From an uncultured Lentisphaeraceae bacterium (GTDB lineage Bacteria > Verrucomicrobiota > Kiritimatiellia > RFP12 > DVOR01): DNA of 64,000 nucleotides. Shown one piece after another: positions 1-64,000 of the stretch; within the stretch, counting starts at the first letter, position 1, and every line of letters begins with the position of its first letter. Below the pieces are notes generated by a model. That model ran no database searches, had not been told where the DNA came from, and worked only from the letters and a program-made list of their open reading frames with translations. The stretch covers positions 3,108 through 67,107 of the forward strand of contig CASDPK010000008.1 of NCBI GenBank assembly GCA_949282555.1. Direction: 5' to 3'. The translations under genes and the position numbers were made by a program.

Positions 1-237
1 CCTGAGCCGTTGCCGACGTCGTTTACCGTTACCGCGCCCGGTCTTGCCGAGCCGGAACCCGAGCCCGAGCCGATGCCGGTGGCTCCCGGCGATGGTTCGC
101 TGGAGTCCCTCATGGATGCGCTGGGCATGAATGCCGCACCCATGCCGCCGCCGCCCGCCGCAATGCCGAAGGTCGGCCGCAACGATCCTTGCCCCTGCGG
201 TTCGGGCAAGAAGTACAAGAACTGCTGCGGACGCTGA
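1..237 (+). CDS. secA: Preprotein translocase SecA, C-terminal fragment; the ORF enters from upstream of the window
   Basis: Frame 1 is open from base 1. The C-terminal motif [20 protein letters not shown] is the SecA zinc-binding tail ([14 protein letters not shown]), preceded by a Pro/Glu-rich linker. Confidence 0.8.
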
Positions 238-363
238 GCCGAAACAGACGGGAGGGCCGCTCCGAAAGGAGCGACGCCTTCCCGATGCCTCCCAAAGGTT
301 GCGGAGGCTCCATGCACCGGCGATGGGCTCGCGCGGTGATGCGAAAACGAGAGGAGTTCCCCC

Positions 364-2208
364 ATGGCAGACCCATCTTTCGGCGCTTCCGCTCCCCTGC
401 CTTCAGACAATGGCCTCGGTCTCGGGCGGCACACGTTTGTGCTGTTCGTTTCGGTGGTCTTCTCGGTGGTGCTTCACTTCGGGCTGATGTTTGCGTTTGG
501 CGATGTGGACGTCACGGAGGCCGATGCGGCCGAGGGGCGGCGCGCGCACGTGACCCCGGAGACGTTGCCTCCGGTCAGGATTGAAGCCTTTGTCGAACGG
601 ACGGAACTGGCCCGGGCCCCCGCGGATTCCGCGCCGGATGCCGCCAAAGCGGCGGAACGTTCCGCCGCGGCGCTCCCCGCCAAGGCGGAAACGGCCCCGC
701 TCCCTGCGCCCGTTTTGCCCGCGCCGCCCCAGCCGAAAGCCTCCGCGACGCCGGGCGAGGCCCTTGCGCCGCCGGCCTCCGCCTTGCCGACGTTGCCCGC
801 CTCCATGTTTCGGCAGGAAGTGGCGACGATCCCCGACACCGCTTTCACCCGAAAGGTGAATCCCGACCCGCGCTGGACGGTGGATGCCGCCATCCCGAAA
901 ATCCCCGACGCCCCCGATTTGGCCTCCTCTGTTGAACCCGCCGAGGGCGCGTGGGGTGGGGGAGAATTGCCCGGTGAATTGCCCCCGCTGGCCGATGGCG
1001 CGCTCGCGGCCGTCATAGAGCGGCTGACACCGGCGGATGATGCGGCCGTCGCTCCGCCGGCGCCAAAGGCCGTGACCGCCGCCACGGAGGCGGGGAAGGC
1101 TGGGGAAAAGGCGCTTGATGATTTGGCCGATCAGGCCGTGCGCTCGGCTTCACGCCCCGCGTTGGGGGAGCCTTCCGTGCCTTTCCGCCCGATTGATGAT
1201 CGCCTGAGCCTTGCGCTCAGCGTGTACGAAACGCCTTCCGATCCCGCGCACCGTTATTTCCGTTTGGACGTGTTGCGCCGGCCTGAGAGTTCCTTGCCCA
1301 TCATGCCGAAGGATGTGGTCTTCATCCAGGACATCTCCGGCTCCATCAAGGCTTGGCGTCTGCGTGCGTGCAAGGAGGCATTGAAGGCGGCCCTGTTCCG
1401 CACGTTGCGGGTTGGCGATCGGTTCAGCCTCTTTGCGTTTCGCGACAACACCCTCACGCCGGCGCGGGGGTGGCTTGCCTTTGATCCTGCCACCCGCCGT
1501 CGGGCCGAGACGTTCATTGAGTCGCTCCGTGCGCTCGGCAACACGGACCTTTTCCTGCTGCTTCAGGACCTTTTTGCGCTCCCCGCCGATCCCAAGCGGC
1601 CGCTGATCGCCGTGATCATCACCGACGGTGAGCCCACCACCGGCATCACGGAAACCACGCGCATCATTGGCGAGTTCTCCCGGTTGAATCAGGGCCGCAT
1701 TGCCGTTTATACCTTTGGCGTCAAATCGCGCGATCCTTACTTCTTGGATATGCTCTGCTATGCCAACCGCGGGGAAAACACCACGGCTTCCGGGGACCTT
1801 GAACGCCTCGCCGAGGAGCTCACGCCCGTCTTCGATTCCATTCGCAACCCCGTGATGAAGGATCTGTCGCTGACCTTCGACGCTCAGAGCGGAGGGGAGA
1901 TTCATCCTCGCCACCTCACCAACCTTTATGCCGACCGTACCCTCACCGTTTATGGTCGAGTGCCCAAGGCCACTCGGAGCGTCACCTGTCAGCTGCGCGG
2001 CGTCTCCGCCGAGGCCCCCTATGACGCCGTCTTTTCCTTCGATTTCGCCGAGGCCACGCCCTCTCGCCTCGATCTTCGCAAGGCGTGGGCCGAGCGCGCC
2101 ATGTTCGACCTGCTTGCTGAGTATGCCGAGAATCCCTCCGCCGCGCTCCTTGGGCGCATAGAGGCCTTCTCGAAGGCGTACGGCGTCCCCAATCCTTACC
2201 GCAAATAA
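364..2208 (+). CDS. Membrane-anchored von Willebrand factor A (vWA) domain protein
   Basis: N-terminal TM helix (FVLFVSVVFSVVLHFGLMFAFG), then a Pro/Ala-rich linker, then MIDAS-like DISGS...ITDGEPT and a vWA-type core. 614-aa ORF with high-GC codon usage. Confidence 0.75.
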   Translation: MADPSFGASAPLPSDNGLGLGRHTFVLFVSVVFSVVLHFGLMFAFGDVDVTEADAAEGRRAHVTPETLPPVRIEAFVERTELARAPADSAPDAAKAAERSAAALPAKAETAPLPAPVLPAPPQPKASATPGEALAPPASALPTLPASMFRQEVATIPDTAFTRKVNPDPRWTVDAAIPKIPDAPDLASSVEPAEGAWGGGELPGELPPLADGALAAVIERLTPADDAAVAPPAPKAVTAATEAGKAGEKALDDLADQAVRSASRPALGEPSVPFRPIDDRLSLALSVYETPSDPAHRYFRLDVLRRPESSLPIMPKDVVFIQDISGSIKAWRLRACKEALKAALFRTLRVGDRFSLFAFRDNTLTPARGWLAFDPATRRRAETFIESLRALGNTDLFLLLQDLFALPADPKRPLIAVIITDGEPTTGITETTRIIGEFSRLNQGRIAVYTFGVKSRDPYFLDMLCYANRGENTTASGDLERLAEELTPVFDSIRNPVMKDLSLTFDAQSGGEIHPRHLTNLYADRTLTVYGRVPKATRSVTCQLRGVSAEAPYDAVFSFDFAEATPSRLDLRKAWAERAMFDLLAEYAENPSAALLGRIEAFSKAYGVPNPYRK

Positions 2209-2258
2209 TCGGGCGTTTGGGCCGGTTGGGCCTTCCCCGCCTGTGGGCGACATCGCGA

Positions 2259-2289
2259 GGCTCCGTATCTCCCGCTGAGATACGGAGCC
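2259..2289. repeat. Perfect 13-bp-stem hairpin GGCTCCGTATCTC-ccgct-GAGATACGGAGCC carrying the GCTCCGTATCTCC core repeat
   Basis: The inverted repeat was read directly. The same 13-mer occurs again at 57978-57990, and with one mismatch in reverse orientation near 44300. Confidence 0.6.
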
Positions 2290-2443
2290 TGCGGTGCTGG
2301 GACCGCCTGTGTGTCTCCACGCCCCGGGGCTGCCTTCACCGTTTGGTTGCCGTTTCCTGTGAGGGTATGTTAGGATCCCCCCAGTGCTCGGGACGTGTTG
2401 CAGAGGGAACAGGTCTGCTTCCCGGGCGGAAGGAACAACGGTG

Positions 2444-3055
2444 ATGGATGTCGCGCGTAAGATTTTGGGATGTTCTTGTGCTGCCGGGTGTGCGTTGGCG
2501 CTGGTGGCGTTGGGAGTGGCCGTTGGCGTAGGGCTCTACTTTGGGGGGAGTCTCCTATTGGGCTTCATTGAGCATTCCGACAAACATGGGTCTTTGAATG
2601 AAGTGTTTCATTCCGAAGAACGTTTTTATTCCATTCGGGGAGATTGGGATTGCGCTCGCGTTCCATTGCGTTTCCCGTATTCATTGGTGACGCTGGATGA
2701 TGACGCTGGGATCACATTGGCCAAGCGAAACACCGTGCTTCTTGAACGTGTCGCTTCCATCGGGTACCAAGGCGGTTATTTCGCGGGTGTCGGATTCCCT
2801 TTGCAGGGTTCGTCCAATTCGGAGGTTCAGCATTGGTTTTTGATTTCTCCCAAGGGGGAATATTTGGCTTTTGATGACTTTGCTCGGTTCTCCGCGGCGC
2901 TTGATGACCGCCATCTTGTAATGTTTACGCTTTATCCTGCAGGCGACCTTCTGTATGTGTTCGGGCAGACGGGGGATTGTCGTCCCCTGTTCAGAATTGA
3001 GGATTTGAGGAAGCCCAAATCCGCCGAGGGTGACGGGAAGGCGTGTCGGCCATGA
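2444..3055 (+). CDS. Hypothetical membrane-anchored protein
   Basis: ATG at 2444 follows GGAAGGAACAACGGTG. N-terminal hydrophobic segment ALALVALGVAVGVGLYFGG. Lower-GC region, no recognisable domain. Confidence 0.45.
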   Translation: MDVARKILGCSCAAGCALALVALGVAVGVGLYFGGSLLLGFIEHSDKHGSLNEVFHSEERFYSIRGDWDCARVPLRFPYSLVTLDDDAGITLAKRNTVLLERVASIGYQGGYFAGVGFPLQGSSNSEVQHWFLISPKGEYLAFDDFARFSAALDDRHLVMFTLYPAGDLLYVFGQTGDCRPLFRIEDLRKPKSAEGDGKACRP

Positions 3056-3192
3056 TTGGGTTCCTCGTTGTTTCGCCTTTGATTGCGCTTTCGGCTTGTC
3101 TTTGCCTCTCACGTTTTTTGATGGACAAGTGGATTTAGGATTTGTGATCGAGTGAAGGCCATGCTGTTATCTTTTGTCAGAAAGGGGGCTTG

Positions 3193-3708
3193 ATGATGAA
3201 TCGTCTGGTTTATGCAGTCGTGGCGTTCGGTTTTGTTGGCATAAACATTGCCGTTGCGGTGTCTGGTTATGATGTGGATGAAGTAAGATGGTGTTCCCCA
3301 CGGTCGCGGACACCTAATGCAAAGCGGGATTGTGACATTACGGATCTTCGTTTGGTGGCGGATGGGCGTGTGAGTGCGCTCTTTTATAAGGTGGAGCCCA
3401 AGTGGCGAATCCCTTTTATCTCGGACGCTTCCGTCGTCGCGAAATTGACCTTTCATGAGATACGGTTTGATCCGGAGACGGAAAACCTCCTGGAAGAGCG
3501 TGAATTACCGACGTGTTTCACAGGCAACATCACTTCTGAGCTTGCGATCTATGAGCCTGCTGCCACGTGGCTAGGGGATTCCATCATTTGCTCTTATCTC
3601 TCCATGGATGAGGGCGAAGAGCTAGACCGCGCGTATGGCTGTTTTGTCCCGGCGCATAGGGGATCGCATGTCGTGTCACTCAAACGGGCTCCCAGCCAAT
3701 TCCAATGA
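3193..3708 (+). CDS. Hypothetical secreted protein
   Basis: ATGATG start after AAAGGGGG. Signal-peptide-like N-terminus MMNRLVYAVVAFGFVGINIAVAVSG. No recognisable domain. Confidence 0.45.
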   Translation: MMNRLVYAVVAFGFVGINIAVAVSGYDVDEVRWCSPRSRTPNAKRDCDITDLRLVADGRVSALFYKVEPKWRIPFISDASVVAKLTFHEIRFDPETENLLEERELPTCFTGNITSELAIYEPAATWLGDSIICSYLSMDEGEELDRAYGCFVPAHRGSHVVSLKRAPSQFQ

Positions 3709-3893
3709 TGACATGTGTCCCGATGGGATATGAAACGGACCGCCCAACCTTATTGTTCCCGCGGTATAGTCGTCGTGCGAATGCAGATTGGGGATTGGGG
3801 AAGGGCGCTGTCCCTCTGCCACATCCATCTTATCTTCTTCAGACTGGACGTGGGGAACGAAAGACGATTGTCCGTGATAGGATTGAGGGGACA

Positions 3894-4196
3894 ATGCAGT
3901 TACGGAGAAACATTTTGCGTGGGTTGTTCTTTTTTGGGCTTGGGGAAGAAAAGGGGACTTCGCGCCTTTTGTTCGTTTTTGAGGATCGGTTACAGGGAGG
4001 TCCTGGAACCGTGTGTGCCTACGACCTTGAGAAGCGTCAAGCCGAGCCCATCTCTCCCCCCATCAGAATGACGTTCCTTCCCCCATTCATGGAAGGAGAT
4101 GGGGGGGATGATGGGGGGGCGCGTACAATGACGCTTGCGTTGCCGCCAGAGGGAATGGGTGATAGGCTACATTATCTTGTCTATGTCTTAAAATAG
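3894..4196 (+). CDS. Questionable small hypothetical ORF in an ORF-poor low-GC segment
   Basis: Internal ATG of ORF 3705..4196 preceded by GAGGGGACA. Overlaps an alternative-frame ORF 3715..4071. Coding status is uncertain. Confidence 0.2.
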   Translation: MQLRRNILRGLFFFGLGEEKGTSRLLFVFEDRLQGGPGTVCAYDLEKRQAEPISPPIRMTFLPPFMEGDGGDDGGARTMTLALPPEGMGDRLHYLVYVLK

Positions 4197-4783
4197 GGGA
4201 CGGACTTCACGGCGTATTGTCTGCGCACGCCCAAGGATGCGAAAACCTTTCGTCTACCTCCGGAATTGACGTTTGTCTTTGGGGGGCGAGAGTGTTTCCA
4301 AACCCTTATCTTTCCCTTTGGGGAAGATGTTTATCTCTTTTCGATTGCTTATATTGCACGTCTTACCCCCGCGACCGCCTCTTGCACGATCCTTTACTCT
4401 CGCTCTCGCCCCTCCTCCTCTTACAGGAAAGATGGGCGTACATTCACGCTTGAGGAGGTGGGGCAAAAGTAGTTCCTATATGCGTAGGCTGGAGTAGGGC
4501 ATTTTGCTGAAGATGATGGGAAGCGTGGCCGGCCTTCCTGTTTCGATGTTTGTCGCAGTTTATCCATACGCCAGGCGATAACGTCGTGCGTGGCTCTTGT
4601 CATTGATTCTTCGCACGCACTCCATTGTTTGCCGTCTGTCCCGTGCCCAGTGTCGCCGGAACGGTGGCATGCGATCGCGGTCATTCATGGTCGGCTTGGT
4701 CGCTCTGCCGACAAGAGTAGGCAAGGGCGTAAGTGGTGAAAGAAGCCTTAGACTTAGAATGATAAAGGCTGTATGATAAAGCC

Positions 4784-7591
4784 ATGAAATGGATGTTTAT
4801 GATGTTGGGCCTGTTCCCGACGGTGTTGAGTGCGGTCACGGTGGCGACACCGCCTTATGTCTTTGAGTTGGATGATGGATTCCCACGCATACGGTCGGTT
4901 CAACGAGAGGGACGGAAGCTTCCTTTTGCCGCGCCAGCGGAGACGCCAGCGTTCCTCCTGAATGGCCATCCGCTTCCGGCCGCGAAGTGCTTTCAGGTGG
5001 ATGAGTCAACGGTGCGTTACACTCTTGGGCCGGTGACGTTGCGTGCGACGGCGAAAGCAGACGGCCTTCTGATTGCTTGCGAGCCGACAGAGGCCACGGG
5101 AGCGTTGTCCTTCTCTGGAGTGGGGCTCTCAACATCGGATGCGAAGGCGCGTTTTATTTGGACGCGCATGAAGCCGATGACCGATTCCCCCGATCATGAA
5201 GGGACGCTTTCTTCTGCACCTTTTTCGGAAGCCTGCAATTATGCGGCGGTCTGGACGCCTGAGGCAGGGGTGATGCTTATCACGAATGGTCTCAATGAGC
5301 GGGAACGGGTGCGCCTTGCGGGCGATGGAAAGGCATTGGCGTTTCATCTGCCGACGTTTACTTTGGCGGGGGATGTGCCGCCTCCGGCGTGGCAATGGGT
5401 TTTTGCGCCTGCTGACCCGCGATTGGCGGCGGAGAACGGTTGGCAGGCGGTTGCCCGTGCGGCGCGGAGGAGGTTGCCTAAGCCTTTCGGGGCGGAGCGC
5501 ACACGTGACATTGTCACCTCGCAGATCGCCATCAATTTCGCAAATCTCACGCAGAATCCCTTTTTGCGTGTGCTCGACGCGGTGAAGCGTGCCGCGTTGG
5601 CCACGGATGGCTTGCCGCAGGAACTCTTGCTGAAGGGATATCAGGGCGGTGGGCACGATTCGTCGCATCCCGATGTGGCGGCGGAGAACCGTCAGGCGGG
5701 AGGTGCCCGTGACATGAACCTACTCATCGAGAAGGCCAAGGCCTATCATGTCTCGGTGGGGGTGCACATGAATTGCACGGAGGCGTATCCAGAGTCGCGC
5801 CATTTTACGGCGCCTTATGTGACGAAGCGGCCAGCGTGGCGGTGGCTTGATCAAGCATGGAAAATCGACAAGGAATTGGATATTCGCTCAGGGGCGCTGT
5901 TTGCGCGTATTGACGAATTGACGTCCCTCTATCCCGGGCTTGGCTTTGTGTATGTGGACGCGTATCAAGACGTGGGCTATGCCCCGTTGAAAATCGCCGA
6001 GTATCTCAACGCCAAAGGGTTGCGCGTGTGGACGGAGTTCGATACGGCGATGGATGCTGTGACGGTGGCCTCGCATGGCCGTGGACGCATAAAAGGGCGG
6101 TTGGTGCGTTTCCTTTGGAACGCCGAGCGCGATATTTTCCGACACGATGCATTGTTGCCTGCGGCCAATCATGACGGCTTTTTAGGCTGGGATTGCGAGC
6201 GGGATTTCAACGCGTTCGTCCGCAATGCGTTTACGCGTTGTTTGCCCGCGAAGTATCTCCAAGGTTTTGACCTTCTGCGTTGGGAAAAGGACCGTGCCGT
6301 CTTCGATGGCCCCGTTTCCGATCGACAGGTAGATGGTTCGGTGCGTATCGTGAACGACGGATTGGAGATTTACCGTGCCACATCGAAGGGGAAGGTGACT
6401 GTGGCGATCCCATGGCCGGCGCGTAAGCCTACGCGACTCTATCTTCGTTCGGATACGGCTGCTCGTGTGGAAGGCCCGCTCCCCAAGGAGTTGGCGGAGG
6501 GTTTGCCGTTACGCCTCTGGCGTGTGACGGATCAGGGCCGTGTGGCATTGCTTTTGCCCGAACGTGCGCTGACGGGGGGACGTTTCATGCTTGACCTCCC
6601 GGCGGGCGAGGTATGGGTGCTTGATGCGAATCCCTCCACGCTTCCTGCCGATCCGATGTGGGGGGAAGGGTATCCGCTTCGTGAGCCAGGGTTTGAGACT
6701 CGGAGTTTTGCCCATTGGAAGAAAATAAAAGGGACGTGCGATATCGCCGATGATTCTTCGGGCAATCCGCGTCTCATCCTTGCCGGGGGTGCCGTGCGCC
6801 AAGAAACCGATGAGCTTCCAATCGGCGTTTACGACGTCTCGGCGTGGGTAAATGCCCGAGGACGCTTTATCCTCACGGCCGCGTCACCCGCGGGAATCGC
6901 CTCAGCCACATTGCGCGAGTCTGTCCCCAATCGTGACAATTCCGCCTGTGGCGGTTCCATACGCTTTAATACGCCTTGGCAACGCGTCCGAGCTCGGGTT
7001 ACGCTTGTGGCTCCCTCGCGACTCTCCCTCACGCTCGCGGGGGATGATGCAGAGGTGGATGACGTACGCATCGTGAAAGTTTCTCCTTCTCCGATCCCCG
7101 AAGGTGCGCTATGGGCGGAAGATTTTGAAGATTGCGACCAAGGTTGGGGGCCTTTTGTTTATGCCGTACCGAAAGGTGGACAACTTTTCACCCATCTTTC
7201 CGAAGCCAATCCGATCGACCGTTCACTCACCCCTGATGTTTTGTATGGGCGGTTCTCGCTGAAAACTTGGCGTGAACCCGTTGGCCCCATTCTCCGGACG
7301 CACGAAGGCCTCCTCCCTCTCCCCGAGGGTCGGCATCTCGTTTTTACTGCTGACGTGGCGCTTGATCATTCGGGTTATGCCCTGAATCTTTGTGATGGTT
7401 CGGGAAAAGTCCTTGCCACACAGGAAATTCCTGAGGGTAAGGGTGTTTTTCGGTTTGCTTTTGAGACTCCTGCAACGCCCGGAGCCTATCTTCGCCTTGA
7501 TAAACTTTCCAAGAATGCCGGAACCCTTCTTCTTGATAACCTCGTCCTTTGGGATGGAAGGGATTACTGCACTGCAAGTGACGAAAACTAA
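4784..7591 (+). CDS. Large secreted protein, putative glycoside hydrolase, with TIM-barrel-like central region and C-terminal beta-sandwich-like domains
   Basis: Signal peptide MKWMFMMLGLFPTVLSAVTVA. Central block LLKGYQGGGHDSSHPDVAAEN...HVSVGVHMNCTEAY...VYVDAYQD resembles endo-acting carbohydrate hydrolases, but family assignment was not possible by eye. Confidence 0.5.
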   Translation: MKWMFMMLGLFPTVLSAVTVATPPYVFELDDGFPRIRSVQREGRKLPFAAPAETPAFLLNGHPLPAAKCFQVDESTVRYTLGPVTLRATAKADGLLIACEPTEATGALSFSGVGLSTSDAKARFIWTRMKPMTDSPDHEGTLSSAPFSEACNYAAVWTPEAGVMLITNGLNERERVRLAGDGKALAFHLPTFTLAGDVPPPAWQWVFAPADPRLAAENGWQAVARAARRRLPKPFGAERTRDIVTSQIAINFANLTQNPFLRVLDAVKRAALATDGLPQELLLKGYQGGGHDSSHPDVAAENRQAGGARDMNLLIEKAKAYHVSVGVHMNCTEAYPESRHFTAPYVTKRPAWRWLDQAWKIDKELDIRSGALFARIDELTSLYPGLGFVYVDAYQDVGYAPLKIAEYLNAKGLRVWTEFDTAMDAVTVASHGRGRIKGRLVRFLWNAERDIFRHDALLPAANHDGFLGWDCERDFNAFVRNAFTRCLPAKYLQGFDLLRWEKDRAVFDGPVSDRQVDGSVRIVNDGLEIYRATSKGKVTVAIPWPARKPTRLYLRSDTAARVEGPLPKELAEGLPLRLWRVTDQGRVALLLPERALTGGRFMLDLPAGEVWVLDANPSTLPADPMWGEGYPLREPGFETRSFAHWKKIKGTCDIADDSSGNPRLILAGGAVRQETDELPIGVYDVSAWVNARGRFILTAASPAGIASATLRESVPNRDNSACGGSIRFNTPWQRVRARVTLVAPSRLSLTLAGDDAEVDDVRIVKVSPSPIPEGALWAEDFEDCDQGWGPFVYAVPKGGQLFTHLSEANPIDRSLTPDVLYGRFSLKTWREPVGPILRTHEGLLPLPEGRHLVFTADVALDHSGYALNLCDGSGKVLATQEIPEGKGVFRFAFETPATPGAYLRLDKLSKNAGTLLLDNLVLWDGRDYCTASDEN

Positions 7592-8100
7592 TCGGACTCC
7601 CACTTACAAGTCAATTGGGTCAGCCGTTTAGGATGACAGAAGTGCGACAACGTGTGTGGCCGGAAAATACCGTTCAGGAGGTGCTGCATGTGCTTGACTT
7701 GGGCGGGGAGATACATGGGAGAAATCCGTGTTCTCGGGAAACCAAAATCGTGAGGGACCGTTGGCGTGTTCGATGGAGCCTGTCTCCCGAGCGTTTTTCG
7801 GTGCTGCGGCTTTTCGGCAAATGGATAGCTTTGCGCACACTGCGCTTCGGTCGGGTTCGCGTGGACGATAACGCAACCGTCCGTACGATAACCGATGGCA
7901 TCGCGCAACTGCCCTTATCGAAAACGCCTTAGACCCTCGCTTGACGTTGGCATTCCACAATTGTTCCGATGCTTGCCATCCTCTGGGTGCCTTCCTTTTC
8001 TTGTCTGCCCTTGACCCACCATATTGTGTGACTTGTCCGGCTCGAAGGGCGTGGTTGGGTCGCAAAGTGAGAGAGGTGTTTGTGGTATACTATCGTTGCC

Positions 8101-9264
8101 ATGAGAACGATTGAGCAACGGTTTACCGTTTCGTATGCTTATCCGGTGATTTTCCTCAGGGATCTGTTCGCCCCGGAGTGTGAGGTCCTTGCGGAGCTGT
8201 TGGCGCGAGACCCGACGTCGCCCGCGCCCCATCGCGTTTTGGTCGTGATGGATCGAGGGGTCGATGAGGCGCATCCGGAACTGTCGCGGCGGGTGACGGA
8301 ATGGCTCTCGGCGCGGCGTGAGCGGATTGAGCTGGTGGTGCCGATCGAGTACTTGCCGGGCAGCGAGTTCGCCAAGCGGCACGATGGCATGGCCGAACGT
8401 TTGGTGAAGCTGGCGTATCAGACGCATTTCGGACGGAAAGACACGTTTGTGGTGATCGGCGGCGGGGCGGTGCAGGACGTGGTGGGTTATGCCGCGGGAA
8501 TCGTCCATCGAGGGTGCCGCGTCATCCGCGTGAACACGACCACGCTGGCACAGGCGGATGCCGGCGTGGGCGTGAAGAATGGCGTGGATTACGGGGCGTG
8601 CAAGAACTTTTTGGGGACATTCGCGCCGCCTTTTGCCGTGGTGAACGACGCAACGTTCCTCCCCACGTTGTCGGATAAGGATTGGCGCAACGGCATTGCG
8701 GAGGCGGTCAAGGTCGCCACCATCAAGGATGCGGCCTTCTTGGCCTGGCTGGAGGCCAATGCCGACGCTCTGCGCACGCGTGATTTGGAGGCGATGGCGG
8801 AGATGGTGGAGCGCACGGCCGCGCTGCACTTGGCGCACATTGCGGGCTCTGGAGATCCCTTTGAACAGGGCTCTGCGCGGCCATTGGATTTTGGGCATTG
8901 GTGCGCGCACCGGTTGGAGGCCATGACGTGTTACCAGCTCTCGCATGGTGAGGCCGTGGCCGTGGGGGTGGCGCTGGACACGGTGTACGCTTCCTTGGCG
9001 GGACTGATCACGCCGCCGGAGTGCACACGGGTGGTGGCGTTGCTGCGCGATTGCGGCCTGCGCGTCTGGAGCGATGAGCTTGCCTTGCGGGGAACGGATG
9101 GGCATCTTGCGGTGCTGGAGGGCTTGCGGCAGTTTCGTGAGCATTTGGGCGGGGTGTTGTGCGTGACGTTCCCCCAAGGCCTCGGCGCGAAAACTGAGTT
9201 GAACGCCATTGACGAACGTCTGCTTGAACGCGCGGTGACGCTGCTGCGCGAGCGTTACGCGTAA
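8101..9264 (+). CDS. 3-dehydroquinate synthase family protein (sugar-phosphate cyclase superfamily)
   Basis: Motifs VVIGGGAVQDVVGYAAG, RVNTTTLAQADAGVGVKNGV and LSHGEAVAVGVALD match the DHQS NAD-binding, Gly-rich and metal-binding His blocks. ATG 8101 was chosen over the upstream TTG 8080 because of the AroB-like N-terminus. Confidence 0.7.
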   Translation: MRTIEQRFTVSYAYPVIFLRDLFAPECEVLAELLARDPTSPAPHRVLVVMDRGVDEAHPELSRRVTEWLSARRERIELVVPIEYLPGSEFAKRHDGMAERLVKLAYQTHFGRKDTFVVIGGGAVQDVVGYAAGIVHRGCRVIRVNTTTLAQADAGVGVKNGVDYGACKNFLGTFAPPFAVVNDATFLPTLSDKDWRNGIAEAVKVATIKDAAFLAWLEANADALRTRDLEAMAEMVERTAALHLAHIAGSGDPFEQGSARPLDFGHWCAHRLEAMTCYQLSHGEAVAVGVALDTVYASLAGLITPPECTRVVALLRDCGLRVWSDELALRGTDGHLAVLEGLRQFREHLGGVLCVTFPQGLGAKTELNAIDERLLERAVTLLRERYA

Positions 9265-9281
9265 TACGGAGGAAGTTTTCC

Positions 9282-11645
9282 ATGGGAGACAACAGCATCG
9301 AGGCGGAACCGCTTCAGGAACCCAAGTGCCCGAAGTGTGGGGCGGCGTTGCCCAAGGAGGCCAAACCTCTGGAAAGCGTGGCGTGCCCGGCGTGCGGGGA
9401 GACGGTGATGGTCCCGGGAATGTTGGGACAATACCGACTGACGCGCCTCATTGGCAAGGGCGGCATGGGCGCGGTTTACGAAGGCGTGGACGATGGGCTC
9501 CAGCGCAAGGTGGCCGTGAAGGTCATTTTGCGGGGGAAGGCCGCGGAGGATCCCACCTTCCTCGAGAGTTTCCGACGTGAGGCGCAGGCCGCCGCGAAGT
9601 TGAACAATCCCCACATCGTGGGGGTGTATGCCTTCGGCGAAAGCGCGGGACAGCCGTATTTGGTGATGGAGCTGGTGCAGCCGGACTCGCTGGATCGCAT
9701 GATGGCTTCGGGCCCCATGATGCCGGCCACGGTCTTGAACATTGGTTCGCAGATCGCGCAGGGGTTGAAGGCCGCCGCCGAGCAGGGACTGGTGCATGGC
9801 GACGTGAAGCCTGAGAACATCCTCATCAATGCCGATCGTGAGGCCAAGCTTGCCGACTTTGGCATTGCGGCGTTGGCCGGTGCCCGCGCCGCGGCCAACA
9901 ATGAGGTTTGGGGAACGCCTTATTACATTGCGCCCGAGACGTTGCGGCGGCAAAAGGTGGATCTCCGGGCCGACATCTATTCGCTTGGAGGCACGCTCTA
10001 TCATGCCATTGCGGGTGTGCCGCCGTTTGAGGGCGCCGACGCGGTGGAGGTGATGAAGGCCCGATTGGTGGGGCCTGCCCGGCCGCTCCAAGAGGTGGCC
10101 CCCGACTGCCCGGAGGCGGTCGCCAAGATTGTCATGCGGATGCTGGAGTCAGAACCGATCCGGCGTTATCCGAACTACGATTCGCTCCTTTCCGACATGG
10201 CCAAGGAACTCCGTGCGGCGAAGTCGCGCACGGGCGGCGGCAAGCGGATTGTGCTCAAGGGCAAGACGGCGCCTGTCGGCGTGGGGAATTCCCGGCCGAT
10301 GCCGTCGGTCGAAAATCTGAATTCGCCGCTTATTCCCGAACGCAAGGGGATGAGCCGTGGGGCCATCATCGGCCTTGCGGCGGGGTTGGGGTGCGGTGTC
10401 CCCCTCTTGCTTGTGGGGATTGGCGCGCTCCTCTTTTTCTCGTTCGCGGCGGAGAAGACGGAAGAGATTGCGTCTGAACTCGCGACGGCGCAGGCCGCCG
10501 TCATGAATCCCGCGTTGGCGCAGGCGGCACAGGATCGCGACGCGCTGAAGGCGTTGGGCGAAGCCGCCGCCACCACGGCCACCCAGGCGAAGGCCCGCGC
10601 CGCGGAGGCCGCCGCCATCGTCAAAGGGCTTGCGCAGCAAGCACGGCGGGCGGTGATGCCGGGGCAGGAGTCGTGGCTGGAGCCATCGGAAGGCGAGGCC
10701 CCGACATCCATGCTCAAGGCGTTGCAGAAGGCATTCGCGCAGAGTGCGTCACTCGCAACGGCCGCGAAGGGCGCGGATGCGCTCCGCGCGAAGGTGGACG
10801 GTTTGACCGCGACGGCGGAAGCCCCCGGAACCGACACGCCGGAGGCGATCGCCAATGCGTTGGCTGAGGCCCGCAAGGCTTCGGAGGCCTATGCCAAGAC
10901 GCCGGAGGCGGCCTCTGCCACTGCGGACATGAACGCACTGTTGGCGCAGAGGAAGGGATGGCGCAAAACGGTGGATGCCGCACGAGCGGAGATGGAGGCC
11001 GCCGTCAAGGCAAAGTTTGCCGCGGAGAATGAGGCAAAGCGCAAGGCCGCGGAGGCCGCCGCCGCCGAACGTGCGCGGGAGGCCGCGCAGGCAGAGGTCG
11101 CTTCGGTCGTGACCATGGAAGCCGCCGTCGGTGAGGAGCTCAACCGATTCATGCCCGAAGCGGCGCTGAAGGCATTCAAGAGTCGGGCCGCCCGGTTGAA
11201 GTCTCCGGAGGCGAAGGCGGCCGCGGAGGTCTCGGTCGAGCGTTTGAAGGCGTATGCTCGCCTCAAGACCTGGTTCGTGGACAAGGCCGCAAAAGGTGAG
11301 CTGGCGAGCTTTGGGATCGCGTCGGCCGACACGGAGGGTGTGACGTTTTCCGGGAAACGGGTTCCATGGGGCGAGTTCGTGGCAGACCGTCAAGCGGTCG
11401 TGTTCCGCATTCTGAACACGCTGGTGGCGGACGATACGGGCGCACGGGCGCTGGGGGCAGGGGAACGGGCCGAATTGGCGGTCTCGGCCCGGCTTTTCGT
11501 GACGCGCTATTTCGGCACGGAGACGCTTGCAAAATCCAAGACGTTGCGCGACATGATGGATAAACTTCGGACCGTGGCCGAAGCGTTGCCGGGGCCCAAA
11601 GCGGAATTGGAGCGCGTGGAGGGGGCGACCCCCACCGCGGAGTGA
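9282..11645 (+). CDS. Hanks-type Ser/Thr protein kinase with N-terminal zinc ribbon and long C-terminal Ala/Glu/Lys-rich coiled-coil region
   Basis: CPKCG...CPACG, then the kinase subdomains GKGGMGAVY, VAVK, HGDVKPENILI, DFGIA and APE. GGAGG RBS lies before the ATG. Confidence 0.85.
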   Translation: MGDNSIEAEPLQEPKCPKCGAALPKEAKPLESVACPACGETVMVPGMLGQYRLTRLIGKGGMGAVYEGVDDGLQRKVAVKVILRGKAAEDPTFLESFRREAQAAAKLNNPHIVGVYAFGESAGQPYLVMELVQPDSLDRMMASGPMMPATVLNIGSQIAQGLKAAAEQGLVHGDVKPENILINADREAKLADFGIAALAGARAAANNEVWGTPYYIAPETLRRQKVDLRADIYSLGGTLYHAIAGVPPFEGADAVEVMKARLVGPARPLQEVAPDCPEAVAKIVMRMLESEPIRRYPNYDSLLSDMAKELRAAKSRTGGGKRIVLKGKTAPVGVGNSRPMPSVENLNSPLIPERKGMSRGAIIGLAAGLGCGVPLLLVGIGALLFFSFAAEKTEEIASELATAQAAVMNPALAQAAQDRDALKALGEAAATTATQAKARAAEAAAIVKGLAQQARRAVMPGQESWLEPSEGEAPTSMLKALQKAFAQSASLATAAKGADALRAKVDGLTATAEAPGTDTPEAIANALAEARKASEAYAKTPEAASATADMNALLAQRKGWRKTVDAARAEMEAAVKAKFAAENEAKRKAAEAAAAERAREAAQAEVASVVTMEAAVGEELNRFMPEAALKAFKSRAARLKSPEAKAAAEVSVERLKAYARLKTWFVDKAAKGELASFGIASADTEGVTFSGKRVPWGEFVADRQAVVFRILNTLVADDTGARALGAGERAELAVSARLFVTRYFGTETLAKSKTLRDMMDKLRTVAEALPGPKAELERVEGATPTAE

Positions 11646-12355
11646 TGCGCCGCTTCTTGCTGTTGTTGCTTGCCGTGGTGGGCCTTCCGATGATTTGGGG
11701 GCTTGCCGTGGCGTTGTTGCAGGGCTTTGCCGCCGATGTCGCGGGGGGACCATTGCTGTCTTCCGGGCGGCTGTGGTTTCTTGGCGGGGCGGTGGCCATG
11801 ACGGTGCTTTACGCGTGGAAGGGCCGTGCGCTGATGGTGGTCTACGTCTTTGCCCATGAGATGACGCACGCCTTGGCGGGGCTTCTCTTCCTCTCGCGCA
11901 TTCATCGGGTGAGTGTGCGGGAGACGGGGGGCTTCGTGGAGCTTTCCAAGAGCAACCTTGTCATCGTCTTGGCCCCTTATTGTGTGCCGCTCTACCTGTT
12001 GGTGGCGGTGGGGGCGCGTGCGCTCACGGCGTGGCTGTGGCCGGGTGCGTTGCCGGAGGGCCCGTGGCTGGGGCTTTTCGGTGCTTTGACGCTCTTTCAC
12101 GTGCTCTATACGCTGAGTGCGTTGCTTTCCGTGGCGCAACCGGACGTCCGTGAGTACGGATGGCTCTTTTCCTACTGGCTGATTCTTTGTGTGAACCTGT
12201 TCTTCGCTTCGGTGGCACTCACCTTCGCCGGTCGCGTTGGGGCATATGCCCAGGGACGGAGGATGGTATCCGAGACGCTTCGTGCCTATGAAGCCGTTGG
12301 CCGTGCGTTTCAAGCGGTTTTGCCGGAGCGCACGTCCGCTCCTGTGCGCCCGTGA
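11645..12355 (+). CDS. Polytopic membrane protein with HExxH motif (putative membrane metallopeptidase)
   Basis: ATG overlaps the kinase stop (TGATG). Multiple TM segments. VFAHEMTHALAG contains HExxH. Confidence 0.45.
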   Translation: MRRFLLLLLAVVGLPMIWGLAVALLQGFAADVAGGPLLSSGRLWFLGGAVAMTVLYAWKGRALMVVYVFAHEMTHALAGLLFLSRIHRVSVRETGGFVELSKSNLVIVLAPYCVPLYLLVAVGARALTAWLWPGALPEGPWLGLFGALTLFHVLYTLSALLSVAQPDVREYGWLFSYWLILCVNLFFASVALTFAGRVGAYAQGRRMVSETLRAYEAVGRAFQAVLPERTSAPVRP

Positions 12356-12366
12356 AGGAGGTCTTC

Positions 12367-13125
12367 ATGAATCTCGTTGGCGAACTGCACGATCTGCTCC
12401 TTTCCTCCACGGCAACCGTGGCCTTTACCGGCGCCGGCGTCTCCACGGCCAGCGGCATTCGCGATTTTCGTGGACGCAACGGAATCTATAACGACACGTT
12501 CAAGGGCTATCGCGTCGAAGAGCTCTTCGGCATTGACCTCTTTCGCCATGATCCCTCCCTCTTCTATGAATGGGCACGTGATTTCGTTTATGGACTTGAC
12601 GCCTTTCGTCCTTGCACGGTGCACAACGTGCTTGCGCGATTGGAGCGTGATGGGTTGTTGCGTGCGGTGATCACGCAGAATATTGATCGCCTCCACACAC
12701 TCGCAGGTTCTCGCAATGTCTTTGAGGTACATGGTTCCCCCCATGTCCATCACTGCCTTGCCTGCGGCAAGGCTTACGATTATGACACGGTGGCGCCGGT
12801 CGTTCGCCGTGGGGACGTGCCGCAGTGTACGTGCGGCGGGGTGCTCAAGCCCGACATCGTCTTCTATGGGGAGGCCCTCCCGGAGACGGTCTTTCGCGGC
12901 GCCTTGGAGGCTTGCCAGCAGGCAGACCTTTGCCTTGTCCTTGGGAGTTCCCTCACGGTTTACCCGGCGGCGGCCCTTCCCGAGGAGGCTTATCGGTGCG
13001 GCGCGCGAATCGTCATTGTGAACGATACGCCGACCGCTCTTGACGCCCGTGCCCTTCTCCGCCTTTCCGATCTCACCGACACGTTTACCCAGCTGGCGGA
13101 AATGCTTCCGCACTCGATGCCCTAA
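12367..13125 (+). CDS. cobB: NAD-dependent protein deacylase (sirtuin, CobB/Sir2 family)
   Basis: GAGVSTASGIRDFRG, QNIDRLH, and zinc-binding CLACG...CTCGG. AAGGAGG RBS at 12355-12361. Confidence 0.85.
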   Translation: MNLVGELHDLLLSSTATVAFTGAGVSTASGIRDFRGRNGIYNDTFKGYRVEELFGIDLFRHDPSLFYEWARDFVYGLDAFRPCTVHNVLARLERDGLLRAVITQNIDRLHTLAGSRNVFEVHGSPHVHHCLACGKAYDYDTVAPVVRRGDVPQCTCGGVLKPDIVFYGEALPETVFRGALEACQQADLCLVLGSSLTVYPAAALPEEAYRCGARIVIVNDTPTALDARALLRLSDLTDTFTQLAEMLPHSMP

Positions 13126-13132
13126 CACGCCC

Positions 13133-14314
13133 ATGCTTACCATTGCCCTTACCCGACACCCTCACGCCCGCAAAGAACTGTTCCTTGGGAAAACGCTTCG
13201 CGTGGTTTCCCGTAGCGGCCTCAACCCTACCGAAGCCGCTCTCATTGAGTTCCTTCCGGAGTTGCCGCAGTCGTTTAACGTGCCGCTTTTTATTGGAGGG
13301 CGCACCGGTGCGCTCGCGATGGCCGTTTGGTTGCGCGGAATGGCCGCGGGGGGGCCTCTCATCCTTCACACGTTCGATGCGCATACGGCTACGACATTCT
13401 CACGGAACCTCGCAGAAAACAATGCGCCGTTATGGGATCCTAAGCTGTGCGTCCAGGTTCCTGGCTTTGAAATCAGTACGGCGTTGGACATCGCTGCCGT
13501 TGGTGACGATATTGCCTTTTGGCAGATGACGCGTGGTGATGGTACGGCCGAGCAACATCTTTTTGTGCTTGAGCAGCTGGTCAGTGATTGCGGTGTGAAG
13601 GAGCTCGTCATCGCCGCAGAAGAGCTGAATCCCACCTTTCTCGAACGTTTTCGCAAGGCTTGCACGAAAGTCGTTCTTCGCAAACAGGCAGGCGTGACCC
13701 TCCTGCGTGGAAGCGTGACCCATCCTTATCCTTTGGCGGAGCTTCCCAATCATTGCGCCACTTTTGAGGTTTCCCTTAGAGGCCATGCTCCCATCACCCT
13801 CGAAACGTGGCCCGGTTGTTTCTGTCATCGCCGCGCCGATATGGGCGGTCTTGCGCTTACCGAGGTCGTTGCCGAACAGGTGACCTTCGATAAGGGGGAT
13901 CGCATCATGGACATGGGGTGTGGTTGCGGTATGGATGGTATCCTCCTTGCCACGGCTTTTCCGGAAAAGGCCCTTCGTATCGACTATCAGGACTCCAATG
14001 CCGCTGCGCGCGACAGTACCGAGGCGAATCTTCGTCGCTACCCTCATGACGCTCGGTTCATCTTCTCCGCCGAAGGGGAGGGCACCCCGAGCTCTTATGA
14101 CCTTCTCTTGGCGAATCCGCCCTATTTCGGGGATTGGCGCATCGCCGAGTTCTTCATTCAGACGGCGGCTCGCTTGCTTAAGAAGGGCGGTTTACTTGCG
14201 TTCGTTTCCAAGCGTGAAGCCAAGCCGATGGAATTGATGAGCGCCGCGGGGTTTGAGCATTTGGGAACCTTCTCCCGCCGAGGTTATACGGTCCTCTTGG
14301 CCGCGCGCCGCTAG
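13133..14314 (+). CDS. Two-domain class I SAM-dependent methyltransferase, RsmC/RlmG-like rRNA (guanine-N2) methyltransferase
   Basis: C-terminal MDMGCGCGMDGIL (SAM motif I) and LLANPPYF (NPPY catalytic motif). ATG at 13133 lies 8 nt after the Sir2 stop. Confidence 0.7.
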   Translation: MLTIALTRHPHARKELFLGKTLRVVSRSGLNPTEAALIEFLPELPQSFNVPLFIGGRTGALAMAVWLRGMAAGGPLILHTFDAHTATTFSRNLAENNAPLWDPKLCVQVPGFEISTALDIAAVGDDIAFWQMTRGDGTAEQHLFVLEQLVSDCGVKELVIAAEELNPTFLERFRKACTKVVLRKQAGVTLLRGSVTHPYPLAELPNHCATFEVSLRGHAPITLETWPGCFCHRRADMGGLALTEVVAEQVTFDKGDRIMDMGCGCGMDGILLATAFPEKALRIDYQDSNAAARDSTEANLRRYPHDARFIFSAEGEGTPSSYDLLLANPPYFGDWRIAEFFIQTAARLLKKGGLLAFVSKREAKPMELMSAAGFEHLGTFSRRGYTVLLAARR

Positions 14315-14323
14315 GAAGTGCTG

Positions 14324-14671
14324 ATGTCTCAGTCGCCCTTGCTTCGATGGGGGCTGTCTTCGATTTTGGGGACAGCACTCTGTGGGCTTGCGATTGGGGC
14401 CGTTCTTGGCATTGACTGGATTTGGGGTGTGACAGACAATCCCGTGTTGCTGGCGCCTTTTTGGCCGTGGCGCAAGGGTGGCATTTCGGTGTTTGTCGCG
14501 GAGAGGATGCTCGCAGGGGCAGTTTTAATGATGTGGGGGGCCGGGATTGGCTGTGCACGTGCGTGGCTGTCGAGAAGTCCGTGGCGATTTTGGGCGTTTC
14601 TGTTCGCCGTGACGGTCTACGCTTTTTGGGCTATGTGTAGCCTTGTGCTCTCCATTGGAGCCGCTTGTTGA
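14324..14671 (+). CDS. Small hypothetical membrane protein
   Basis: Three or four predicted TM helices. ATG follows the upstream TAG within 10 nt. Confidence 0.35.
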   Translation: MSQSPLLRWGLSSILGTALCGLAIGAVLGIDWIWGVTDNPVLLAPFWPWRKGGISVFVAERMLAGAVLMMWGAGIGCARAWLSRSPWRFWAFLFAVTVYAFWAMCSLVLSIGAAC

Positions 14672-14721
14672 GCCGTGGAAGCTGTCAGGGACCCCTTAGC
14701 CTGCCTTTATCGGAAGAGAAT

Positions 14722-14758
14722 AAACAGGCCCCGAACGTCCGTTCGGGGCCTTTGTTTT
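14722..14758. terminator. Bidirectional rho-independent terminator (GGCCCCGAACG-tcc-GTTCGGGGCC followed by TTTGTTTTGGG)
   Basis: Perfect 11-bp stem with T-runs on both strands. It sits between convergent genes. Confidence 0.6.
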
Positions 14759-14779
14759 GGGTTATGGCAGATGCCGCCG

Positions 14780-15706
14780 TTACCACAACTTGGCGGGATA
14801 TTCCCCGGCATCGACCATCTTTTGGATCGCCTCAACGACGACCGGCTTGTCTTCACGGTAGGTCACGCCGAACCAGCTGCTTGCGGTGGGCAACACCTCA
14901 ACCGTGGCCTTGCCGGCCTTGACCAGCTCGTCCACGTAGAAAGGAATGTACCACTCGGCCTTCAACTGGCCTTCGTGTTCCTTGAACCATTCGGCGAAGC
15001 GCTCCTCCATGCCGTCAAAGAGTGCCGGCGTGAAGCCCCAAAGGTTCAAGGAGACAAGATTTTCACCCTTCAGCGGAACAGGCGCGGCGGGGTCTTCCTC
15101 GTTCTGGATGGAGCCATCGGCCTTGCGGGCAATCTTCGTCATTTCCGTGACGCCGATCAGCTTCCCATCGGCCGCCACGTCGCAGATGCCACGGGCCACG
15201 GAGCCATTCTCGGAGAGGGTCTGATCCAGACGGTAACCGACCATCGCGAAACGCTTGGGCTGTGCGGAGACATCCACCTCCGACAAGAACTTCGCCAAAC
15301 GACGGAAGGCGTCCGCGCCATAGAAATCGTCCGCGTTGATGGCCGCGAAAGGCGCATCAATGACGTTGCGGGCGGAACGGATGGCATGAGCGGTACCCCA
15401 AGGCTTTTCACGGCCTTCGGGGAAAACACAACCCGCCGGAAGATCCAAAGGATCCTGAAAGGCCAGCTCAATCCGAATCTTCCCTTCGTACTTGGCGACA
15501 ATCTTTTCGCGGAACGCCTCTTCAAAGTCTTTGCGAATGATGAAGACGACCTTGTCAAACCCGGCACGAATGGCATCATAGATGGAGTAATCCATGATGG
15601 TCTCACCGGAAGGGCCAACGGAATCAATCTGCTTGAGCCCGCCATAACGGCTTCCCATGCCTGCCGCCAAAATGAGAAGAGTGGGTTTCCTGTTCATGTA
15701 TCTCAT
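14780..15706 (-). CDS. Sugar-phosphate nucleotidyltransferase family protein
   Basis: N-terminal LILAAGMGSRYGGLKQ resembles the NTP-transferase GxGTR(L/M) loop. AAAGGAG RBS. The opposite-strand ORF 14675..15916 was judged a shadow. Confidence 0.65.
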   Translation of the reverse strand: MRYMNRKPTLLILAAGMGSRYGGLKQIDSVGPSGETIMDYSIYDAIRAGFDKVVFIIRKDFEEAFREKIVAKYEGKIRIELAFQDPLDLPAGCVFPEGREKPWGTAHAIRSARNVIDAPFAAINADDFYGADAFRRLAKFLSEVDVSAQPKRFAMVGYRLDQTLSENGSVARGICDVAADGKLIGVTEMTKIARKADGSIQNEEDPAAPVPLKGENLVSLNLWGFTPALFDGMEERFAEWFKEHEGQLKAEWYIPFYVDELVKAGKATVEVLPTASSWFGVTYREDKPVVVEAIQKMVDAGEYPAKLW

Positions 15707-15743
15707 GCTCCTTTAGTGTCGTACATCGACTGGATACGTTATA

Positions 15744-15771
15744 GTATAGCGGACCGCTTCCATGAACGCAA
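15744..15771 (-). promoter_or_regulatory. Candidate sigma70-like promoter (TTGCGT-N16-TATACT) for the nucleotidyltransferase gene
   Basis: Read on the minus strand, about 40 nt upstream of the AAAGGAG-ATG. Confidence 0.25.
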
Positions 15772-15940
15772 TGTATACGGGTCGAATGGATATAGGAAAT
15801 CATTCTTCGCGTTTTGTTTGGGGGTGCCTCAAGGGGAACATTACGGCCATAAAGTGGAGCGGTTTACACCGCTGGGCACGAACGAAGCACACACATTGCC
15901 AATCCCATCATGTTAGATATGAAAACGGCAACATACGCGA

Positions 15941-16092
15941 AGGGGCCGTCAATCGGGGGCGATTGGAAACCGTCAAGGTCGATGGCCTCCCGAACGTAAT
16001 CTCGCGCGATCCACAGGGGAACGACACGCCTAACGGGAATCCATCAACCTTGACAGAAAGAATGGTAACAGAAAACGTATAGGGGCCGTCAA
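15941..16092. repeat. Pair of ~20-bp direct repeats (ACG-N3-AGGGGCCGTCAA-N-CG) 140 bp apart, with a third CCGTCAAGG copy between them
   Basis: AGGGGCCGTCAA at 15941-15952 and 16081-16092, and CCGTCAAGG at 15970-15978. They lie in a 430-bp AT-richer intergenic region. Confidence 0.5.
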
Positions 16093-16130
16093 GCGAAACT
16101 ATGCGTATGGAGAGGGTGGAGTAGGGGGAA

Positions 16131-16170
16131 GAAAGAGAAAAGCGCCACCCGAAACGGGCGGCGCTTTTCG
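16131..16170 (-). terminator. Rho-independent terminator downstream of the GGGtGRT gene
   Basis: On the minus strand: AGCGCCGCCCG-tttc-GGGTGGCGCT, then TTTTCTCTTTCTT. Confidence 0.6.
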
Positions 16171-16185
16171 CGGAAGTCGAGAACC

Positions 16186-17193
16186 TTACTTGTTCGCGGC
16201 TTCTTCGATGGCCACGGCCACGGCCACGGTCATGCCGACCATGGGGTTGTTGCCGGCGCCAATGAGGCCCATCATCTCGACGTGCGCAGGCACGGAAGAA
16301 GAACCGGCGAACTGAGCGTCGGAGTGCATGCGGCCCATGGTGTCGGTCATGCCATAGGAGGCGGGGCCGGCGGCCATGTTGTCGGGGTGGAGGGTACGGC
16401 CGGTGCCGCCACCGGAAGCGACGGAGAAGTACTTCTTGCCGGCGAGGACGCATTCCTTCTTGTAGGTACCGGCCACGGGGTGCTGGAAGCGCGTGGGGTT
16501 GGTGGAGTTTCCGGTGATGGAGACGTCCACGCCCTCCTGCCACATGATGGCGACGCCTTCGCGGACATCGTCAGCGCCGTAGCAGCGGACCTTTGCGCGG
16601 GGGCCATCGGAGAAGGCGATCTCGTTGGTGATGGTCAGCTTGCCCGTGAAGTAGTCGAACTCGGTTTCCACAAAGGTGAAGCCGTTGATGCGGCTGATGA
16701 TGTAGGCGGCATCCTTGCCCAGGCCGTTGAGGCACACGCGCAGAGGCTCCTTACGCACCTTGTTGGCCTTCATCGCAATGCCGATGGCGCCTTCGGCGGC
16801 GGCAAAGGATTCATGGCCGGCGAGGAAGCAGAAGCACTTGGTCTCTTCGCGCAGGAGCATGGCCCCCAGATTACCGTGACCAAGGCCGACCTTGCGGTCG
16901 TCGGCGACGGAGCCGGGGATGCAGAAGCTCTGGAGGCCTTCGCCGATGGCTTCGGCGGCATCGGCAGCCTTGGTGCAACCCTTCTTGAGGGCGATGGCCG
17001 CGCCGACGGTGTAGGCCCACTTCGCGTTCTCGAAGCAGATCTTCTGAATGTTCTCGACGATTTCGTAGGGGTCGAAGCCCTTGGCCTTGCAGATCTCGCG
17101 GCATTCCTCGACGGACTTGATACCATACTTATCGAGGACGGCCTGGATTTGCTTGATGCGGCGTTCGTAAGATTCAAACAGTGCCATGGTCAT
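16186..17193 (-). CDS. GGGtGRT family protein (uncharacterised, glycine-rich)
   Basis: Contains the family signature SGGGTGRTLHP. Start ATG 17193 was chosen from the context TAA-GGAGGAG-ATG directly after the upstream gene's stop. Confidence 0.8.
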   Translation of the reverse strand: MTMALFESYERRIKQIQAVLDKYGIKSVEECREICKAKGFDPYEIVENIQKICFENAKWAYTVGAAIALKKGCTKAADAAEAIGEGLQSFCIPGSVADDRKVGLGHGNLGAMLLREETKCFCFLAGHESFAAAEGAIGIAMKANKVRKEPLRVCLNGLGKDAAYIISRINGFTFVETEFDYFTGKLTITNEIAFSDGPRAKVRCYGADDVREGVAIMWQEGVDVSITGNSTNPTRFQHPVAGTYKKECVLAGKKYFSVASGGGTGRTLHPDNMAAGPASYGMTDTMGRMHSDAQFAGSSSVPAHVEMMGLIGAGNNPMVGMTVAVAVAIEEAANK

Positions 17194-17200
17194 CTCCTCC

Positions 17201-17914
17201 TTATTCGTGGCGGGGGTCAATGGACTTCACGGCACCCTGCTCCTCGGTGACGCGACCGTAGGTGCCGGTGCAGGCCTTGAGCGCCTCGTTGGCGTCCTGC
17301 CCCTTCTTCACGGCTTCCATGAACTTGCCCATGTGGACGAATTCGTAGCCGCAGACCTCGCTGTTCTTGTCGAGGTAGATCTTCTTGACGTAGCCCTCGG
17401 CCATTTCGAGGTAGCGCACGCCCTTCTGCTTGGTGGAGTACATCGTTCCCACCTGAGAGCGGAGGCCCTTGCCGAGGTCTTCAAGACCGGCGCCGATGGG
17501 CAAGCCGCCCTCGGAGAACGCGCTCTGGGTGCGCCCGTAGACGATCTGGAGATAAAGCTCGCGCATCGCGGTGTTGATGGCGTCACAGACGAGGTCGGTG
17601 TTCAACGCCTCCTGGATGGTCTTGCCGGGAAGGATCTCGGCGGCCATTGCGGCGGAGTGGGTCATGCCCGAGCAACCGATGGTTTCGACCAATGCTTCCT
17701 GGATGACGCCTTCCTTCACGTTGAGCGTCAGCTTGCAGGCGCCCTGCTGGGGCGCGCACCAGCCCACGCCGTGCGTCAGGCCGGAGATATCCTTGGTCTC
17801 ATAGACCTTGACCCATTTACCCTCTTCAGGAATGGGGGCCGGGGCGTGCTTGGCACCCTTGGCGACCGGGGTCATGCGCTCGACTTCGCTCGAGCAGGCG
17901 TAGGGACAACTCAT
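17201..17914 (-). CDS. IscU/NifU-like Fe-S scaffold domain protein with a C-terminal extra domain
   Basis: GVGWCAPQQGACKL...ETIGCSGMTHSAAMAAEILPGKTIQEALNTD...LVCDAI aligns with IscU GAPACGD...YGCGSAIASSS...KGKSLDEA..NTD...IHCS (three conserved Cys). Start 17914 has a GGAGG RBS. A 7-bp gap separates it from the GGGtGRT gene. Confidence 0.65.
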   Translation of the reverse strand: MSCPYACSSEVERMTPVAKGAKHAPAPIPEEGKWVKVYETKDISGLTHGVGWCAPQQGACKLTLNVKEGVIQEALVETIGCSGMTHSAAMAAEILPGKTIQEALNTDLVCDAINTAMRELYLQIVYGRTQSAFSEGGLPIGAGLEDLGKGLRSQVGTMYSTKQKGVRYLEMAEGYVKKIYLDKNSEVCGYEFVHMGKFMEAVKKGQDANEALKACTGTYGRVTEEQGAVKSIDPRHE

Positions 17915-17942
17915 GTTTCCTCCTTGGTTTGAGAGTGGGGTT

Positions 17943-17972
17943 ATTATACCGCCCCAACCCGTCCAACTGCAA
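17943..17972 (-). promoter_or_regulatory. Candidate sigma70 promoter TTGCAG-N18-TATAAT for the nifU-like/GGGtGRT operon
   Basis: Minus-strand -10 TATAAT at 17943-17948 and -35 TTGCAG at 17967-17972, about 25 nt upstream of the ATG. Confidence 0.4.
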
Positions 17973-18047
17973 GGGAAAACGGTGTGGAGACACGCTTGAG
18001 CGCCCCTAGGGGTGGGTTTGCGTTTCGCTTGTGGGGATACGAAAATG

Positions 18048-18076
18048 AAGAGCCGCCCTGCTCGGGCGGCTCTTTG
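18048..18076 (-). terminator. Rho-independent terminator downstream of tpiA
   Basis: Perfect 10-bp stem AGAGCCGCCC/GGGCGGCTCT, followed on the minus strand by TCATTTTCG. Confidence 0.5.
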
Positions 18077-18098
18077 AGTGGCGTCTGTTGCCTCAGAC

Positions 18099-18851
18099 TC
18101 ACTTCCCGGCGGCGACGATGGCCGCAAACGAGTCAGCCTTGAGGGCCGCTCCACCGATGAGGCCGCCGTCGATGTCGGGCTTGGCCATGAGTTCGCCCGC
18201 ATTTTCGGGCTTCATGGAGCCGCCATACTGAATGCGCACCTTGTCCGCCTGGTCGGGGTTCATCTTGGCGAGGGTGGCACGGATGAGGGCGTGCACTTCC
18301 TGAGCCTGGGTGGCGGTGGCCGTCTTGCCGGTTCCGATGGCCCAAACGGGCTCATAGGCGATGACGATCTTGGCGAAATCGGCCTGACATCCGGCGAGAT
18401 CTTGGGTGACCTGGCGGATGATGACCTCCTGCATCTTGCCCTCTTCGCGCTCTTCAAGCGTCTCACCCACGCACACGATCGGGGTAAGGCCGGCGGCAAG
18501 GGCGGCTTTGAGTTTGAGGTTCACGGTCTCGTCGGTCTCAGCGAAGTACTGACGGCGCTCGGAGTGGCCGAGAATGACGTACTGCACGCCGAGATCCTTG
18601 AGCATGGCGGCGGAGATTTCACCGGTGTAGGCACCGGATTCCTTCCAGTGCATATTCTGGGCGCCGAGGCCGATCTTGGCGCCTTCGAGGGCTTTAGCGG
18701 CGGCGGGGATGGCGGTGAAGGGGACGCAAACGACGACCTCCACGCCGCAATCGCCGTCATTGGTGGCCTTGCGGATGTCCTCGATGAGGGGCGTGGCCTC
18801 GGAGGGGGTCTTGTTCATCTTCCAGTTGCCGGCGACAATCTTGGTGCGCAT
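18099..18851 (-). CDS. tpiA: Triosephosphate isomerase
   Basis: [15 protein letters not shown], and the catalytic blocks [11 protein letters not shown] and GGSMKPENA. Confidence 0.9.
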
Positions 18852-18881
18852 GGCGGGAGGTTCCTTTCTTAGGGTTGGAGA

Positions 18882-19316
18882 TTACTCAACGGGACGCTTA
18901 CCGATGCAATCCTGGGGGCAGGTCTCACAGTTCCCGTCGCAGGACATTTCGGACTCATCCATCGCCAAATCATTAAAGCACTTTTCCGGGAATTCCTCAA
19001 CCGAAAGCGCATCGGCGACGGAGAAATCCTCAAAGTCGGTGCCCTCCGGAAAGGTGACAAGGTAGTAGGCTTCCGGGTCCAACCCCTCCACGGAGGGTTC
19101 CACGAATCCAGTCTCGGCATCCGTTGTCTCAACGAGGGAGAGCCCCAGTCGCTTGAAGGTATCTTCCGTGACGGCTTCGTCGTAGCACAACAGATCCATG
19201 AGATCGTAACCGGGGCAAGCGATTTGCGTTGCGGAGACGGGGCGGAGGTCAAACTCATCTTCTTCCGCCATGTCGTCCATGGCGGAAGGATCGGTGGGAT
19301 TTAGAGGCTCACTCAT
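18882..19316 (-). CDS. Small highly acidic protein with C-terminal CX3CX2CX3C motif, translationally coupled to the GspK-like gene
   Basis: ATGA overlap (start 19316-19314, upstream stop 19315-19313). Rich in D and E. C-terminus is CDGNCETCPQDC. No recognisable family. Confidence 0.5.
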   Translation of the reverse strand: MSEPLNPTDPSAMDDMAEEDEFDLRPVSATQIACPGYDLMDLLCYDEAVTEDTFKRLGLSLVETTDAETGFVEPSVEGLDPEAYYLVTFPEGTDFEDFSVADALSVEEFPEKCFNDLAMDESEMSCDGNCETCPQDCIGKRPVE

Positions 19317-22300
19317 GGCAACAGCTGGTAGTAGATGACGCGATCCGGAAGTTCGCCGTAGGCGTCGCGCCAAACAAGCGCCACGGCCCGTGCGGTGGAG
19401 AGCGGCTTGTGCTGGGAAAGATCCCGTCCGGAATTGTAGGCGATGGAGTCCGCACGCAAAATGTAGAGGAAGAGTTGCTGGCGGTCACCGAAGCATTCCT
19501 TGGCCGAGGCGACAAGGGTCGTGACGTCGTTCTGACCGAGAATCTTTCCGGTGCCTGCGGCGGCATTGTAAGCCTTGAGGCGATCGGCAAAGGAACCGGA
19601 CCCATCCGCGCCGGCAGGCTGGATGATGAAATCCTCCAACGTCTTAGGACGGGCGGGGCGGCCCTTGGTTCCCTTGTAGAGTTCCTGCTCACGCGTCCAG
19701 TCGCTGGCATTTGCGCCCACACCGCCGCCGGTCGTCGGCAGGGGGAAGAGATAATCACGGATAAAGTCATCGTACTTTGGCGCGGCAAGGCCGCCGGAGG
19801 GCACCTCAATATCCTTCAAGGTGTCCAAATCATCAAGCAGTTTGGGTGAGATCCGACCGGCGCTTTGGGCCGCACTGAGGCGATCATAGGTGACCTTGGC
19901 CGCCTGCTTGATGGTGGGGGCAATACCCAACAGTGCGAATTGTCGCAACCGCTGGCAGAGCACGTAATCATCCTGTCCCGCGAAGACATTGACGAGTGCA
20001 CGGTGCTCTTCCGGGAAGTTGTCGCCACTAAAGCTCTGGAACATGGAGCCAGTCTTGACATAGCGGTCGTAATCCAATGCGCCATCGTTGAAGTCCGCCA
20101 CAGGGAGGGTGCGGTAAAACGATTGCTTGGCCACTTTATCGTGATAATCGGCATAACTGTTTGTCAGATAGCCGCCCTTGTCACCCCAAACGGAGGACGC
20201 GACAGGGACCGGCAGGAAACACGCCTCGGCCGGCAGGAGCAATTGGTCCGTGTCGTTGTAGCCGTATCGGACATCCTCGGCCTTAAGACCCCAAGCGAAG
20301 GGCACAATGTCGGCGTGGGCTTCGGCATAACCCGTCGCGACATCCGAGGCGGAGGAAGAACCTCCGGTGATGTCGACGCCCTGCACGAAGGTCCAGTGCG
20401 GGGAAGAGAAGGAGGGCAACGGAGCAATGCCACTACCGCCGAAGTAGGCATTTCCGGAGTCCGACACGCCCAGCATGGGGGAGAGCCAGTTGTAACGCGG
20501 ATCGACGGCCGACCATGTTCCGGTGTCCGGAGAGAGGGTACTCCACGCGGGCGTGCTGGTTCCGGCAACGGCGAGTTTCCGACCACTGCCAAAGTCGAGC
20601 TCTGTGCTTGGCTCAATTTTGGGCGTCACCGTTACGGCATCGGAAAGTTTGGTTTTGCACTTGTAGCCGGTGATGGCACCGTTTTCACCTTCAATGGGCT
20701 CGGACTCCCACTCAAGTGCGAACTCCAGGACGACGGGCCGGGTGATGCGGAAGAACTGGCCGTCGAACTTCTCCATGGAGGCAGAGTTGAAGCGATCATT
20801 CAACGTCTTTGGATAATCCGTCCGCTGGCGGAGGATCTTGCCGGTGCCGACGGGGCAGATGTCCGCACTTCCACCGCCTCCTGTGGTCTTCGCACGGAAA
20901 AGGAAATCCACAGCGAAAGCCAAGCGCACCTTTGTGGCTTCGGGCTGAATGGGGGTGGCGCTTTCCTTGTTGGCGACGGGGAGATCTTTTCCGCTGAGTT
21001 CCAATTTGAGCTTCGCTCCGGACTTCAAGGGCACGGTGCCTTCAGAGAAGAGTGCACCATCGGCCGTGAGTCCGGTGTCGCCGCCGGAAAGGTCGGCAGA
21101 GGCACTTTCGGTCTTGAATTCCAACTGCTTGTTGTTTGAGACCACAACGGCAGAACCGAATGCCGCCGCAAACCCCTCTGCACCAATCGTGTAACTCTCC
21201 TCGGAGGATTCATAACCGGGGAAATAGGAACGGAGGGAAATCTCCGTTTCCGGAGCGGGGAGCTCAATGTCCAGCACAACGGAATCATCCAGCGTTGTCG
21301 GGAATTTGTCGGGAGAGGTGTAGCCAGTGGCAGGCATTCCCTCCGGCGACTTCCCTTCAAATCCTTTGAGTGCTTCGGTGAGGCCGGAAACAAAGTCGCT
21401 CCCGAGAGAAGTGTCACCATCAAAGGGGTAAGACACGTCGGAGATCATGGGGACGTTTTCGACGGTCGGTTGCGCCTGTGCGAGGAAGTCCGGGTCAGAG
21501 CCGCCGTCCGAATCCAACACCCCGGGCTGAGAATCCTTGTCAAGGTAATCGCGGAGCATTCGCAGGAAGACGGTCGGCGCATCCAACGCATTCCCATCGC
21601 TGATGGTCTTGCGGTAGAGCTCTTCGATTCGCCCGCCAACGGAGGATGCGGAGGAGGGATCGCCGATGTCTTCGGCTTTGACCTCGTCACAAGAGATGAG
21701 CGGAGCGCCATCGGACGTCGTGTTGTCTGCGGTGCCGCCGCTCTTCTCGTCCTTTCGCGTATGGCGGGGCCAGAAACTGTAAACCGAGAAGGGGGAGAAC
21801 CCTCCGATGCCCTCTTTGTAGATGGCGGATTCCCAAGAGTAGGGGTAGATGTCGCTGCCGTTGTCGGTCACCAACAGCGCATCGCTGCCACGTGCCGCAT
21901 ACCATGCCAAATCGGCGTTCGAGAGGAACGTTGGAAGATCCAGTTGGCTACTGGCGGGGTTCTGTTCGGAATCCAACAAATCATAGCGGTCGGAAGCTTG
22001 CCCGGAAGCGGAGGTGCCGGGCGCTTGGCCAAAACCGAATTCATTGCCGGTGAGGCCAATGCCGCGGTAGGGGGAGGCGGACGAAATGCCATTGATGTCC
22101 ACGGAGTCGGAGAGGTTCACCACCGCCCACGCCATGCGCCCGACAACGGCGGTGTTGATTTCCGTCTTACTGCCGCCAACGGTGCTTTCGACAGAGGGAA
22201 TCAGGGCATTGACGGGCTTCCAGCCCGCGGTCCAATCGACATAATATTTCCCGCTGTAACCTTTGTGGCTGATACCATCGTAGAAGGGCTCTTGGAGCTC

Positions 22301-22762
22301 CAACGTGGCATAGACGTTGTAGGCGATGGCGGGCGGGAGATGGCGCAACACCGTATCGTCAAGCAGATAGGCAATCGGCTCTTTGTCGGGCTCACGCTGA
22401 GTGGAGGCAGAGAACTCGCTGGACCCGGTGTTGCGGGACGTGATGAGGCGCCCGTAGTAGTCCAGATTAGGGTAACGGAAGGGGGCGAGCGCTTCAACCG
22501 TGCGGGTGTCGGGGTTGTCACGATCAAACGTCCCGGCCTCGTCTCTCTGGCTTTTGAGGGCGAAGTCCACGGTCGCACGCGCATCGGTGAAGGCCGAGGC
22601 GAGCAACTCTCGGGCAATGAGATTCCGGCGATAGGCGGCCGCGGCGGAGCGCTCCGTGCGCATGGAGATGGAGAAGGCCACGGCACTGATCATCAGAAAA
22701 CCGAGGAGCCCCAACACAATGAGCAGGGCTGAACCGCGCTTTGGATCAGAAGAATGGAACAT
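19313..22762 (-). CDS. Giant GspK-like minor pseudopilin (1149 aa) with a long Ser/Gly/Asp/Thr-rich extracellular region
   Basis: N-terminus KRGSALLIVLGLLGFLMISAVAF matches the GspK signature (R-G-x-ALL-x-VL). It is the last pilin-like gene of the pseudopilin operon. Confidence 0.6.
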   Translation of the reverse strand: MFHSSDPKRGSALLIVLGLLGFLMISAVAFSISMRTERSAAAAYRRNLIARELLASAFTDARATVDFALKSQRDEAGTFDRDNPDTRTVEALAPFRYPNLDYYGRLITSRNTGSSEFSASTQREPDKEPIAYLLDDTVLRHLPPAIAYNVYATLELQEPFYDGISHKGYSGKYYVDWTAGWKPVNALIPSVESTVGGSKTEINTAVVGRMAWAVVNLSDSVDINGISSASPYRGIGLTGNEFGFGQAPGTSASGQASDRYDLLDSEQNPASSQLDLPTFLSNADLAWYAARGSDALLVTDNGSDIYPYSWESAIYKEGIGGFSPFSVYSFWPRHTRKDEKSGGTADNTTSDGAPLISCDEVKAEDIGDPSSASSVGGRIEELYRKTISDGNALDAPTVFLRMLRDYLDKDSQPGVLDSDGGSDPDFLAQAQPTVENVPMISDVSYPFDGDTSLGSDFVSGLTEALKGFEGKSPEGMPATGYTSPDKFPTTLDDSVVLDIELPAPETEISLRSYFPGYESSEESYTIGAEGFAAAFGSAVVVSNNKQLEFKTESASADLSGGDTGLTADGALFSEGTVPLKSGAKLKLELSGKDLPVANKESATPIQPEATKVRLAFAVDFLFRAKTTGGGGSADICPVGTGKILRQRTDYPKTLNDRFNSASMEKFDGQFFRITRPVVLEFALEWESEPIEGENGAITGYKCKTKLSDAVTVTPKIEPSTELDFGSGRKLAVAGTSTPAWSTLSPDTGTWSAVDPRYNWLSPMLGVSDSGNAYFGGSGIAPLPSFSSPHWTFVQGVDITGGSSSASDVATGYAEAHADIVPFAWGLKAEDVRYGYNDTDQLLLPAEACFLPVPVASSVWGDKGGYLTNSYADYHDKVAKQSFYRTLPVADFNDGALDYDRYVKTGSMFQSFSGDNFPEEHRALVNVFAGQDDYVLCQRLRQFALLGIAPTIKQAAKVTYDRLSAAQSAGRISPKLLDDLDTLKDIEVPSGGLAAPKYDDFIRDYLFPLPTTGGGVGANASDWTREQELYKGTKGRPARPKTLEDFIIQPAGADGSGSFADRLKAYNAAAGTGKILGQNDVTTLVASAKECFGDRQQLFLYILRADSIAYNSGRDLSQHKPLSTARAVALVWRDAYGELPDRVIYYQLLP

Positions 22763-22783
22763 GATGAAATCTCCGAAGGCGCT

Positions 22784-23326
22784 TTAGGGATTGAGGATTC
22801 GGTGACGCCCTACCGCAGGTACGAGAATGGTATACTCGTCGTCGGCGTCCTGAGCGTCGGTGACCGCCTGTTTCACGCGGATGCGGTAAGGATTGCCCCA
22901 GGGGTCATAAAGTGTGTTGCCCCGCAAGGTGGGATGGTTGGCATTGAAATAGACGGTCTTGGCATCGTTTGCCGAGGGATCGGTAAGTTTGTTGACGATT
23001 GTTCCCTTGGCTTCGTTGATGCCTTCGGAAAGGCCCAAGTCTCCCATGGGATCCCCACCGTCGTCACCATCGCCATCGGAAGTGTCGAGCATTGTCAGGC
23101 AATAGAGACGGATGGCGTCGCCCAGCGCGCGTCCCTCAGCCGTGGCCTTGACGGTACGGGCGTTTTCTCTGGCGGCGTAGGTCGAGAAAGCAAAACTTGC
23201 AATGAGGATGCCGATGATAGCGATCACCACCAACAACTCAATCAACGTGAACCCGGCACGGGCCGCATGTGCGATCTCATCGTACGGACGTGCAGGGAAT
23301 GGATTGCCTAAATGGTTCAGGTTCAT
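22784..23326 (-). CDS. Type II secretion/type IV pilus-like pseudopilin, GspG-like (carries DPWGNPY)
   Basis: Leader ...ARAG|FTLIELLVVIAIIGIL (prepilin cleavage/methylation motif). C-terminal DPWGNPYRIR matches the GspG hallmark. Start 23326 has a GAGGA RBS. Confidence 0.7.
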   Translation of the reverse strand: MNLNHLGNPFPARPYDEIAHAARAGFTLIELLVVIAIIGILIASFAFSTYAARENARTVKATAEGRALGDAIRLYCLTMLDTSDGDGDDGGDPMGDLGLSEGINEAKGTIVNKLTDPSANDAKTVYFNANHPTLRGNTLYDPWGNPYRIRVKQAVTDAQDADDEYTILVPAVGRHRILNP

Positions 23327-23376
23327 GTCGCGGTCCTCAATCCAAAGGGGTTCGTGGGCATACGCTTGTGCCGTTG

Positions 23377-24174
23377 TCACTTGTCCTCACCTTCCGGCCA
23401 AGGGCGGATATCGTCCTCAGTGCCCCACTCACCATCGGGGCCGCAGGAGGCAACGGCGATCTCGTAATCGTTGACGGTGGGGGGCGTTTGAGGTCTGATT
23501 TTGATTTTGACGGCTGGGAGCGGATAGCTGGAGTTGAAGGCGGCGTCGTAATTGCTGCCGGAGACCGTCTCAAAGGTAATGCTACCGCCCTTGAGTGCGT
23601 ATGTCGTGGAGGTGCTCTTGCCGCCGTCGTAAGGTTCTTCCTTGCGTGTCACGGAGGAGCCACCCGAATACGTCACGCGGATCAGCTCACGGAGCGCTCC
23701 GTTGCCGGAGCCTTTGAGCTGTTCGTCCGGGTCCGTCGGTGGGCGAAGAATCCAAAAATCCAGCCCGCCGGACAGTTTCCCCTCCGCCGCGAGATCACTT
23801 TCGCTTGTGAGCGGGGTTTCCCCATCCATCATCACGAAGTTGTAAGGGTCCACCATCATGGCGAGATCGCGGCCAAGCGCGCCGACAACGGCGCGGGTGA
23901 CGGATTGCGCGTCGGCGCGCTTCAAGCCGAGCGACCATGCCAGCCCTGTCTGCTGGAAGATCCCCGCGACGATGAGCACAATGATGGAGAGGATGGTCAT
24001 CGCCACCAACACTTCAATGAGCGAGAACCCTTGGCGGAGCCTTTGGAGTCCGCGGTGTACGCGATTGAGCGGTGCACCGCATCCACGCTCGCGATACGGA
24101 GCCTCTCGCCCCGAGATACGGACTCCATCGGCCGAGGCCTCAGGCTGTCCTGTGCAAAGATGCGTCAAATCCAT
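23377..24174 (-). CDS. Prepilin-type N-terminal methylation domain protein (minor pseudopilin, GspJ-like position)
   Basis: RLRQG|FSLIEVLVAMTILSIIV motif. The annotated start gives an unusually long leader, so the true start may be a downstream non-ATG codon. Confidence 0.5.
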   Translation of the reverse strand: MDLTHLCTGQPEASADGVRISGREAPYRERGCGAPLNRVHRGLQRLRQGFSLIEVLVAMTILSIIVLIVAGIFQQTGLAWSLGLKRADAQSVTRAVVGALGRDLAMMVDPYNFVMMDGETPLTSESDLAAEGKLSGGLDFWILRPPTDPDEQLKGSGNGALRELIRVTYSGGSSVTRKEEPYDGGKSTSTTYALKGGSITFETVSGSNYDAAFNSSYPLPAVKIKIRPQTPPTVNDYEIAVASCGPDGEWGTEDDIRPWPEGEDK

Positions 24175-24184
24175 GGTCGTGCTC

Positions 24185-24718
24185 CTATTTGTTCGTGGAG
24201 GTGACGAACACGTTTACCACGTAGACCGGGGCGGTTTTCAGCGGGCGTGTGTTCTTGCTGCAATCCTCTCCGGTGGCTTGGACGCAGACTTGGACGGCTT
24301 CGGTCTTCCGGTCGCCGTTGTTCACGGTTTCGATGTTCCCGGAATTGGTGACATCGGGTTCTTTCCACCATGCACGGTACCACACGCCGGAATTTTCGGG
24401 ATCTTCGTGCGCTTCCACCCTGTCGTCGTCTTCCACGGGGTCTTCCACGCGAAAGCCGAAATCGCCCTCCAACTCATCCAGCAACGTGTCGGCATCCACC
24501 ACGCCGGGCTTTTCGGCGACGGTCCGGGCGGCCCCCATGAAGCGTTCACAGAAGGCTGCCACGCGCATTTCGTTGCGGGCGGCCAAGCTTTCACGCAATC
24601 CGAGCGGGAAAAGGCCGAGCAATGCCAACGCCCCGCCGGCCAAAACGAAGATGGCCATGTTGACCTCGATCAGGGAGAAGCCTGCACGCAGGGCCGTATG
24701 AAAGGAAATTCGTCGCAT
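24185..24718 (-). CDS. Prepilin-type N-terminal methylation domain protein (minor pseudopilin, GspI-like position)
   Basis: ALRAG|FSLIEVNMAIFVLAGGALALLGL. Confidence 0.5.
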   Translation of the reverse strand: MRRISFHTALRAGFSLIEVNMAIFVLAGGALALLGLFPLGLRESLAARNEMRVAAFCERFMGAARTVAEKPGVVDADTLLDELEGDFGFRVEDPVEDDDRVEAHEDPENSGVWYRAWWKEPDVTNSGNIETVNNGDRKTEAVQVCVQATGEDCSKNTRPLKTAPVYVVNVFVTSTNK

Positions 24719-24729
24719 GGGGGGCCTCC

Positions 24730-25641
24730 TTATTTGACGCTGACGGTACCCTGACCATCAACACTGACGGTGAAGGTGGCGTTCTTGGCATTCTTCGAGA
24801 TCGAGTGCGCCGCAGTGACCGAAGAGGCGGAGCCGGATTGGAGGCTCCCCTCGGGGCCAAAGATGAAGACCGCCCGATCGCCGCCCTCAAACGCATAAGC
24901 GTCGGGCAGAGAGAAGGTCGCCGTCACACGCACGGCCATCGGGAAGGCGCGGTCACTGGGAGCCGAGCCTTCCAGCGTCGCGACCCAAAAACCGGGGTTA
25001 CTCCGGGTGGCGCCTTCCTCGCCAATCTCAAGGTCTGCGTCTCCAGCGAGCATTTCCAACGACTTCTTCTGCCCTGCGACCCAGTAATCATAACTGAGAC
25101 GATTCTTGCGGTTGTTGTTGATTTGCTCGTTCAGATCGTCATTATCCTTTGTGGGATCATCCGCGATTTTGTCAATCCGCATAAAGGTGGACGCATCGGG
25201 GTCGAACAAGTTGATGGCTCGGGCGTTTTTGCGCAAGGCCGCGCCCAAGACTTCCCGCTGAAGGCCAAACGGAGCGAGCAAGGTTTTTCCCTCGTGCCAA
25301 ACGTTCCCGATGGATTGGAAGAGCGCGTAACGTCCCTGCTTTACTTTCTGCTTTTTACTGCCGACCACGATCTCGGTGTCGCTGTTCCAACAAACCACCA
25401 CGTGCGTTTTGCCGAGGATACAGGCCTGCTGTCGCGCCAAGAGGAGCGTGTCTCGGAGTTGGTTGCGGCTTTTGGTGACCCCTTCTTGGCGCATGGCACC
25501 GAAAAAGGAGGTGGCGGCCATGGTGATGAGCATCGCGGCGATGCCGATGACCACCATCAGTTCGATCAGTGTGAAACCCGAACGTCGGGAAAGTGTTCCT
25601 TCCCGTGCCGACGCGTCTGTCCCGAAAAACGTCATACCCAT
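24730..25641 (-). CDS. Prepilin-type N-terminal methylation domain protein (GspH-like pseudopilin)
   Basis: SRRSG|FTLIELMVVIGIAAMLITMA. Its size and position match GspH-type proteins. Confidence 0.55.
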   Translation of the reverse strand: MGMTFFGTDASAREGTLSRRSGFTLIELMVVIGIAAMLITMAATSFFGAMRQEGVTKSRNQLRDTLLLARQQACILGKTHVVVCWNSDTEIVVGSKKQKVKQGRYALFQSIGNVWHEGKTLLAPFGLQREVLGAALRKNARAINLFDPDASTFMRIDKIADDPTKDNDDLNEQINNNRKNRLSYDYWVAGQKKSLEMLAGDADLEIGEEGATRSNPGFWVATLEGSAPSDRAFPMAVRVTATFSLPDAYAFEGGDRAVFIFGPEGSLQSGSASSVTAAHSISKNAKNATFTVSVDGQGTVSVK

Positions 25642-25709
25642 TTGGAAATCCCTTTCGTCGTGCGAGGTTCACAGGGGGTCGCAGATCCGGCGCCCAATGT
25701 TCTGGCCGA

Positions 25710-26363
25710 TCAGTTCAATTGGATCACCTCTGCGAAGCTTCCTTCGTGAGGGGAGGTGACGGAGACATGATCCAAATCAAAATCATAGGTGATTTTGAGC
25801 GGGGCAAACGCTCTCGCTTGGCTGAGACGTTTGTACTTGCTGACGCCGGTCTTGTTCATTGTGACCAAGAACCCGATCATGTCACTGGCCGAAACGCCGC
25901 CGCCTGTGAGCGCATCGTCAAGTTTGGTGACGCGGCGTCCACCTTTGCAGACGTAGAACATTGAGGAATCCGTGATATAAGCGCGCTTTGCGTCATCACG
26001 CTTGCCGTTGGCATCGCGCCCAAGAAGCAACATCACGATTTCGGCATTGCCCTCCTTGGGGCGATTGTTGTTGACGGAGCCGAAGGTCGCGGAGCTAACG
26101 TCGGAGGAGTACGCCTCGGGGAGCGGATAGGCGCCATGCTCGTTCTTGTAGGCCATGATGGCACTTTCGACGATTTCCACGCAAGCGTTGCGCTTTGTCT
26201 TCTCGGCGCCTTTGATTACACGGGTCACGCCAATGACGCCCAATCCGACCAACGTGGCGAGGATGACCACCACCACCATCAGTTCAATCAATGTGAAGCC
26301 TGCACGGGAGCGTTGGGCGGCCTTGAGGGAGCGTAAGGAAGCAAGCGGAGTCGCGATATTCAT
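25710..26363 (-). CDS. Prepilin-type pseudopilin (GspG-like paralog)
   Basis: SRAG|FTLIELMVVVVILATLVGLGVIGV...AIMAYKNEHGAYP, a GspG-like N-terminal helix. Confidence 0.6.
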   Translation of the reverse strand: MNIATPLASLRSLKAAQRSRAGFTLIELMVVVVILATLVGLGVIGVTRVIKGAEKTKRNACVEIVESAIMAYKNEHGAYPLPEAYSSDVSSATFGSVNNNRPKEGNAEIVMLLLGRDANGKRDDAKRAYITDSSMFYVCKGGRRVTKLDDALTGGGVSASDMIGFLVTMNKTGVSKYKRLSQARAFAPLKITYDFDLDHVSVTSPHEGSFAEVIQLN

Positions 26364-26447
26364 GGATGAAATCCTTTTTGAGCGTTGAGGCTGGGAACGT
26401 GAGAAGAGAGGCGCGGCAATGGCAACCGCGCCATGTCTTGCACGCGT

Positions 26448-27089
26448 TTACCAACTTTGGGCGTAGACTTCGCCGTTCTTTTCACCGTCTTCCGCCCAGC
26501 ACCAAACCGCGGCGTCTCCGCGGACTTTGCCGCCGGGCACCGACAATTTGGCGGGAAGGCCATCGGAAGAATCGACGATGCCATCCTCGTTGACATCAAG
26601 GACAAATTGGTAAAGGTGATCGGTCACATCCGAACCGCTCCGGCCTTGCTTAAAGCGCTTGGCGCCGATGGGATCAAGCATGCCGTACTTCAATTCGGCC
26701 TCGTTTTCCCTGTTACGGCGGAGGCCGGCCTGCGTGGTGGAATCCGTCGCGTCGGTGTCGATATAGAGCACGTCCAAAAGGCCGGCCTTGCCCAACACCA
26801 AGCACATATCCGTGTCCATGGACTTCACGCCGGAGGAGGCGATTTTGTATTCTTCCGGCCAAAAGCCGACATCGCGGTGATAGTTGGTCCACGCCACGGC
26901 AATCTGCTTGCAGTCGTCGGCGGCATTTTTTCGACGCGCCGATTCCATGAACGCCGTGTAACCGCCGGCGGTGATGCCCCCCAAAATGCCGAGGATCACG
27001 ATGACGACGAGCAACTCAATGAGCGTGAAACCCGCACGGCGAGCGCCAAGGCCCTGAGTGCGGCGTCCGAAAGCATGCGTTCCGTTCAT
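26448..27089 (-). CDS. Prepilin-type pseudopilin (GspG-like paralog)
   Basis: ARRAG|FTLIELLVVIVILGILGGITAGGYTAF. Confidence 0.6.
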   Translation of the reverse strand: MNGTHAFGRRTQGLGARRAGFTLIELLVVIVILGILGGITAGGYTAFMESARRKNAADDCKQIAVAWTNYHRDVGFWPEEYKIASSGVKSMDTDMCLVLGKAGLLDVLYIDTDATDSTTQAGLRRNRENEAELKYGMLDPIGAKRFKQGRSGSDVTDHLYQFVLDVNEDGIVDSSDGLPAKLSVPGGKVRGDAAVWCWAEDGEKNGEVYAQSW

Positions 27090-27126
27090 AAGAATCTCCC
27101 TCTTCCTCTAGGCATGATGGCCGTAA

Positions 27127-27945
27127 TCAGTCCTCGTCGTCATCGGCGATGCCGCTGGCCGTGATGTCGTCGGCCGTCCCGAAGGCTCCATCCGGGCCGG
27201 CGGAGATGATTTCCCCGGCGCCGCCATCGTTCCGATACTTGAGGGCGTGCTCCCAGGCATCGCTCTTGGCACCTGCGGTATAACGTTGGGCGCCGCATTC
27301 GACACAGACGGTTTCTCCACTTTTCACCAAGCCATCTTTTTGGAGACGTCGCCAAGTACGGTAGATCTGCTGAAGATTGTTGTCTGCGGCTTCATTGGCG
27401 GCAGTGGCGCCCAAGGCGTCGCTCGCGTTTTTGAGCCCTCGGATTTCGGTGGCCCACGGCGTGTCTGCCGCGGGATTCCGATACATTTCTTTGTAGTGGC
27501 CCAGAAGCTCATCGGAAACGGCTTCTGAAATCACGGTTGCACGTGGCACAAAGTGTGAACACAGGCCGAACTGAATTTCGTCGGCATTGTTGCTGTTGGT
27601 GACGGCTTTGAATCCGCAGTATTTGCATCCGGGCGAGCCCGACTCGGAAACAAAGCGGAAGTCCAAAGGGGCGTACCCATTGCTATCCGTATTGGAAACG
27701 ACGGGATAATCGCCGTAGATGGCCTTGTATTCCTCGAGCAAGGTGGCGATGGCGTGGATTTGCGCGGTGGTTTCCGCGATCGCGGCTTTGTCACGCGCGG
27801 CACGGATCATTCGGAAGAGTCCCGCCGCCAAAATGCCGAGGATCACGATGACGACCAACAATTCAATGAGCGTAAACCCCGCGCGTTGCCGAATGCGCGT
27901 TTGCGCCGGCATGACGGCGCGGTTGCCAAACGATAAGTGGTTCAT
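27127..27945 (-). CDS. Prepilin-type pseudopilin (GspG-like paralog) with acidic C-terminal tail
   Basis: RQRAG|FTLIELLVVIVILGILAAGLF...EEYKAIYGDYP. Start 27945 has a GGAGGG RBS. The tail ends ...ASGIADDDED. Confidence 0.6.
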   Translation of the reverse strand: MNHLSFGNRAVMPAQTRIRQRAGFTLIELLVVIVILGILAAGLFRMIRAARDKAAIAETTAQIHAIATLLEEYKAIYGDYPVVSNTDSNGYAPLDFRFVSESGSPGCKYCGFKAVTNSNNADEIQFGLCSHFVPRATVISEAVSDELLGHYKEMYRNPAADTPWATEIRGLKNASDALGATAANEAADNNLQQIYRTWRRLQKDGLVKSGETVCVECGAQRYTAGAKSDAWEHALKYRNDGGAGEIISAGPDGAFGTADDITASGIADDDED

Positions 27946-28029
27946 GGAAAATCCCTCCGACAAAACGGAATGAAGCCTGATGGTGGGCGGGGCCGCACCA
28001 TGCCGTGCGAACCTCGCCCGCCGGGGCTG

Positions 28030-29322
28030 TTAGGCCCCGGTCTGCTGGCCGATGGTGCCGATGATGGAGATCAGCGGCATGAACATGGCGATGACGATGC
28101 CGCCGACCACGACGGCAAGGAAGATGATCATGATGGGCTCGATGATCGAGGTCATGGCGGCCACCGCGTTGTCCACTTCATCGTCGTAGGTGTTGGCCAC
28201 GCGGATGAGCATCTCGGGAAGGGCGCCGGTCTCTTCGCCGACTTCCACCATGGAAACGACCATGGGCGGGAAGACGCCGCTGGCGCCGAGGGGCGCCGTC
28301 ATGCCCTCGCCTTCCTTCACGCTGTCGTGGACGGATTGGAGCGCCTTGGAGATGACTTGGTTGCCGGTGGTCTCCTTGACGATGCTGAGCGCCTGGAGCA
28401 CCGGAACGCCGGAGCTGAGCAGGGTGCCAAGCGTACGGGTGAGACGCGCGACCACGGTCTTTTGGGTGAGTTGTCCGAAGACCGGCGCACGCAGGGCCAT
28501 GACGTCGTGGGCGTAGGAGCCGAAGGGCGTCTTGAAGAAGATCTTGGAGAGGACGACAAAACCGACGATGCCCGCGATGAGGAAGAGCCAGTAGTTTTGC
28601 ACCCACTCGGAGAGGCTGATGACGAACTGCGTAAGCGCGGGCATTCCTTCGCCGCCCATGAGGTCATCGAAGATCTGCTGGAACTTCGGAATGACCGCGA
28701 GCATCAGGAAGATCACAATGCCCAACGCGGCGCAGAGCACCACGATGGGGTAGGTCATCGCGCCCTTGACCTTGTTCTTGATCTTTTCGGCCTTTTCCAT
28801 GAACTCGGCCAAGCGGTTGAGCACCGTTTCCAACACACCGCCGGCCTCGCCGGCCTTGACCATGTTCACATAGAGGTGGTTGAAGATCTTGGGGTAGTTG
28901 CCCAACGATTCCGAGAAGGTGTTGCCGGTCTCCACGGTTTCAATCATTCCGTTGAGGGCGTCCTTGAGCGTTTCGTTGGCCGCCTGCCGGTGAAGCACAC
29001 GCAAACCGCGCAACAGGGGAAGGCCCGCATCCACCAGCGTCGCCAGCTGGCGCGTGAAGACCATCAAGTCTTTGGTCTTCACTTTGGCACGCAGGAACTT
29101 CGGGGTCTTGATTGTGATGTTTGCGGACTTTTTGGGCGCGGAGCCCTTGGCAGGCTTGGGGGCGGCCCCATCTGAAGCGTCTTCCTTGATCAGGCCGATG
29201 GCCTTGGGCGTGAGCTTCATGGCACGAATCTTTTCGATCGCGGCGCCTTGGGAATCGGCCTCGACTGTGCTAAGCACTTCCTTGCCTTGGGAATCCACTG
29301 CCTTGTACCTGAACTTGGCCAT
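28030..29322 (-). CDS. gspF: Type II secretion system / type IV pilus platform protein GspF/PilC family
   Basis: MAKFRYKAVDSQGKEV... N-terminus, two GspF-type repeats, three TM segments. Start 29322 was verified as a CAT reverse complement. Confidence 0.85.
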   Translation of the reverse strand: MAKFRYKAVDSQGKEVLSTVEADSQGAAIEKIRAMKLTPKAIGLIKEDASDGAAPKPAKGSAPKKSANITIKTPKFLRAKVKTKDLMVFTRQLATLVDAGLPLLRGLRVLHRQAANETLKDALNGMIETVETGNTFSESLGNYPKIFNHLYVNMVKAGEAGGVLETVLNRLAEFMEKAEKIKNKVKGAMTYPIVVLCAALGIVIFLMLAVIPKFQQIFDDLMGGEGMPALTQFVISLSEWVQNYWLFLIAGIVGFVVLSKIFFKTPFGSYAHDVMALRAPVFGQLTQKTVVARLTRTLGTLLSSGVPVLQALSIVKETTGNQVISKALQSVHDSVKEGEGMTAPLGASGVFPPMVVSMVEVGEETGALPEMLIRVANTYDDEVDNAVAAMTSIIEPIMIIFLAVVVGGIVIAMFMPLISIIGTIGQQTGA

Positions 29323-29383
29323 CGTCGTGTGTCCTTGTTTTGAGCTCAATGGGGCACGGCCCCAATTCCACATTGCTTTTTCA

Positions 29384-29412
29384 TTATAGCCGAAGCCTCC
29401 GACCTTCTGCAA
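29384..29412 (-). promoter_or_regulatory. Candidate sigma70 promoter TTGCAG-N17-TATAAT upstream of gspF
   Basis: Minus-strand -10 TATAAT at 29384-29389 and -35 TTGCAG at 29407-29412. These are the same hexamers as the promoter at 17943-17972. Confidence 0.4.
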
Positions 29413-29489
29413 CAGGAACGTGCCGCATGGGCTGATTGCTTTCGGGCGGTTCGCGTTTATGGGGGAAATGTGCTATAAGTTGCGGACCT

Positions 29490-31028
29490 ATGGAATGTGT
29501 TGCCCAGTTATTCCCGTTTTCGCCGACGGCCTCCGCGCTGGCGGCGGAGGTGGTTGCCGCGTGCCGTCGAGGACGGGTGCGCGTGGCGACGGCGGAGTCT
29601 TGCACGGGCGGCTTGGTGGGGGCGGTGCTGACGTCGGTGCCCGGGGCCAGCGCGGTTTTCAATGGGGGGACGGTCTGCTATCAGAACCGCCTGAAGGCGT
29701 CGTTCTTGGGGGTTCGTTGGGAAACCTTGGAGCGTGTGGGGGCGGTGAGTGCGGAGTGTGCGCGGCAGATGGCCGAGGGGGTCTGCCATGCGACGGATTC
29801 GGGCTTGGGCCTCGCGGTGACGGGGATTGCCGGGCCGGGGGGAGAGGGGCCGGAGAAGCCCGCGGGATTGGTCTATACGGCCGTGTCGCTCGCGGGGGCG
29901 ACGGTGGTGCGTGAGAACCGGTTCGCGGGGGATCGCGCGTCCGTGCGGGCTCAGAGTGTTGAGATGGTTTTGCAGATGGCACTGGAGTGCCTCAGAAAGA
30001 GAGAAGCGAAGATGGTCAACATCGACTGGTCGAAACTCGGTTTCGCGTATATGCCTACGCGGAGCCACATCCGTTACACTTGGAAAGATGGCGCATGGGA
30101 CAAGGGCGTACTTGTCAACGAGCCGACCATTACGATGTCCGTAGCCGCCGGATGCCTGCACTATGGCCAGGAGGCCTTTGAGGGCTTGAAGGTGTTCCGT
30201 CAGAAGGATGGCCGTGTGGTGGCGTTTCGCCCGGACATGAATGCTGAGCGTTTGCAGCGCACGGCCCGCAAAACGGTGATGCCGCCGGTGTCGACGGAGA
30301 TGTTCTTGGAGGCGCTGGAGCGCGTGGTGCGTGACAACATTGACTATGTGCCGCCCTATGGCACAGGATGCGCGATGTATGTGCGCCCGTTGCTCATCGG
30401 CACGGGGCCTCAGATCGGCGTGGCCCCCGCGCATGAATACACGTTCTTGATGATGGTCATGCCGATGGGTGACTATTACAAGGGCGGAATCAAGCCCGTG
30501 AAGGCCGTCATTTTCGACGAGTACGATCGCGCGGCCCCTCAGGGCATGGGCGACGTGAAGGTGGGTGGCAACTATGCCGCCAGCCTTTATGCCCACGAGC
30601 GCGCCCATGGGATGGGCTTCCCCGTGGAGCTGTATTTGGACGCGAAGACGCATACGAACGTGGAAGAGTTCGCGACCTCCAATTTCCTCGGTTTCAAGAA
30701 GGATGGCACCTTTGTGACCGTGCGTTCCGACTCGGTGTTGCCGTCCGTCACGAACCTTTCCCTGCAACAGTTGGCCACGGATATGGGCCACAAGGTGGAA
30801 GTGCGCACGGTGCCCTATGCGGAGTTGGCCGATTTCGCCGAGATCGGCGCCTGCGGCACGGCGGTGGTGGTGACTCCGGTCTGCGAGATCCACCGGGGCG
30901 AGGAGGTCATCAAAGTGGGTTCGCCGGATGTTTGCGGGCCGAACCTGCTGAAACTGCATGACGCCGTGCAGGACATTCAGTTCGGCCGCGTTCCCGATCC
31001 GTACGGTTGGTGTTACGCCATTCAGTGA
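29490..31028 (+). CDS. ilvE: In-frame fusion ORF: CinA C-terminal domain (PncC-like NMN deamidase) plus branched-chain amino acid aminotransferase (class IV, about 340 aa)
   Basis: N-terminal ATAESCTGGLVGAVLTSVPGASAVFNGGTVCYQN is CinA_C. From the internal Met (30012) MVNIDWSKLGFAYMP...FEGLKVFR... is a typical long-form BCAT. No stop codon lies between the two domains. Confidence 0.7.
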   Translation: MECVAQLFPFSPTASALAAEVVAACRRGRVRVATAESCTGGLVGAVLTSVPGASAVFNGGTVCYQNRLKASFLGVRWETLERVGAVSAECARQMAEGVCHATDSGLGLAVTGIAGPGGEGPEKPAGLVYTAVSLAGATVVRENRFAGDRASVRAQSVEMVLQMALECLRKREAKMVNIDWSKLGFAYMPTRSHIRYTWKDGAWDKGVLVNEPTITMSVAAGCLHYGQEAFEGLKVFRQKDGRVVAFRPDMNAERLQRTARKTVMPPVSTEMFLEALERVVRDNIDYVPPYGTGCAMYVRPLLIGTGPQIGVAPAHEYTFLMMVMPMGDYYKGGIKPVKAVIFDEYDRAAPQGMGDVKVGGNYAASLYAHERAHGMGFPVELYLDAKTHTNVEEFATSNFLGFKKDGTFVTVRSDSVLPSVTNLSLQQLATDMGHKVEVRTVPYAELADFAEIGACGTAVVVTPVCEIHRGEEVIKVGSPDVCGPNLLKLHDAVQDIQFGRVPDPYGWCYAIQ

Positions 31029-31141
31029 CGGAAGTGAATGGCCGATGGGCGGCATGCGGGTGAAGATATCGCATGCCGGAGAAGGTGCCCCGCGTCTCTT
31101 TGGGGTGATCATCGTCCGATGAGTCAATGAAAGGAGCTTTT

Positions 31142-32890
31142 ATGTCGTTTTCCCCCTTGCAGCGAGGCCGTACAGGCGCACAGTGCGTGGTCGATGGACT
31201 CATCAACAACGGTTGTGAGGTCCTTTTCGGGTATCCCGGTGGGCAGGCCATCGATATCTTCGACAAGCTTTACGGCGCGCCGCTTCGGCTCGTCCTCCCG
31301 CGTCACGAACAGGGGGGCGTTCACATGGCCGATGGTTATGCGCGCGCCACGGGCAAGGTGGGATGTGTGCTCGTCACCTCCGGCCCCGGTGCGACCAATG
31401 CGGTCACCGGACTTGCCACGGCCATGATGGACGGCATCCCGCTGGTGGTGATTTCCGGACAGGTGGGTATGGGCCTCATCGGAACCGATGCCTTCCAAGA
31501 GGCAGACACGACGGGAATCACCCGTAGCGTCACGAAGCATAACTTCTTGGTGCGGTCGGTGGACGAGATTCCGCGCACGATCACCGAGGCTTTCCACATT
31601 GCTTCCACCGGAAAGCCTGGGCCTGTGCTTGTGGACATCCCCAAGAATCTCCAGCAGGCTTACACCACGCAACCGGATGTCCGGGACGTGGTCATCCGTG
31701 CTTATCACCCGACGGTGCTTGCGCCGCCTGAGCAGATTGAGCGCCTTGCCGATGCCATCAACAAGAGCCACCGCCCGGTGCTTTACGTGGGCGGCGGCGC
31801 GATCACCTCCGGCGCGTGCGCGCTGATTCGCTCTCTCGCCGAGACTTACGACATCCCTGTCTGCACCACGCTGATGGGGCTGGGCGCTTTCCCCGAAACC
31901 TCGCCGCTTTCGCTGTGGATGGTGGGAATGCACGGCTCCGTGGCCGCCAACAATGCCATTCAGCAGGCGGATCTCGTTATCGCCGCGGGCGCCCGCTTCG
32001 ATGACCGCGTGACGGGGCGTATCTCTGATTTCGCTTGTGCGGCGCAGGTGGCGCACATTGATGTGGATGCCTCCTCCATTGGCAAGAATGTGGAAACCGA
32101 TTTGCCCGTGTGCGGCGACCTTCGGCAAACGCTTGAGGCGCTCTTGCCGTTGCTCAAGCGGGCGGATCGTTCGGATTGGCTGGCGCAAATCTCCAAGTGG
32201 CGCGAGGCCAAACCTGCCGTTTACTTCCCGCGCAAGGATGGTAAGCTCCAGCCGCAGGCGGTGATCGAGGCGATTGATCGCGTCTCCAAGGGTTCCGCCA
32301 CCATCGTCACCGACGTGGGGCAGAACCAGATGTGGGCCGCGCAGTTCTTCCGCTACACGCGGCCGCGGTCCTTCCTCAGTTCCGGCGGATTGGGCACGAT
32401 GGGTTTTGGCGTGCCCGCGGCCATCGGGGCGCAGTTGGGCCGGCCTGATGCGCTGGTGGTTTCGGTGAATGGCGACGGTGGGTTCCAGATGAATATTCAG
32501 GAGCTCGTCGTGGCGGTTGAGCACAAGCTTCCGGTGAAGTTCGTGATCCTCAACAACTCCCGTCTCGGCATGGTGCGCCAGTGGCAGGATCTCTTCTATG
32601 AGGGCCGTCACTCCGCCACCATCCTCACGCAACATGACCGCCCGGAGAATGAGCACATCCATGCGGAGGAGCCGGCGTATCTTCCGGACTTTGTCAAGGT
32701 GGCTGAGGCTTATGGCATCAAGGCCGTGCGCGTAGCCACGTTGGCCGATGCGGAGGCGGCGTTGGCTGAGGCTTTCGCCGACCCGAGCCCTCGCTTGATT
32801 GAGTGCATCGTGGCCGAAGATGAGAACGTGTTGCCGATGGTTGCCCCGGGCGCCGCGCTCTCTGAGATGATCCTTGCCAACGCGAACTAA
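31142..32890 (+). CDS. ilvB: Acetolactate synthase large (catalytic) subunit
   Basis: ThDP-enzyme motifs and the ALS N-terminus GAQCVVDGLINNGCEVLFGYPGG. AAGGAG RBS 5 nt before ATG 31142. Confidence 0.9.
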   Translation: MSFSPLQRGRTGAQCVVDGLINNGCEVLFGYPGGQAIDIFDKLYGAPLRLVLPRHEQGGVHMADGYARATGKVGCVLVTSGPGATNAVTGLATAMMDGIPLVVISGQVGMGLIGTDAFQEADTTGITRSVTKHNFLVRSVDEIPRTITEAFHIASTGKPGPVLVDIPKNLQQAYTTQPDVRDVVIRAYHPTVLAPPEQIERLADAINKSHRPVLYVGGGAITSGACALIRSLAETYDIPVCTTLMGLGAFPETSPLSLWMVGMHGSVAANNAIQQADLVIAAGARFDDRVTGRISDFACAAQVAHIDVDASSIGKNVETDLPVCGDLRQTLEALLPLLKRADRSDWLAQISKWREAKPAVYFPRKDGKLQPQAVIEAIDRVSKGSATIVTDVGQNQMWAAQFFRYTRPRSFLSSGGLGTMGFGVPAAIGAQLGRPDALVVSVNGDGGFQMNIQELVVAVEHKLPVKFVILNNSRLGMVRQWQDLFYEGRHSATILTQHDRPENEHIHAEEPAYLPDFVKVAEAYGIKAVRVATLADAEAALAEAFADPSPRLIECIVAEDENVLPMVAPGAALSEMILANAN

Positions 32891-32900
32891 GGAGGTTCCC

Positions 32901-33377
32901 ATGCAGAAGCATATTCTCAACGTTCTGGTCGAGAACCGCCCGGGCGTCTTGGCGCGTATCGTTGGAATCATTTCCGGCCGTGGCTACAACATTGAGACGC
33001 TCAACGTCGGCCCCACCAACGATGATTCCACGTCCAAGATGACCATTGTGATCCCCGGTGACCGCAAGGTCATCGACCAGGTGGTGGCTCAGTTGGCCAA
33101 GCAGATCAATGTCTTCCGCGTGGACAATGTCACGGCGGTGCCGCACATTGATCGCGAAGCGATTCTGCTCAAGGTCAGCACGCGCGCCACAGGGCGTGCG
33201 CCCGTCATTGAAGTGGCGATGCTTTTCGGTGCGAAGGTCGTTGGCGTTCTCCCCGATGCGCTGACCATTCAGATGATTGGTTCGCAGATGCAGGTGGAGC
33301 AATTCCTCACCCTGATGCATCCCTTCGATGTGCTCGATATCTCCCGTTCCGGGTCCATCGCGGTGACGCAGGCTTGA
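32901..33377 (+). CDS. ilvH: Acetolactate synthase small (regulatory) subunit
   Basis: ACT-domain N-terminus MQKHILNVLVENRPGVLARIVGIISGRGYNIETLNVG. GGAGG RBS. Confidence 0.85.
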   Translation: MQKHILNVLVENRPGVLARIVGIISGRGYNIETLNVGPTNDDSTSKMTIVIPGDRKVIDQVVAQLAKQINVFRVDNVTAVPHIDREAILLKVSTRATGRAPVIEVAMLFGAKVVGVLPDALTIQMIGSQMQVEQFLTLMHPFDVLDISRSGSIAVTQA

Positions 33378-33429
33378 GCCGACGTGCCGCTGCCGTTTCA
33401 TCCGTAAGCAGAAAGAGACGTTCATCGCC

Positions 33430-34263
33430 ATGCAACGCTTCGCCGTCCTTGGCCATCCCATCGGCCACAGTTTCTCGCCGGTCATGCACACGGCGAGCTT
33501 TCGGAAGATTGGTTTCGACGGCGAATATGTCCGCTTGGACGTTCCGCCGGAAACGTTGGCCGACGCGCTCAACGCACTCGCCGACGAGGGGTTCACGGGC
33601 GCCAACCTCACCATCCCTCACAAGCAGTTGGCGGTGCCGATGATGGATCGGCTCACACCCGAGGCTGAACGGCTTGGGGCTGTGAATACGGTTCTCTTTC
33701 GCGACGGCAAGATGTGGGGGCACAATACCGATGGCCCCGGATTCCTTGCGGCGGCAAAGACCATGCTGGATTTTCACCCCGAGGGGCGCCGTGCGGCGGT
33801 GATCGGGTGCGGTGGCGCGGGTCGTGCGATCGCCATCACCCTCGCGCATGCGGGCGTCCGAACGTTGGGACTGATCGACTTGGATACCGCCCGTGCGGAG
33901 GCTCTTGCGCGGGAGATTTCCGAGACGTCCCCCGCGCAGGCCGAAGTTATTGGCCATGACCGTTTGCGTGAGGCTGACCTTGTGGCGCAGTGTTCGCCCA
34001 GCGGGTTGGCGGTGTTCCCTGAGCCCGCGGCCCGAATGGCGGATTTCCGCGAAGGGCAATGTCTGTACGATATTGTCATCCCTCCGGGTGCGCCCGTCAC
34101 CCCCACAATGGCAGAGGCTTCGAAAGCGGGGGTCCGGTGCGCCAATGGCGTTCGGATGCTGGTGGAGCAGGGGGCGCTTTCCTTTGCCTTTTGGACGGGC
34201 CTTGAGGCCGATCGCGAGGCGATGTGCCGCGCGGTGGAGGAAGGTTTGGCCGGGCATGAATGA
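33430..34263 (+). CDS. aroE: Shikimate dehydrogenase
   Basis: FAVLGHPIGHSFSPVMH..., LTIPHKQ, GAVNTV, and the Rossmann motif GCGGAGRA. Confidence 0.85.
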   Translation: MQRFAVLGHPIGHSFSPVMHTASFRKIGFDGEYVRLDVPPETLADALNALADEGFTGANLTIPHKQLAVPMMDRLTPEAERLGAVNTVLFRDGKMWGHNTDGPGFLAAAKTMLDFHPEGRRAAVIGCGGAGRAIAITLAHAGVRTLGLIDLDTARAEALAREISETSPAQAEVIGHDRLREADLVAQCSPSGLAVFPEPAARMADFREGQCLYDIVIPPGAPVTPTMAEASKAGVRCANGVRMLVEQGALSFAFWTGLEADREAMCRAVEEGLAGHE

Positions 34264-35314
34264 GTGGCTCATCGGGCTCCCGGAGGAACAGGCACTTTGG
34301 CTCGCCCGAGTGTCGATTGCCTTTGTGCTTTGCCTTGGGGCCATCATTGGGAGCTTCCTCAACGTCTGCATCTATCGCATCCCGTTGGGGCAATCGGTGA
34401 GTGTGCCGCGGTCGCATTGTTTCGGTTGCGGAAAGACCATCCCTTGGTACTTTAACATCCCGGTGCTCTCCTGGTTTTTCCTGCGGGGGAAATGTGCGTA
34501 TTGCGGCAGTGAGATCAGCGTGCGCTATCCCGTGATTGAGGCGCTGACGGCGGTGCTCTTTCTGCTCGTATTCCAAATGTGGGGCAATCCGGCGTTGTTC
34601 GGGTTGAGCCGCCTCCAAATCCCCGAACTGATCCCGTTCTATTGGCTCTTTGTCGCCTCCACGGTCGTGAACGTCATGATCGACTTGGATCATCGTATTT
34701 TGTTGGACCGGATCTCGTTGGGAGGGACCTTGCTCACGCTTGTCGCCTCGGCGGCCTTTCCTGTGATGCAGGGACAAACGACGCTTCTTGCCGGACTGGG
34801 GCACGCGGTGCTGGGCGCGGTGGTGGGATTCGGCACGGGATTCCTCGTCGCTTGGGCCGGTGAACGTATTTTCCTGCAGGATGCGTTCGGATTCGGCGAC
34901 GTGAAGTGGATGATGTTGTTCGGTGCGCTCTTCGGATGGAAGGGATTCTTTTACATTCTCTTGATCGCCGCAGGGGTGGGGCTTGTGATGGGGCTTTGCG
35001 CCATGCTTGCCCAGCGTGCCCGTGCGGGGCTTCGGGCGGAGCCGTTGGCGATCCCCTTTGGCCCGGCGCTGGGAACCGGGGCGCTGCTGTGGTTGTTTTG
35101 GGGGCATTGGGTGACGCGCGGACTGGAAGCGGCGGTTCTTTGGGCGCAAGCCCGCCAAGGGCTCGTGTTGGCCGTGGTGTTGCCGGTGCTGTTGCTCCTC
35201 TCGATTTGGCTGTGCGTCCGTATCTATTTCATCCGGAAAGCGGTCCGAGAGGAAGAGGCCGCCGAAGAGCTGACGCCCTTGCCCGAGAACCCAACCGACG
35301 GAGACCACCCCTGA
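34256..35314 (+). CDS. Prepilin leader peptidase / N-methyltransferase (A24 family) with C-terminal extension
   Basis: CxxC...CxxC zinc motif (CFGCG...CAYCG) and polytopic membrane domain typical of PilD/GspO. 8-bp overlap with aroE (ATGAATGA). Confidence 0.8.
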   Translation: MNEWLIGLPEEQALWLARVSIAFVLCLGAIIGSFLNVCIYRIPLGQSVSVPRSHCFGCGKTIPWYFNIPVLSWFFLRGKCAYCGSEISVRYPVIEALTAVLFLLVFQMWGNPALFGLSRLQIPELIPFYWLFVASTVVNVMIDLDHRILLDRISLGGTLLTLVASAAFPVMQGQTTLLAGLGHAVLGAVVGFGTGFLVAWAGERIFLQDAFGFGDVKWMMLFGALFGWKGFFYILLIAAGVGLVMGLCAMLAQRARAGLRAEPLAIPFGPALGTGALLWLFWGHWVTRGLEAAVLWAQARQGLVLAVVLPVLLLLSIWLCVRIYFIRKAVREEEAAEELTPLPENPTDGDHP

Positions 35315-35676
35315 TGGATGCGATTCTTTTGGAGGGATTGCGCGTCGAGTGCATCATTGGCGATTTGCCCCACGAACGGACCTTCCCGCAGGAACTGTTC
35401 CTTGATTTGGAGTTGGGCTGCGACCTTCGCCCTGCGGCACGCAGTGACGCCCTCGCCGATACGGTGAACTATGTCGCCGTGGCCGCGGCCGTCCGGGCCG
35501 CGCTCACCGAGGGGCGTTGCCAAATGGTGGAACGCGCCGCCCAACTGGCGGCGGATGCCGCCTTCGCCGTTGATGCCCGCATTCGCACCGTTCGCGTGAC
35601 GTTGCGCAAACCGCACGCGCTCCCCGGCGTGGTCGCTGCCGTTCGCATCTTCCGCGAACGCGAAGACAAGAGTTGA
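35314..35676 (+). CDS. folB: Dihydroneopterin aldolase
   Basis: 120 aa. MDAILLEGLRVECIIG...ADTVNY matches the FolB fold signature. Start overlaps the prepilin peptidase stop (TGATG). Confidence 0.75.
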   Translation: MDAILLEGLRVECIIGDLPHERTFPQELFLDLELGCDLRPAARSDALADTVNYVAVAAAVRAALTEGRCQMVERAAQLAADAAFAVDARIRTVRVTLRKPHALPGVVAAVRIFREREDKS

Positions 35677-35721
35677 CCTTGTCATGCGGTTCCGCCGTTT
35701 TTTTGAGCCTTCCCGCCGTGC

Positions 35722-35762
35722 GTTGGGAAGGCTCGTTTCATTTTTGCCCCATCTTTTCTTGG
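35722..35762 (+). terminator. Rho-independent terminator after folB
   Basis: GCCTTCCC-gccgtgcgtt-GGGAAGGC, followed by TCGTTTCATTTTT. Confidence 0.5.
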
Positions 35763-36095
35763 AAACGATCGCTGGACGTCTTCGAGTTCATGCTTGACAA
35801 ACCCGGTGTCCCAGTGTACCCTATGGAGCACATAGCTTGAGTTGAGGCGGAGTCCCAGTTGGGTCATCCCGCCACGCCTCAGGCGCATAACGATGCGTTA
35901 ACGCATACATTCGTTCGTAGGGAACTACCACTTCTGTTGCAAGGACGAAGGTATTGCGGAGGCGCGTTGGGGTTATTCCCTGGCGTGTTTCTCCCGTACT
36001 GTTTTCTTGCAAGGCTGTGGTAGGCCTCCTACGGAAACGTGAACGGACGGAGGCACGCCTTAATTGTGTCTCCGGTTGAAGAGGAGACACTTGCA

Positions 36096-36824
36096 ATGAC
36101 ATCTTATCCTTCTGATGAACAGGCCCTTCGAGCGGGGATCACCAATCTCATGCAACGTTGGGAAGCGGCTCTGCCGGATGATTTGCGCGAACGTTTTGTT
36201 CCGGACGGTTTCTATCCTAACTACACGCATCAGCGTAACCGCCTGTTGTTTATTGGCCGTGAAGCGTACGGAATGACGGGGTGCGATTATGTTGACGTGT
36301 TCGACCCTATTTACCGTCGTGGATATGGGCTCGGTCGTTTTCATCGCGACATTCTTCACATTGCGTGGGGGCTTCTGAATCGAATTCCACGTTGGCAGGA
36401 CATCCCGGATGCCACGGAAATGGCTGGCCAATTTGGTAAGACGGCAAAGGAGGGTGGCCTTTCGTTCGCTTTCATGAACGCCAACAAGTGCAGCAATGAG
36501 AATGGCGACACGCCTACGAATTGGGCGGAAATGGATCGCTTCCTTGGTGTTTCGATGCCTTTTATCCGCGAGGAAATCGCACTGTTGCGCCCCGATGTCG
36601 TCATTTCGATGAACCTCAACGACAACAAAACCTATTACGAAGGTTTGGGACAACAGTATCTCTTCCACACGGGGAAGGATGGGGATGTCGCCCTTCATCG
36701 GCTCCCCGATGGAACGCTCTTTCTTGATGTTTGGCATTTCTCCGCCTGGGGCAAGGATAGTGGCACGCAACGTTACGAACCAATCGTTGAGGCGCTTCAA
36801 CACCCCGAGATCCGTTGGTGGTGA
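36096..36824 (+). CDS. Hypothetical protein
   Basis: Lower-GC ORF with no signal peptide. No confident family. There is a weak resemblance to uracil-DNA-glycosylase-fold motif spacing (FIGREAYG ... HFSAWG), unverified. Confidence 0.45.
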   Translation: MTSYPSDEQALRAGITNLMQRWEAALPDDLRERFVPDGFYPNYTHQRNRLLFIGREAYGMTGCDYVDVFDPIYRRGYGLGRFHRDILHIAWGLLNRIPRWQDIPDATEMAGQFGKTAKEGGLSFAFMNANKCSNENGDTPTNWAEMDRFLGVSMPFIREEIALLRPDVVISMNLNDNKTYYEGLGQQYLFHTGKDGDVALHRLPDGTLFLDVWHFSAWGKDSGTQRYEPIVEALQHPEIRWW

Positions 36825-36916
36825 GTTTCTGCCAAACGTACCTTCGCGTCAAGAAGAGATCTTCGGAAAGTGGAGGTACGGTTTCTAACCCTTTGAAAAC
36901 AGGAGGAGTGTCCGTG

Positions 36917-37645
36917 ATGAATCGTAAAATTGTTCTTACGGTAAGTGCCGCAATGTTGATGGGAACCTTACGTGCGGAATCTCCGCTCAATATTATCCAA
37001 GTGAACTTGGGGCAGGTGCCAACGCTTATCAAGGAGGAGCCGAAGCAAGTGCGTGAGCCGGAGGCGGATGCCAGGAGCGTCAGGCAGGAGTCGGAGAAGC
37101 CGCAGCCCAAGATTGCGGAGACCGACTTTGAAGGGCGGCTTAAGGTAATTGAAGAAAAGTTGAAATCATCTTTCAAAGAGTTGTTGGACGCTCGGAATAA
37201 AGAGATAGAGGCCTACAAAGCAAACTTCTTTGCCCATCTTGAGACCAAGCTCAAGGAGGCTCAAACGTGTGGCGATTTGGATGCCTATGAGACGTGGAAC
37301 GACCGAAAGGAACGTTTCCAACGTCTTCAGAGCTTGAACGGTTGGACGGACGTACTTTATCGCTGTGGGAACAAAAAGTGGTGGACTATTGTTAACGGTA
37401 TGCGTTTCGATCCCAACGATATTCAAGGTACGGAAGTGCCTAATTTTGAGGAACTCTACGGTGATTCCATTAAGAAGGTGTATCAAGAGGCGGATAAGGC
37501 CGCAGAAGAAGTCCAGCGCGATGCTCTAAGACTGGGTAAAGTGGAGGTGTCCAAAAATGTTCGGGAGTGGCGTAACAAAACATTGTCCAACAATAAAGAA
37601 CGCAGCATGGATTTTCTCATTCGTGGTATTCGTGGCAGAGAGTAA
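36917..37645 (+). CDS. Hypothetical secreted coiled-coil protein
   Basis: AGGAGG RBS. Signal peptide MNRKIVLTVSAAMLMGTLRA. The mature part is Lys/Glu-rich. Confidence 0.5.
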   Translation: MNRKIVLTVSAAMLMGTLRAESPLNIIQVNLGQVPTLIKEEPKQVREPEADARSVRQESEKPQPKIAETDFEGRLKVIEEKLKSSFKELLDARNKEIEAYKANFFAHLETKLKEAQTCGDLDAYETWNDRKERFQRLQSLNGWTDVLYRCGNKKWWTIVNGMRFDPNDIQGTEVPNFEELYGDSIKKVYQEADKAAEEVQRDALRLGKVEVSKNVREWRNKTLSNNKERSMDFLIRGIRGRE

Positions 37646-37650
37646 CTGAG

Positions 37651-40149
37651 ATGAAGACACGTGCATTATTTTGTTGGGTCGGCGCTCTAGGATGCCTCGC
37701 TGTGGCGGGATGCATCCGTGGGCCTTTCCGTTCGGCCATCGTTGGCGACAAAGAGTCCGCCACGGTTCAGTGGGTAAAGGCAAAGCCCGTGTTGGCACCG
37801 CTTTCGGCCCCCGTCGGCATCTTGACGGATGTCGTTTTGGTTCCGATGGATACTGCAACTTTATTGAGCATCAATTGTGCATGGCGGCCATTTCTTGATA
37901 ATGCGACTCTGAGCGGATCCGAGGATCATTACTTCCCTGCAGCCATACCTAACATGTTTGTGCTTCCGTTGTTACCGCACCTGTTCACCATTGGCAGTAC
38001 GTGTGATTACTATGTGGATCTCTTTGGCAATCGAACGGAGTGGCATCTCAAACAGTTACTCTCTGAGAAACGTTATGATGACGCACTAAAAATCGTGACG
38101 GAAGGAAGTGGTATACCAAAGCCGACGGCAGTGCCAAAACGTGGCCTTTATTGGGCGAACGAAAGGAATGAATGGGCTCCCATCATACAGAATACGCAGA
38201 ATGCTTGGCGGGAGCAGTGGACGAAACAGATTTCCAATCTTGTGAAGGATGAGGCCGAACGATTGGGACGCATTTTGCAGACCGCCGATTCCCCTGAGGA
38301 ATGGGACAAGGCCAACGCAGAACTTGCGCGTTTGGGGGCGAACGTCACAGGGGATAAGGCTTCATGGCGAGCACTTGCCGTTTGGCGCGAGGCCTTGAGA
38401 AAAGGGGATTATGAAACGGCGTGGGAGTTGCTCAAAGAGTATCCCTCCGTTTGCTTCGATGGGCTTCCCATGTATTATGCCGAATGTGTCAGTAGAGGAT
38501 TCCCGAAGGCGTTTCGAGCCAAATTGTATGATGTAGGCATGCTTCATCCCTTCCGAGTTGGGGATTGCGCGTTGTTGTTGTGGCAACAGGATACAGATAT
38601 TCTGAAACACCCCCGGTTCCGTCTTCCTTTAGAAGCGGCACTGCCGGCCTTGAATGGTTCGTTGAAGGATCTTCTAGCCTTTTTGGACGTGACGCAGGGC
38701 GTGACCTACGCATTTGCACCTGTTTCCTCGGGAGATTATGCCGCAGTCGATGAACTTTTACAGGCAAAGCACCCCAAGCGCTTGATGCAAGCCATTAAGC
38801 AGAAACTTTTGGCGGGCGACGCTGCGGTGCTTGTGGCACTTGTAGAAATGGGAGAGATGGAAGAAGCTCAGCGGTTATGGGTAGAAGCCAATGATGAAGC
38901 CCAAAATGAAATATTGGCCTTGGCTCTTGACGAAGCGAACCCTAAAGGTGAACAGGTCATCACGGCACTTTCTTGTCCAACACGGGGAGTGTGGTGGCCG
39001 GCTTTCCAGCGCTTGTGTCGGCAAAAGAATAATGCCATGTGCCAACAACGTTTGGTGGCATTGCAAAACGCCGGCTGGATTTCGGAAGAAAAGATATGGT
39101 CCACACGCAAAAGACTCTTCACCGAAGCGGCTAGGGCATTGTTGGCGCGCGCCACGGCAGTTACGATTTCTCTGGAAATCCCGCATGGGGAAGAAGAGGC
39201 CGAGTTACTTACAGACTTCCCGGAGTTCAAGGAATCTTTTGCCAATCTGAAACAGATACGCATGAAGGAACTTTTCACAAACCGTCCGTTTAAGGAGATT
39301 CTCGAAGTCGCCCGAACGGGGAATGGCGCTACGGCCATTGAGATGTTGAAGTGCAATCCCTCCTTAAGGGTTGTCTCTCCCAATGATGTGGTGCTCGGAA
39401 TTGAAACGCAAAATGATGCCTTCGCTAAGGCCCTTATTCAGCGTTGCCCCAACTTGAACGGGGAGCCCGACGCTGTAACACCCCTTATGGCGGCTGTATG
39501 GCACAACCACGCAGAAATCGTCAATCTGTTACTCTCGCGCAAGGTCAATGTGAATCGCAACGTTTCCAAAGAGCAATTCATTGCGTGGGCTTCGACAAAT
39601 GATGCAATGGAACGCTATCTTGAGGAGCGCTTTGACGCACGGAACGACGTGGACGCAATGTATTTGGCGTTGGAGATTCTCCCCTCCCCGGCAAGCGTTC
39701 GCTCCCTGTTGGGTGCAGGAGCCTATTATGACAGTACGCCACCCATCAATACCTGTCTTGCACTCGCTATACGCAAGAATAACATGAGCGATGAGAGGTG
39801 GAATGCGCAATGTGAACAACGGGTGGAATGCGCATTGGCTATTCTGAATGCTGGCGCAGAAGCGAATGTTTTCGTTTGTGAAGAGGAAGAAGTCCATACC
39901 ATTGTACTTTACGCGATCCTTTATACCGATTCTCAGGAACTCGTTCGGGCGTTGGTGCGCAAAGGTGCCCCTGTCTCCCTAGAGGCCGCCAATGCCGCCA
40001 TTCAGAAGGACTGGGTTAAGTTGGGCGAGTGGCTTCACTCAAAGGTCGACGACGATTGCAGGACGGAGAATGCCATTCTTGCGGAGAACCTCATGAAATA
40101 CGCAGACGCCGTCCCTTGGCTCCGTGCGCTTCTCCGGAGCCTCCAGTAA
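37651..40149 (+). CDS. Large lipoprotein with C-terminal ankyrin repeats
   Basis: Lipobox LAVAGC. C-terminal TPLMAAVWHNHAEIVNLLLSRKVNVN-type ankyrin repeats. Confidence 0.55.
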   Translation: MKTRALFCWVGALGCLAVAGCIRGPFRSAIVGDKESATVQWVKAKPVLAPLSAPVGILTDVVLVPMDTATLLSINCAWRPFLDNATLSGSEDHYFPAAIPNMFVLPLLPHLFTIGSTCDYYVDLFGNRTEWHLKQLLSEKRYDDALKIVTEGSGIPKPTAVPKRGLYWANERNEWAPIIQNTQNAWREQWTKQISNLVKDEAERLGRILQTADSPEEWDKANAELARLGANVTGDKASWRALAVWREALRKGDYETAWELLKEYPSVCFDGLPMYYAECVSRGFPKAFRAKLYDVGMLHPFRVGDCALLLWQQDTDILKHPRFRLPLEAALPALNGSLKDLLAFLDVTQGVTYAFAPVSSGDYAAVDELLQAKHPKRLMQAIKQKLLAGDAAVLVALVEMGEMEEAQRLWVEANDEAQNEILALALDEANPKGEQVITALSCPTRGVWWPAFQRLCRQKNNAMCQQRLVALQNAGWISEEKIWSTRKRLFTEAARALLARATAVTISLEIPHGEEEAELLTDFPEFKESFANLKQIRMKELFTNRPFKEILEVARTGNGATAIEMLKCNPSLRVVSPNDVVLGIETQNDAFAKALIQRCPNLNGEPDAVTPLMAAVWHNHAEIVNLLLSRKVNVNRNVSKEQFIAWASTNDAMERYLEERFDARNDVDAMYLALEILPSPASVRSLLGAGAYYDSTPPINTCLALAIRKNNMSDERWNAQCEQRVECALAILNAGAEANVFVCEEEEVHTIVLYAILYTDSQELVRALVRKGAPVSLEAANAAIQKDWVKLGEWLHSKVDDDCRTENAILAENLMKYADAVPWLRALLRSLQ

Positions 40150-40308
40150 CTGGGAAATCTCCGAGGCGTGCAGTATGAACATCGTAAGGCACGCCTTGGT
40201 GGACAACATGGAGAAGGGCCAGTCCTATCTCGTCAAAGGTTTGGCGCGACATTCGGCGAAGACACATCAAGTTGAGGCAGTGTAAAAGACAAACAGAAGG
40301 AAGTTGTT

Positions 40309-42057
40309 ATGGAACAAACCCGTGCAGAACGAAATCGTACACTCGCGTTGTTGTTTTTGGTGCTTGCGACGGTTGTTGCGGGCGTGGCCTCTTTTGTTTG
40401 GCAGAAAGAACCGTTCTCTCAACAAAAGGAAAGGCTTACTTTGGATGAACATGAGGGAAGACTGGAATGGTATCGCAAAGCCGCTGAACAGGGGGATGCG
40501 GCGGCGCAATTTAACCTTGGCGTACTGTATGCCAATGGGGAAGGGGTGCCACAATCGTATGAAGAGGCTGCGAAGTGGTGGCGTAAGGCGGCGGAACAGG
40601 GGAATGCGGAGGCACAATTTAACCTTGGCTTACTGTATGCCAATGGGGATGGTGTGCCGCAGTCTTATGAAGAGGCCGTCAAGTGGTTTCGCAAAGCGGC
40701 CGAACAGGGGCTTGCGGCCGCACAATATACCCTTGGGTTGAGATATCTCAATGGTCAGGGAGTCACTCTGTCTCATGAGGAGGCGGTCAAATGGTTTCGC
40801 AAGTCCGCGGAACAGGGATTTGCGGCCGCACAACATAACCTCGGTGTGATGTATCTCAATGGTCTGGGCGTTTCGCAGTCGTATGAGGAAGCCATCAAGT
40901 GGTTTCGTAAATCTGCGGAACAGGGACTTGCGGCCGCACAATATAACCTTGGCGTGATGTATTTCGAAGGTCAGGGTGTTTCACAGTCGTACAAGGAGGC
41001 GGTTGAGTGGGTTCGCAAAGCTGCGGAACAGGGCCTTGCTGCCGCACAAAATAACCTCGGCCTGATGTATCTCAATGGTCAAGGTGTCCCACAGTCTGAC
41101 GTGGATGCCGTCAGGTGGTTTCGCAAATCTGCCGAACAGGGGATAGCGGAAGCTCAATGCGCGCTTGGTGGGATGTATGCCACGGGCAAGGGGGTGTCAC
41201 AATCCTATGAGAGGGCTGGTAAATGGTTTCGTAAGGCCGCCGAACAGGGAGATGCCGTCGCTCAATATTATCTTGCTTCGTTGTATGCAGAGGGGCAGGG
41301 TGTCGAACAGTCTTATGAAGAAGCAAACAAATGGTATCGCAAGGCCGCGGAACAAGGAGATCCCGACGCTCAATTCGAGCTCGGTGTGATGTATATGGAG
41401 GGAAAATTGGGGCCTCAGAACGCAACAACGGCGATAAGATGGTTGGAGAAGGCTGCAGAACAGGGACATTCTGAGGCACAACAAGCGCTTGATTCACTGA
41501 AGCAGAACAAGCAATCATCTCAGAGACCTGACTTCGGGGCGCCATCTGCGGATGAGCACTCAATGGAGCAAAATAAATCATCTTTTCAAGCTCCCATGAA
41601 GGGATTTTCGTTTTGTGGTATCGCACTGGGAAGTGTGAAAGAGGCCACCGCCAAGAATGATGAGGGTTATCCGCTTTACACTGGGAAATTGGGACAACCG
41701 TTTAGAGGCATTGATGAGGTGAGGTGTTTTCTGACGCCTTCGAAACGGCAGGTCTTTGGAATTCGTTTGGCAAAAGCGTTTTCTTCCTATTCGGAGATGT
41801 GCAAGGAGCAGGAAACAATCAAGCGTCTGCTGGAGATCAAGTATGGAAAGACGCCGGATAGAGTGGAGAAAAATGATGCCCAAAACGACGACTATTATTG
41901 GTTTTTGGAAGACGGGACGATTGTGGTGAACTTGGATGCCCCAACAGACGAAGTGATGGTATTGGATGTAATCTCCCTCCCATTGCAACAGAAAGCCGAA
42001 GAAGAGCTTCGTCAGAAGACGCTTGAAGAGAACGCCGCCGATTTGAAGGCCCTCTGA
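40309..42057 (+). CDS. Sel1-like (TPR-family) repeat protein with C-terminal non-repeat domain
   Basis: About 10 tandem 36-aa units AAEQG-AAQ-NLG-MY-NG-GV-QSYEEA-KWFRK-. Single N-terminal TM or signal segment. Confidence 0.8.
   Translation: MEQTRAERNRTLALLFLVLATVVAGVASFVWQKEPFSQQKERLTLDEHEGRLEWYRKAAEQGDAAAQFNLGVLYANGEGVPQSYEEAAKWWRKAAEQGNAEAQFNLGLLYANGDGVPQSYEEAVKWFRKAAEQGLAAAQYTLGLRYLNGQGVTLSHEEAVKWFRKSAEQGFAAAQHNLGVMYLNGLGVSQSYEEAIKWFRKSAEQGLAAAQYNLGVMYFEGQGVSQSYKEAVEWVRKAAEQGLAAAQNNLGLMYLNGQGVPQSDVDAVRWFRKSAEQGIAEAQCALGGMYATGKGVSQSYERAGKWFRKAAEQGDAVAQYYLASLYAEGQGVEQSYEEANKWYRKAAEQGDPDAQFELGVMYMEGKLGPQNATTAIRWLEKAAEQGHSEAQQALDSLKQNKQSSQRPDFGAPSADEHSMEQNKSSFQAPMKGFSFCGIALGSVKEATAKNDEGYPLYTGKLGQPFRGIDEVRCFLTPSKRQVFGIRLAKAFSSYSEMCKEQETIKRLLEIKYGKTPDRVEKNDAQNDDYYWFLEDGTIVVNLDAPTDEVMVLDVISLPLQQKAEEELRQKTLEENAADLKAL
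40480..41480 (+). repeat. Tandem array of 108-bp coding repeats (Sel1 units) inside the Sel1 gene
   Basis: Near-identical nucleotide units recur (cgcaaagc/tgcggaacagggg...gcacaatataacc...). Confidence 0.7.
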
Positions 42058-42101
42058 TGCGCCCAGTCATTTTTCACTCAAGCAGCAAAGGAGATAGTAT
42101 C

Positions 42102-42689
42102 ATGCACAGCACAAAGACGAGTCATGTTTCGGAAAAGGATGTGTTGGTCGCACTGTCGGCGGCACAATCCACGCGTCCGAAGGACTCCGCAAACAATACC
42201 CGGAACGAGGAGAAACAGACGACTCCTGAGGGTGGATGTCCACAGAGGACGAGTAGCCATCAGCGGCCAAGGCAATGTTTTGCGCCATTCTTTTCTGCGT
42301 GGAAGCATTGCACAACGGTAGGGCGCGCCTCGCGTTCAGAGTTTTGGTTCGGTTTTTTGCAACTGTCGTTGACGTACTTGCTCTTGGAGCAACTCATATT
42401 ACGTGTGAATCCAGAGATATGCGAGTCTTGGTGGTGGACTTTGGTGTTCGGTGGTCTCTATATTGGGCTCGATTTCATGTGGACGACGCGCCGACTTCAC
42501 GATATTGGGATGTCCGGGCTGCTTCCGTTAGTAATTCTGTTGGGAACGTTCGCAGTAGGGGTAGGGGCAGTGGGCTATTTCTTCCTTAAATTAGTCATTT
42601 TCCCTCTTATGGTTATTGTAATTGTTCTTTGTCTGTGGCCGAGTCAGCCGAGAGAGAACAAGTACGGCCCCGTGCCCTACGTTGAGTGA
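42102..42689 (+). CDS. DUF805 (YhaH-like) inner-membrane protein with hydrophilic N-terminal extension
   Basis: RSEFWFGFLQ..., RRLHDIGMSG, and C-terminal TM helices. AAAGGAG RBS before ATG 42102. The alternative ATG 42057 overlaps the Sel1 stop. Confidence 0.55.
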   Translation: MHSTKTSHVSEKDVLVALSAAQSTRPKDSANNTRNEEKQTTPEGGCPQRTSSHQRPRQCFAPFFSAWKHCTTVGRASRSEFWFGFLQLSLTYLLLEQLILRVNPEICESWWWTLVFGGLYIGLDFMWTTRRLHDIGMSGLLPLVILLGTFAVGVGAVGYFFLKLVIFPLMVIVIVLCLWPSQPRENKYGPVPYVE

Positions 42690-43699
42690 TTGGGCTGTCG
42701 GGTGTGGCGTGGATTTGCCGACACTGTGGGCACGAGGAGCCGTATCAAAATCCGGCGGCGGAGGTGGTGTGCCCACAGTGTGGCGTCTTGGGATTCTCGG
42801 ATGACGTGACCTCTTCCCCCGTGCCGCCGACGACGCCTTCGGCGGGCACGGAAACGGAACCTTCCGAAGATGTTGTTCCCTGTTTGGGGCCTGAGGCGGT
42901 TGTCGAGGGCGGACGGGGTGCATTGTCTTCGCAGAGGGAGGTCGTGGGGAACTTTGCGCAGGAGTTGGTTGCCGATGCGGTAGCCAACCCCGACACACCC
43001 GAAATGGCGGAGGCGGCGACGGAGGAGACGGAGCCGTGGGTCGCTCTCGTGGCCTGTGGACTTTGCGTACTGGTGTTTGCCTACCAGCGATTCATTGGCC
43101 CCACGTTGCTTGAGGTGGATACGGCGTGGGTGGATGAGACCTTCGCTTTTTGGTGGTATGGAGGAAAGGCCGAACAGTGGTGGCAGTGGGTGACGGGAGC
43201 CTTTCTCCACGGGGACGGCTTGCATTTGCTGGGAAATATGCTGGCGAGTTGTGGACTCATGTCCGAGGCGGAAAATCGGATCGGTCACTTCTCCATGGTT
43301 GGGCTAATTCTCTTGGGGGCGATTGCCGGAAGCTTTGGTGAGTTGCTCTTTCAGTTTTTCTCGGCGGGAACGATGCCGGGTGGCCTGTATTGTGTTGGGT
43401 TTAGCGGGGTGGTGTGCGCGTTTGGCGGGGTGTTGCTCTTTAGCAGATCTTTTTGGGTTTTGCCGTTTCTTCTGCCATCGCTCATTCCAACGGAGGCGAC
43501 CGGGGATGAAGCGTCTCTCATTGCCTATGGTGGGCATCTCGGCGGCTTCTTGTTGGGTGCCTTTTTTGGGTTCATTTCCATCTTTGCGGGGAAACGCACG
43601 TTTTTGGTGATTATCGCTATTGTGATATCGCTCCTCTTCGTGTGTGCACTCGTCCTTTTTCTTTTAGTGGCCTTAGGAGACACAGAGGGGCTTTCATAG
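42686..43699 (+). CDS. Rhomboid-family intramembrane serine protease with N-terminal zinc ribbon
   Basis: CRHCG...CPQCG, then rhomboid catalytic GFSGVVCAFGG (GxSG) and YGGHLGGFLLG (His). GTG start overlaps the DUF805 stop. Confidence 0.65.
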   Translation: MIGLSGVAWICRHCGHEEPYQNPAAEVVCPQCGVLGFSDDVTSSPVPPTTPSAGTETEPSEDVVPCLGPEAVVEGGRGALSSQREVVGNFAQELVADAVANPDTPEMAEAATEETEPWVALVACGLCVLVFAYQRFIGPTLLEVDTAWVDETFAFWWYGGKAEQWWQWVTGAFLHGDGLHLLGNMLASCGLMSEAENRIGHFSMVGLILLGAIAGSFGELLFQFFSAGTMPGGLYCVGFSGVVCAFGGVLLFSRSFWVLPFLLPSLIPTEATGDEASLIAYGGHLGGFLLGAFFGFISIFAGKRTFLVIIAIVISLLFVCALVLFLLVALGDTEGLS

Positions 43700-43743
43700 T
43701 TCTTCAGATACTTCCATCATCTGTCAGAATAGGAAGGAACTTA

Positions 43744-44232
43744 ATGGTTTTTTTGGATGAGGAAATCTTGGATTATCAGCAACAGTTGGTCGTTCAGGGG
43801 GAGTTTCGGAAACTGTCGCGACGGTATCACACGACGTTTGGCGTTTATCCCGAGCGCGACGATGTATTGCGTCGCACACGCAGATACCTTTTTTGGGCTC
43901 AAGTTAAGCGATGGTGTTGTCTTCTTTTCCTGACGCCAATACTGCTCTTTTGTGCATCGGGTGTTCTATTGTTTTTTAGTCCTGATCTGGTCGAAAAGGT
44001 GTTAGGCGTTATTTTTGGCGTTGTCGGGGTGAAGGTTTTTCGTCCTTGGCGAAAGGCTTTTCTCAATACACCAAGGAACTGGTTCCGCCCAAAGGCAGAA
44101 TCCGATTTTTGGTCGAAGAGATCAGAACAACAAAAGAATGGGACTCGGAAGGATGTTTGGTCGTTCGATGAGAAGGGGTTTCTGCTTCATCGCCTTGCTG
44201 AGATTTACGAAATCACGATAGAAGAGGTTTAA
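43744..44232 (+). CDS. Hypothetical membrane protein
   Basis: GGAAGGAAC RBS. One or two TM helices. No family recognised. Confidence 0.4.
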   Translation: MVFLDEEILDYQQQLVVQGEFRKLSRRYHTTFGVYPERDDVLRRTRRYLFWAQVKRWCCLLFLTPILLFCASGVLLFFSPDLVEKVLGVIFGVVGVKVFRPWRKAFLNTPRNWFRPKAESDFWSKRSEQQKNGTRKDVWSFDEKGFLLHRLAEIYEITIEEV

Positions 44233-44274
44233 ACGTCCCTTGCGGGGGGTGTTTTGGGAGGTTCTGTATCGGAG

Positions 44275-44334
44275 AGGGAGATGTAGTGCATCCCAAGAGG
44301 AGATGCGGAGCATCCTAGGTTGGGGTGCTCCGCG
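44275..44334. repeat. Reverse-oriented copy of the ~38-bp island-boundary repeat (GGAGATGTAGTGCATCCCAAGAGGAGATGCGGAGCA) plus an adjacent inverted GTGCTCCGC arm
   Basis: The reverse complement matches 57977-58014 with 4 mismatches over about 38 bp. Confidence 0.55.
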
Positions 44335-44383
44335 TTTCGTTGTGAGGGTCGCGCTTGGGGATGGGCTGTGCTAGAATGAGGGC

Positions 44384-44854
44384 ATGGTGTGCGGGTATGA
44401 CACGGTTTTTGTTCGGTTGAGGTTGGCCCTTTGGGGGTTGGCGGATCGTTGGCGTTCCCGTGGGGCGGAGGCCTCGGGGCCGTGGGGGGAACGGTGGGCG
44501 GCGCGGTTGCTGCGGGCGAGGGGGTGTCGGATTCTTGGGCGGAATGTGCGCCCGTGTCGGCATGGGGAGTTGGATTTGGTGGCGTGTCATCGGGGGGTGA
44601 TTCTTTTTGTGGAGGTGAAGACGCGCCGTGGGGAGGCGTATGGGCGACCGCTGGAGGCGGTGGGGCGGCGCAAGCGGGAGGTGTTGCGGCGGTGTGCCAC
44701 CCATTGGTTGGCTCAGGAGCGTTTGTTGCGCGCGGAGACGCTTTATCGCTTTGACGCGGTGGAGGTGATCGGGCGCCCCGGCAAGGGGGTGCCGGAGATG
44801 CGCTGGGTGCGCGGGCTGGACATGAGCGGAACCCGGGCGCCGGATCTTTTCTGA
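44384..44854 (+). CDS. YraN family (UPF0102) putative endonuclease
   Basis: GxWGERWAARLL...GCRILGRNVR...GELDLVA...ILFVEVKTR blocks. The true start is probably downstream of the annotated first codon. Confidence 0.6.
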   Translation: MVCGYDTVFVRLRLALWGLADRWRSRGAEASGPWGERWAARLLRARGCRILGRNVRPCRHGELDLVACHRGVILFVEVKTRRGEAYGRPLEAVGRRKREVLRRCATHWLAQERLLRAETLYRFDAVEVIGRPGKGVPEMRWVRGLDMSGTRAPDLF

Positions 44855-44862
44855 GGTGGTTT

Positions 44863-45537
44863 ATGGCAGGCGACAAACGGTGGTTGCTTTTTCTTGTCGG
44901 CGTTTATTTGGCGGTCTTCGCCGTCTGTGCGGTGTCGCCGACGGATCGTGTGACGTGGTGGGCGGAGAATGCCACCGTGTGGGTGTTCGTGGGATGGACG
45001 GCCCTCCTCTACGCGAAGGGGGTGCGTTTCTCCCGCACGGCCTACACGCTGATGACGCTCTTCTTTTGCCTGCATACCATCGGCGGACATTACACCTTTT
45101 CGGAGGTGCCGTTTGGCTGGGTGAGCGATTGGCTGGGGGCGGAGCGCAACCATTATGACCGCCTCTGCCACTTTATGGTCGGCGTGTTTGCGCTTCCGAT
45201 CTACGAGTGGGTGCGGCAACGGTGCGCCGCGTGTCCTCGGGGGCTGGCCTATGGGGTCGGCTGGTTGGGAATCGTGGCGTTTGCGGGATTGTTTGAGATT
45301 TTCGAGTGGCTGTATGCCGTGTGCGCTTCGCCGGATGCGGGGGTGGCTTTTCTCGGCTCACAGGGCGACCCGTGGGATGCACAGAAAGACATGCTGGCCG
45401 ATACGCTTGGGGCGACGGTCACGCTGGGGGTGCATGGGCTGATCACGGGGTGGCGCGCAGGGCGGCCCGCATCCAGCGCAGATCGCGGCGACGCATCGCG
45501 GCGCGCTCGGCGGGGGTGGCGTCGTCCGCGTCGGTGA
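44863..45537 (+). CDS. DUF2238 (YjdF-like) membrane protein
   Basis: Polytopic. ...FCLHTIGGHYTFSEVPFG...ERNHYDRLCHF is typical of the YjdF family. The 3' end overlaps the convergent ybeY. Confidence 0.55.
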   Translation: MAGDKRWLLFLVGVYLAVFAVCAVSPTDRVTWWAENATVWVFVGWTALLYAKGVRFSRTAYTLMTLFFCLHTIGGHYTFSEVPFGWVSDWLGAERNHYDRLCHFMVGVFALPIYEWVRQRCAACPRGLAYGVGWLGIVAFAGLFEIFEWLYAVCASPDAGVAFLGSQGDPWDAQKDMLADTLGATVTLGVHGLITGWRAGRPASSADRGDASRRARRGWRRPRR

Positions 45538-45907
45538 GATGGTCGCACCCGTGGGCGATGTAGAGGACGGTTTCTTCCTCAAAGGTGGTGGTGCCGAGGC
45601 GCTCGGAGGCGCGGGCGGCTTCGTCGAGATTGACGTAGAGCTCGCCGATGAGGCCTTCGGGTTCGCCGGGGAAGGGCTCGTACCGCTGGGTGATGACGTC
45701 GGTGGGGCCTTCGTGCCCGAGGATGGCCGCATTGACTTCCGCGCTCAGGGCATCGTGAACCAAGTGGATGGTGACTTCGCGCCACGGCGTGGCCGTGCGT
45801 GACCAGCGCTGTGCCGCACGGACGCAATAGTCGGCGGCGGCTTGGAGGCGGGCCTTGGAGAGGGGTGGGGTGAGGTGGCCATGGAGTTCGAGGCGGACAT
45901 CGGTCAT
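45443..45907 (-). CDS. ybeY: rRNA maturation endoribonuclease YbeY
   Basis: Metal-binding block ...IAHGCDHLTDADD corresponds to YbeY H-x-x-HG-x-LHLLGYDH. Size is 154 aa. Confidence 0.65.
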   Translation of the reverse strand: MTDVRLELHGHLTPPLSKARLQAAADYCVRAAQRWSRTATPWREVTIHLVHDALSAEVNAAILGHEGPTDVITQRYEPFPGEPEGLIGELYVNLDEAARASERLGTTTFEEETVLYIAHGCDHLTDADDATPAERAAMRRRDLRWMRAALRATP

Positions 45908-45918
45908 GGGAAGGCCTT

Positions 45919-46803
45919 TCAGTGTTTGGAGGCTGCGGTCGAAAGGGCAACGCCGGCGAGAGTGAGGACGACCCCAAGGAGAATGAGGCCGGTGAGGGGC
46001 TCATTCAGCACAAGCGCGGCGGCAAAGACGCCGATCACAGGGTTGAGATAGAGGCAGAGCGTGGCGCGGATGCCGCCGAGGCGGACGACCGCGAGATTCC
46101 ACGCCGCATAGCAGAGGGCACTGGCGAAGAGTCCGAGGAAGAGCAGCCGCCACAGTCCGCCCCACGCGAGGAGGGGCTCCAGCCGCCAAGCCTCCGCCTC
46201 CATGGCGCAAAGCGGGAGCATGAGCAGAAGCCCCCACAGGAAGATTCGGCGGGTCACGGCGAGCTCCCCGGCGGGGTGGGGCACGTGTTGCGGGATGAGG
46301 GTGTAAATGGCCCATGTCAGCGCGCCGAGCGCCGCCAAGCCCGCCCCCAGCCATGCGCCTTCGAGCTGCCGGAGGTCGCCGCGCGTGACGGTGAGGGCGA
46401 CGCCGGCAATGGCCAAGGCAAAGCCGATCCAATAACCCTTCGTCAGGCGTGCCCCTTTGCCGAGGCAGCGGGCGATGAGGGCCGTCATCAGCGGCGCCGT
46501 GCAGACGACCACCGAGACCATGCCGGCGCTTCCGTGGATGAGCGCGAGATTCTCAAAGAAAAAGTAGAGCGAGATCCCCAGCGCGCCCGAGAGCGCCAAC
46601 CGTCCTTCCGTTCGCCAGCCCTGCCATCTGAGCGGGCGGGGGGAGAGCGCCCACAGGGCCGCGTAGCCAACGACAAAGCGCAGAAAAAGGATCTGCGTGG
46701 GCGGAAGGGAGGCCAGCAGTTGCTTGGTGGTGACGAAGGTCGTCCCCCAAATCACGACAGCGATGAGGCAGAGGATATAACCGGAAAGGGTGGAATTGCG
46801 CAT
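45919..46803 (-). CDS. EamA/DMT family transporter
   Basis: Ten TM helices. N-terminus LIAVVIWGTTFVTTKQLL is characteristic of EamA. Confidence 0.75.
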   Translation of the reverse strand: MRNSTLSGYILCLIAVVIWGTTFVTTKQLLASLPPTQILFLRFVVGYAALWALSPRPLRWQGWRTEGRLALSGALGISLYFFFENLALIHGSAGMVSVVVCTAPLMTALIARCLGKGARLTKGYWIGFALAIAGVALTVTRGDLRQLEGAWLGAGLAALGALTWAIYTLIPQHVPHPAGELAVTRRIFLWGLLLMLPLCAMEAEAWRLEPLLAWGGLWRLLFLGLFASALCYAAWNLAVVRLGGIRATLCLYLNPVIGVFAAALVLNEPLTGLILLGVVLTLAGVALSTAASKH

Positions 46804-46859
46804 GGCGAAGAGGGGGCGCGGAGGGGCCTACGGTTGGGGAGATGCGACCCTGGCGGGGG

Positions 46860-47471
46860 TCAGCACGTCATCGCGGGCACACCAAAAGCAGTGGCGCCGG
46901 AACGGAGATTGGAAAGGAGCACGGCGCCCGCACCGAGGGTACACCCGTCACCGACGGTTTTCCCGGGCATCACTTTGGCCCCGGTGTGCAGGGTCACACG
47001 GTCTCCGAGGCGGGCGTGGCCCCCGACGAAGGCGGTGGTATCCATGCGGAGGAAGGCGCCGGCCCGGACATCGTGCCCCAAGACTGCCCCGGTCTGAAGG
47101 AAGGGGAAAGGGCCGGTGGCGGCATCGGCGCCGATGTAGGCAAAGGGCGCAATGACAGCGCCTGGGCCAAGATCGGAGCGGAGGATTTTTGCCTGCGGGT
47201 GGAGCAGATCGGCAAAGGTGGCGCCCCGGGCGATGAGACGCTCAACGCAGGCGACCCGGAGATCGTTTCGGCCGATGGCGCAGAGGATGGGCGCCTCCAC
47301 GGGGGCAGTGTCCACACCGCCGACGATGGGGGGATAGCCTTGAAGCCCGGCCAAGGCGTTGGGGGCGTCATCAATGAAGCCGATGGGCTCCATGCCGGCA
47401 TCGAGGGCCCAGTGGAAGACCTCGCGGCCGAGGCCGCCGGCCCCGAGAATCAGCACGCGGCGCGCGCTCAC
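46860..47471 (-). CDS. NeuD/PglD-family sugar O/N-acetyltransferase (left-handed beta-helix)
   Basis: N-terminal Rossmann-like RVLILGAGGLGREV, then hexapeptide repeats. 4-bp overlap with the upstream gene. Confidence 0.7.
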   Translation of the reverse strand: MSARRVLILGAGGLGREVFHWALDAGMEPIGFIDDAPNALAGLQGYPPIVGGVDTAPVEAPILCAIGRNDLRVACVERLIARGATFADLLHPQAKILRSDLGPGAVIAPFAYIGADAATGPFPFLQTGAVLGHDVRAGAFLRMDTTAFVGGHARLGDRVTLHTGAKVMPGKTVGDGCTLGAGAVLLSNLRSGATAFGVPAMTC

Positions 47472-49579
47472 TTCCCGGTCTCCCGTTCCTTGGGCAACAG
47501 CTCCGCGTAGGCTTGGTAGTGGCGCTTCACGCCCACACCATCGACGAAGCGCCCCACATCAATGAGCAATTGCCCATAAGCGGGGATATAGCGGTCTTTC
47601 TCTTCCTTCGTGGAAACGGTGGAGGCGATCAGTCGGGCCATCCGCAACCCCTCTGCCTCGCGTCCCTTTTGGTGGGCGATGCAACGGGCCTCGAAGAAAC
47701 GCGAGGCGGCGATGTCTTCCGGGGAGCGGGAGGCTTCGACGACTTGGCGCACCAAGGGCTCGGCTTCGGCGTAACGCTTGGCCTCAAAGAGGAAGTCGGC
47801 GTATTGGATGAGGTAGGGGAGCGCCTCGGGTGCCAATTCGCCGGCGAGGCGGTAGAAGGGTTCGGCACGGTCGGGTCTGCCGGCCTTTCGGGCGACGGTG
47901 GCGGCCTCGAGCACGGCGGGAAGGCTGGGTTGCGCGAGCGCAAAGGCCCGGGCATAGCCTTCGAGGGCTTGGCGGTGTTCGGCGATCTTTTCAAGGTCAC
48001 GCGCGGAGCGGAGCTCGCGATCGGCGAGTCCCAGCAGGAAGGGGTCGGTGGGATTGCCGCGCGAGGCGTCCCGGTAGTCGCCGAGCATCGCCTTGCGGCG
48101 GGCCTCGCGCAGGGCCAAGAGCACCTGCCGTGTCTCCGTTGCGGTCGCTTCCGGCACGGAGACCCACGGCATTTCGGTATCATAGACGCTGGCGAAGTCG
48201 GCCAGCAGGCGCTGTCCGCCGAGGCCATCGAAGAGCAATTTCCGGGCTTGGCGGTGTTCGCCGCGGGGGATGCGCGGGGCGATGGGATCTTGCAACGCGG
48301 CTTCGATGGCCGCAGGGTCGGCACTGACGCAAGAGGGGAGCAGGAAGACCGGCGACAGGAGATTGACGGAGGCAAGCGCCGCGGCAACGGCGGGGCGGTC
48401 AAGCAGATCGACGATCGCGGCGAAGTCGGCCGCAATCGGTTGACGGGAGGCGACGATCTGCCAGCGATTGACCCCCGTCATCCATAGCTGGGCATGGGGG
48501 AGGTGCGCGCGCAGAACGCCGAGGCGTTCCATGATCATCCGTGCGTCGAGGGCGCGTGCGTCGAGGTCGTAGACCAAAAGGCCGTTGTCCTTGAGATGGC
48601 TCAACGCCGCATCGAGCGCGGCGGCCCCAAAGTAATCGGCCTCTTCCGGAAGCCATGCGGGGGGAAGCTCCACCCAAAGGGCGTCGTACTGGCCGCGGAG
48701 GGTGCCGGTCTCATAGGTCGGGAGCGCGGGCGCACCGGCTTGGGGACGCACGGCGATGCGGGCCTCGGCGGCGGGACGGAGGAGGGTGGGGATGAATTGG
48801 GAGGCGAAGAGGGAAGCTTCGTCGAGGCCGACGGCACGAACCACACGGCCTTCGCGAAGGGCCACGCCGGCCGTGCCGGTGCCGAGGTAGTGGCTGTCAC
48901 GTGCCGCGATGGTGGCAAAGGGATTCACCGAGGCGAGGGGCTCCAACCGGGTGCGGTTGGAGAGGAAGTACCAACCAAGGAGGAAGAGTGCCGCGAGGGC
49001 GAAGGAGAGGCTTTTGGCCCAGCGCCGGGAGCATTCCACGGCAAGCCACAGCGGGGCGGACAGCAGTGTCCCGACCAAACAGAGGTCTATTAGGGAGACC
49101 GTCGCGACGCGTCCGGCAAGAAGTCGGGCCAAAATGAGGCCCAAGCAGGCGCCGATGAAGACCGTGAGGCGCCCGCGCGGCACACCGTTGAGCTTCCAAA
49201 GGAACGGAAGAGCGAATGCGATGGGCGCGGCCCACCACAACGCCCGGGCAAGGACGAAGCCGTGCCATGCCTCATAGGTCAGCCCCATGCGCATGGAAAG
49301 GAAGGTCCACGCCTTCACGACGCCCTCCGTGTCGCCAAACGTGGCAAAGGCCAGCACCGCAACGAGCGTGCAGAACCCGGCACAGACCTTCGGCCCGACA
49401 CGTCCGGAGGCGAAGGAAGAAAGAAGCCATGCCACCCCAAGCCCCACCACGACGGAGGCGAGGGCCGCGATGGACCAAAGCCCCATGCCACCCGCCCAAA
49501 GGGCGTAGATGCGGGCGGAAAGCCCGCACAGGAGCGATGAGAAAAACGCGAACAGGAAGAGGAGCGAAAGACGGATCAT
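47468..49579 (-). CDS. Polytopic membrane protein with spermidine-synthase-like domain and C-terminal TPR repeats
   Basis: About 8 N-terminal TM helices. Middle block YDALWVELPPAW...FGAAALDAALSHLKDNGLLVYDL resembles the SpeE C-terminal core. TPR-like helices follow at the C-terminus. Confidence 0.5.
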   Translation of the reverse strand: MIRLSLLFLFAFFSSLLCGLSARIYALWAGGMGLWSIAALASVVVGLGVAWLLSSFASGRVGPKVCAGFCTLVAVLAFATFGDTEGVVKAWTFLSMRMGLTYEAWHGFVLARALWWAAPIAFALPFLWKLNGVPRGRLTVFIGACLGLILARLLAGRVATVSLIDLCLVGTLLSAPLWLAVECSRRWAKSLSFALAALFLLGWYFLSNRTRLEPLASVNPFATIAARDSHYLGTGTAGVALREGRVVRAVGLDEASLFASQFIPTLLRPAAEARIAVRPQAGAPALPTYETGTLRGQYDALWVELPPAWLPEEADYFGAAALDAALSHLKDNGLLVYDLDARALDARMIMERLGVLRAHLPHAQLWMTGVNRWQIVASRQPIAADFAAIVDLLDRPAVAAALASVNLLSPVFLLPSCVSADPAAIEAALQDPIAPRIPRGEHRQARKLLFDGLGGQRLLADFASVYDTEMPWVSVPEATATETRQVLLALREARRKAMLGDYRDASRGNPTDPFLLGLADRELRSARDLEKIAEHRQALEGYARAFALAQPSLPAVLEAATVARKAGRPDRAEPFYRLAGELAPEALPYLIQYADFLFEAKRYAEAEPLVRQVVEASRSPEDIAASRFFEARCIAHQKGREAEGLRMARLIASTVSTKEEKDRYIPAYGQLLIDVGRFVDGVGVKRHYQAYAELLPKERETGK

Positions 49580-49586
49580 GGTGGGC

Positions 49587-52500
49587 TCAAGCTTCACGCG
49601 GCACGTAACGGCGGCGGTTGTTTCGGGGTTCCAAAAAGATGTCGGAGGAGCGTAGGGCATAACCGACGGTGTTGCGGCCCCAAAGGGCCTCCAAGGCGGC
49701 AATGCACTCGGCAGAGGGATCGACGGTCCAAGAGGCGTCGGGCTCAAAGGTGACGGAGCGGCCCGGAAGATCCAGCGTCAAAGACACGGGGAAGCCTCCG
49801 GGGTGGGCGGCAAGGAGATCGCGGAGGCGCTCCAGCCGCTCTGCGGAGGGCTTATCGTTGTTCACCTTGCAATGGATGCGGAGACTTTTGCCGAACTTGG
49901 CGGGGGCCTCGGTGAGAGGATAGATCTCGCTGGCGAAGAGGGTTGGGTCGCGCCCCTCCTCAAACTTCACACTGCCACAGACGAGCACCGCAGTGTCGGC
50001 GACGATGGCGGAGCGGAACTTTTCGTAGGCATCGAAGGCAAGGATCTTGCAGGTGCCGGTGCCGTCGTCGAGCGTGAGTTCGGCCCAAGGACGCTTCGTT
50101 TTCTTGGAGATGGCCTCGCGGACGGAGGAGAGATATCCCGCGACGCGAACGGCATCTCCGGACTGGACGGGGTTGGCGGGACGGTGGCTTTCATCGGTTT
50201 GCGGGCCGGAGAGTGTGAGCTTCTCCGCTGTGACGGTTTGGAAGGAGCGCACGAGCGACCGGTAGCGATCAACGGGATGACCGGTGAGGTAGACCCCGAG
50301 GAAGTCGCGCTCGTCTTGAAGGCGCTCCTTCTCGGGGCGTTCGGGGGCGTCCGGGAGATCCTCGCCTCCGAAAGAGCCGGCATCCGCGCCCCCCAACATA
50401 TCAAAGAGGGAGGTTTGGCCGCTGGCGCCATCACGGTCGGCATCCGCCACACGTGAAAAGGCGAAGTCAATGCCGTTCAGAAGGCGTCCTTGGTGCGTTT
50501 CCGTGAAGCAGGCCATCGCGCCGCTGCGGATCAGGGCTTCGACGGCGCGTTTGCCCACCAGCAACTTGTTGTCGTTGGCGGCTCTGGCCTCCGCACCGCA
50601 GAGGCGCTTGCAGAAATCCACGAGGCCTTTGTAGGGGCCGTTGCGGAGGCGTTCGGAGACGATAAGGTCGCCGGCGGCTTCACCGACATTGCGGATGGCG
50701 CCGAGTCCGAAGCGGATGGCGTCCTTCCCCTCCGGGAAAAAGTGGCTTCGGGAGGCGTTGACATCGGGGGGGAGCACCCGCAACCCCATGTCCGCGGCGG
50801 CACTGACGAGCGCGGGCATCTTGTCGAAATTGCCGATTTCCGACGAGATTTGCGCGCACATGAAGTCCGCCGGATAGTGGGCCTTGAGATAGCCGGTCTG
50901 ATAGGCCACGTAGGCGTAGCAAACGGAGTGTGACTTGTTGAACGCGTAGGAGGCGAAGGCCTTCCAGTCGCCCCAAATCTTTTCGGCGCGCTTTCGGGCA
51001 TCCTCTTCGCCCGCGCAGGCGGCCATGAAGTCGGGGTTCTTGAGGCAACCTTCCAGGAACTTGACGTAGAGTTTCTCCATCGTCTCCAGTTGCTTTTTGC
51101 CCATCGCCTTGCGCAACGTGTCGGACTCGCCTCGCGTGAAACCTCCCAGCAGACGCGAGAGCAACATCACCTGTTCCTGGTAGACGGTGATGCCGTAGGT
51201 GTCCTTGAGGTATTTCTCCATCAGCGGGTGGTCGTAGGTGATTTTCTCCTCGCCGTGCTTACGCTTGATGAAGGACGGGATGTAGGCCATGGGGCCGGGC
51301 CGATAGAGGGCGTTCATGGCCACCAAATCCTCGAACCGGTTGGGGCGGAGTGAACGCAAATGGGCCTTCATGCCGTCGGATTCAAACTGGAAGAGGCCGT
51401 CCGTTTCGCCGCGGGAGAAGAGTTCAAAGGTCTCTTTGTCATCGATGGGGATCTTCTCCATGTCCACATCCAGGCCGTGCGACTCTTTGATCGAAGCAAG
51501 GCAGGCCTTGAGGACGGACAGCGTCTTGAGTCCGAGAAAGTCCATCTTCAGCAAGCCGATGGGCTCAACGAAGTGCCCATCGTATTGCGTGGTCATGAGG
51601 CTTTCGTTTGCCGTGGGAATGATGGGGATGGTCTCCATCAGCGGATCGCGGCTGATGATGATGCCGCAGGCATGCACGCCAATGTTGCGTGTGGTTCCCT
51701 CCAACCGGACGGCCAATTCCATGATCTCGCGTTTGGTGGGGTCCGGACCGTCCAGCAGTTCCTTGAGCTTGGGATTCTCCTCAAAGGCCTTCTTAAAGGT
51801 GATCTTCGGGGCTTCGGGGACGAGGGCGGCGAGTGCGTTGGCCTCGGCGATGGGATAATCCATCACGCGGCAGACGTCTTTGATGGCACTTTTGGGCGCC
51901 ATGATGCCGAACGTCGCGATGTGCCCCACATGATCCGCCCCATACTTTTGGGTCACCCACTCCAACACTTGGCCGCGCCCATTGTCGTCGAAGTCCACGT
52001 CGATATCCGGCATGGAGATGCGATCGGGGTTGAGGAAACGTTCAAACAGCAGGTCGTAACGGATGGGGTCGATATCGGTAATCCGAAGGGCATACGCCAC
52101 GGCGCTGCCGGCCGCGCTGCCGCGTCCGGGGCCAACGATAACCCCCAAACCACGCGCGGCGGCGATGTAATCCTGAACGATCAGGAAGTACCCCGGGAAC
52201 CCCATCTGCTTGATGGTGTTGAGCTCGAACTCCAACCGCTCGCGGATCTCCGCCGTCAGTGCGTCCCCGGGCCAACGCTTTGCCGCGCCCTCCCAGGTCA
52301 GATGGGACAAATAGTCGCTTTCAAGTTTGATGCGGACGACCTTGTCGTAACCGTCAAACTTGTCATAACGCTCAAACTCCTTCCGCAAGGCCGCCTCGTC
52401 AAAGCGCTCGGCGTATGCCTTCTCGGTGCCGAACGACTCCGGAATGGGGAAAACGGGCATGATGGGGGCGGAGTTGAGCTCGTATTCCTCCACCTTTGCG

Positions 52501-53366
52501 GCCACTTCAAGCGTATTGTGGATTTGCTCCAGGCAGTCCGGAAGCGTGGCGCACATCTCTTCGTAACTCTTGAACCATTCCTGCTGGGAATAGCGAAGGC
52601 GCTTGGTGTCCGAGAGTTTCTTTCCCGTGCTCACACAGAGGAGCACATCATGCGCCGGGCCATCTTCCTGCCGCAGGAAGTGAACGTCGTTCGTGGCGAT
52701 GGTCTTGACGCCGAGTTTCCGGCCAAGGGCCAAAACGCCGGCATTTACCTTGAGCTGGCGCTTGTAGACTTCCTCGTTGAGTTGCTCAGCAAAGCCCGGC
52801 ACCTCCGAACGGTGCAACATGATTTCGAGATAGTAATCCTCGCCGAAGAGACCTTTGTACCACTGGACGAGACGCTCCGCCTCGTCCATGCGGTCTTCTT
52901 CGATCATTCTTGGCACAATCCCCGCCAAGCAGGCCGATGAACAGATAAGCCCTTCGTGATAACGCTCAAGAAGCTCCGTATCAATGCGCGGCCGCCCGTA
53001 AAAGCCATCGATGTGCGCAATGGAGATGAGCCGCAGAAGGTTGTGGTAGCCCGTCAGATTCTTGGCCAGCAGGATAAGGTGGTCGCCGCTGCGCACCGTC
53101 CGGTCCTTGTGCCCCAAGCGCGCCACGTAGGCTTCGCATCCGAGAATCGGCTTGATGCCTTCTTTGCGGCAAGCGTCGTAAAACGCCTTCAGCCCGTACA
53201 GATTTCCGTGATCCGTGATGGCACACGCCGGCATTCCCAGTGCTTTTGCACGTTTCACCAACGCCGGAACCTGGCAAGCGCCGTCCAACAATGAATAACC
53301 CGTGTGCACATGCAAATGCACGAACGGCACCGTTGTCTCCGCCTCGCTCTTGGACTCTCCACTCAT
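49587..53366 (-). CDS. dnaE: DNA polymerase III alpha subunit
   Basis: PHP domain VHLHVHTGYSLLDGA, and the polymerase core GLLKMDFLGLKTL, FNKSHS. Confidence 0.95.
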   Translation of the reverse strand: MSGESKSEAETTVPFVHLHVHTGYSLLDGACQVPALVKRAKALGMPACAITDHGNLYGLKAFYDACRKEGIKPILGCEAYVARLGHKDRTVRSGDHLILLAKNLTGYHNLLRLISIAHIDGFYGRPRIDTELLERYHEGLICSSACLAGIVPRMIEEDRMDEAERLVQWYKGLFGEDYYLEIMLHRSEVPGFAEQLNEEVYKRQLKVNAGVLALGRKLGVKTIATNDVHFLRQEDGPAHDVLLCVSTGKKLSDTKRLRYSQQEWFKSYEEMCATLPDCLEQIHNTLEVAAKVEEYELNSAPIMPVFPIPESFGTEKAYAERFDEAALRKEFERYDKFDGYDKVVRIKLESDYLSHLTWEGAAKRWPGDALTAEIRERLEFELNTIKQMGFPGYFLIVQDYIAAARGLGVIVGPGRGSAAGSAVAYALRITDIDPIRYDLLFERFLNPDRISMPDIDVDFDDNGRGQVLEWVTQKYGADHVGHIATFGIMAPKSAIKDVCRVMDYPIAEANALAALVPEAPKITFKKAFEENPKLKELLDGPDPTKREIMELAVRLEGTTRNIGVHACGIIISRDPLMETIPIIPTANESLMTTQYDGHFVEPIGLLKMDFLGLKTLSVLKACLASIKESHGLDVDMEKIPIDDKETFELFSRGETDGLFQFESDGMKAHLRSLRPNRFEDLVAMNALYRPGPMAYIPSFIKRKHGEEKITYDHPLMEKYLKDTYGITVYQEQVMLLSRLLGGFTRGESDTLRKAMGKKQLETMEKLYVKFLEGCLKNPDFMAACAGEEDARKRAEKIWGDWKAFASYAFNKSHSVCYAYVAYQTGYLKAHYPADFMCAQISSEIGNFDKMPALVSAAADMGLRVLPPDVNASRSHFFPEGKDAIRFGLGAIRNVGEAAGDLIVSERLRNGPYKGLVDFCKRLCGAEARAANDNKLLVGKRAVEALIRSGAMACFTETHQGRLLNGIDFAFSRVADADRDGASGQTSLFDMLGGADAGSFGGEDLPDAPERPEKERLQDERDFLGVYLTGHPVDRYRSLVRSFQTVTAEKLTLSGPQTDESHRPANPVQSGDAVRVAGYLSSVREAISKKTKRPWAELTLDDGTGTCKILAFDAYEKFRSAIVADTAVLVCGSVKFEEGRDPTLFASEIYPLTEAPAKFGKSLRIHCKVNNDKPSAERLERLRDLLAAHPGGFPVSLTLDLPGRSVTFEPDASWTVDPSAECIAALEALWGRNTVGYALRSSDIFLEPRNNRRRYVPREA

Positions 53367-53435
53367 GCGCCCATTATAGCATGGACCTCCCACCGTTGGA
53401 ACCGCGGACCAAGTCGACGGACAGGCAACGGCCCG

Positions 53436-54032
53436 TCACAGTCCGTACGTTTGGTTGATGCCCTTGATGATGAGCCCAATGGCCAAACAGGTGAGAAGCA
53501 ACCCCATCAACGATTCCAAAGCGTCGAGACCGCGCCGCCCGAGCACGCGTGCGAGCGAACGCCCACAGAGCATGATGGACGTTTGGACCAGCCACGCGAG
53601 GGAGACGGCGGCGAGGCAGTTGGGAAGCGTGGCTTGGGGCACGCTGCCACGCAAGGTCGAAAGGATCGCGATCAGACCCGGGCCGCAGATCAGCGGAATC
53701 GCAAGCGGCACGATGAAGGGCTCCGCGTTGGATTCCGGGGCGCTCTCCGCCAAGGAGGCAAACACCATCTTGAGCCCTGTGAGGAAGAGAATGACGCCCC
53801 CGGCGATGGCAAGGGTTCCGGGCGCGATATGGAGCAGACCAAAGAACGCTCTTCCCGCCGTCAGCGCCAGCAACATCGCGATGAGCGCAAAGACGAGCTC
53901 CCGCAACAACACGCGGGTTTGCCGCTCGGGCGGCACATTCCGCAGGGTCGCCATGAACACCGGGAGATTCCCGAAGGGGTCCATGAGCATGAGGAAAAGC
54001 ATTGCGGTGCTGTAAATAAAGGGGAAATCCAT
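53436..54032 (-). CDS. MarC family (UPF0056/NAAT) membrane protein
   Basis: LFLMLMDPFGNLPVFMA... is the MarC signature. Confidence 0.75.
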   Translation of the reverse strand: MDFPFIYSTAMLFLMLMDPFGNLPVFMATLRNVPPERQTRVLLRELVFALIAMLLALTAGRAFFGLLHIAPGTLAIAGGVILFLTGLKMVFASLAESAPESNAEPFIVPLAIPLICGPGLIAILSTLRGSVPQATLPNCLAAVSLAWLVQTSIMLCGRSLARVLGRRGLDALESLMGLLLTCLAIGLIIKGINQTYGL

Positions 54033-54113
54033 CTTCCAGCTCTATGAAGCGTGAGACGCAAAGCGCCCATCGGGATGGGAAACACGTCGCTCAGCGTCTC
54101 TTCCAAAAAGATC

Positions 54114-54854
54114 TTACAGAATGCCGCTGGAGGTGTCCGCATCCGGAATGGGGCGGAGCGCGGCGAGTTTGGGGCGGGCACCGAAAAGGGCGGTCCCCAC
54201 GCGGATATCGGTCGCCCCCTCCTCAATGGCCACCTCAAAATCCCCGCTCATGCCCATGGAAAGGTGGGGCAGGTCAAGGCCGAACCGCGAAGCGAGGTCG
54301 TCGCGCAACGTCCGGAGGCGTGCAAAGTGAGGCCGGGCGTCTTCGGGGTCGGTACTGAAGGGGGCCATGGTCATGAGGCCGGTGAGCGAGAGCGCTTGGG
54401 CATTGGCCAAAATATGCTCGACGGTCTCGGGGAGCGCTTCCGGGGTGAGGCCGTATTTGGAGGGCTCACCGGAAACGTTCACCTCCAGGTAGATTTCCGG
54501 GCGGGTGCCGGCCTGTCGGGCGGCGGCCTCAAGCGTGTCAAACAGTTTGATGCTGTCCACGGAGTGGATGGTCTCAAAGAGACGCACGGCGTGGCGTGCC
54601 TTGTTGCTCTGAAGGTGGCCAATGAGCTGCCACCGGGCGGCGGCGGGGCACAGCGGAATCTTCCACGCGGCCTCTTGCACCTTGTTTTCCCCGAAGAGCG
54701 TCATGCCGGCGTCCACGGCGTCGCGGACGGTTTCGGGGCCATGGGTCTTGGTCACGGCCACAAGGGTGATGTCCTCTCCCACGCGCCCGCTGCGCTTGGC
54801 GGCGGCGTCAATGCGGGAAAGGAGCGCTTCGTAAAGGGGAATGAGATCGTTCAT
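54114..54854 (-). CDS. yggS: YggS family pyridoxal-phosphate homeostasis protein
   Basis: LVAVTKT (PLP-binding Lys), LIGHLQSNK, and MGMSGDF blocks. Confidence 0.85.
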   Translation of the reverse strand: MNDLIPLYEALLSRIDAAAKRSGRVGEDITLVAVTKTHGPETVRDAVDAGMTLFGENKVQEAAWKIPLCPAAARWQLIGHLQSNKARHAVRLFETIHSVDSIKLFDTLEAAARQAGTRPEIYLEVNVSGEPSKYGLTPEALPETVEHILANAQALSLTGLMTMAPFSTDPEDARPHFARLRTLRDDLASRFGLDLPHLSMGMSGDFEVAIEEGATDIRVGTALFGARPKLAALRPIPDADTSSGIL

Positions 54855-54892
54855 GGCAGACAAAGAATCGAACGGGTGAAACGGTCGGCCGC

Positions 54893-55303
54893 TCATCGCG
54901 CCGCGAGGGCTTGCCGCAACGCAAGCGGCGGGCGGCAGGGCTGGTGCGTCTCGGACGAGATGAAGGCGAGGTCGGTGGTGCCCTCCAAGACGCTCTCTCC
55001 GGCGGCGTTTCGCACGTCATAGCGGAAGTGGATGGTGGCCCGCACGGGTTCCTCCACGAAGACGTGAACGGTGAGCACTTCGTCGTAGAGGGCCGGGCGA
55101 TGATAGCGCAGATGAACATCCACAAGCGGGGTCATGACGCCTGCGGCCTCCATCTCGGCATACGAACCGCACCCGAGATGACGGAGGGCCTCGCCGCGCG
55201 CCTCTTCAAGGTAGAGAAGATAATTGCCGTGCCAGCAGACCCCCATCTGATCGGTCTCGGCGTAGCGGACACGGACGGTGTGTTCGTAGTGGTAGGGCAA
55301 CAT
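54893..55303 (-). CDS. Hotdog-fold acyl-CoA thioesterase (YbgC/4HBT-like)
   Basis: VRVRYAETDQMGVCWHGNYLLYLEEAR is the 4HBT motif. 4-bp overlap with yggS. Confidence 0.75.
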   Translation of the reverse strand: MLPYHYEHTVRVRYAETDQMGVCWHGNYLLYLEEARGEALRHLGCGSYAEMEAAGVMTPLVDVHLRYHRPALYDEVLTVHVFVEEPVRATIHFRYDVRNAAGESVLEGTTDLAFISSETHQPCRPPLALRQALAAR

Positions 55304-55310
55304 GGGAGCC

Positions 55311-57731
55311 TCACTTTTTGGCTTTGCGGGTCCGGGAGGGGGCCTTGATGGCGTGGCGTTCGGCCAAGGCGGGATAGTCGGGGATCTGCCCGCGGTAGCT
55401 TCTCACCAAGCGTTTGAGCGCCTCGAACTGACGTTCCGTGAGGAAGTGGCGGTCGTTGAGCTGGCGGGTGAGGCTTTCCAAGAACTCCCGGTCATCGTAG
55501 GTCCGCTTGCCGCGCTTGACGGGCTCGGCCCATTCGGTGACGTGGTCAAACGCCTTCAAGAGGTCTTTGGCGGCCGCTTCGTTGTCGGGGTGCGCGGTGT
55601 CTTCCGCCGGCACGGCAATCCGGCGCAGCAGGGCCAATTGTTTCGGCGAGAGGTCACCCTTTCGGGCGAATTGATCGCGCACGGATTCGGTGAAGCGCTT
55701 TTCCCACGCGGAGAGCTCGCGGCCTTCCAGCGCATCGAAGAGGGATTGCACTTCGGCCTTGTCGAGCGTCGGGGGAAGGGGCCCGACCACGTCTTCCAGC
55801 TGAGGCAGTTGGTCACGATACGAAATGGCCATGCGCGTGAGGGTCGCCAGCTGGGCCTTGGTCAGCGCCTCACCTTGGGCGACGGTGCCGCGCATTTCTT
55901 CGAAGAACGCCTGATCGTCCCACGAGACCTTCCCGGTCTTGGTGAGGGTGGGAGCCTTCCACTCGCGCACCTGCGCCAACTGGTCGAGCACGGGCCCCAC
56001 ACGCTTGGGGTCGGCGGCGAGCCATTCGGTGAGCTTGGCGTAAAAATCGGACACCTTCTGTTCCCAATCCAGCGAACCATCGGCGACCTTGTCGAGGGCA
56101 TCTTCCATTTGCGCGGTGAACTCCACGTTCACGAAGTCCGGCATTTGGGCGAGGAGATAATCCGTGGCGGCAATGCCCATGTCGGTGGGCGTGAGCACGT
56201 GCCCCTTGCCGCTCTTCACATAATCGCGGGCCAAGAGGGTGCGCACGGTGGCGGCGTAGGTCGAGGGGCGGCCGATGCCGTTTTCTTCCAGGGCCTTGAC
56301 GAGGGAGGCTTCGTTGTAGCGGGCCGGCGGCTGAGTCTCTTTCCCTTCGCAGAGCCATTCGCGGCAACGCACGCAATCGCCTTTGTCGAGGGCTGGCAAT
56401 GCTTTGACGTCACCCTCTTCGCCCTCGTCCTTGCCGTGCGACCACACGTTCAGATAGCCCTTGAAGACCACCTTTTGCGCGGAGGCGGTGAAGCGGTAGG
56501 CGTGGCGCGTGGGCGGGGGGACGGTCGGCTCGAAGGTCAGGGTTGTGCGCTCGAAACGGGCGGCGGCCATTTGGCTGGCCACAAAGCGCCGCCAAATGAG
56601 GTCGTAAAGCTTGGCTTGCTGGGGCTCCACGCCCTCCAGCTTCGGCTTCGTCACGTCGGTGGGGCGGATCGGTTCGTGGGCCTCTTGGGCGTTCTTTACC
56701 TTGTTGCCGTAGAAGTTGGGGGTGGCGGGCACACATTCTTTGCCGAACAGGCGCGCGATCTCCGCCTCCACCGCACCGCGGATGGAGGCGCTCACGGTGT
56801 ACCCATCGGTACGCATATAGGTGATGTGCCCCTCTTCGTAGAGCGCTTGGGCGATGCGCATGGTCTGGTCGGGCGAATAGCCCAAATGGGTGGCGGCGGC
56901 CTGCTGGAGGGTGGAGGTGATGAAGGGCGGCTGGGGCCGCTTGCCCACCGTCTTGCGCTCCACGGAGAGCACACGCACGTCGCGCCCTCGGAGGTCTTCC
57001 AAGTAGGCGTTGGCGGTGGTTTCCTCAGCGATGCCCTGCACCTCCTTGTCATAGGCCATGAATTTGGGCGCCGTGCCATCAACGGAGGCCAACCGGGCAT
57101 CGAAGGCGCACGCCCCCTTTTCCAAGCGGGCGCCCAAGAGCCAATAAGGGGTGGGGCGGAAGGCCTGCACCGCGCGTTCGCGGTCAACAATCAGGCGCAG
57201 GGCCACCGATTGCACACGCCCCGCGCTGCGGGCTCCGCGCACGGTGTTGGAGATGAGTTTGGAAATCTTGAACCCCGAAAGCCGATCCTCAATCCGTCGG
57301 GCCTGCTGGGCGTTCACAAGGTTGGTGTCGATTTCCGTGGGGTTCGCCAGCGCGTCGAGCACGGCCCCCTTCGTCACCTCGTTGTAGCGCACGCGGAAGA
57401 AGCGCCGCTCGCCCGGGACATCCTTCAGCACTTCGTAAAGGTGCCAAGCGATGCTCTCACCCTCTCGGTCAGGGTCGCTTGCGAGATAAACCGTCGTGGC
57501 TTTGGCGGTGGCCTTGCGCAAATCGTCCACAACCTTCTGCTTGTCCTTCGGGATCACGTAATTGGGCGCAAAATGGTCGGAGACGTTCACGCCAAGCACA
57601 AATTGCGGCAAATCGCGGATATGCCCCACCGAGGCCATGACCATGGTCTCTTTCGACACGTAGGAGGCAATCTTCTTCGCCTTGCTGGGCGATTCCACGA
57701 TAATGAGCGAACGGTTCTTCTTGGCTGCCAT
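55311..57731 (-). CDS. topA: DNA topoisomerase I with C-terminal extension
   Basis: Toprim N-terminus LIIVESPSKAKKI, the catalytic tyrosine region, and size typical of type IA TopA. Confidence 0.9.
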   Translation of the reverse strand: MAAKKNRSLIIVESPSKAKKIASYVSKETMVMASVGHIRDLPQFVLGVNVSDHFAPNYVIPKDKQKVVDDLRKATAKATTVYLASDPDREGESIAWHLYEVLKDVPGERRFFRVRYNEVTKGAVLDALANPTEIDTNLVNAQQARRIEDRLSGFKISKLISNTVRGARSAGRVQSVALRLIVDRERAVQAFRPTPYWLLGARLEKGACAFDARLASVDGTAPKFMAYDKEVQGIAEETTANAYLEDLRGRDVRVLSVERKTVGKRPQPPFITSTLQQAAATHLGYSPDQTMRIAQALYEEGHITYMRTDGYTVSASIRGAVEAEIARLFGKECVPATPNFYGNKVKNAQEAHEPIRPTDVTKPKLEGVEPQQAKLYDLIWRRFVASQMAAARFERTTLTFEPTVPPPTRHAYRFTASAQKVVFKGYLNVWSHGKDEGEEGDVKALPALDKGDCVRCREWLCEGKETQPPARYNEASLVKALEENGIGRPSTYAATVRTLLARDYVKSGKGHVLTPTDMGIAATDYLLAQMPDFVNVEFTAQMEDALDKVADGSLDWEQKVSDFYAKLTEWLAADPKRVGPVLDQLAQVREWKAPTLTKTGKVSWDDQAFFEEMRGTVAQGEALTKAQLATLTRMAISYRDQLPQLEDVVGPLPPTLDKAEVQSLFDALEGRELSAWEKRFTESVRDQFARKGDLSPKQLALLRRIAVPAEDTAHPDNEAAAKDLLKAFDHVTEWAEPVKRGKRTYDDREFLESLTRQLNDRHFLTERQFEALKRLVRSYRGQIPDYPALAERHAIKAPSRTRKAKK

Positions 57732-57976
57732 CGAAAAGGGTCCTTTCGGAAAAGTCCCTAAAGCAATAGCACTCTCCCGTGCCTCTTGGCAAGCCTTTTT
57801 TCTCCCCAAGTCCCCTATACTATATTCTATAGTATAAAGTGCGGCGCGATGGCCGACGTTGGCCGCAAACTCCAAAAACCTGCGCGAAGGGAACCCCTAA
57901 AACCCCCGATCCCGGTCATAGGATTAAGATGGGGCAATGCGGGCGTTGTCGAAGCCTACCGTCCTTCATCCCCAAG

Positions 57977-58014
57977 TGCTCCGTATCTCCCCATGGGATG
58001 CACTGCATCTCCCT
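57977..58014. repeat. Forward copy of the ~38-bp island-boundary repeat (TGCTCCGTATCTCCCCATGGGATGCACTGCATCTCCCT)
   Basis: Shares the exact 13-mer GCTCCGTATCTCC with 2260-2272. Shares about 34 of 38 bp with the reverse complement of 44277-44312. Confidence 0.55.
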
Positions 58015-58236
58015 ATGAGACATGCCGTGCCACGATTGGAACCCCTCTGCAGGCTTGGTGGAGCGTCTCGGTCTTATAAGGTGAACGCCTTGTCACCTTG
58101 CCTGCTTCACATACGTTGAGAAAGAACTTGCAGTCGCTATCGGTTGTGCGATAAAGTTACTGGTATGTCTTTTATGTTTAGGACTGTGAAGGGAACTTTT
58201 GCGATTGGTTGTTACATGAGAGAGGAATGCTAAGAG

Positions 58237-58845
58237 ATGAAAGCAATTTGGTGCCTTCCATTGTGTCTCCTTTTGGGGTGTACGAATTATTCCGGGTTCT
58301 TGTCGTCTCGCTGGAATCCGCCCATCGTTTCGCCGCCGCCGGTTCCGGGGTCTATGGTTTCAATTGGTTTTATCGGTCTTGGATTCCGCGAACACCTTGG
58401 TTATGCATCAACGGGGGAGCGCCCTTTCATCCAAGGTCGGCTTCTGCAAATAGGAAAACCTCGCGATTCGCAGGGAGCCTATTATCCCCATTCCCCATGC
58501 CGCCCAATTCGGGTGGAGATTAGTATTTGCCATCGTGAAGGGGATGACCGCTTTAAGTACGACTACCTACTGTTTGTGCACCGGTTGCCGGCGGAGCTCG
58601 TCATCAAATCGGTGAACCGGGTTACAGGCGAAGAGGAATTGGCTTGGCCTGCCAACATCATGATGTCAGGGTCGCACTATTCATGGATTACGCCCTTCCC
58701 CGAAAACACCACCATCACGCTGACGGAGTTGTTTTGGGTTTCCGGCGCAAGCGATTATCGGAAGACGCACGATCTTTATATTGTTTATTGGAATGAGGAG
58801 GTTCGCGTAGAGACGCCGCTTGAGGTCGAGGAAATACCGTGGTGA
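58237..58845 (+). CDS. Hypothetical lipoprotein
   Basis: Lipobox LLLGC. Low-GC island. Confidence 0.5.
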   Translation: MKAIWCLPLCLLLGCTNYSGFLSSRWNPPIVSPPPVPGSMVSIGFIGLGFREHLGYASTGERPFIQGRLLQIGKPRDSQGAYYPHSPCRPIRVEISICHREGDDRFKYDYLLFVHRLPAELVIKSVNRVTGEEELAWPANIMMSGSHYSWITPFPENTTITLTELFWVSGASDYRKTHDLYIVYWNEEVRVETPLEVEEIPW

Positions 58846-59036
58846 TGGTGTGGTGAAAGACCAATGCCCTCCACTGTTGCTTCAATTTCGAGAGCGCCTT
58901 GCCCCGTTTTCACGGCGGTTTCCGTCAATTGTTCTTTAGCAGCCCAATGGGACCACGGTTTGTATGGGTATAATGTCTTTGAATGCGGTGGTGTTATGAG
59001 GAGTGCATTGGGTCACTTTGTCAAAGGAGAGAGGTG

Positions 59037-59708
59037 ATGTTCCGTAACTTACCTACACATCTTGTGGTCTTGGCACTCCTGTTGATTTCAGGATGCTTAT
59101 CAGCACCGACAAATACACGGACTTGGAAACTTCGCCTAACGGATAGGACATTGGAGTTTGAAGAACCCGTTACGTTTTCTGTCCCAGTTTCATCAATTGG
59201 GGAAAAGCGTCTTGCAACGCATGTGGAGGGGATTGTCAAAGACAATTTGAGGGATGCACCATTCTTGGTAGAAGTCGAGTTGGATGACGTGGATAATTTG
59301 TCTTCGTGCTCATATTGGAAAATGATGCATTCCGTATTGGACTATTTGTGCATCGGAGGGAGAGTGAAGGTGCACATGAAGACAGGGGGAGCACCCATTG
59401 AATATATGTATGCCACGGAATATCCTTCAGGCTCGCCCGAGGAAATAATCAATGGCAACTTTCCTTACAGAGTTCTCGGCGAAAACAATTACCTTTTGAT
59501 GGCTGAAACCTACTTCGTAATCAACGGACAACGGTATGAGCATGGAGAGACGCTAGATAAAGAGTTGCAACGTTGTCTCCAAAAGGCGCCGTTGATTGTT
59601 TTCCTTACGCCTCGAGTAAAGATAAAAGAGGTGATTGTCTTTTTGCAGTCATTAAACATGACGTCCTTTCCTCTCGGTTTTTTGCCATTGCCGTCTTGGG
59701 AACGTTGA
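59037..59708 (+). CDS. Hypothetical lipoprotein
   Basis: AAGGAGAGAGG RBS. Lipobox LLISGC. Confidence 0.5.
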   Translation: MFRNLPTHLVVLALLLISGCLSAPTNTRTWKLRLTDRTLEFEEPVTFSVPVSSIGEKRLATHVEGIVKDNLRDAPFLVEVELDDVDNLSSCSYWKMMHSVLDYLCIGGRVKVHMKTGGAPIEYMYATEYPSGSPEEIINGNFPYRVLGENNYLLMAETYFVINGQRYEHGETLDKELQRCLQKAPLIVFLTPRVKIKEVIVFLQSLNMTSFPLGFLPLPSWER

Positions 59709-59718
59709 CCCAAAGGTT

Positions 59719-60414
59719 ATGGAGGTGGTGAAGATGCGGCGAATAGGGTTTGCGGGCAGGCTTGCTTCTCGCAGAACAAGGACACGAATGAGCGAGAGGC
59801 ACATATCGATGGGGAAATGGATTGTTTGTCCCTTGTTGCTCATGGGCTTCGCCTGTCTTGCCGGCCAGCAGGTTCTCCCTCATTCGGAGGAGGCGAATGT
59901 GTCCCATCTTCACTTCGATTATCTCCCGTCTTCAACGAATGTATCAACAAGAATAGACGTTCGTTTTGACGTAAAACCGGTGGTTGTGCCGACGGGTGAA
60001 CGTTTGACGGTGTGGATTCAACTTGCGAATCGAGGTGAACTTCCCGTCGATGTTGGGGCACTTCCGGTCGACTCGTTTATGGAAAAGATGAATGTGGCAA
60101 CGAAGGCATGGGCGCCGATGAGGGAAGATCTTCCCGCGCTCTCAAAGAGAGACGGAATCTATCTCTCTGAGGGGATTAAAGGCTTTTATCCGCTAAGTCA
60201 GGTAGAGGCAATGAAGGTGACGGTTTTAAAAGAAGGACGGGCGTGGCGCTCTGAGGGATGTGTCCCTCCCGCTTACATGTTGCGAAGTGGAATGACGGTT
60301 GTTTTCTCGCAGGAACTCACGTTTCTGAGAGAGGGGCGGTGGCGATTGTATTATCGTGTCAATGGAAAGATCTATGGCCGAGACATTATCAGCCAAGAGC
60401 GAAAGGGCCGATGA
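59719..60414 (+). CDS. Hypothetical secreted protein (start probably at ATG 59788 or 59809)
   Basis: Signal-peptide-like MGKWIVCPLLLMGFACLAGQQ after internal Met codons. Confidence 0.4.
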   Translation: MEVVKMRRIGFAGRLASRRTRTRMSERHISMGKWIVCPLLLMGFACLAGQQVLPHSEEANVSHLHFDYLPSSTNVSTRIDVRFDVKPVVVPTGERLTVWIQLANRGELPVDVGALPVDSFMEKMNVATKAWAPMREDLPALSKRDGIYLSEGIKGFYPLSQVEAMKVTVLKEGRAWRSEGCVPPAYMLRSGMTVVFSQELTFLREGRWRLYYRVNGKIYGRDIISQERKGR

Positions 60415-60448
60415 AGCAGACTCTTCACGGGTTACAAAGGGAGAAGGC

Positions 60449-60913
60449 ATGTTGGGGAAGATTGCCATGAAGTTGAAGTTTCGCTGTTGCTTCTTTTGGG
60501 GGATGGGCGTCTTTTTTCTCCTTCTGCTTCTCTTCGTCGGAGGAGCCTTGTTGCAGCCATTCCTGCTCCGGAATGCGATATTTGGGGAGGCTCGCAGTCA
60601 GCTGCATTTGGAATCGGTTGAGTGTGAGAAATTATCCCAATCGGTTGAGCCATTCATTTTCGGCCCGTCGGGTTACGCTTGCTTGATACGCCTGAAGACG
60701 TCGTGGAAATTGCCTGACAGTATGCGACGGATAAGGGAGGCAGAGGCGTGCAGACATCTTTTGGATAGGAGTGCACGTTCTACCGGAATCTCCTTCAATC
60801 CTTCTGATGCGCGTTGTTATTGGGCGCCTTATCGTAAGGGGACACGTCAAGGTGAACTTGCGATTGTCTATGACGACAAGCAATCACTCCTGTGGATTCA
60901 TGTGTGGATTTAA
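60449..60913 (+). CDS. Hypothetical membrane-anchored protein
   Basis: AAAGGGAGAAGG RBS. N-terminal TM segment GMGVFFLLLLLFVGGALL. Confidence 0.35.
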   Translation: MLGKIAMKLKFRCCFFWGMGVFFLLLLLFVGGALLQPFLLRNAIFGEARSQLHLESVECEKLSQSVEPFIFGPSGYACLIRLKTSWKLPDSMRRIREAEACRHLLDRSARSTGISFNPSDARCYWAPYRKGTRQGELAIVYDDKQSLLWIHVWI

Positions 60914-61089
60914 GGGGTAAAGCTGTTTTAGCCCGTGTCATGGAGATCACACATTGGGTAGGGAACCTTCTTTGCCGTGTCGCCCCCCGCCCATTGTCCT
61001 TTGATTGCCGGGAGGGCGAACGTGCTTTTTCTGTGATAAACTATGCGCCCATTTCATCCTACGTTCAACGAGAGACGGAGAGTTATCAC

Positions 61090-61989
61090 ATGGCAGAGAC
61101 GATCGTGGCAACCGTGAATGGCGAACCTATCCCGCAGCAAGCGGTGGATTTTGAATTGCAGCGCCTCATTCACTTTTATCAGCAGCAGGGAATGCCGGAG
61201 CATCAGATCCGCCAGCAGCTCGACACGTTGCGTGCGCGTGCCCTGGAGCAGGCGATTGGCACCAAGTTGCTCATTGATGAGGCTCGGCGGCTGGATATCC
61301 CCGTGTCGGGGGAGGAGTTGGACGCGCAGTTCGAGACGTATGTGCAGCAGTTCGGCGGAGACCGTGAGAAGCTGGTCAAGGCGATTGAGGCGCAGGGGAT
61401 GACCGTGGAGGGGTTCAAGCAGGAGTTGCGCCAAGGGGCGATGATCAACAAGCTCATCGACCGCGTGTGCGCCGATGCCCCGCAACCGACGGAAGAGGAC
61501 ATCAAGGCTCATTATGAGGCGCACAAGGATGAGTATGTGACGCAGGATCGCGTCCTTGCGCAGCATATTCTCGTCAAGCCCGACGGCGACAAGCCGGAGG
61601 ACAAAGCCGCGGCGAAGGCGAAGCTGGAGGTCATCCGCAACCGCATCGTGAATGGGGAGAGCACGTTTGCCGACGAGGCGAAGGCGCATTCCGATTGCCC
61701 CAGCGGCAAGTCCAATGGTGGTTCGTTGGGTTGGTTTGGCCGCGGCATGATGGTGAAGCCCTTTGAGGATGTGGCGTTCACGCTGGCGTTGAATACGGTG
61801 TCCGACATTCTGGAGACGCAGTTTGGCTATCACATCATCGTGAAGACCGGAGAGGAGAAGGGGCACACGCCCACGCTCGACGAGATCCACGACAAGGTGC
61901 GCGATTTCCTCTTCCACACCGCACGCGGACAGGCCGTCTCCGACCACGTGGCCGAACTCCGCGCGAAGGCCGATGTGAAGATCGGGTAA
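61090..61989 (+). CDS. Parvulin-type peptidyl-prolyl cis-trans isomerase (SurA/PrsA-like)
   Basis: Chaperone N-domain, then the parvulin block VLAQHILVK...CPSGKSNGGSLGWFGRGMMVKPFEDVAF...GYHIIV. Confidence 0.8.
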   Translation: MAETIVATVNGEPIPQQAVDFELQRLIHFYQQQGMPEHQIRQQLDTLRARALEQAIGTKLLIDEARRLDIPVSGEELDAQFETYVQQFGGDREKLVKAIEAQGMTVEGFKQELRQGAMINKLIDRVCADAPQPTEEDIKAHYEAHKDEYVTQDRVLAQHILVKPDGDKPEDKAAAKAKLEVIRNRIVNGESTFADEAKAHSDCPSGKSNGGSLGWFGRGMMVKPFEDVAFTLALNTVSDILETQFGYHIIVKTGEEKGHTPTLDEIHDKVRDFLFHTARGQAVSDHVAELRAKADVKIG

Positions 61990-62035
61990 TCCCGCACGCC
62001 CCTCGCTTCCGCGTTGTCCCATTGAAGAGGTGGCC

Positions 62036-64000
62036 ATGATTGACCGCATTTCCCTTGAGCTCAACATCTCCCCCCGGCAAGTCGCCGCCGTCGCCAGACT
62101 GTTGGAGGAGGGGTGCACCGTGCCGTTCATCGCGCGTTACCGGAAGGAGGCCCATGGCAACTTGGACGAGGTGCAGATCGGCGCCATTCAGGAACGCTTG
62201 GCCTATCATCGAGAGTTGGAGGCGCGCCGTGAGACGGTGCTCTCTTCCATCATCCAACAAGGGAAGCTGACCGACGAGCTCAAGGCGCGCATTCTTGCGT
62301 GTACCACACGCACCGCGCTGGAAGATCTCTATCTGCCGTATCGGCCCAAGCGCCGCACACGCGCCATGATCGCCCGCGAACGCGGCCTCGAGCCTTTGGC
62401 CGAACGTATCTTGGCCCAAGCCGAGGGCGATCCGGAAGCCGAGGCCGCCGCATACGTCGATGCCGCGAAGGAGGTGCCCGATGTCGCCTCCGCGCTCAAG
62501 GGCGCGCGCGACATCGTCGCCGAGCGCATGGCCGAATCCTCCGAGGTGCGCGGATTTGCCCGTGAGTGGTTGGCCACCCATGGCACGGTCCGCTCCGAGG
62601 CGGCCGACCCCGAGAATGCCCAGCCCACCAAGTTTGAGCAGTACTACGACTTCTCCGAAGCCGTCGCCACCATCCCCTCGCACCGCTTTTTGGCCATCAA
62701 GCGCGGCGAGGCCGAGGGGGTGCTCCGCTCCACGCTGGAGGTCGATGGCGACCCCGTGGTGCGCAAGGCCTTGGAGCTTTTTGCCTTGCGTGAGGGAAGT
62801 CCGTGGGCAGACCACCTGCGCACGGCGGCGGAGGATGCCTACCGCCGACTCATTGCCCCGAGTGTCGAGCTTGATGTGGCGGTGGAGCTCAAACAACGTT
62901 CCGATCGTGCGGCGGTGGAGGTGTTCGCGGAGAACCTGCGCCATTTGCTCCTTCAGGCCCCTCTTGGGGAGCGGAGCGTCCTGGGTGTCGACCCCGGTGT
63001 GCGCACCGGTTGCAAGTGCGCCGCGCTGGACGCGACCGGAAAGTTTCTCCAAAACGTTACCATCTACCTTTCGCAAGGTTCGCAACGGGAGGCCGAGGCG
63101 GCGATGGAGCTGCTCCGGCTCGTGGCGCGTCATCGGCCCTACGCCGTCGCGGTGGGCAATGGCACCGCAGGGCGTGAAACGGAGCGTTTCGTCCGGCGCG
63201 TGTTGCGGGAAAGCGGCAATGAGGATGTGCTCGTGGTTTCCGTGAGTGAGGCGGGGGCCTCGGTCTATTCCGCCAGCGAAGTCGCGCGCGAAGAGTTCCC
63301 CGAGTTGGATCTCACCGTCCGCGGGGCCATCTCCATTGGCCGCCGACTGCAAGATCCGCTGGCGGAGCTTGTGAAGATCGACCCCAAGGCCATCGGCGTT
63401 GGGCAATATCAGCACGATGTGAACCAAACGTTGCTCGGCGCCAAACTCGACGAGGTGGTGGTGAGTTGCGTCAACCGTGTGGGCGTGGAGCTCAATACGG
63501 CCAGCGCCCCGTTGCTCACCCGTGTGTCGGGCATTGGCCCTGCCATGGCCCGAAAGATTGTGGACTATCGCAATGAGCACGGCGCCTTCCGCTCCCGCGG
63601 GGAATTGTTGCGCGTGCCGGGGCTTGGCGCCAAAACCTTTGAGCAATGCGCGGGCTTCCTGCGGATTCGCGAAAGCGAAAATCCGCTCGATCGCTCGGCG
63701 GTTCACCCCGAACGCTACGCACTCGTGCGCCGCATGGCCGAAGACGCGGGGTTCACGCTGGAGCATCTCGTGGGCAACGCCGAGGCCGTGGGCCGCATTC
63801 AGGCCAGCCGATATGAGAGTGACGATGTGGGCGCCCTCACCCTTCGGGACATTCTCGATGAACTCCGCAAACCGGGACGCGATCCCCGTGCGGTCTTTGA
63901 GCCGCCCGCCTTCCGTGAGGATGTCTGCACCATCGAGGACGTCCGCCCCGGCATGACGCTCGAGGGGATTGTGACCAACGTCACGGCCTTTGGCGCCTTT
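62036..64000 (+). CDS. tex: Transcription accessory protein Tex (S1 domain-containing), 5' part; the ORF leaves the window
   Basis: ISLELNISPRQVAAVARLLEEGCTVPFIARYRKEAHGNLDEVQ is the Tex N-terminus. YqgF-like LGVDPGVRTGCKCAALDATGKFL follows, and an HhH region at the end. No stop occurs before the window ends, so the ORF is absent from the supplied ORF track. Confidence 0.85.
   Translation, partial: MIDRISLELNISPRQVAAVARLLEEGCTVPFIARYRKEAHGNLDEVQIGAIQERLAYHRELEARRETVLSSIIQQGKLTDELKARILACTTRTALEDLYLPYRPKRRTRAMIARERGLEPLAERILAQAEGDPEAEAAAYVDAAKEVPDVASALKGARDIVAERMAESSEVRGFAREWLATHGTVRSEAADPENAQPTKFEQYYDFSEAVATIPSHRFLAIKRGEAEGVLRSTLEVDGDPVVRKALELFALREGSPWADHLRTAAEDAYRRLIAPSVELDVAVELKQRSDRAAVEVFAENLRHLLLQAPLGERSVLGVDPGVRTGCKCAALDATGKFLQNVTIYLSQGSQREAEAAMELLRLVARHRPYAVAVGNGTAGRETERFVRRVLRESGNEDVLVVSVSEAGASVYSASEVAREEFPELDLTVRGAISIGRRLQDPLAELVKIDPKAIGVGQYQHDVNQTLLGAKLDEVVVSCVNRVGVELNTASAPLLTRVSGIGPAMARKIVDYRNEHGAFRSRGELLRVPGLGAKTFEQCAGFLRIRESENPLDRSAVHPERYALVRRMAEDAGFTLEHLVGNAEAVGRIQASRYESDDVGALTLRDILDELRKPGRDPRAVFEPPAFREDVCTIEDVRPGMTLEGIVTNVTAFGAF

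Follow-up and report, generated by a model that had tools for sequence, protein, structure and literature searches.

Do short repeats at the borders of low-GC islands mark those islands, or do they belong to an ordinary family of dispersed repeats? The question arises from a 64,000-nt stretch (the window) of an uncultured Lentisphaeraceae bacterium. The first-pass annotation had described three copies, each in a spacer where high-GC backbone meets a low-GC block, and had read the family as an island-edge marker. The repeat family is genuine, its copies lie in spacers and the three noted copies do sit at backbone/low-GC junctions, but its role as an edge marker did not hold up. Those three copies are real, but a fourth one in the window (c5 below) had been overlooked. 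Two more were found just outside the window, so that the ~84 kb of the species' genome examined contain six loci, as follows.

c1: 2254 to 2295, no strand assigned, hairpin-only copy made of two inverted cores, GGCTCCGTATCTC-CCGCT-GAGATACGGAGCC (2259-2289)
c5: 24073 to 24127, minus strand, GAGTCCGTATCTCG-GGGCGAGA-GGCTCCGTATCGCG-AGCGTG-GATGCGGTGCA, two direct modules 22 nt apart and then an inverted core
c2: 44257 to 44335, minus strand, four cores, in minus-strand order D', unit 1, unit 2 and A'
c3: 57977 to 58030, plus strand, unit 1 TGCTCCGTATCTCC (57977-57990), spacer CCATGGGA, unit 2 TGCACTGCATCTCC (57999-58012) and a decayed inverted core TGAGACATGCCGTG
c4: outside the window, between the 3′ ends of convergent genes, GC 0.62-0.67 on both sides
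c6: outside the window, upstream of dapA, away from any GC transition, visibly decayed

The building block of the family is a 22-nt module, formed by a core (GCTCCGTATCTCC) and ~8 nt with GAGA or GGGA at the end. After one to three direct modules comes an inverted core, giving a hairpin. The 14-nt core, which begins with TGC, GGC or GAG, is not itself palindromic; the palindrome is made by two cores. The start-to-start spacing of modules is exactly 22 nt in c2, c3, c4 and c5, as well as in the arrays of two related species (L104 and L100). Five of the six loci fall in spacers, and ORFs cover ~91% of the window. Both orientations occur among the copies, their orientation relative to flanking genes is inconsistent and no conserved flanks were found among the copies of this species.

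The 13-mer GCTCCGYATCTCC was found where it had been reported, at 2260-2272 and 57978-57990 on the plus strand, and again at 44299-44311 on the minus strand. With one mismatch allowed there are 4 matches against 0.23 expected, and at least 4 were obtained in 0 of 100 shuffles. The core and the double module are likewise far above shuffle expectation, and TCCGTATC, present twice at 22-nt spacing in c5, has 3 matches against 0.00 expected. The reverse match between c2 and c3 has the reported length and identity (34/38), but runs from 44275 rather than 44277 (44275-44312, minus strand, against 57977-58014, plus strand). The look-alike peptides translated from spurious small ORFs across it, MLRISSWDALHLPLRY and ...LRISPWDALHLPMRH, were reproduced. 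A chance recurrence of about 10^-3 is right for a 13-mer chosen beforehand, but by our own arithmetic becomes ~0.1 if any 13-mer of both 38-mers may recur. For this reason the membership of c1 rests on leave-one-out profile searches, which recovered each copy (nhmmer E = 6e-5 for c1), and on the shared architecture.

A closer inspection of the copies reveals differing degrees of preservation. The perfect 13-bp hairpin of c1 was borne out at 2259-2289, its second arm being a one-mismatch copy of the 13-mer at 2276-2288 on the minus strand. Flanking CGCGA/UGCGG pairs lengthen the stem, and the predicted energy is -38.4 kcal/mol (z = -5.7). It lies 51 nt past the stop of a VWA gene (364-2208, plus strand) and the next gene (plus strand) starts ~155 nt further on, at 2444. 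The hairpin of c4 is also perfect (z -3.7), and the stems of both c1 and c4 are 12-14 bp. In c2, two hairpin modules face opposite ways; each of the other copies is a singlet that bears a direct partial duplication. Its cores are D' (inverted, 44320-44333, TGCTCCGCGTTTCG on the plus strand), unit 1 (44299-44312), unit 2 (44277-44290) and A' (inverted, ~44261-44275). Pairing of D' with unit 1 gives a GC-rich hairpin with an 8-bp stem, after which comes GTTTCGTTG. The copy begins 25 nt past the stop of an ORF at 43642-44232 (plus strand) and ends 49 nt before yraN (44384, plus strand). Copy c3 lies within a 505-nt divergent spacer between topA (start 57731, minus strand) and a lipoprotein-like gene (58237, plus strand); its hairpin and that of c5 are decayed, and the fold of c3 is not significant (z -1.4). 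Copy c5 lies inside a pseudopilin operon with no GC step, in frame at codons ~16-34 of the ORF at 23377-24174 (minus strand). The leader of this pseudopilin is 48 aa long, against 12-25 aa in six paralogues; orthologues in more distant relatives have leaders of 8-22 aa.

Comparison with other strains gave no sign of purifying selection in c2 or c5, and near-identical strains carry no conservation information for c1, c3 and c4. Copy c2 holds 6-7 SNPs in ~88 nt against 1.3% overall, the densest cluster of the 6.9-kb strain alignment, and the divergence of c5 from a strain of 96% identity matches the background rate. Homologous 22-nt modules were found at other loci in L104 and L100. In L104, CTCCGTATCTCGACCCGAGAGG occurs at two non-orthologous spacers, twice and three times respectively, between common flanks, and the orthologous pilin leader carries 3.5 copies of a related 22-nt unit, GCGTGTCTCGACCCGAGCCTCA. 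L100 contains 2.5 copies of CGCCGTCCTCGACCCCGAGATG. Counterparts of c5 lie in frame within the pilin leader ORF in L103-L105, and L103 also has 22-nt arrays of unrelated sequence in the same genome. No exact cores were present at the topA loci of relatives (80-88% amino acid identity), where synteny is lost upstream of topA.

Wider searches, in genome and metagenome collections that lack this species, returned no further members. The double-module pattern gave 3 matches in genome contigs of GTDB representatives, from unrelated taxa and at about the chance expectation. In metagenome contigs the hairpin pattern matched 78 loci, all of them unrelated hairpins, one recurrent in human gut; homology of these loci to the present genome was limited to one dnaE match. 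There was no match among viral contigs (pattern scan) or among plasmids and phages (blastn). A DNA-uptake sequence was rejected, as coding DNA shows no excess of the core. A sigma-54-type -24/-12 promoter in the 38-mer was rejected by eye, the GG-to-GC spacing being wrong.

We favour, at a probability of about 0.55, the reading that these copies form a dispersed family of short hairpin repeats, non-coding, specific to the lineage and REP/BIME- or BOX-like, in an uncultured gut Kiritimatiellia bacterium. The ancestral unit would be a stem-loop of ~30 nt, with GCTCCGTATCTC, a loop of 4-5 nt and GAGATACGGAGC. Its first 22 nt (the 5′ arm, the loop and the first 5 nt of the 3′ arm) would often have been duplicated in tandem, leaving one to three direct modules and an inverted core. 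Copies would have dispersed through intergenic DNA in either orientation, once landing in frame in a cleavable pilin leader, and would since decay or drift neutrally. They may be spread by a trans-acting enzyme encoded elsewhere (RAYT-like or another transposase), or by recombination or slippage. The intact hairpins at gene 3′ ends (c1, c4 and c2 D'/unit 1) may act incidentally as RNA 3′-end or stabiliser structures. The copies may also be recombination breakpoints, which would explain why some are found where variable low-GC blocks abut the backbone; c2 is a possible hot spot because the synteny with one strain, L004, breaks exactly at its edge. Neither target-site duplication nor empty-site polymorphism was observed. 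The flanks of c1-c5 carry no direct duplication, and the TIR with target-site duplication that defines a MITE is absent.

REPs are described as elements of ~20 nt with a palindromic core, extragenic and species-specific, occurring as inverted doublets and in more complex arrangements (PMC3337134). Like the REP, BIME and REPIN elements of E. coli and Pseudomonas, which are ~20-40 nt long with an imperfect palindromic core, the present copies are short, GC-rich and lineage-specific in sequence, form hairpins, and combine direct and inverted cores in mosaics. They are also predominantly extragenic, in either orientation and often at gene 3′ ends. They differ in that the core is not itself a palindrome and in the strict 22-nt tandem module; there is no clear doublet with a 30-110 nt spacer as in REPINs, and no RAYT among the scanned ORFs of the window. 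RAYT-linked REPs have a conserved GTAG/GTGG head 5′ of the palindrome, and this head is absent from the present copies. REPs number hundreds per genome, and a single-copy RAYT (Y1 transposase) gene is flanked by them; the ~84 kb of the present species hold six loci. Two further observations tell against a REP-like reading: half of the copies lie at GC steps with the same polarity, and the 22-nt phasing is strict, also in the unrelated-sequence arrays of relatives, which hints at protein binding to one face of the helix.

BOX of Streptococcus pneumoniae, MIRU of mycobacteria and STAR of Staphylococcus are dispersed, intergenic, modular repeats in which the number of internal subunits varies. 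The 22-nt unit of L104, at two, three and 3.5 copies between conserved flanks, behaves alike. The unit is much shorter than boxB (45 nt) or MIRU (46-101 nt), the copies of the window's species lack conserved flanks and there is no sequence similarity. In Rickettsia, the palindromic elements known as RPE enter coding genes in frame. Copy c5 and its counterparts likewise lie in frame, in a dispensable, cleaved leader peptide, but RPEs are longer (~100-150 nt) and only one of the six present copies is genic. Tn7 TnsB sites, Mu end sites and R6K iterons are arrays of 22-bp protein-binding repeats. They share with the present arrays the 22-nt period and the order of direct then inverted repeats, a resemblance of architecture only; the present arrays are chromosomally dispersed, have no transposase or replication genes nearby and show no sequence similarity to them, and between c2 and c3 lies housekeeping backbone (ybeY, dnaE, topA). 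Because of this interior, a composite transposon with c2 and c3 as its inverted ends was rejected.

The reading implied by the first-pass annotation, that the copies are recombination or attachment sites (att-like, or an insertion target) marking inserted accessory low-GC blocks, has in its favour that the GC steps at the three noted sites are as reported (0.63 to 0.52, 0.52 to 0.66 and 0.59 to 0.47 at c1, c2 and c3) and rank among the strongest in the window. Collinearity with L004 begins within ~5-10 nt of the left end of c2 and a third strain, L102, keeps the island there; in the relative L098 a 22-nt array adjoins a serine-recombinase element. (L102 was compared via the Sel1 homologue P0127, other Sel1 homologues being spread over many phyla.) However, c4, c5 and c6 are away from GC transitions, in backbone or operon contexts, and no copy is present at the far side of any of the three islands (~4.7 kb, ~36 kb and ~61 kb). 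The enrichment at GC steps has p ~0.05-0.15 by our own hypergeometric estimate over the window's spacer list, and the island-edge association of the family is weak. A link to tRNA or integrase genes, which the annotation had suggested checking, found no support in the window: the tRNA scan of the window found none, and no integrase or transposase, including Y1_Tnp, matched among the scanned ORFs. Moreover, all sampled strains carry islands 1 and 3, and the L004 junction could itself be a metagenome assembly join at the repeat. Genomic-island att sites and integron attC sites combine a repeat at both ends with an integrase or tRNA; here the repeat is one-sided only. No paralogy was found among the island proteins. 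Copies off compositional boundaries, and a REP-like copy inside an operon, are what the annotation had itself set against a boundary-specific reading, and both occur. We regard attachment sites as quite unlikely. The family is an ordinary kind of bacterial repeat and no island-boundary signal, and on present evidence it reveals no new island-integration mechanism.

Somewhat better placed, though still unlikely, are phased binding-site arrays for a DNA-binding protein (a regulator, nucleoid-associated protein or insulator) controlling neighbouring genes, the low-GC blocks included, with each 22-nt module, two helical turns, as one site. The exact spacing would follow, related species have conserved the core at loci that differ, five of the six copies lie upstream of some gene and the three island-edge copies all point with the motif's 3′ end into the island. 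Against this, c4 is flanked on both sides by converging 3′ ends, a place where a promoter would not be expected, and distances to start codons range from 49 to ~250 nt on both strands with varying orientation. Copy c2 is the most polymorphic stretch of its neighbourhood, c3 and c6 are visibly decayed, and one protein could not read all of the unrelated 22-nt arrays of L103. The consistent position and orientation and the purifying selection of an operator set are thus lacking. It is highly improbable that the copies are instead small RNA genes or cis-acting RNA elements (terminators, attenuators) with a common hairpin and no DNA repeat family as such. The strong hairpins of c1, c4 and c2 D'/unit 1 all lie 23-51 nt past stop codons, and GTTTCGTTG comes after the last of these, which speaks for such elements. 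However, the terminator scan found no U-tract or T-run site at any copy (the phylum's terminator rules may differ), no sigma-70 promoter was called at any of the copies, conserved promoters were not found, and Rfam 15 gave nothing at gathering score and no match overlapping the copies even at E <= 5. Moreover, c3, c5 and c6 are decayed or fold no better than shuffles, and some copies share the strand of the upstream gene while others do not. Very unlikely, finally, is a joint reading in which the phased modules bind a clade-specific DNA-binding or recombination protein at junctions of gain, loss or exchange of accessory low-GC blocks (ankyrin, Sel1 and lipoprotein cassettes). They would then form a new insertion-target or boundary element, and the 22-nt copies in the pseudopilin leader would be a slippage on/off switch for a T2SS/type IV pseudopilin. 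The unit length is such that 22 mod 3 = 1, and L104 has 3.5 perfect copies.

Repeats of this dispersed hairpin type have been studied extensively in Proteobacteria and Firmicutes; a full-text search of a library of papers found no description of them in Kiritimatiellota. A strict 22-nt-module family common to several uncultured gut species would serve as a marker for typing and for assembly breakpoints, and metagenome contigs may break or be mis-joined at such hairpin repeats. The family would also offer a handle on the enzyme that spreads its copies, and a system for testing whether recombination at accessory-block borders is seeded by such repeats. Extrapolated from the ~84 kb, its density would be ~1 copy per 14 kb.

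The 13-mer GCTCCGYATCTCC that the first-pass annotation had singled out recurs at 2260(+), 44299(-) and 57978(+), with an inverted partner at 2276(-) carrying one mismatch. Four matches were thus found against 0.23 expected, a number never reached in shuffles. The 38-bp match was likewise recovered (57977-58014(+) against 44275-44312(-), 34/38 positions identical), as were the perfect 13-bp hairpin of copy 1 and the look-alike peptides, LRISSWDALHLPLRY and LRISPWDALHLPMRH, produced where two spurious ORFs read through the repeat. A closer inspection revealed that the 38-mer consists of two direct 14-nt units, TGCWCYRYATCTCC, with a start-to-start distance of 22 nt. Copy 1 contains this core twice in inverted order, and copy 2 contains four cores, of which the outer pair is inverted with respect to the inner pair. 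GAGA or GGGA terminates the spacer 3′ of each core, and these bases already belong to the start of the inverted core. The repeat is therefore most simply described as a ~30-nt stem-loop with its first 22 nt duplicated in tandem.

Contigs of the same species from other metagenome samples add ~10 kb to the left and ~5 kb to the right of the window. With these, the copies are as follows.

c1 (copy 1), window 2254-2295: two cores in inverted order
c2 (copy 2), window 44257-44335: four cores
c3, window 57977-58030: includes the two direct units
c4, contig L005 18087-18140, ~2.3 kb past the window's right end: unit, GTGCGGGA, unit, CATC, inverted unit
c5, window 24073-24127 (- strand): three-core architecture as in c4
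c6, contig L015 2540-2600: degenerate copy, upstream of dapA

Copy c4 has a perfect hairpin and is flanked by a Mem_trans gene and an Amidohydro_2 gene whose 3′ ends converge on it. Copy c5 was missed at first because it is within an ORF (23377-24174). The matches of the pattern CCGYATC-N15-CYRYATC are exactly c2, c3 and c5, with 0.00 expected. Leave-one-out profiles recovered c1, c3 and c4 at E = 6e-5 or better, c2 at E = 0.006 and c5 at 0.05. In total, six loci were found in ~84 kb of sequence from this species, which is not represented in the genome and metagenome collections scanned; 5/6 are in spacers, and orientation relative to neighbouring genes is mixed.

No exact cores were found in the topA loci of three species (80-88% amino acid identity); the organism itself is an uncultured member of the Kiritimatiellia, and topA relatives with a source name are labelled Kiritimatiellia or Candidatus Spyradenecus. 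Informative loci came from the pseudopilin clusters of three other relatives. Locus L104 (NCBI GCA_965301375.1) carries CTCCGTATCTCGACCCGAGAGG twice and three times in two non-orthologous spacers, the two arrays having ~150-nt flanks in common, and L100 (21686-21739) carries 2.5 copies of CGCCGTCCTCGACCCCGAGATG. Loci L103, L105 and L098 contain 22-nt arrays of other sequences in their spacers:

L098 19095-19199
L103 462-584 and 14590-14646
L105 13228-13325

A tandem period of exactly 22 nt was found in spacers of every relative examined. The units are mutually unrelated in sequence, even inside one genome, and each contains one palindrome of 5-7 bp. Inverted units close some arrays of L103, L105 and L098, and the L098 array adjoins a DUF2924 and large-serine-recombinase element.

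Moreover, repeats of 22-nt period occupy the 5′ portion, coding for the leader, of a single pseudopilin gene of a T2SS-like cluster in four related species, at the same position and with species-specific sequences:

L104 10044-10119, 3.5 perfect repeats
L105 6140-6246
L103 ~7440-7600
window 24073-24127 (c5)

Leaders of more distant orthologues are 8-22 amino acids long, so the insertion is derived in this subclade. The ORF is open across the array in 4/4 species. As 22 is not divisible by 3, one unit gained or lost would shift the frame, and the array could be a contingency (phase-variation) locus.

The first-pass annotation had placed the repeat at the edges of all three low-GC islands, which correspond to these blocks:

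2384-4196
36039-44232
58237-60913

This stands only in part. GC steps are present at all three sites (2.3, 44.3 and 57.9 kb), but c4 sits amid GC of 0.62-0.67 on both sides and the opposite edge of each block carries no copy. With 3 of 4-6 copies at the strongest steps among ~20-28 spacers, enrichment reaches p ~0.05-0.15 (hypergeometric estimate). A link to tRNA or integrase genes found no support, the window being without any tRNA and the ORFs scanned in it without integrase or transposase. Block products include eukaryote-like proteins with ankyrin or Sel1 repeats, a DUF805 protein, a rhomboid protease and several small proteins that have lipoprotein-type signal peptides and match no Pfam family; no paralogy was found among them. 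A GH101 endo-alpha-N-acetylgalactosaminidase gene (4784-7591) adjoins the first block, consistent with a mucin-associated gut lifestyle.

Strain L004, 98.7% identical to the window, is collinear only from ~44252 to the right. To the left, a different Sel1 paralogue lies directly beside c2 (L004 3-1691), and the DUF805, rhomboid and 196-aa genes are absent. A third strain, L102, retains the island and has c2 sequence of the L004 type, which places the L004 break ~5-10 nt or less from the outer end of c2. Either the repeat is the site of a genuine rearrangement, or the contig was joined there during assembly. Over 6.9 kb of strain alignment there are 90 differences, 6-7 of them in c2, and the densest cluster (44254-44339, 7 differences in 86 nt against L004 and L102) lies exactly over c2. 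On the lineage of the window most of these changes are transitions from C:G to T:A, and the following 1.4 kb holds only one SNP. Copy c5, compared with a strain that is 96% identical, has substitutions at the background rate. Neither comparison points to purifying selection on the repeat sequence. Within the Sel1 gene at 40309-42057, a 108-nt tandem array (40466-41413) encodes 36-aa repeats, and the protein of this gene varies in length by strain (582 aa in the window, 392 aa in L102 (4826-6004), 531 aa in P0121).

In its behaviour the family resembles dispersed repeats of the REP/BIME or BOX type, as defined in PMC3337134: its copies are short, hairpin-forming, extragenic and mosaic, occur in both orientations, are lineage-specific and drift. 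Hairpins are intact at gene 3′ ends (c1, c4 and, in c2, the outer inverted core D′ paired with unit 1) and decayed in 5′ regions (c3, c5, c6), a distribution compatible with incidental use of the former as RNA 3′-end structures. The terminator scan found no U-tracts at the copies. A protein-binding array or recombination site is a live alternative, since a REP/BIME or BOX-type reading accounts neither for the strict 22-nt phasing nor for the way copies lie, with constant polarity and on one side only, at the edges of three islands.

The hairpin TGCTCCGCATCTC-N9-GAGATGCGGAGCA is one recurrent locus of human-gut contigs of GC 0.60 (L020, L022, L027 and ~30 others), and its arm equals the first 13 nt of c2 unit 1 in the window. 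As these contigs have no other homology to this genome, the likeness is probably convergent or due to chance. Near c2, yraN (ATG at 44384) has an extended -10-like TGCTAGAAT at 44369-44377, ending 6 nt upstream; this leaves no space for a Shine-Dalgarno sequence and suggests a leaderless transcript. In L105, 8-mer arrays bracket each pseudopilin gene, with GAGGCGTG on the downstream side and the complementary CACGCCTC on the upstream side or inside the 5′ end, together forming long inverted repeats that span the spacers:

L105 1480-1720
L105 2470-2780
L105 3390-3780
L105 4540-4640
L105 6940-7250

The 8-mer motif also occurs in L103; none was seen in the window. The spacer after tpiA is rich in repeats, with synteny broken in 4/4 species compared, and L103 has a 242-nt tandem repeat (13645-14253; ~2.5 copies with 94% identity) downstream of this gene.

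What the first reader, a model, noticed from the sequence alone, without database searches (positions are those of the whole stretch)
16186..17972. Conserved-looking two-gene cassette: IscU/NifU-like scaffold domain protein plus GGGtGRT family protein
A 238-aa protein starts with a clear IscU-like Fe-S scaffold domain (three conserved Cys) fused to an unknown ~115-aa C-terminal domain. It is followed after 7 bp, with RBS GGAGGAG, by a GGGtGRT family protein (signature SGGGTGRTLHP) of unknown function. The pair has its own TTGCAG-N18-TATAAT promoter and terminator. The pairing suggests the GGGtGRT protein is an Fe-S client or partner.
Basis: partly seen in the sequence, partly recalled or inferred. 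Interest (0 to 1): 0.55.

Follow-up and report, generated by a model that had tools for sequence, protein, structure and literature searches.

The report
Conserved IscU-like plus GGGtGRT gene pair
This is a real two-gene operon encoding an IscU-fold cysteine-rich protein and a "GGGtGRT" protein, an already catalogued pair that always occurs together, is extremely conserved and iron-regulated in anaerobes, and still has no known function.

Summary
On the minus strand, a 237-aa IscU-fold protein (17914..17201) is followed after 13 nt by a 333-aa full-length Pfam PF14057 GGGtGRT protein (17187..16186). The pair has its own -35/-10 promoter and a 15-bp-stem terminator.

The refutation test came out in the finding's favour:
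- An IscU-like gene lies directly upstream on the same strand in all 77 testable GGGtGRT loci from at least six phyla.
- The same holds in 3 of 3 loci of a divergent clade and in a Vibrio.
- No third gene is conserved.

Both proteins are about 80% identical across phyla although synonymous sites are saturated. At 50% identity, the family collapses to essentially one full-length cluster among 1.84 billion representatives. GGGtGRT has no solved relative, only a generic Rossmann-like core.

The partner has the IscU fold but lacks several features of canonical scaffolds: the labile Asp, the His-Cys pair, the LPPVK loop and a neighbouring cysteine desulfurase. GGGtGRT keeps only one universal Cys.

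Published data show the pair is abundant, repressed by iron limitation, and hit in a B. thetaiotaomicron glucose-signalling screen.

Best reading: an obligate two-subunit iron-sulfur protein, not a scaffold with a client. The function is unknown. This window holds an ordinary new member of a known, uncharacterised pair.

The parts
17967..17972 (-). -35-like hexamer TTGCAG
   Evidence: Read directly from the sequence. It matches TTGACA at 3 of 6 positions and sits 18 nt upstream of the -10. The consensus scanner did not call it.
17943..17948 (-). -10 hexamer TATAAT (perfect consensus)
   Evidence: One of only 4 TATAAT in the 64-kb window on both strands. It lies 28 nt upstream of the gene A start, in the 133-nt gap after the tpiA terminator.
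17919..17924 (-). Ribosome-binding site AGGAGG of gene A
   Evidence: The minus strand reads CCAAGGAGGAAACATG.
17201..17914 (-). Gene A: 237-aa IscU-fold protein. It has an N-terminal Cys-bearing tail, an IscU-like core at about residues 43-126 (C53, C60, C81, C110), a conserved linker at 127-174, and a small alpha/beta C-terminal domain at 175-237.
17194..17200 (-). Ribosome-binding site GGAGGAG of gene B, directly after the TAA stop of gene A
   Evidence: Sequence. It lies 6 nt before the ATG at 17187.
16186..17187 (-). Gene B: 333-aa GGGtGRT family protein (PF14057). It has an N-terminal helical domain (1-112), a Rossmann-like alpha/beta core (118-257), the signature loop S258-GGGTGRT plus a nearly invariant stretch at 259-297, and C-terminal helices.
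16137..16169 (-). Intrinsic-terminator-like hairpin closing the operon
   Evidence: 15-pair stem with 10 G-C pairs and a 3-nt loop, followed by TCTTTCTTCC.

Best explanation
The two genes encode the two subunits of one obligate, abundant, iron-dependent protein complex.

Proposed roles (inferred, not shown):
- The IscU-fold subunit does not act as a transient assembly scaffold. It permanently holds an iron-sulfur cluster or a related metal centre. The ligands would be C81 and C110 plus C53 and/or C60, possibly helped by the Cys in its flexible N-terminal tail.
- The GGGtGRT subunit supplies a Rossmann-like pocket. Its invariant glycine-rich and His/Asp/Glu loops sit at the C-terminal ends of the beta strands. 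These are AGHES, GLGKD, CYGADD, TGNSTNPTR and SGGGTGRTLHPD. Such a pocket most likely binds a nucleotide or a phosphorylated metabolite.
- The nearly invariant but poorly modelled segments of both proteins (A 127-174, B 259-297) would fold onto each other or onto the cofactor.
- The complex would then be a redox or metallo-enzyme of anaerobic core metabolism, with output that feeds into sugar and redox status.

Shown here:
- strict gene linkage;
- extreme purifying selection on both genes;
- the IscU fold with a modified ligand set;
- no solved relative for GGGtGRT;
- signals of high expression;
- iron-dependent expression (from the literature).

Inferred only: physical complex formation, a stable cluster, ligand binding and catalysis.
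For: Linkage:
- The IscU-like gene lies directly upstream on the same strand in 77 of 77 testable GGGtGRT loci. tblastn gaps are mostly 9-49 nt.
- Taxa covered are Kiritimatiellia, Akkermansia, Bacteroidales, Clostridia, Erysipelotrichales, Treponema, Syntrophorhabdus and Eggerthellaceae.
- The same holds in 3 of 3 divergent-clade loci, where both proteins have drifted together to about 50% identity, and in Vibrio sp. THAF.
- No third conserved neighbour exists.

Equal constraint on both genes:
- Mean pairwise identity is 78% for A and 81% for B. Pairwise distances correlate with r = 0.66.
- pN is 0.12-0.2 while pS is saturated (0.4-1.2), and GC3 (0.11-0.93) tracks the host genome. This indicates ancient residence plus selection, not recent transfer.
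- At 50% identity the family is essentially one full-length cluster among 1.84 billion representatives.

Points against a classical scaffold:
- The canonical Cys37-Gly-Asp is replaced by Gln-Gly with a one-residue deletion.
- The helix after C110 starts straight after 'NTDLV', so the LPPVK/His segment is missing.
- No desulfurase is nearby.
- NCBIfam IscU/NifU/SufU equivalogs score 16-27 bits against cut-offs of 92-273.

Other sequence and structure evidence:
- GGGtGRT has only one universal Cys (C202) but five universal His.
- Conserved yet low-confidence segments occur in both models.
- The two genes have the strongest codon bias of 42 ORFs in the window. They also have a strong RBS and a perfect -10.

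Literature:
- BT0173-74 falls 11-13-fold under iron depletion (PMC10434189).
- The C. pasteurianum GGGtGRT spot is 7.1-fold higher with iron, a pattern like hydrogenase-1 (PMC5395762).
- GGGtGRT and, in largely overlapping taxa, a protein annotated 'NifU' are highly expressed in vivo (PMC11204068; PMC7035244). That this NifU is the gene A orthologue was not checked.
- Transposon insertions in BT0173-4 raise Roc 2-fold in glucose, in a screen that otherwise hit pfkA and an M16 peptidase (bioRxiv 10.64898/2026.04.10.717545).
Against: - No direct evidence of a physical complex, a bound cluster or any activity exists. AlphaFold-multimer could not be run.
- The gene A model is weak (pLDDT 61).
- IscU scaffolds are themselves abundant and are co-transcribed with partners, so abundance and coupling do not exclude a dedicated maturase.
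- C53 or C60 can each be missing (MAG L048; Vibrio), leaving an IscU-like three-Cys site.
- No natural A-B fusion was seen among the top database hits. The long ones are assembly chimeras.
- B. thetaiotaomicron insertion mutants grow normally on glucose and show only a 2-fold effect.
- The distance correlation is partly shared phylogeny.
Confidence: 0.45

Rival explanations
1. The IscU-like protein is a dedicated, transient scaffold or maturase. It builds or delivers an Fe-S cluster, or a special metallocofactor, into the GGGtGRT protein, which is the client enzyme.
For: - Gene A has the IscU fold and retains Cys at the positions of IscU Cys63 and Cys106, with extra Cys near the first site.
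- The N-terminal Cys-bearing tail is present in 103 of 103 homologues. It resembles the mobile Cys arms of metallochaperones (own knowledge).
- Gene linkage is strict.
- The most conserved GGGtGRT segment is unmodelled, as if it needs a cofactor.
- Expression depends on iron.
Against: - GGGtGRT has a single universal Cys and no Cys motif.
- A maturase is not usually under the same extreme constraint as its client (78% against 81% mean identity). Nor does it usually have equally strong codon bias.
- The scaffold hallmarks (Asp39, His105, LPPVK, adjacent desulfurase) are absent.
- Assembly systems are typically induced, not repressed, by iron limitation (own knowledge of suf regulation).
Confidence: 0.25
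2. A sulfur-relay or thiolation module. The SufU/IscU-like protein carries persulfide sulfur on its Cys residues. GGGtGRT is a nucleotide-dependent enzyme that uses it, by analogy with SufU-SufS or the TusA/ThiI-type relays.
For: - SufU is among the fold and sequence hits.
- Gene A has mobile N-terminal Cys residues.
- GGGtGRT has a Rossmann-like core with an SGGGTGRT glycine loop, suggesting phosphate or nucleotide binding.
Against: - No desulfurase or other relay component is linked.
- The glycine loop follows the last beta strand, not the first as in PP-loop enzymes.
- Very high abundance and iron-dependent expression are unusual for tRNA or cofactor thiolation enzymes.
Confidence: 0.1
3. 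A non-catalytic role: an iron or Fe-S storage, buffering or repair protein, or a redox or iron sensor. High abundance and iron-dependent synthesis would reflect storage rather than enzymology.
For: - The pair is abundant and goes down when iron is scarce.
- It sits in no conserved metabolic gene context.
- The growth phenotype is mild.
- Rex-like boxes lie upstream in some Clostridia.
Against: - More than 100 universally invariant positions are arranged as loops at the strand ends of a Rossmann-like fold, which looks like an active site.
- Storage proteins are rarely conserved at about 80% identity across phyla (own knowledge).
Confidence: 0.1
4. The adjacency is fortuitous or specific to this lineage, and the two products are functionally unrelated.
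For: None found.
Against: - 77 of 77 testable loci, 3 of 3 divergent loci and Vibrio all keep the same order, strand and short spacer in otherwise unrelated genomic contexts.
Confidence: 0.01

Closest known systems
Pfam PF14057 'GGGtGRT protein' with its 'NifU homolog' neighbour, e.g. Bacteroides thetaiotaomicron BT0173-BT0174 and C. pasteurianum F502_05012
   Same: - Gene B is a full-length member (652.8 bits).
- It is about 81% identical to Bacteroides copies, and gene A about 85% (L027 and L032).
- Gene order, strand and short spacer are the same.
- Both families are annotated but uncharacterised. A 2025 paper states that the function 'remains unclear' (PMC12078515).
   Different: - Nothing essential differs.
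- The window's clade (Kiritimatiellia-like) has moved the N-terminal Cys of gene A from the usual 'MC' at position 15 to an MSCPYAC prefix.
- The genes have a very high GC3 of 0.84-0.86.
IscU / NifU N-terminal domain Fe-S scaffold (PF01592; TIGR01999, TIGR03419)
   Same: - The GC(S/G)G motif with Cys81 matches IscU Cys63.
- Cys110 at the start of the last core helix matches IscU Cys106.
   Different: - The canonical first Cys is Gln57, with Cys at -4 and +3 instead. The labile Asp is deleted.
- There is no His before the last Cys, and the LPPVK-containing segment is missing.
- Extra parts are present: a Cys-bearing N-terminal tail, a 48-residue conserved linker and a 60-residue C-terminal domain.
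- No IscS/NifS neighbour exists.
- Equivalog HMM scores fall far below their cut-offs.
- The operon is repressed, not induced, by iron limitation.
SufU (zinc-dependent sulfur transferase, TIGR01994)
   Same: - There is a weak sequence match of 21.8 bits.
   Different: - The score is far below the 92.5-bit cut-off.
- No sufS or sufBCD neighbour is present.
- The Cys pattern and domain additions differ.
Generic Rossmann-like nucleotide- or phosphosugar-binding domains (GT-B glycosyltransferases, UDP-GlcNAc 2-epimerase, YjeF/ribokinase-like, SIS)
   Same: - Conserved glycine-rich loops sit at the strand C-termini.
   Different: - Identity is only about 10%.
- Foldseek finds nothing at E <= 0.001, and TM-scores are at most 0.27.
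- No family motif is shared.
- The N-terminal helical domain and the invariant 259-297 loop have no counterpart.
- This is a fold resemblance only, not membership.

Membership tests
Pfam PF14057 GGGtGRT | Full-length match to the family HMM above the gathering score | tested here: met
   652.8 bits against a cut-off of 27. Residues 4-330 match profile positions 1-327 of 327.
Pfam PF14057 GGGtGRT | Signature GGGtGRT motif in a protein of about 320-335 aa | tested here: met
   S258-G-G-G-T-G-R-T265 in a 333-aa product. The motif is invariant or nearly so in 73 sequences, including the divergent clade.
GGGtGRT / IscU-like conserved gene pair (as in BT0173-BT0174) | IscU-like gene immediately upstream, same strand, short spacer | tested here: met
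   The window has a 13-nt spacer. The arrangement holds in 77 of 77 testable loci, 3 of 3 divergent loci and Vibrio.
IscU/NifU-N Fe-S scaffold | HMM match above curated cut-offs | tested here: inconclusive
   Pfam NifU_N scores 24.6 bits against 22, but only over 59 of 127 profile positions. NCBIfam equivalogs are far below their cut-offs: NifU_clost 26.8 against 187.9, IscU 22.7 against 192.4, SufU 21.8 against 92.5. Precomputed Pfam annotation of most homologues is empty.
IscU/NifU-N Fe-S scaffold | IscU alpha+beta fold | tested here: met
   [not shown]
IscU/NifU-N Fe-S scaffold | Three cluster-ligand Cys at the canonical positions (E. coli Cys37, Cys63, Cys106) | tested here: inconclusive
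   C81 and C110 occupy the second and third positions and are universal. The first position aligns to Gln57. Conserved C53 and C60 flank it, and each is lost in one lineage.
IscU/NifU-N Fe-S scaffold | Labile-ligand Asp next to the first Cys (CGD), and His preceding the last Cys | tested here: not met
   HMMER alignments place a gap opposite the Asp ('APQQG-ACK' against 'APACGDVMK'). The residue before C110 is Val.
IscU/NifU-N Fe-S scaffold | LPPVK chaperone-binding loop (ISC-type IscU) | tested here: not met
   The sequence goes from 'ALNTDLV' straight to C110 and the last helix (H111-126). No LPPVK-like segment is present. Some clostridial or archaeal NifU-type scaffolds also lack it (own knowledge).
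IscU/NifU-N Fe-S scaffold | Genomic association with a cysteine desulfurase (IscS/NifS/SufS) | tested here: not met
   No conserved third gene appears in the flanks of the 80 loci. Pfam-annotated neighbours within 8 kb in the window are TIM, NTP_transferase, MTS, SIR2, Pkinase, DHQ synthase and N_methyl.
IscU/NifU-N Fe-S scaffold | Transient cluster assembly and transfer to apo-proteins | not testable with these tools
   This needs anaerobic biochemistry.

The most novel reading that the evidence does not exclude
The pair is a previously unrecognised two-subunit metalloenzyme. An IscU fold has been recruited as a permanent cluster-carrying subunit, joined to a fold with no solved relative. The complex sits in the core redox or sugar metabolism of anaerobes. 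It is so constrained that the whole family stays above about 50% identity, and mostly around 80%, across bacterial phyla.
Probability: 0.4. Interest if true: 0.8.

Novelty: new member of a known kind. Interest (0 to 1): 0.5.

Why it matters
The window's copy is not new in itself. What matters is the pair it belongs to.

- Conservation and abundance: this is one of the most strongly conserved and most abundant protein pairs of gut, rumen and other anaerobes.
- Unknown function: it has no assigned function and no solved structure.
- Phenotype: the only one on record is a mild hit in a B. thetaiotaomicron glucose-signalling screen.
- Linkage: the analysis here shows that the linkage is absolute.
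- Selection: the conservation reflects selection rather than recent transfer.
- Redefined question: the IscU-like partner is unlikely to be an ordinary scaffold. The question therefore becomes what a stable IscU-fold/GGGtGRT complex does.
- Experimental systems: B. thetaiotaomicron BT0173-74 and C. pasteurianum are tractable systems for answering that question.

Tried and rejected
- Pfam at E <= 10. This gave no extra family for GGGtGRT and nothing for the C-terminal 110 residues of gene A.
- Natural A-B fusions as evidence of interaction. The long database proteins are assembly chimeras with internal duplications or foreign N-termini, so this was rejected.
- A third conserved neighbour. None was found; the next best cluster occurs in 5 of 80 loci.
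- Recent horizontal spread as the reason for about 80% identity. This was rejected because synonymous sites are saturated and GC3 is ameliorated to each host. Hits in 'plasmids' are large non-mobilizable replicons or mislabelled chromosome pieces. 'Phage' hits are unannotated faecal contigs.
- RNA elements around the operon. None were found.
- Regulator boxes upstream across loci. Fur, PerR, CRP/FNR and IscR-like patterns are not enriched. Only Rex-like boxes in a Clostridia subset stand out, and they are absent from the window.
- The divergent representative P0270. It was used to test linkage outside the tight cluster, and the pair is kept.
Full report
**What is there**

The finding lies on the minus strand.
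- Gene A runs 17914..17201 and encodes 237 aa. It is preceded by AGGAGG.
- Its TAA stop is followed at once by GGAGGAG and then, 6 nt later, by the ATG of gene B.
- Gene B runs 17187..16186 and encodes 333 aa.

Homologues all begin MALFES. Public gene calls on contigs that carry an identical gene B product give 237 aa and 333 aa with a 13-nt spacer.

Upstream lie TTGCAG, an 18-nt spacer, and TATAAT (17972..17943).
- The consensus scanner skipped this site because the -35 matches only 3 of 6 positions.
- TATAAT occurs only four times in the 64-kb window on both strands.

Two terminators bracket the pair. A 15-pair hairpin at 16169..16137 follows gene B. Another at 18074..18048 closes the upstream tpiA gene. 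The pair is therefore a self-contained transcription unit.

The two genes have the strongest codon bias of 42 ORFs in the window. Their ENC values are 29.3 and 30.1, against 31.7 for tpiA and a median around 46. This fits high expression.

**What the proteins are**

*Gene B*
- It is a full-length member of Pfam PF14057, 'GGGtGRT protein' (652.8 bits). No NCBIfam model matches.
- The AlphaFold2 model (pLDDT 80, pTM 0.83) shows three parts: an N-terminal helical domain, a Rossmann-like alpha/beta core at about residues 118-257, and C-terminal helices.
- The most conserved stretch of the family is residues 259-297, which holds the GGGTGRT signature. It is modelled below pLDDT 50.
- No PDB sequence is related.
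- Foldseek finds nothing at E <= 0.001.

*Gene A*
- It matches Pfam NifU_N only marginally: 24.6 bits against a cut-off of 22, over residues 59-117.
- It scores far below the IscU, NifU and SufU equivalog cut-offs.
- C81 and C110 take the places of IscU Cys63 and Cys106.
- The canonical first Cys-Gly-Asp aligns to Gln57-Gly with a gap, and conserved C53 and C60 lie on either side.
- The His before the last Cys is absent, and so is the LPPVK-containing loop.
- The core carries three additions: an N-terminal tail, a conserved but unmodelled linker (127-174), and a small alpha/beta C-terminal domain with no Pfam match.
- The tail carries at least one Cys in all 103 homologues. In the window's clade the Cys sits in an MSCPYAC prefix instead of the usual 'MC'.

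**Is the pairing recurrent?**

Yes, without exception in what could be tested.
- A scan of one genome per species found at least 598 confirmed GGGtGRT loci. The 80 best were kept. They come from Kiritimatiellia, Akkermansia, Alistipes, Bacteroides, Prevotella, many Clostridia, Longibaculum, Treponema, Syntrophorhabdus and Eggerthellaceae.
- tblastn with gene A finds a homologue directly upstream on the same strand in 77 of them. The gap is mostly 9-49 nt.
- The three loci without a match have fewer than 120 nt of contig upstream.
- Clustering all flanking ORFs shows no third conserved gene.
- Starting instead from a gene A homologue (Alloprevotella) gives the same pair.
- A divergent full-length representative (P0270) led to three metagenome loci. 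There GGGtGRT is only 50-54% identical to the window protein and the IscU-like protein 48-51%. The pair is still kept, with overlapping or abutting genes.
- A marine Vibrio and a Persicobacter also carry GGGtGRT. In the Vibrio locus, where ORFs were read, the IscU-like gene again lies directly upstream.

**How conserved, and why?**

- Among 70 complete pairs, mean pairwise identity is 78% for A and 81% for B. The minima are 68% and 72%.
- In a library of 1.84 billion 50%-identity representatives, the family reduces to essentially one full-length cluster. The rest are fragments, chimeras and one or two divergent members.
- This is not recent transfer. Against the window genes, synonymous differences are saturated (pS 0.4-1.2, and 0.74-0.79 even for the 92-96% identical Kiritimatiellia MAG). 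GC3 ranges from 0.11 to 0.93 in step with the host genome. pN stays at 0.12-0.2.
- Across all clades, universal residues in B include five His (104, 125, 267, 288, 302), several acidic residues and many Gly, but only one Cys (C202).
- In A, C81 and C110 are universal. C53 and C60 are each lost once, in MAG L048 and in Vibrio.

**What the literature adds**

No paper characterises either protein.
- The function is called 'poorly characterised' or 'unclear' in 2024-2025 papers (PMC11204068, PMC12078515).
- The pair is named as such in B. thetaiotaomicron: BT0173 is GGGtGRT and BT0174 is the 'NifU' protein. It is down 11-13-fold under iron depletion (PMC10434189).
- Transposon insertions in BT0173-4 were one of only three loci recovered in a screen for loss of glucose-dependent silencing of Roc/Cur. 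The others were pfkA and an M16 peptidase. The effect was a modest 2-fold, and growth was normal (bioRxiv 10.64898/2026.04.10.717545).
- In C. pasteurianum the GGGtGRT spot is 7.1-fold higher with excess iron, a pattern like hydrogenase-1 (PMC5395762).
- Both proteins appear among abundant proteins in chicken-gut and rumen metaproteomes.

**Interpretation**

I rank a stable two-subunit, iron-dependent complex above a scaffold with a client. My confidence is about 0.45 against 0.25. The arguments are:
- absolute linkage with short spacers;
- equal and extreme constraint on both genes;
- conserved segments in both that a single-chain model cannot order;
- an IscU fold stripped of the features that make IscU a transient scaffold;
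- a partner with only one universal Cys;
- repression rather than induction under iron limitation.

The Rossmann-like core has invariant glycine-, Ser/Thr- and Arg/Lys-rich loops at its strand ends. This suggests a nucleotide or phospho-metabolite ligand, but that is inference only. Sulfur relay and storage or sensor roles remain possible at about 0.1 each.

The complex, the cofactor and the reaction are all untested. AlphaFold-multimer was not available, and model coordinates could not be inspected.

**Verdict**

The key prediction, recurrent linkage, is confirmed. The 'client' wording is only partly supported.

The window's locus is an ordinary new member, probably from a Kiritimatiellia-like organism. 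It belongs to a known, database-annotated but functionally unknown gene pair. The interest lies in the family-level puzzle rather than in this copy.

Noticed in passing
Loci L007, L014, L024, L025, L034, L039, L048, L051, L055, L059, L060, L061 and L068, at 25-230 nt upstream of the IscU-like gene: Rex-like boxes (TTGTTAA-N4-TTAACAA with at most 3 mismatches; best is L059, GTGTTAATTTTTTAACAA) occur upstream of the pair in 13 of 70 loci. Nearly all are Bacillota; L060 is a Phocaeicola. Composition-preserving shuffles give 4.0 +/- 1.9. This hints at NADH/NAD+ control in Clostridia. The window has no such box.
   Followed up: partly
Database proteins P0001-P0003, P0005, P0009, P0010, P0016, P0121, P0126, P0241, P0250, P0277, P0306 and others: Many over-long GGGtGRT and IscU-like entries are metagenome assembly chimeras. 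They carry internal duplications or unrelated N-termini such as ABC transporter, SusD-like or GMP synthase sequences. Extreme conservation probably lets assemblers join different species. They could be mistaken for domain fusions.
   Followed up: yes
window 17870-17914 (-), the N-terminus of gene A: This clade starts MSCPYACSSEVERMT. The nearly invariant 'MC' Cys at position 15 is Thr here, and two Cys appear in a CPYxC prefix. Other clades have one to four Cys in this tail, and none of the 103 homologues has zero.
   Followed up: partly
window 19313-22762 (-) and the genes upstream of it on that strand, to about 26400: A 1149-aa protein with no Pfam hit follows three genes carrying prepilin-type N_methyl domains. 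This looks like a pseudopilin or type II secretion-like cluster with a very large unannotated component.
   Followed up: no
window 9282-14314 (+): This is a run of regulatory-type genes. It comprises a 787-aa Ser/Thr protein kinase, an unannotated 236-aa ORF, a SIR2 deacetylase and an MTS-family methyltransferase. It lies beyond an NTP_transferase gene (14780-15706) and a short unannotated ORF from the operon, and runs convergent to it.
   Followed up: no
L093 7245-8954 (Vibrio sp. THAF191d, 1.85-Mb replicon); Persicobacter L094: GGGtGRT also occurs in a marine Vibrio and in Persicobacter, so the family is not strictly confined to obligate anaerobes. In the Vibrio locus the IscU-like gene lies directly upstream, and its product has Ala at the C60 position. 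Neighbours in Persicobacter were not checked.
   Followed up: partly
Literature: B. thetaiotaomicron BT_RS00855 (BT0174): The NifU-like protein showed the most significant protein-abundance change in B. thetaiotaomicron exposed to the crAss-like phage DAC15, without a matching RNA change (PMC11601342).
   Followed up: no

Follow-up and report, generated by a model that had tools for sequence, protein, structure and literature searches.

A GspF platform with eight pilin-like subunits, including a predicted tip protein of about 1,150 residues, encoded in an operon of gut Kiritimatiellae

An operon that starts with gspF and continues with pilin-like genes, with no ATPase or secretin gene beside it, raises the question of which machine it builds. 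We analysed such an operon in a stretch of 64 kb (hereafter the window) from a gut Kiritimatiellae bacterium that is 'Ca. Spyradenecus'-like. The operon encodes a GspF platform together with eight pilin-like subunits of a type II secretion system (T2SS)- or type IV pilus (T4P)-like filament. It is mostly ordinary, the exception being its predicted tip subunit of ~1,150 residues, which lies outside every described family. The Kiritimatiellae and related members of the PVC group degrade glycans and are abundant in gut and sediment, and their enzyme export or substrate attachment is almost unstudied.

Gene order, signals in the DNA and conservation of the operon

On the minus strand, positions 18099-29322 hold gspF, seven genes with a prepilin signal of the form G/F[TS]LIE, a gene coding for a protein of 1149 aa (K), a gene for an acidic, Cys-rich protein of 144 aa, and tpiA. 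Signals of this form occur seven times in the window, always within the pseudopilin row. The gene row was as the initial annotation had described it, and the coordinates of every gene could be located. Its statement that the genes overlap or lie within a few bp of each other is true for part of them only, the successive gaps being 84, 37, 84, 68, 11, 10, 50, 21, -4 and 30 bp. The G+C content of the operon (0.58-0.62) is the same as that of its flanks, and its ten reading frames are intact without exception.

Upstream of gspF, a promoter-like, unverified TTGCAG-N18-TATAAT was read directly from the minus strand at 29383..29412. It had been proposed with a spacer of N17 at 29384-29412, which is one base off, and it lacks statistical support: promoter-like sites are no commoner in the operon region than in shuffles. 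The scanner omitted the site because its -35 element matches at 3/6 positions only. An AAGGA ribosome-binding site precedes the gspF ATG at 29322. Within the row, the 84-bp spacer between the second and third pilin genes (G2 and G3) folds with -26.7 kcal/mol (z = -2.8) and contains a GC-rich, terminator-like hairpin (26410..26432, minus strand; 8 pairs, 7/8 G-C), which judging by its sequence might be an attenuator or an RNA-stability element. At the end of the row, tpiA (18099..18851, minus strand) codes for a typical triose-phosphate isomerase, with Pfam TIM recorded on public contigs, and starts exactly 30 bp after the acidic gene, as had been claimed. It is the last gene ahead of an intrinsic-terminator-like hairpin (18048..18074, minus strand), which begins 24 bp past the tpiA stop and has a stem of 11 pairs, 8 of them G-C. 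The tail of this hairpin is interrupted (CATTTTCGTA) and was accepted by the scanner, whose criterion is at least 5 T in an 8-base window; in a scan of 17000-30000 it was the strongest hairpin on the minus strand. In related loci tpiA is 77-91% identical and always follows the acidic gene. It is probably co-transcribed with the operon, or would at least have a common terminator with it.

The acidic protein (18882..19316, minus strand; pI 4.05) has an invariant C-terminal CDGxCxxCxQxCxGKxP motif, and no signal peptide or hydrophobic segment is evident by eye. The initial annotation had called it coupled, and indeed 4 bp are common to the end of K and the start of the acidic gene; its membership of the system is nevertheless doubtful, as it is absent from more distant cassettes. 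Its distance from K varies among related cassettes.

The order gspF-G1-G2-G3-H-I-J-G4-K-acidic-tpiA is kept in ~20 species-level genomes at about 30-87% protein identity (74-87% for gspF). Since the gene order recurs in that many genomes, the row is far beyond chance, and the clade has kept the arrangement by vertical inheritance. The expectation of a PVC-type host with a lineage-typical layout was supported, as the host belongs to the Kiritimatiellae and the layout is kept in the Kiritimatiellae, Lentisphaerae and Verrucomicrobia MAG loci that were fetched. GspE and GspD were sought upstream of gspF in the relatives, and the genes found there are variable and unrelated (DndB-like, RecD2, Na/H exchanger, TrmE, SSF symporter, PA14/F5_F8 protein, glutamate dehydrogenase, transketolase). 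A distant locus considered as a possible complete T2SS, L034, was rejected, its upstream ORFs being the Na/H exchanger and TrmE and its cassette being without gspF. Downstream of K, distant cassettes carry a prepilin-like gene and a LuxR/HisKA_3 two-component pair instead of GspL/M, and in L034 and L038 a DUF1559-like gene follows K.

Platform protein, prepilin peptidase and pilin-like subunits

The inner-membrane platform protein GspF/PilC is encoded by gspF (28030..29322, minus strand), with a length of 430 aa that is also the one annotated on public contigs. It matches Pfam T2SSF in two stretches (220 bits, E = 8e-66), and E. coli GspF matches it with 30% identity (tblastn, E = 1.8e-62). 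Its ATPase-binding cytoplasmic domains, T2SSF_N and two T2SSF repeats, are intact. The operon thereby has the polytopic platform protein of the GspF/PilC family by which type IV filaments are recognised, and the proposal of a T2SS/T4P-like pseudopilin operon headed by gspF was supported. As gspF scores equally for GspF (TIGR02120, 401 bits, cut-off 424) and for Myxococcus-type PilC (405 bits), T2SS and T4P are inseparable on this gene. The prepilin peptidase (A24) is also present in the window, outside the pseudopilin operon: a protein of 352 aa of the PilD/GspO family (34256..35314, plus strand) matches A24_N_bact with 115.5 bits and Peptidase_A24 with 46 bits, and E. coli GspO matches 34640-35116 (tblastn, E = 2.7e-8). 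Its gene comes after ilvB, ilvN and aroE and before folB, sharing bases with the end of aroE on one side and with the beginning of folB on the other, which agrees with its earlier placement about 5 kb away in an amino-acid biosynthesis operon.

Class III signal peptides are present in seven genes, all on the minus strand, and N_methyl and TIGR02532 are over their cut-offs in six of the seven, the gene in the 'I' position being just under. The first pilin gene after gspF, G1 (27127..27945; 272 aa; N_methyl 36.7 bits), codes for a GspG-type pseudopilin and is the candidate for the major subunit. Pfam T2SSG matches its residues 226-266 with 32.5 bits (cut-off 21), and its C-terminus SAGPDGAFGTADDIT matches SAGPDGEMGTEDDIT of E. 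coli GspG; the SAGPDGxxGTxDDIT tail is common to both, and G1 has all of the C-terminal motif of GspG. Against the NCBIfam GspG equivalog G1 reaches 54.6 bits, which is under the cut-off of 88.85 because of an insert of ~130 aa that contains CxxC...CxxC, with Cys pairs only partly conserved. As judged from its sequence, G1 appears to be the sole full GspG of the row, and it would supply the GspG major pseudopilin of a canonical T2SS. G2 (26448..27089; 213 aa; N_methyl 33.2 bits) is GspG-like in its N-terminal ~60 residues only (TIGR01710, 43.6 bits at residues 20-81, under the cut-off) and 43-70% identical across related loci, and G3 (25710..26363; 217 aa; N_methyl 31.7 bits), whose mature form is basic (pI 8.5), matches TIGR01710 with 36.3 bits, N-terminally only.

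The next three genes had been named H-, I- and J-like. The protein in the 'H' position (24730..25641; 303 aa; N_methyl 30.6 bits) reaches 42.9 bits with the GspH model TIGR01708 (cut-off 80) at residues 21-98, and its family profile matches only pilin N-terminal helices among PDB sequences. The one in the 'I' position (24185..24718; 177 aa), with the signal RAG/FSLIEV and 15.3 bits for N_methyl (threshold 21.2), shows weak N-terminal matches to PilV and Verru_Chthon B, and its family profile has no match among PDB sequences; its N-terminus is conserved as far as the distant cassettes L031-L038. The 'J' protein (23377..24174; 265 aa as called; N_methyl 34.4 bits) matches the GspJ model TIGR01711 with E = 0.036 at best and ends in a GspG-like GPDGEWGTEDDI tail (GspG-type GPDGxWGTEDDI), which weakly matches the GspG chains 3g20 and 29jd and, by eye, E. 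coli GspG. The GspI and GspJ models gave only E = 0.006-0.1, in the N-terminal helix. No T2SS H, I or J model reaches its threshold, and family profiles recover only N-terminal helices from the PDB, so the three identities stand for gene position only. The short G4 (22784..23326; 180 aa; N_methyl 33.3 bits) is always directly upstream of K. Its DPWGNPY resembles ADPWGNDY of E. coli GspG, and DPWG[NRKT]PY is conserved in the related loci that were aligned and shown, the distant L031-L033 among them.

The pilins are alike only in their first 60-90 residues, and the term paralogs applies to them with this restriction. When the pseudopilin models were applied, as the initial annotation had recommended, T2SSF, N_methyl (six of seven) and T2SSG (G1 only) were positive and the T2SS H, I, J and K models negative; DUF1559 was not found, its best score being that of G2 (14.2 bits versus the PF07596 gathering score of 23.3). 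Curated cut-offs are passed only by gspF, by the generic prepilin motif and by one true GspG, G1.

The eighth pilin-like protein, K (19313..22762, minus strand; 1149 aa), is best read as a giant apical tip pilin of GspK/CpaL type with a large insert. Its N-terminus, KRG/SALLIVLGLL, has Ile at +5 and resembles QRG/VALLIVL of E. coli GspK, with 36% identity to GspK residues 2-34; a pilin-type N-terminus without Glu+5 is what characterises GspK/PilK. K closes the row of minor pilins after I, J and G4, also in those related loci whose sequence extends over the genes upstream. Residues G10 to F30 are invariant in 29 homologues, and the family has many invariant columns; in related genomes identity is 29-51% over the full length. 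Among 111 remote relatives the N- and C-terminal blocks alone are conserved. The middle is variable, with a beta-sandwich-rich insert of ~600 residues within the ~900 residues that separate two groups of strands, and its beta-sandwich matches are generic and of high rmsd. A large beta-sandwich tip would be no less fitting on an adhesive pilus than on a secretion piston. On the predicted secondary structure, the C-terminal strand may complete the pilin sheet in cis. Curated T2SSK/GspK models do not match K (Pfam and NCBIfam, E <= 0.1), its family profile has no match among PDB sequences, and Foldseek of the K model against the PDB gave none at E <= 1e-3. The family comprises ~1,100 clusters at 50% identity and is without a curated model. 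This family of predicted tip proteins of 1,100 residues is described in no database; with it the operon provides a clean, conserved parts list of one clear GspG, six further pilin-like subunits and the predicted tip for the type IV filament of these bacteria.

Partner genes and proposed working of the filament

The absence of gspC/D/E/L/M, noted initially for this region, was borne out in the window by Pfam and tblastn, and for GspE also by the Walker A motif. As tblastn queries, the GspC, D, E, L and M proteins of E. coli K-12 found no match in the 64 kb, while from the same set GspF, GspO and both the N- and the C-terminal part of GspG did match; T2SSE and Secretin Pfam domains were not found on the other large ORFs of the window, nor was a GspE-type GPTGSGK[ST]T. 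When the window and 40 related loci (740 kb in total) were taken together, tblastn revealed no GspE/PilB ATPase, GspD secretin or GspC/L/M. GspC, L and M diverge fast, and weak homologues could therefore escape tblastn. Nor were gspD and gspE, which as flanking genes would have made this an ordinary T2SS, present within ~10 kb of the cassette in the related loci fetched. Since these partners were unseen in the 740 kb, their existence elsewhere in the genome is assumed. For T4aP and ComM systems, a distribution of the genes over several loci is the normal state (PMC6668835), and, split loci being common in type IV filament systems, the missing neighbours are no anomaly. Kiritimatiella glycovorans, which is in culture, is reported to possess a T2SS (PMC5148204).

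We consider it fairly probable that the locus encodes one half, comprising platform and filament, of a type IV filament machine of the type II secretion type in a gut Kiritimatiellae bacterium. PilD would cut the seven G/F[TS]LIE leaders, and probably also the KRG/S leader of K, which without Glu+5 would be the first and apical subunit. PilK-family proteins are without Glu+5, and GspK and CpaL give a terminal strand in cis around an inserted domain (PMC13533445). The N-terminal pilin module and C-terminal strands of K may close in cis in the same way, which would place the variable, beta-sandwich-rich middle at the tip of the filament. Beneath K, the initiation complex would be assembled from the small pilins of positions I, J, G4 and H, and G1, possibly with G2 and G3, would be polymerised on GspF by a GspE/PilB-type ATPase and work through a secretin, both assumed to be encoded elsewhere. 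The likeliest output would be exoenzyme secretion by a piston-like pseudopilus, in an organism that lives by glycan degradation. Eight pilin-like genes and a tip protein of 1149 aa exceed a canonical T2SS, which counts against the T2SS reading.

A true T4P-like surface pilus is possible but unlikely. Here K would be a tip adhesin for host or dietary glycans, and G1-G3 would form a long fibre, possibly a heteropolymer, by which the cell attaches to mucus or particles. The variable middle of K is as expected of a ligand-binding module, modular pilins and CpaL-type tips with adhesin inserts are known (PMC8179133, PMC13533445), gspF scores as well for PilC as for GspF, and there are three G-like genes, not one; the window also encodes a GH101 endo-alpha-N-acetylgalactosaminidase, suggestive of a mucin-associated lifestyle. 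However, gene order and the GspG-specific C-terminal motif indicate T2SS ancestry, no PilY1, PilT or PilMNOPQ was noticed among the Pfam-scanned ORFs of the window or in related loci, and in K the sandwich matches are generic, with high rmsd, and no binding site was recognised. We would give only a slim chance to the more elaborate idea that the K proteins make up a large, undescribed family of PVC tip pilins in which a GspK-type module carries swappable glycan-binding beta-sandwich cargo in cis, turning a T2SS-derived filament into an extended adhesion or 'fishing' pilus with which these glycan-degrading gut bacteria would catch mucin or polysaccharide from the diet, with the conserved acidic Cys4 protein as its dedicated cytoplasmic partner or regulator.

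The lack of GspE and GspD in all flanks, together with the unusual envelopes of PVC bacteria, among which Planctopirus has, according to an essential-gene study, an operon annotated as T2SS that includes six unknown genes specific to the lineage (PMC10632474), could also mean that GspF and the pilins form a PVC-specific envelope structure, alone or with unrelated partners and with no dedicated ATPase or secretin. This is very unlikely, as absence from a flank is not absence from the genome and the ATPase-binding domains of GspF are intact. To our knowledge, every characterised type IV filament requires a PilB/GspE-family ATPase docked on the platform protein. We regard as equally improbable a DNA-uptake (competence) pseudopilus of Com/T4aP type. 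The ComGC, ComGD, ComGE and ComGF models do match several pilins, but weakly, in the shared N-terminal helix and far under cut-off; Com systems also have a PilK-type protein giving its terminal strand in cis (PMC13533445), but no ComEA, ComEC or DprA was noticed in the window, and the C-terminus of G1, being of GspG type, points to the T2SS lineage. That the row is a decaying or orphan T2SS remnant without present function, as its missing neighbours might suggest, is hardly credible given ten intact frames, an order and sequence conserved in ~20 species-level genomes and the many invariant columns of K.

If, in the type II secretion-type machine, the insert of the tip binds glycans or gates secretion, the rule of a terminal strand given in cis, recently proposed for filament tips, would come to include a new phylum and cargo of far greater size; otherwise the operon would be the usual T2SS pseudopilus module with its other parts elsewhere.

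Comparison with known systems

PVC bacteria carry T2SS genes beside lineage-specific unknown genes, and many PulG-like pseudopilins (PMC10632474, PMC13274419). By description, the operon can be likened to such PulG-like/DUF1559 expansions and T2SS-like operons (Planctopirus Plim_0410-0401; Verruconatronum), although the expansions comprise dozens of pseudopilins and here there are seven prepilin genes in 64 kb, under the DUF1559 threshold. Another PVC cassette, Verru_Chthon A-D (TIGR02600, TIGR02598, TIGR02599, TIGR02596), consists of three prepilin-type proteins and a protein of ~1,300 aa. The best matches in this class lie at corresponding positions and pair H with D, I with B, J with C and K with A, but they are weak, cover the N-terminal helix only and stay far under the cut-offs (A 11.4 versus 332, B 20.8 versus 51.4, C 29.2 versus 256.5, D 31.6 versus 70 bits). 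Membership of K in TIGR02600 was rejected, the sole match having E = 0.05 over 47 residues, and since eight remote members of the K family are without an NCBIfam match, there is no bridge from K to this model.

The canonical Gsp operon of E. coli K-12 (gspC-O) is alike in its core order of gspF, gspG, minor pseudopilins and gspK, as well as in the GspF domains, the DPWG...SxGPDGxxGTxDDI of G1, the K N-terminus without Glu+5 and the peptidase-dependent signals. It differs in that here gspC/D/E are not upstream, gspL/M are not downstream and the peptidase is unlinked, and in having five pilin-like genes compared to eight. The globular domains of H, I, J and K have no detectable sequence homology with the canonical subunits (GspI-J-K tip complex, PDB 3CI0), and while GspK has ~325 aa with an alpha-domain of ~180 residues, K has 1149 aa and a beta-sandwich-rich insert. 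In CpaL (Caulobacter Tad), Thermus ComZ-type and other modular tips, a pilin N-module is followed by a large non-pilin insert and a conserved strand at the extreme C-terminus proposed to complete the sheet in cis (PMC13533445). K lies in an operon of T2SS type instead of a Tad or competence T4aP locus; no sequence similarity to these tips was detected in it, and its insert is about twice as long. It is like them in having conserved ends around a variable middle, and judging by its secondary structure may complete its pilin sheet in cis as proposed for them.

Gene order and family assignment

The ORF listing, the translation and the gene calls on public contigs carrying an identical K placed gspF to tpiA in a single uninterrupted row on the minus strand. 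It comprises gspF (28030-29322, 430 aa), the pilin genes G1 (27127-27945, 272 aa), G2 (26448-27089, 213 aa), G3 (25710-26363, 217 aa), 'H' (24730-25641, 303 aa), 'I' (24185-24718, 177 aa), 'J' (23377-24174, 265 aa) and G4 (22784-23326, 180 aa, with DPWGNPY), the giant gene K (19313-22762, 1149 aa), the gene for an acidic Cys-rich protein (18882-19316, 144 aa) and tpiA (18099-18851, 250 aa). In this order, the intergenic gaps are 84, 37, 84, 68, 11, 10, 50, 21, -4 and 30 bp. The initial annotation was exact on the 30 bp to tpiA and on the coupling of the acidic protein to K, while its statement that genes lie within a few bp of each other is true of some junctions only, others being up to 84 bp wide. 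In a regular-expression scan, the prepilin signal G↓F[TS]LIE was found seven times in the 64-kb window, each time inside this row.

The proposed promoter was not supported. The promoter-like TTGCAG-N18-TATAAT at 29383-29412 has a spacer of 18 instead of the 17 nucleotides claimed, its -35 box matches at three of six positions, and the scanner did not list the site; three promoter-like sites were found in the region versus 3.4 expected in shuffles. In a scan of 17000-30000, the strongest minus-strand hairpin was located just past tpiA (18048-18074). A GC-rich hairpin (26410-26432, minus strand; eight pairs, seven of them G-C) was also observed in the 84-bp G2-G3 spacer, which has a fold z of -2.8. 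This hairpin could attenuate read-through and leave G1 and G2 in excess over the minor pilins.

With Pfam, gspF matched T2SSF (220 bits). Since it scored alike on the NCBIfam models for GspF (401 bits, cut-off 424) and Myxococcus PilC (405 bits), T2SS and T4P are inseparable on this gene. N_methyl was above threshold in six of the seven pilin genes, the exception being 'I' (15.3 versus 21.2 bits), and T2SSG in G1 only (32.5 versus 21 bits, residues 226-266). The HMM check that had been suggested for the pseudopilins was thus positive for T2SSF on gspF and T2SSG on G1, but Pfam DUF1559 remained below threshold for the operon pilins and the Pfam T2SS H, I, J and K models gave no match among the operon genes. 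The NCBIfam GspG and GspH equivalogs matched G1-G4 and 'H' over just their first 60-80 residues, and the Verru_Chthon cassette models D, B, C and A gave weak N-terminal matches to H, I, J and K, respectively, far under cut-off. As the pilin genes resemble each other over their first 60-90 residues only, the term paralogs, used initially for them, applies to the pilin helix and not beyond it. Searches of solved structures with family profiles for H, I and J retrieved only pilin N-terminal helices, and H, I and J remain positional names. The insert of G1 holds two CxxC pairs (GCKYCG ... CVECG), resembling a zinc ribbon or a double disulfide; many relatives keep the pairs and several lack one or both.

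The giant K protein and the acidic protein

In an alignment of 29 K sequences, the N-terminus from G10 to F30 was invariant and a C-terminal block, RQQLFLYILRAD...ARAVALVWRDAYGELPDRVIY, was strongly conserved. An exhaustive profile search returned 1093 clusters at E <= 1e-3, of which 651 also reached E <= 1e-10, mostly of 900-1200 aa and matched in several separate stretches, and no curated model describing this family was found in Pfam or NCBIfam. In 111 remote members, matches fell towards both ends of the profile, at 1-80 (extending to about 430 in fewer cases) and at 1060-1125, while positions 440-1040 were almost never matched. The AlphaFold2 model of K (pLDDT 70, pTM 0.69) has an N-terminal helix of 60 residues, followed by strands at 182-216 and, at about 440-760, by a beta-rich core modelled with confidence; a helical region comes next, and the terminal strands are at 1096-1132. 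Proteins of the PilK family are apical and without exception lack Glu+5, the pilin sheet receives its terminal strand in cis in GspK and CpaL, and large inserts between pilin module and terminal strand are tolerated (PMC13533445, 2026). On these grounds, and with weak evidence on the fold, K may most economically be read as a tip pilin of the GspK/CpaL type that carries a variable insert. Remote relatives leave about 600 residues of this insert unmatched, and about 900 residues separate the two groups of strands.

The acidic protein has a pI of 4.05, an invariant C-terminal motif CDGxCxxCxQxCxGKxP and, by eye, no evident hydrophobic N-terminal segment or signal peptide in its translation. It is confined to the core clade and there always lies between K and tpiA, although its distance from K varies. 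Modelling gave it a small alpha/beta core of good confidence, for which no structural neighbours were found. Several homologues among related loci L012-L014, L024 and L029 add an N-terminal Cys/His-rich stretch (CDCGEADCDCG, CGCGHDHDDTCDCGC), which, together with the invariant Cx3Cx2Cx3C tail, suggests metal binding on sequence grounds. The genes past tpiA encode a NifU_N-like and a GGGtGRT protein; the acidic protein could belong with the pilus genes or equally with tpiA and these downstream genes.

Components absent from the operon, flanking genes and conservation

Secretin and ATPase had been described as missing from the operon, and all searches agreed. Among the window's other large ORFs none had a T2SSE or Secretin domain by Pfam, a motif search of the window found no GspE-type Walker A, and E. 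coli GspC, D, E, L and M gave no tblastn match at E <= 1e-3 in the window and 40 related loci (740 kb), a set in which GspF, GspG and GspO do give matches. These other ORFs are housekeeping or unrelated genes (among them CinA-aminotransferase, ilvB/ilvN, aroE, folB, DNA polymerase III alpha, topoisomerase, GH101, Ser/Thr kinase, Sir2, ankyrin and Sel1 repeat proteins), with a prepilin peptidase (34256-35314, plus strand) as the single related one. The peptidase gene overlaps the aroE stop with its ATG and the folB start with its own stop, so it is embedded in a biosynthetic row, ilvB-ilvN-aroE-pilD-folB, an unusual home for a pilus gene.

Divergent from gspF, an ORF at 29436-31028 (plus strand) fuses a CinA (competence-damage) domain to a class IV aminotransferase domain; public contigs, too, have it as one gene, of 512 aa. 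At 9282-13125 (plus strand), a 787-aa eukaryote-type Ser/Thr protein kinase, a 237-aa ORF without Pfam match and a Sir2-family deacetylase form a trio that also flanks the operon on public contig L001. A 935-aa protein (4784-7591, plus strand) carries a GH101 endo-alpha-N-acetylgalactosaminidase domain (232 bits). Enzymes of this type free core-1 O-glycans from mucins, and the protein fits a mucus-associated gut lifestyle. The block at 36000-44000 has a lower G+C (0.51 versus about 0.61 in its flanks) and contains two ORFs without Pfam matches (36039-37645), followed by genes for an ankyrin-repeat protein of 832 aa (37651-40149), a protein of 582 aa in which Sel1 occurs nine times (40309-42057) and a rhomboid protease (42686-43699); its eukaryote-like repeat proteins may have been acquired horizontally.

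An identical K was present on 11 metagenome contigs, and full-length homologues had 34-95% identity, the few with a source name being labelled Kiritimatiellae. A scan of species-representative genomes gave 35 loci, from MAGs titled Kiritimatiellae, 'Candidatus Spyradenecus', Lentisphaeraceae and Verrucomicrobia. The full order from gspF to tpiA was found in about 20 of them, with identities of 74-87% for gspF, 31-70% for the pilins and 29-51% for K; the genes 5' of gspF vary between genomes, with no secretion component among them. This conserved order, and an operon G+C matching that of the flanks, indicate a vertically inherited, self-contained lineage module, and for the same reasons an island was rejected. 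Two cassette-bearing genome records, L007 and L031, are titled Agathobacter rectalis and Christensenella sp., most likely through contamination in MAG binning.

More distant cassettes (L031-L040) keep the order of pilin-like genes with I-, G4- and K-type N-termini, some elements being unmatched in some loci; they sometimes lack gspF and lack the acidic gene and tpiA, and have behind them a further DUF1559-like prepilin gene together with a two-component pair of the LuxR type. Among these Kiritimatiellae/Verrucomicrobia cassettes, another prepilin-type gene follows the giant K gene in L038 (region 13295-16209), L039 (region 13065-17629) and L034 (region 13313-14302), with a weak sub-threshold DUF1559 match in L034 and L038 and N_methyl only in L039. 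It is directly followed by a LuxR-type response regulator and a HisKA_3 histidine kinase in L038, and by a BspA-type LRR protein and a HisKA_3 kinase in L039, where a response regulator was not identified. The two-component genes may be a dedicated cassette regulator missing from the window's clade.

Probable working and comparison with known systems

We consider it rather probable that the operon encodes the platform-and-filament module of a type IV filament of the T2SS type. PilD would process the eight subunits, K and the proteins at the I, J, G4 and H positions would prime assembly, and an ATPase would polymerise G1, perhaps with G2 and G3, on GspF. The filament would act via a secretin, and the genes for both ATPase and secretin would lie elsewhere. 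Multi-locus encoding is normal for T4aP and ComM, peptidases are often unlinked (PMC6668835), and a T2SS has been reported for the cultured Kiritimatiella glycovorans (PMC5148204). The main rival, an extended adhesive pilus with K as glycan-binding tip, is less likely; the beta-sandwich insert of K, the additional genes of G type and a setting of mucin degradation (GH101) would fit it, but gene order and the GspG motif point to the T2SS lineage. A machine with no need of ATPase or secretin is unlikely, and so is a competence pilus. Nor is a dead remnant likely, the operon being conserved as a module across the lineage.

The T2SS-type module and the E. coli K-12 gsp genes have the core order F-G-H-I-J-K in common, and the operon is predicted to work like a gsp pseudopilus operon. 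G1 has the whole GspG C-terminal motif (DAWEHALKY...SAGPDGAFGTADDIT versus ADPWGNDY...SAGPDGEMGTEDDIT in E. coli), of which G4 has the DPWGNPY half only and 'J' the GPDGEWGTEDDI half only. K starts with KRG↓SALLIVL, compared to QRG↓VALLIVL in E. coli GspK, and lacks Glu at +5. Unlike a canonical T2SS, the operon has no local E, D, C, L and M and its genes fail the H, I, J and K models, and it falls outside the Verru_Chthon and DUF1559 families by their own cut-offs. The split organisation will not surprise a specialist; the part worth following is the giant tip family with its variable insert. The operon is best classed as a type IV filament module of PVC/Kiritimatiellae that has supernumerary pilins and a giant GspK-type family so far undescribed.

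Follow-up and report, generated by a model that had tools for sequence, protein, structure and literature searches.

A small acidic protein with a conserved four-cysteine tail is encoded directly after a giant GspK-like gene in gut Kiritimatiellia

The open reading frame (ORF) at positions 18882-19316 of the window, i.e., the whole 64-kb stretch of DNA analyzed here, is a real, conserved gene. As judged from gene order and spacing in related genomes, it is co-inherited and co-transcribed with a subfamily of giant GspK-like proteins, and the exact overlap between the two genes is not conserved. We propose, with a probability of roughly 0.4, that its product is a clade-specific metal-binding accessory dedicated to the pseudopilus. 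A role of this accessory as a chaperone or in an assembly checkpoint is suggested by the genomic context and is less certain than the accessory reading itself.

RESULTS

The small gene and its product

The gene is located on the minus strand, and its translation from 19316 to 18882 comprises 144 aa followed by a stop codon (MSEPLNPTDPSAMDDMAEEDEFDLRPVSATQIACPGYDL...MSCDGNCETCPQDCIGKRPVE), corresponding to a protein of ~16 kDa. The coding sequence (CDS) is supported by its translation, its homologs, and the core of its AlphaFold model. Its features are as follows:

18882..19316, minus strand: acidic Cys-tail CDS (ATG at 19316-19314, stop codon at 18884-18882)
19313..19316, minus strand: ATGA start/stop overlap between the small and the giant genes (ATG at 19316-19314 over TGA at 19315-19313)
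19215..19217, minus strand: codon of the invariant Cys34 in the motif Q-x-A-C-x-G-x-D-L, at the strand 1/helix 1 junction of the AlphaFold model
18906..18941, minus strand: C-terminal tail CDGNCETCPQDC (C126-X3-C130-X2-C133-X3-C137)

An earlier note on this DNA had described a strongly acidic 144-aa protein that starts with an ATGA overlap on the giant gspK-like gene and ends in a Cys4 motif. Length and acidity are borne out by the translation, in which 38 Asp/Glu residues stand against 6 Lys/Arg residues, and acidic residues account for 26% of the protein versus 8-13% in the products of neighboring genes; the overlap is found at 19313-19316. The Cys4 motif is also present; it is not the end of the protein, as seven further residues (IGKRPVE) follow CDGNCETCPQDC, among which G139 and K140 are invariant. 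The protein contains seven Cys residues (positions 34, 44, 113, 126, 130, 133, and 137) and no His. Neither a signal peptide nor a transmembrane segment was detected in it (highest 19-residue Kyte-Doolittle mean, 0.74) and, because it lacks an export signal, the protein is predicted to be cytoplasmic.

The codon-position GC content of the small gene (0.61/0.39/0.68) is typical of its neighbors. An alternative, longer ORF begins from a TTG at 19373; the homologs described below begin at or near the ATG instead. No Shine-Dalgarno-like sequence was found within 30 nt upstream of the ATG, and this is compatible with coupling to the upstream giant gene and is no proof of it.

Position of the small gene in a gspF-pseudopilin operon

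The operon is on the minus strand, with gspF/pilC followed by seven prepilin-type genes, the giant gene, the small gene, and tpiA:

28030..29412, minus strand: gspF/pilC platform gene, first of the operon (T2SSF, 8e-66; TIGR02120 GspF, 6.5e-120)
22784..27963, minus strand: seven prepilin-type (pseudo)pilin genes (N_methyl/TIGR02532; longest-ORF coordinates 27127-27963, 26448-27089, 25710-26363, 24730-25641, 24185-24718, 23377-24174, and 22784-23380)
19313..22762, minus strand: giant GspK-like minor pseudopilin of 1149 aa with large beta-sandwich insertions
18099..18851, minus strand: tpiA for triosephosphate isomerase (TIM; PF00121, 1.5e-102), 30 nt downstream of the small gene
18048..18074, minus strand: terminator-like hairpin just 3' of tpiA (11-bp stem with 8 GC pairs, T-rich tail)

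The seven prepilin-type genes have weak matches to GspG, GspH, and Verru_Chthon B, C, and D, and the transcription unit probably ends with tpiA. Upstream of gspF, divergent genes on the plus strand code for a CinA-aminotransferase and a TPP-enzyme. Neither a gspE ATPase gene nor a gspD secretin gene belongs to the gspF-pseudopilin operon. The prepilin peptidase (A24) gene is separate, at 33893-35314 on the plus strand, with Pfam domains that begin at residue 148 of the longest ORF. Another GC-rich terminator-like hairpin, at 26410-26432 on the minus strand, separates the second GspG-like gene (26448-27089) from the pseudopilin gene at 25710-26363, and could act as an attenuator that sets the ratio of major to minor pseudopilins.

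On the 3' side of the terminator, a NifU_N-like gene (weak match, 5.5e-5) and a GGGtGRT gene (PF14057, 1e-196) occupy 16186-18202 on the minus strand; this pair is not conserved beside the operon in other loci. An Rfam search of the window returned no RNA family. Other genes of the window, at 4784-7591, 9282-11645, 37651-40149, and 40309-42057 (all plus strand), code for a GH101 endo-alpha-N-acetylgalactosaminidase, a eukaryotic-type Ser/Thr kinase, an ankyrin-repeat protein, and a 9-repeat Sel1 protein. GH101 enzymes function in mucin O-glycan degradation, and the four genes are consistent with a host-associated PVC bacterium.

The giant is GspK-like by its modeled structure and its N-terminus

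The N-terminus of the giant (KRG|SALLIVLGLL) is prepilin-type with Ile at position +5 and no Glu5; a prepilin-like N-terminus without Glu at +5 is the hallmark of GspK. G10 to L19 are invariant in 37 homologs of the giant. Its AlphaFold model (pLDDT 80) opens with a 64-residue helix and has the GspK fold that is shared with the classical GspH-I-J-K minor pseudopilin sets, in which GspK has ~300 aa compared with 1149 aa here. At the sequence level, there was no Pfam match (T2SSK included), and the sole NCBIfam match, to Verru_Chthon protein A, scored 11 bits against a cut-off of 332. Because it matches no T2SSK or GspK-family model, we set the giant outside the sequence-level GspK family and refer to it as GspK-like on the basis of its predicted structure and its N-terminus. 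A toxin-immunity reading was rejected: the C-terminus of the giant is part of the conserved GspK-like core with no variable toxin domain, and there was no PADLOC match.

The bulk of the GspK-like giant is periplasmic, whereas the small protein carries no export signal, and it is unlikely to be a physical component of the pilus tip. The label "T2SS component" applies to the small protein by gene linkage only.

The small protein belongs to a family of uncharacterized proteins from gut metagenomes

The earlier note had named lack of conservation in relatives as evidence against this ORF; we found 53 distinct homologs with E-values of 1e-87 to 1e-12 and identities down to ~35%. A word-indexed search yielded 26 homologs (E-values of 1e-87 to 5e-31), an exhaustive phmmer scan of 1.8 billion representatives yielded 10 true relatives (identity down to 37%), and a profile built from distant members yielded further homologs. 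The top matches in the phmmer scan, P0027 (4190 aa) and P0033 (4331 aa), are artifacts. These proteins contain ~20 tandem copies of a ~95-aa D/T/A/V-rich repeat (LDPDASATVTFSDGTN versus LDPEAYYLVTFPEGTDF) that matches residues 62-95 weakly, and they rank at the top because the scores of many weak repeat matches were summed, which is a warning for automated family building.

ORFs of such length are frequent, with 91 of at least 60 aa in 16 kb of the window, and together with the lack of a recognizable ribosome-binding site, this could be taken to indicate that the small gene is a mere chance ORF in the GC-rich DNA that separates the giant gene from tpiA. That reading is refuted by the 53 homologs with their invariant motifs and by a frame kept in ~44 loci, and a confident structure prediction and the neighbor-like codon-position GC pattern also argue against it; we regard its probability as negligible.

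In their source databases, the homologs are annotated only as "hypothetical" or "uncharacterized." All come from animal or human gut metagenome-assembled genomes that are labeled Kiritimatiellia/Kiritimatiellae, Ca. Spyradenecus, or Lentisphaeraceae. Three N-terminal variants, none with a signal peptide, occur in the family: a short acidic N-terminus in 29 sequences, including the protein in the window; a Cys/His/Asp-rich N-terminus (CGCGCD..H..; e.g., CGCGCDDDCHHHDD) in 19 of the 53 members; and an extra segment of ~70 residues in 5 sequences.

Five cysteines are invariant, and the tail most likely binds a metal

In a six-frame translation of the whole window, CX3CX2CX3C is unique to CDGNCETCPQDC. 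The consensus of the tail in the family is C-x-G-x-C-x-x-C-x-Q-x-C-x-G-K, and the strict motif is present in 52 of 53 sequences, 1-8 residues from the C-terminus. Five Cys residues are invariant, namely, C34 and the four tail residues C126, C130, C133, and C137, which span 12 residues; C44 and C113 are not among them, and C113 is kept in close relatives only. G36, G128, Q135, G139, and K140 are also invariant. Around Cys34, the invariant columns are A33, C34, G36, D38, and L39, and the core motif [AS]-C-x-[GA]-x-[DE]-L is present in 53/53 sequences.

Because an all-Cys tail is found in a cytoplasmic protein, and because Cys/His-rich N-terminal add-ons recur in the family, the tail most likely binds a metal, as far as sequence can indicate. 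It could form a Zn(Cys)4 knuckle, a site in which one Zn is coordinated by four Cys residues of a short segment, or it could form an Fe-S site, in which the CX3CX2C triad would be joined by C137 or C34 as the fourth ligand; the latter is plausible because the hosts are gut anaerobes. The spacing CX3CX2CX3C has been given as a rare variant of 4Fe-4S ferredoxin motifs (PMC8928951).

If the tail and C34 held an Fe-S cluster or a redox-sensitive Zn, the protein might instead be a redox, iron, or oxygen sensor whose state regulates the activity or expression of the pseudopilus, e.g., by sequestering a regulator or the ATPase, according to a WhiB/RsrA-like logic. The five invariant Cys residues with their radical SAM-type triad, the spacing known among ferredoxin variants, the anaerobic gut hosts, the small, acidic, and cytoplasmic protein, and a Cys tail that is disordered in the model and needs a partner to fold are in line with a sensor. 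However, the protein has neither a DNA-binding nor a sigma/anti-sigma-like domain and does not match WhiB, ZAS, or Fer4, the conserved neighborhood includes no regulator gene, and a position after the tip pseudopilin rather than at the start of the operon is atypical of regulators. We therefore consider a sensor rather unlikely.

A scan of metagenomes with a degenerate version of the tail motif returned 38 loci, of which 8 are family members. The remainder comprises chance ORFs of short length, a family of sigma-70 region 4 proteins, and a SlyD-like metal tail (L074); since the search pattern itself dictated the residues in common, these matches have no value as evidence of homology. The sigma-70 region 4 proteins (~165 aa; human gut metagenome contigs L042, L049, L059, L061, and L069) contain RCxGxCSECRQNCxGKP between their N-terminal part and region 4. 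This segment agrees with the tail of the small protein in its Cys spacing and in the positions of G, Q, and GK, a match that is imposed by the pattern and is not evidence of homology, and it represents another uncharacterized Cys4 module.

The conserved domain of the small protein matches no known family or fold

An AlphaFold model of the small protein was built from an alignment of 27 sequences (pTM 0.62). Its core, at residues ~22-120, has a pLDDT of ~90 and the topology beta-alpha-alpha-beta-beta-beta-beta-alpha; in this cofactor-free model, disorder is predicted for the N-terminus and for the Cys tail, the latter with a low pLDDT. A fold search identified no solved relative and no likeness to SecB, T3SS class I chaperones, or metalloproteins. 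Based on this model, the core may be a new fold.

Searches of Pfam-A, NCBIfam, PHROGs, and PADLOC assigned the protein in the window to no family at E-values up to 0.1, and a PDB sequence-profile search gave no match. Scanning 25 family members at E-values up to 10 gave only noise (FeoB_associated, 0.28; PhyR_sigma-like, 0.01), and the PhyR sigma-like match, which is found in the subgroup with the long N-terminus and covers 11 residues, was rejected as such. The literature that was searched contained no account of such a small protein or of the Verru_Chthon cassette. The profile searches that the earlier note had proposed thus gave no known family, and its view that no such component has been described for T2SS or type IV pili (T4P) agrees with the absence of Pfam, NCBIfam, and solved-fold matches.

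We compared the protein with the definitions of families that have similar Cys motifs. Fer4 proteins have one or more CX2CX2CX3CP motifs in a beta-alpha-beta ferredoxin fold and match Pfam Fer4; the small protein has a single CX3CX2CX3C at the tail, no Fer4 match, and no fold match. Radical SAM proteins have CX3CX2C in a partial TIM barrel of at least ~200 aa (PF04055); here, the triad C126, C130, and C133 is present, but the protein has 144 aa, no PF04055 match, and a disordered tail. The characteristic fold of secretion chaperones (SecB, T3SS class I) is lacking as well. A TusA/SirA-like protein (Cys at a helix N-terminus, "CPxP") had no support from Pfam or fold searches, and P35 is not conserved. 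A papain/NlpC-like Cys protease (Q31...C34) was also rejected, as the protein in the window has no His and the family has no invariant His.

A conserved Cys-rich segment at the extreme C-terminus, after an acidic region, would be expected of a RiPP-like precursor in which the folded domain serves as the leader and the Cys tail as the core of a modified or exported peptide. SCIFF/ranthipeptide precursors are defined by a length of ~45 aa, six Cys residues, a match to TIGR03973, and an adjacent radical SAM maturase. The small protein matches neither TIGR03973 nor any other NCBIfam precursor model, and genes for a radical SAM/SPASM maturase, a peptidase-transporter, or any other maturase are absent from the conserved neighborhoods. 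A well-folded domain of 100 residues with its own invariant Cys is also atypical of leaders, which makes a precursor very improbable.

The small gene is linked to the giant gene rather than to tpiA

As the earlier note had suggested, we examined homologs downstream of gspK-like genes. The giant gene is directly upstream of the small gene in 30/30 loci recovered via the small protein, in L031-L033, and in 8/8 further metagenome loci. Across ~44 loci in total, the small gene starts at -4 to +52 nt relative to the end of the giant gene, and the frame is maintained. In a reverse check, 3/3 loci chosen via the giant (34-40% identity) carry the small gene next to it. Among the 30 loci, tpiA is directly downstream of the small gene wherever the contig reaches that far. 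The eight further metagenome loci have this gene order as well, and the position of the glycolytic gene tpiA is kept in most of the ~44 loci and lost in L031 and L032.

Among the 34 loci in which the spacing from the giant stop codon to the small start codon was determined, 11 have the ATGA overlap (-4), and the rest have gaps of +4 to +52 nt. The earlier note had taken the overlap to imply stoichiometric co-expression. This was an over-reading: ATGA is an ordinary operon architecture that supports co-transcription and possibly translational coupling, not a fixed stoichiometry.

Across the 30 loci, TIM is 77-91% identical, compared with 36-65% for the small protein and 29-69% for the giant; the small protein evolves as fast as the giant and is ~50% identical where TIM is ~90% identical. 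The TIM identities indicate a narrow clade, in which synteny alone is weak evidence and partly reflects shared ancestry. The most divergent members, L031 and L032, are informative in this respect: they keep the order gspF-pseudopilins-giant-small, and Peptidase_S49/NfeD is located downstream in place of tpiA. Because these loci swap tpiA yet retain the giant-small pair, we assign the small gene to the giant and not to tpiA.

Operons with remotely related giants (L034 and L035) have no small gene. In L034, the slot after the giant gene is occupied by another pseudopilin gene. In L035, it is occupied by a signal-less ORF of 171 aa (8783-9298; MELNEEQKKTVAGWFAAG...) whose central part is acidic and of low complexity; the next gene is another pseudopilin gene. 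This ORF was rejected as a homolog of the small gene (hhalign probability, 0.6%). A small cytoplasmic protein encoded after the giant may be a recurring theme that is served by different families. Among the recovered loci, no copy of the small gene was found in any other context.

These data also bear on the possibility that the small protein is a passenger metalloprotein, such as a ferredoxin-like carrier or a metal buffer, that is unrelated to secretion and kept in place by ancestry. There is a precedent in the same operon, since tpiA is unrelated to secretion and equally syntenic in most loci; moreover, the sampled clade is narrow, and the Cys/His-rich N-terminal tails resemble generic metal-binding tails, of which the SlyD-like tail of L074 was matched in the motif scan. 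Against this, the small gene remains with the giant where tpiA is replaced, is missing from operons with distant giants, and was not found elsewhere; its product diverges at the pace of the giant, which is unlike a housekeeping electron carrier, and has no ferredoxin fold and no Pfam match. On balance, we think that a passenger is improbable.

DISCUSSION

Under the reading that we favor, in which the small protein is an accessory dedicated to the pseudopilus, it would combine three segments: an acidic N-terminus that is disordered, a compact alpha/beta domain with QxACxGxDL, and a flexible all-Cys tail. The tail (CxGxCxxCxQxCxGK) would hold a metal center, and C34, if it were the fourth ligand, would dock the tail onto the domain. 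The gene would be co-transcribed, and often translationally coupled, with the giant gene at the end of the gspF-pseudopilin operon. Its product would function at the inner membrane, on the cytoplasmic side, most plausibly as a chaperone or checkpoint factor that depends on the metal and serves either the giant prepseudopilin itself or the step at which the latter is passed on to the GspF/GspE platform. We propose a dedicated accessory factor because the small and giant genes are inherited together. The likeness to a chaperone or checkpoint factor lies in the extreme acidity, the small size, the cytoplasmic location, and the tight coupling to one very large protein that has to be inserted and translocated. 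Dedicated chaperones are not normally involved in prepilin insertion, which takes place co-translationally via SRP/Sec, and for this reason a dedicated chaperone would be unusual. Moreover, as the presence of tpiA illustrates, unrelated genes can ride in the operon.

The chaperones SecB, T3SS class I (CesT/SycE), and T6SS Eag resemble the small protein in being small, acidic, and cytoplasmic and in having their genes beside that of a large client. Secretion-chaperone genes adjoin the gene for a large exported or membrane-inserted client and are often translationally coupled to it. With SecB and the T3SS chaperones, these general properties are shared and the fold is not. The tail is similar in Cys spacing to the motifs of 4Fe-4S ferredoxins and radical SAM proteins (CX2CX2CX3C and CX3CX2C, respectively), and being an acidic protein of an anaerobe is a further likeness; in contrast to these proteins, the small protein has a single motif on a flexible tail and neither a ferredoxin nor a TIM-barrel fold.

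By position, the nearest analog is PilY2 of Pseudomonas aeruginosa. The pilY2 gene is a small ORF after the large pilY1 gene, which encodes a tip-associated product of ~1100 aa, at the end of the fimU-pilVWXY1Y2E minor-pilin operon. The likeness is one of gene position alone: PilY1 is not a GspK-type pseudopilin, and PilY2 belongs to a T4aP system of Gammaproteobacteria, unlike the small protein. We know of no Cys4 tail or extreme acidity in PilY2. According to a 2026 preprint, PilY2 is poorly characterized and has only subtle effects on polarity and cAMP.

The operon is also similar to the Verru_Chthon cassette (TIGR02600/02598/02599/02596) in having a protein of >1100 aa and several prepilin-type proteins in a PVC host. 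Matches to Verru_Chthon proteins A-D are weak, N-terminal, and all far below the family cut-offs, and the cassette in NCBIfam consists of four proteins (A-D) with no small Cys-tail member.

In a more far-reaching version of our proposal, the small protein would be a new-fold cytoplasmic component of the T2SS/pseudopilus of PVC bacteria, with an Fe-S center or redox-active Zn on a swinging C-terminal arm that gates the insertion or assembly of the giant by the redox or iron state of the anaerobic cell; we regard this version as quite unlikely.

The small-protein family is phylogenetically narrow, and we infer its function from context. It can be defined by QxACxGxDL and CxGxCxxCxQxCxGK in a protein encoded after a ~1150-aa GspK-like gene, a definition that could seed a curated model. 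By its predicted structure, the protein is a candidate for a new small metal-binding fold. Were it a passenger metalloprotein, it would add one more uncharacterized family of limited reach.

The components of the T2SS and of type IV filament machines are considered to be well catalogued, and pseudopilins are taken to function without a dedicated partner in the cytoplasm. The operon described here is of a known kind, i.e., that of a T2SS-type pseudopilus, with an additional uncharacterized and clade-specific part. Gut Kiritimatiellia probably use a pseudopilus secretion system to export glycan-degrading enzymes and, if the small protein is an accessory of the pseudopilus, it would be a lineage-specific part added to the secretion system of these bacteria.
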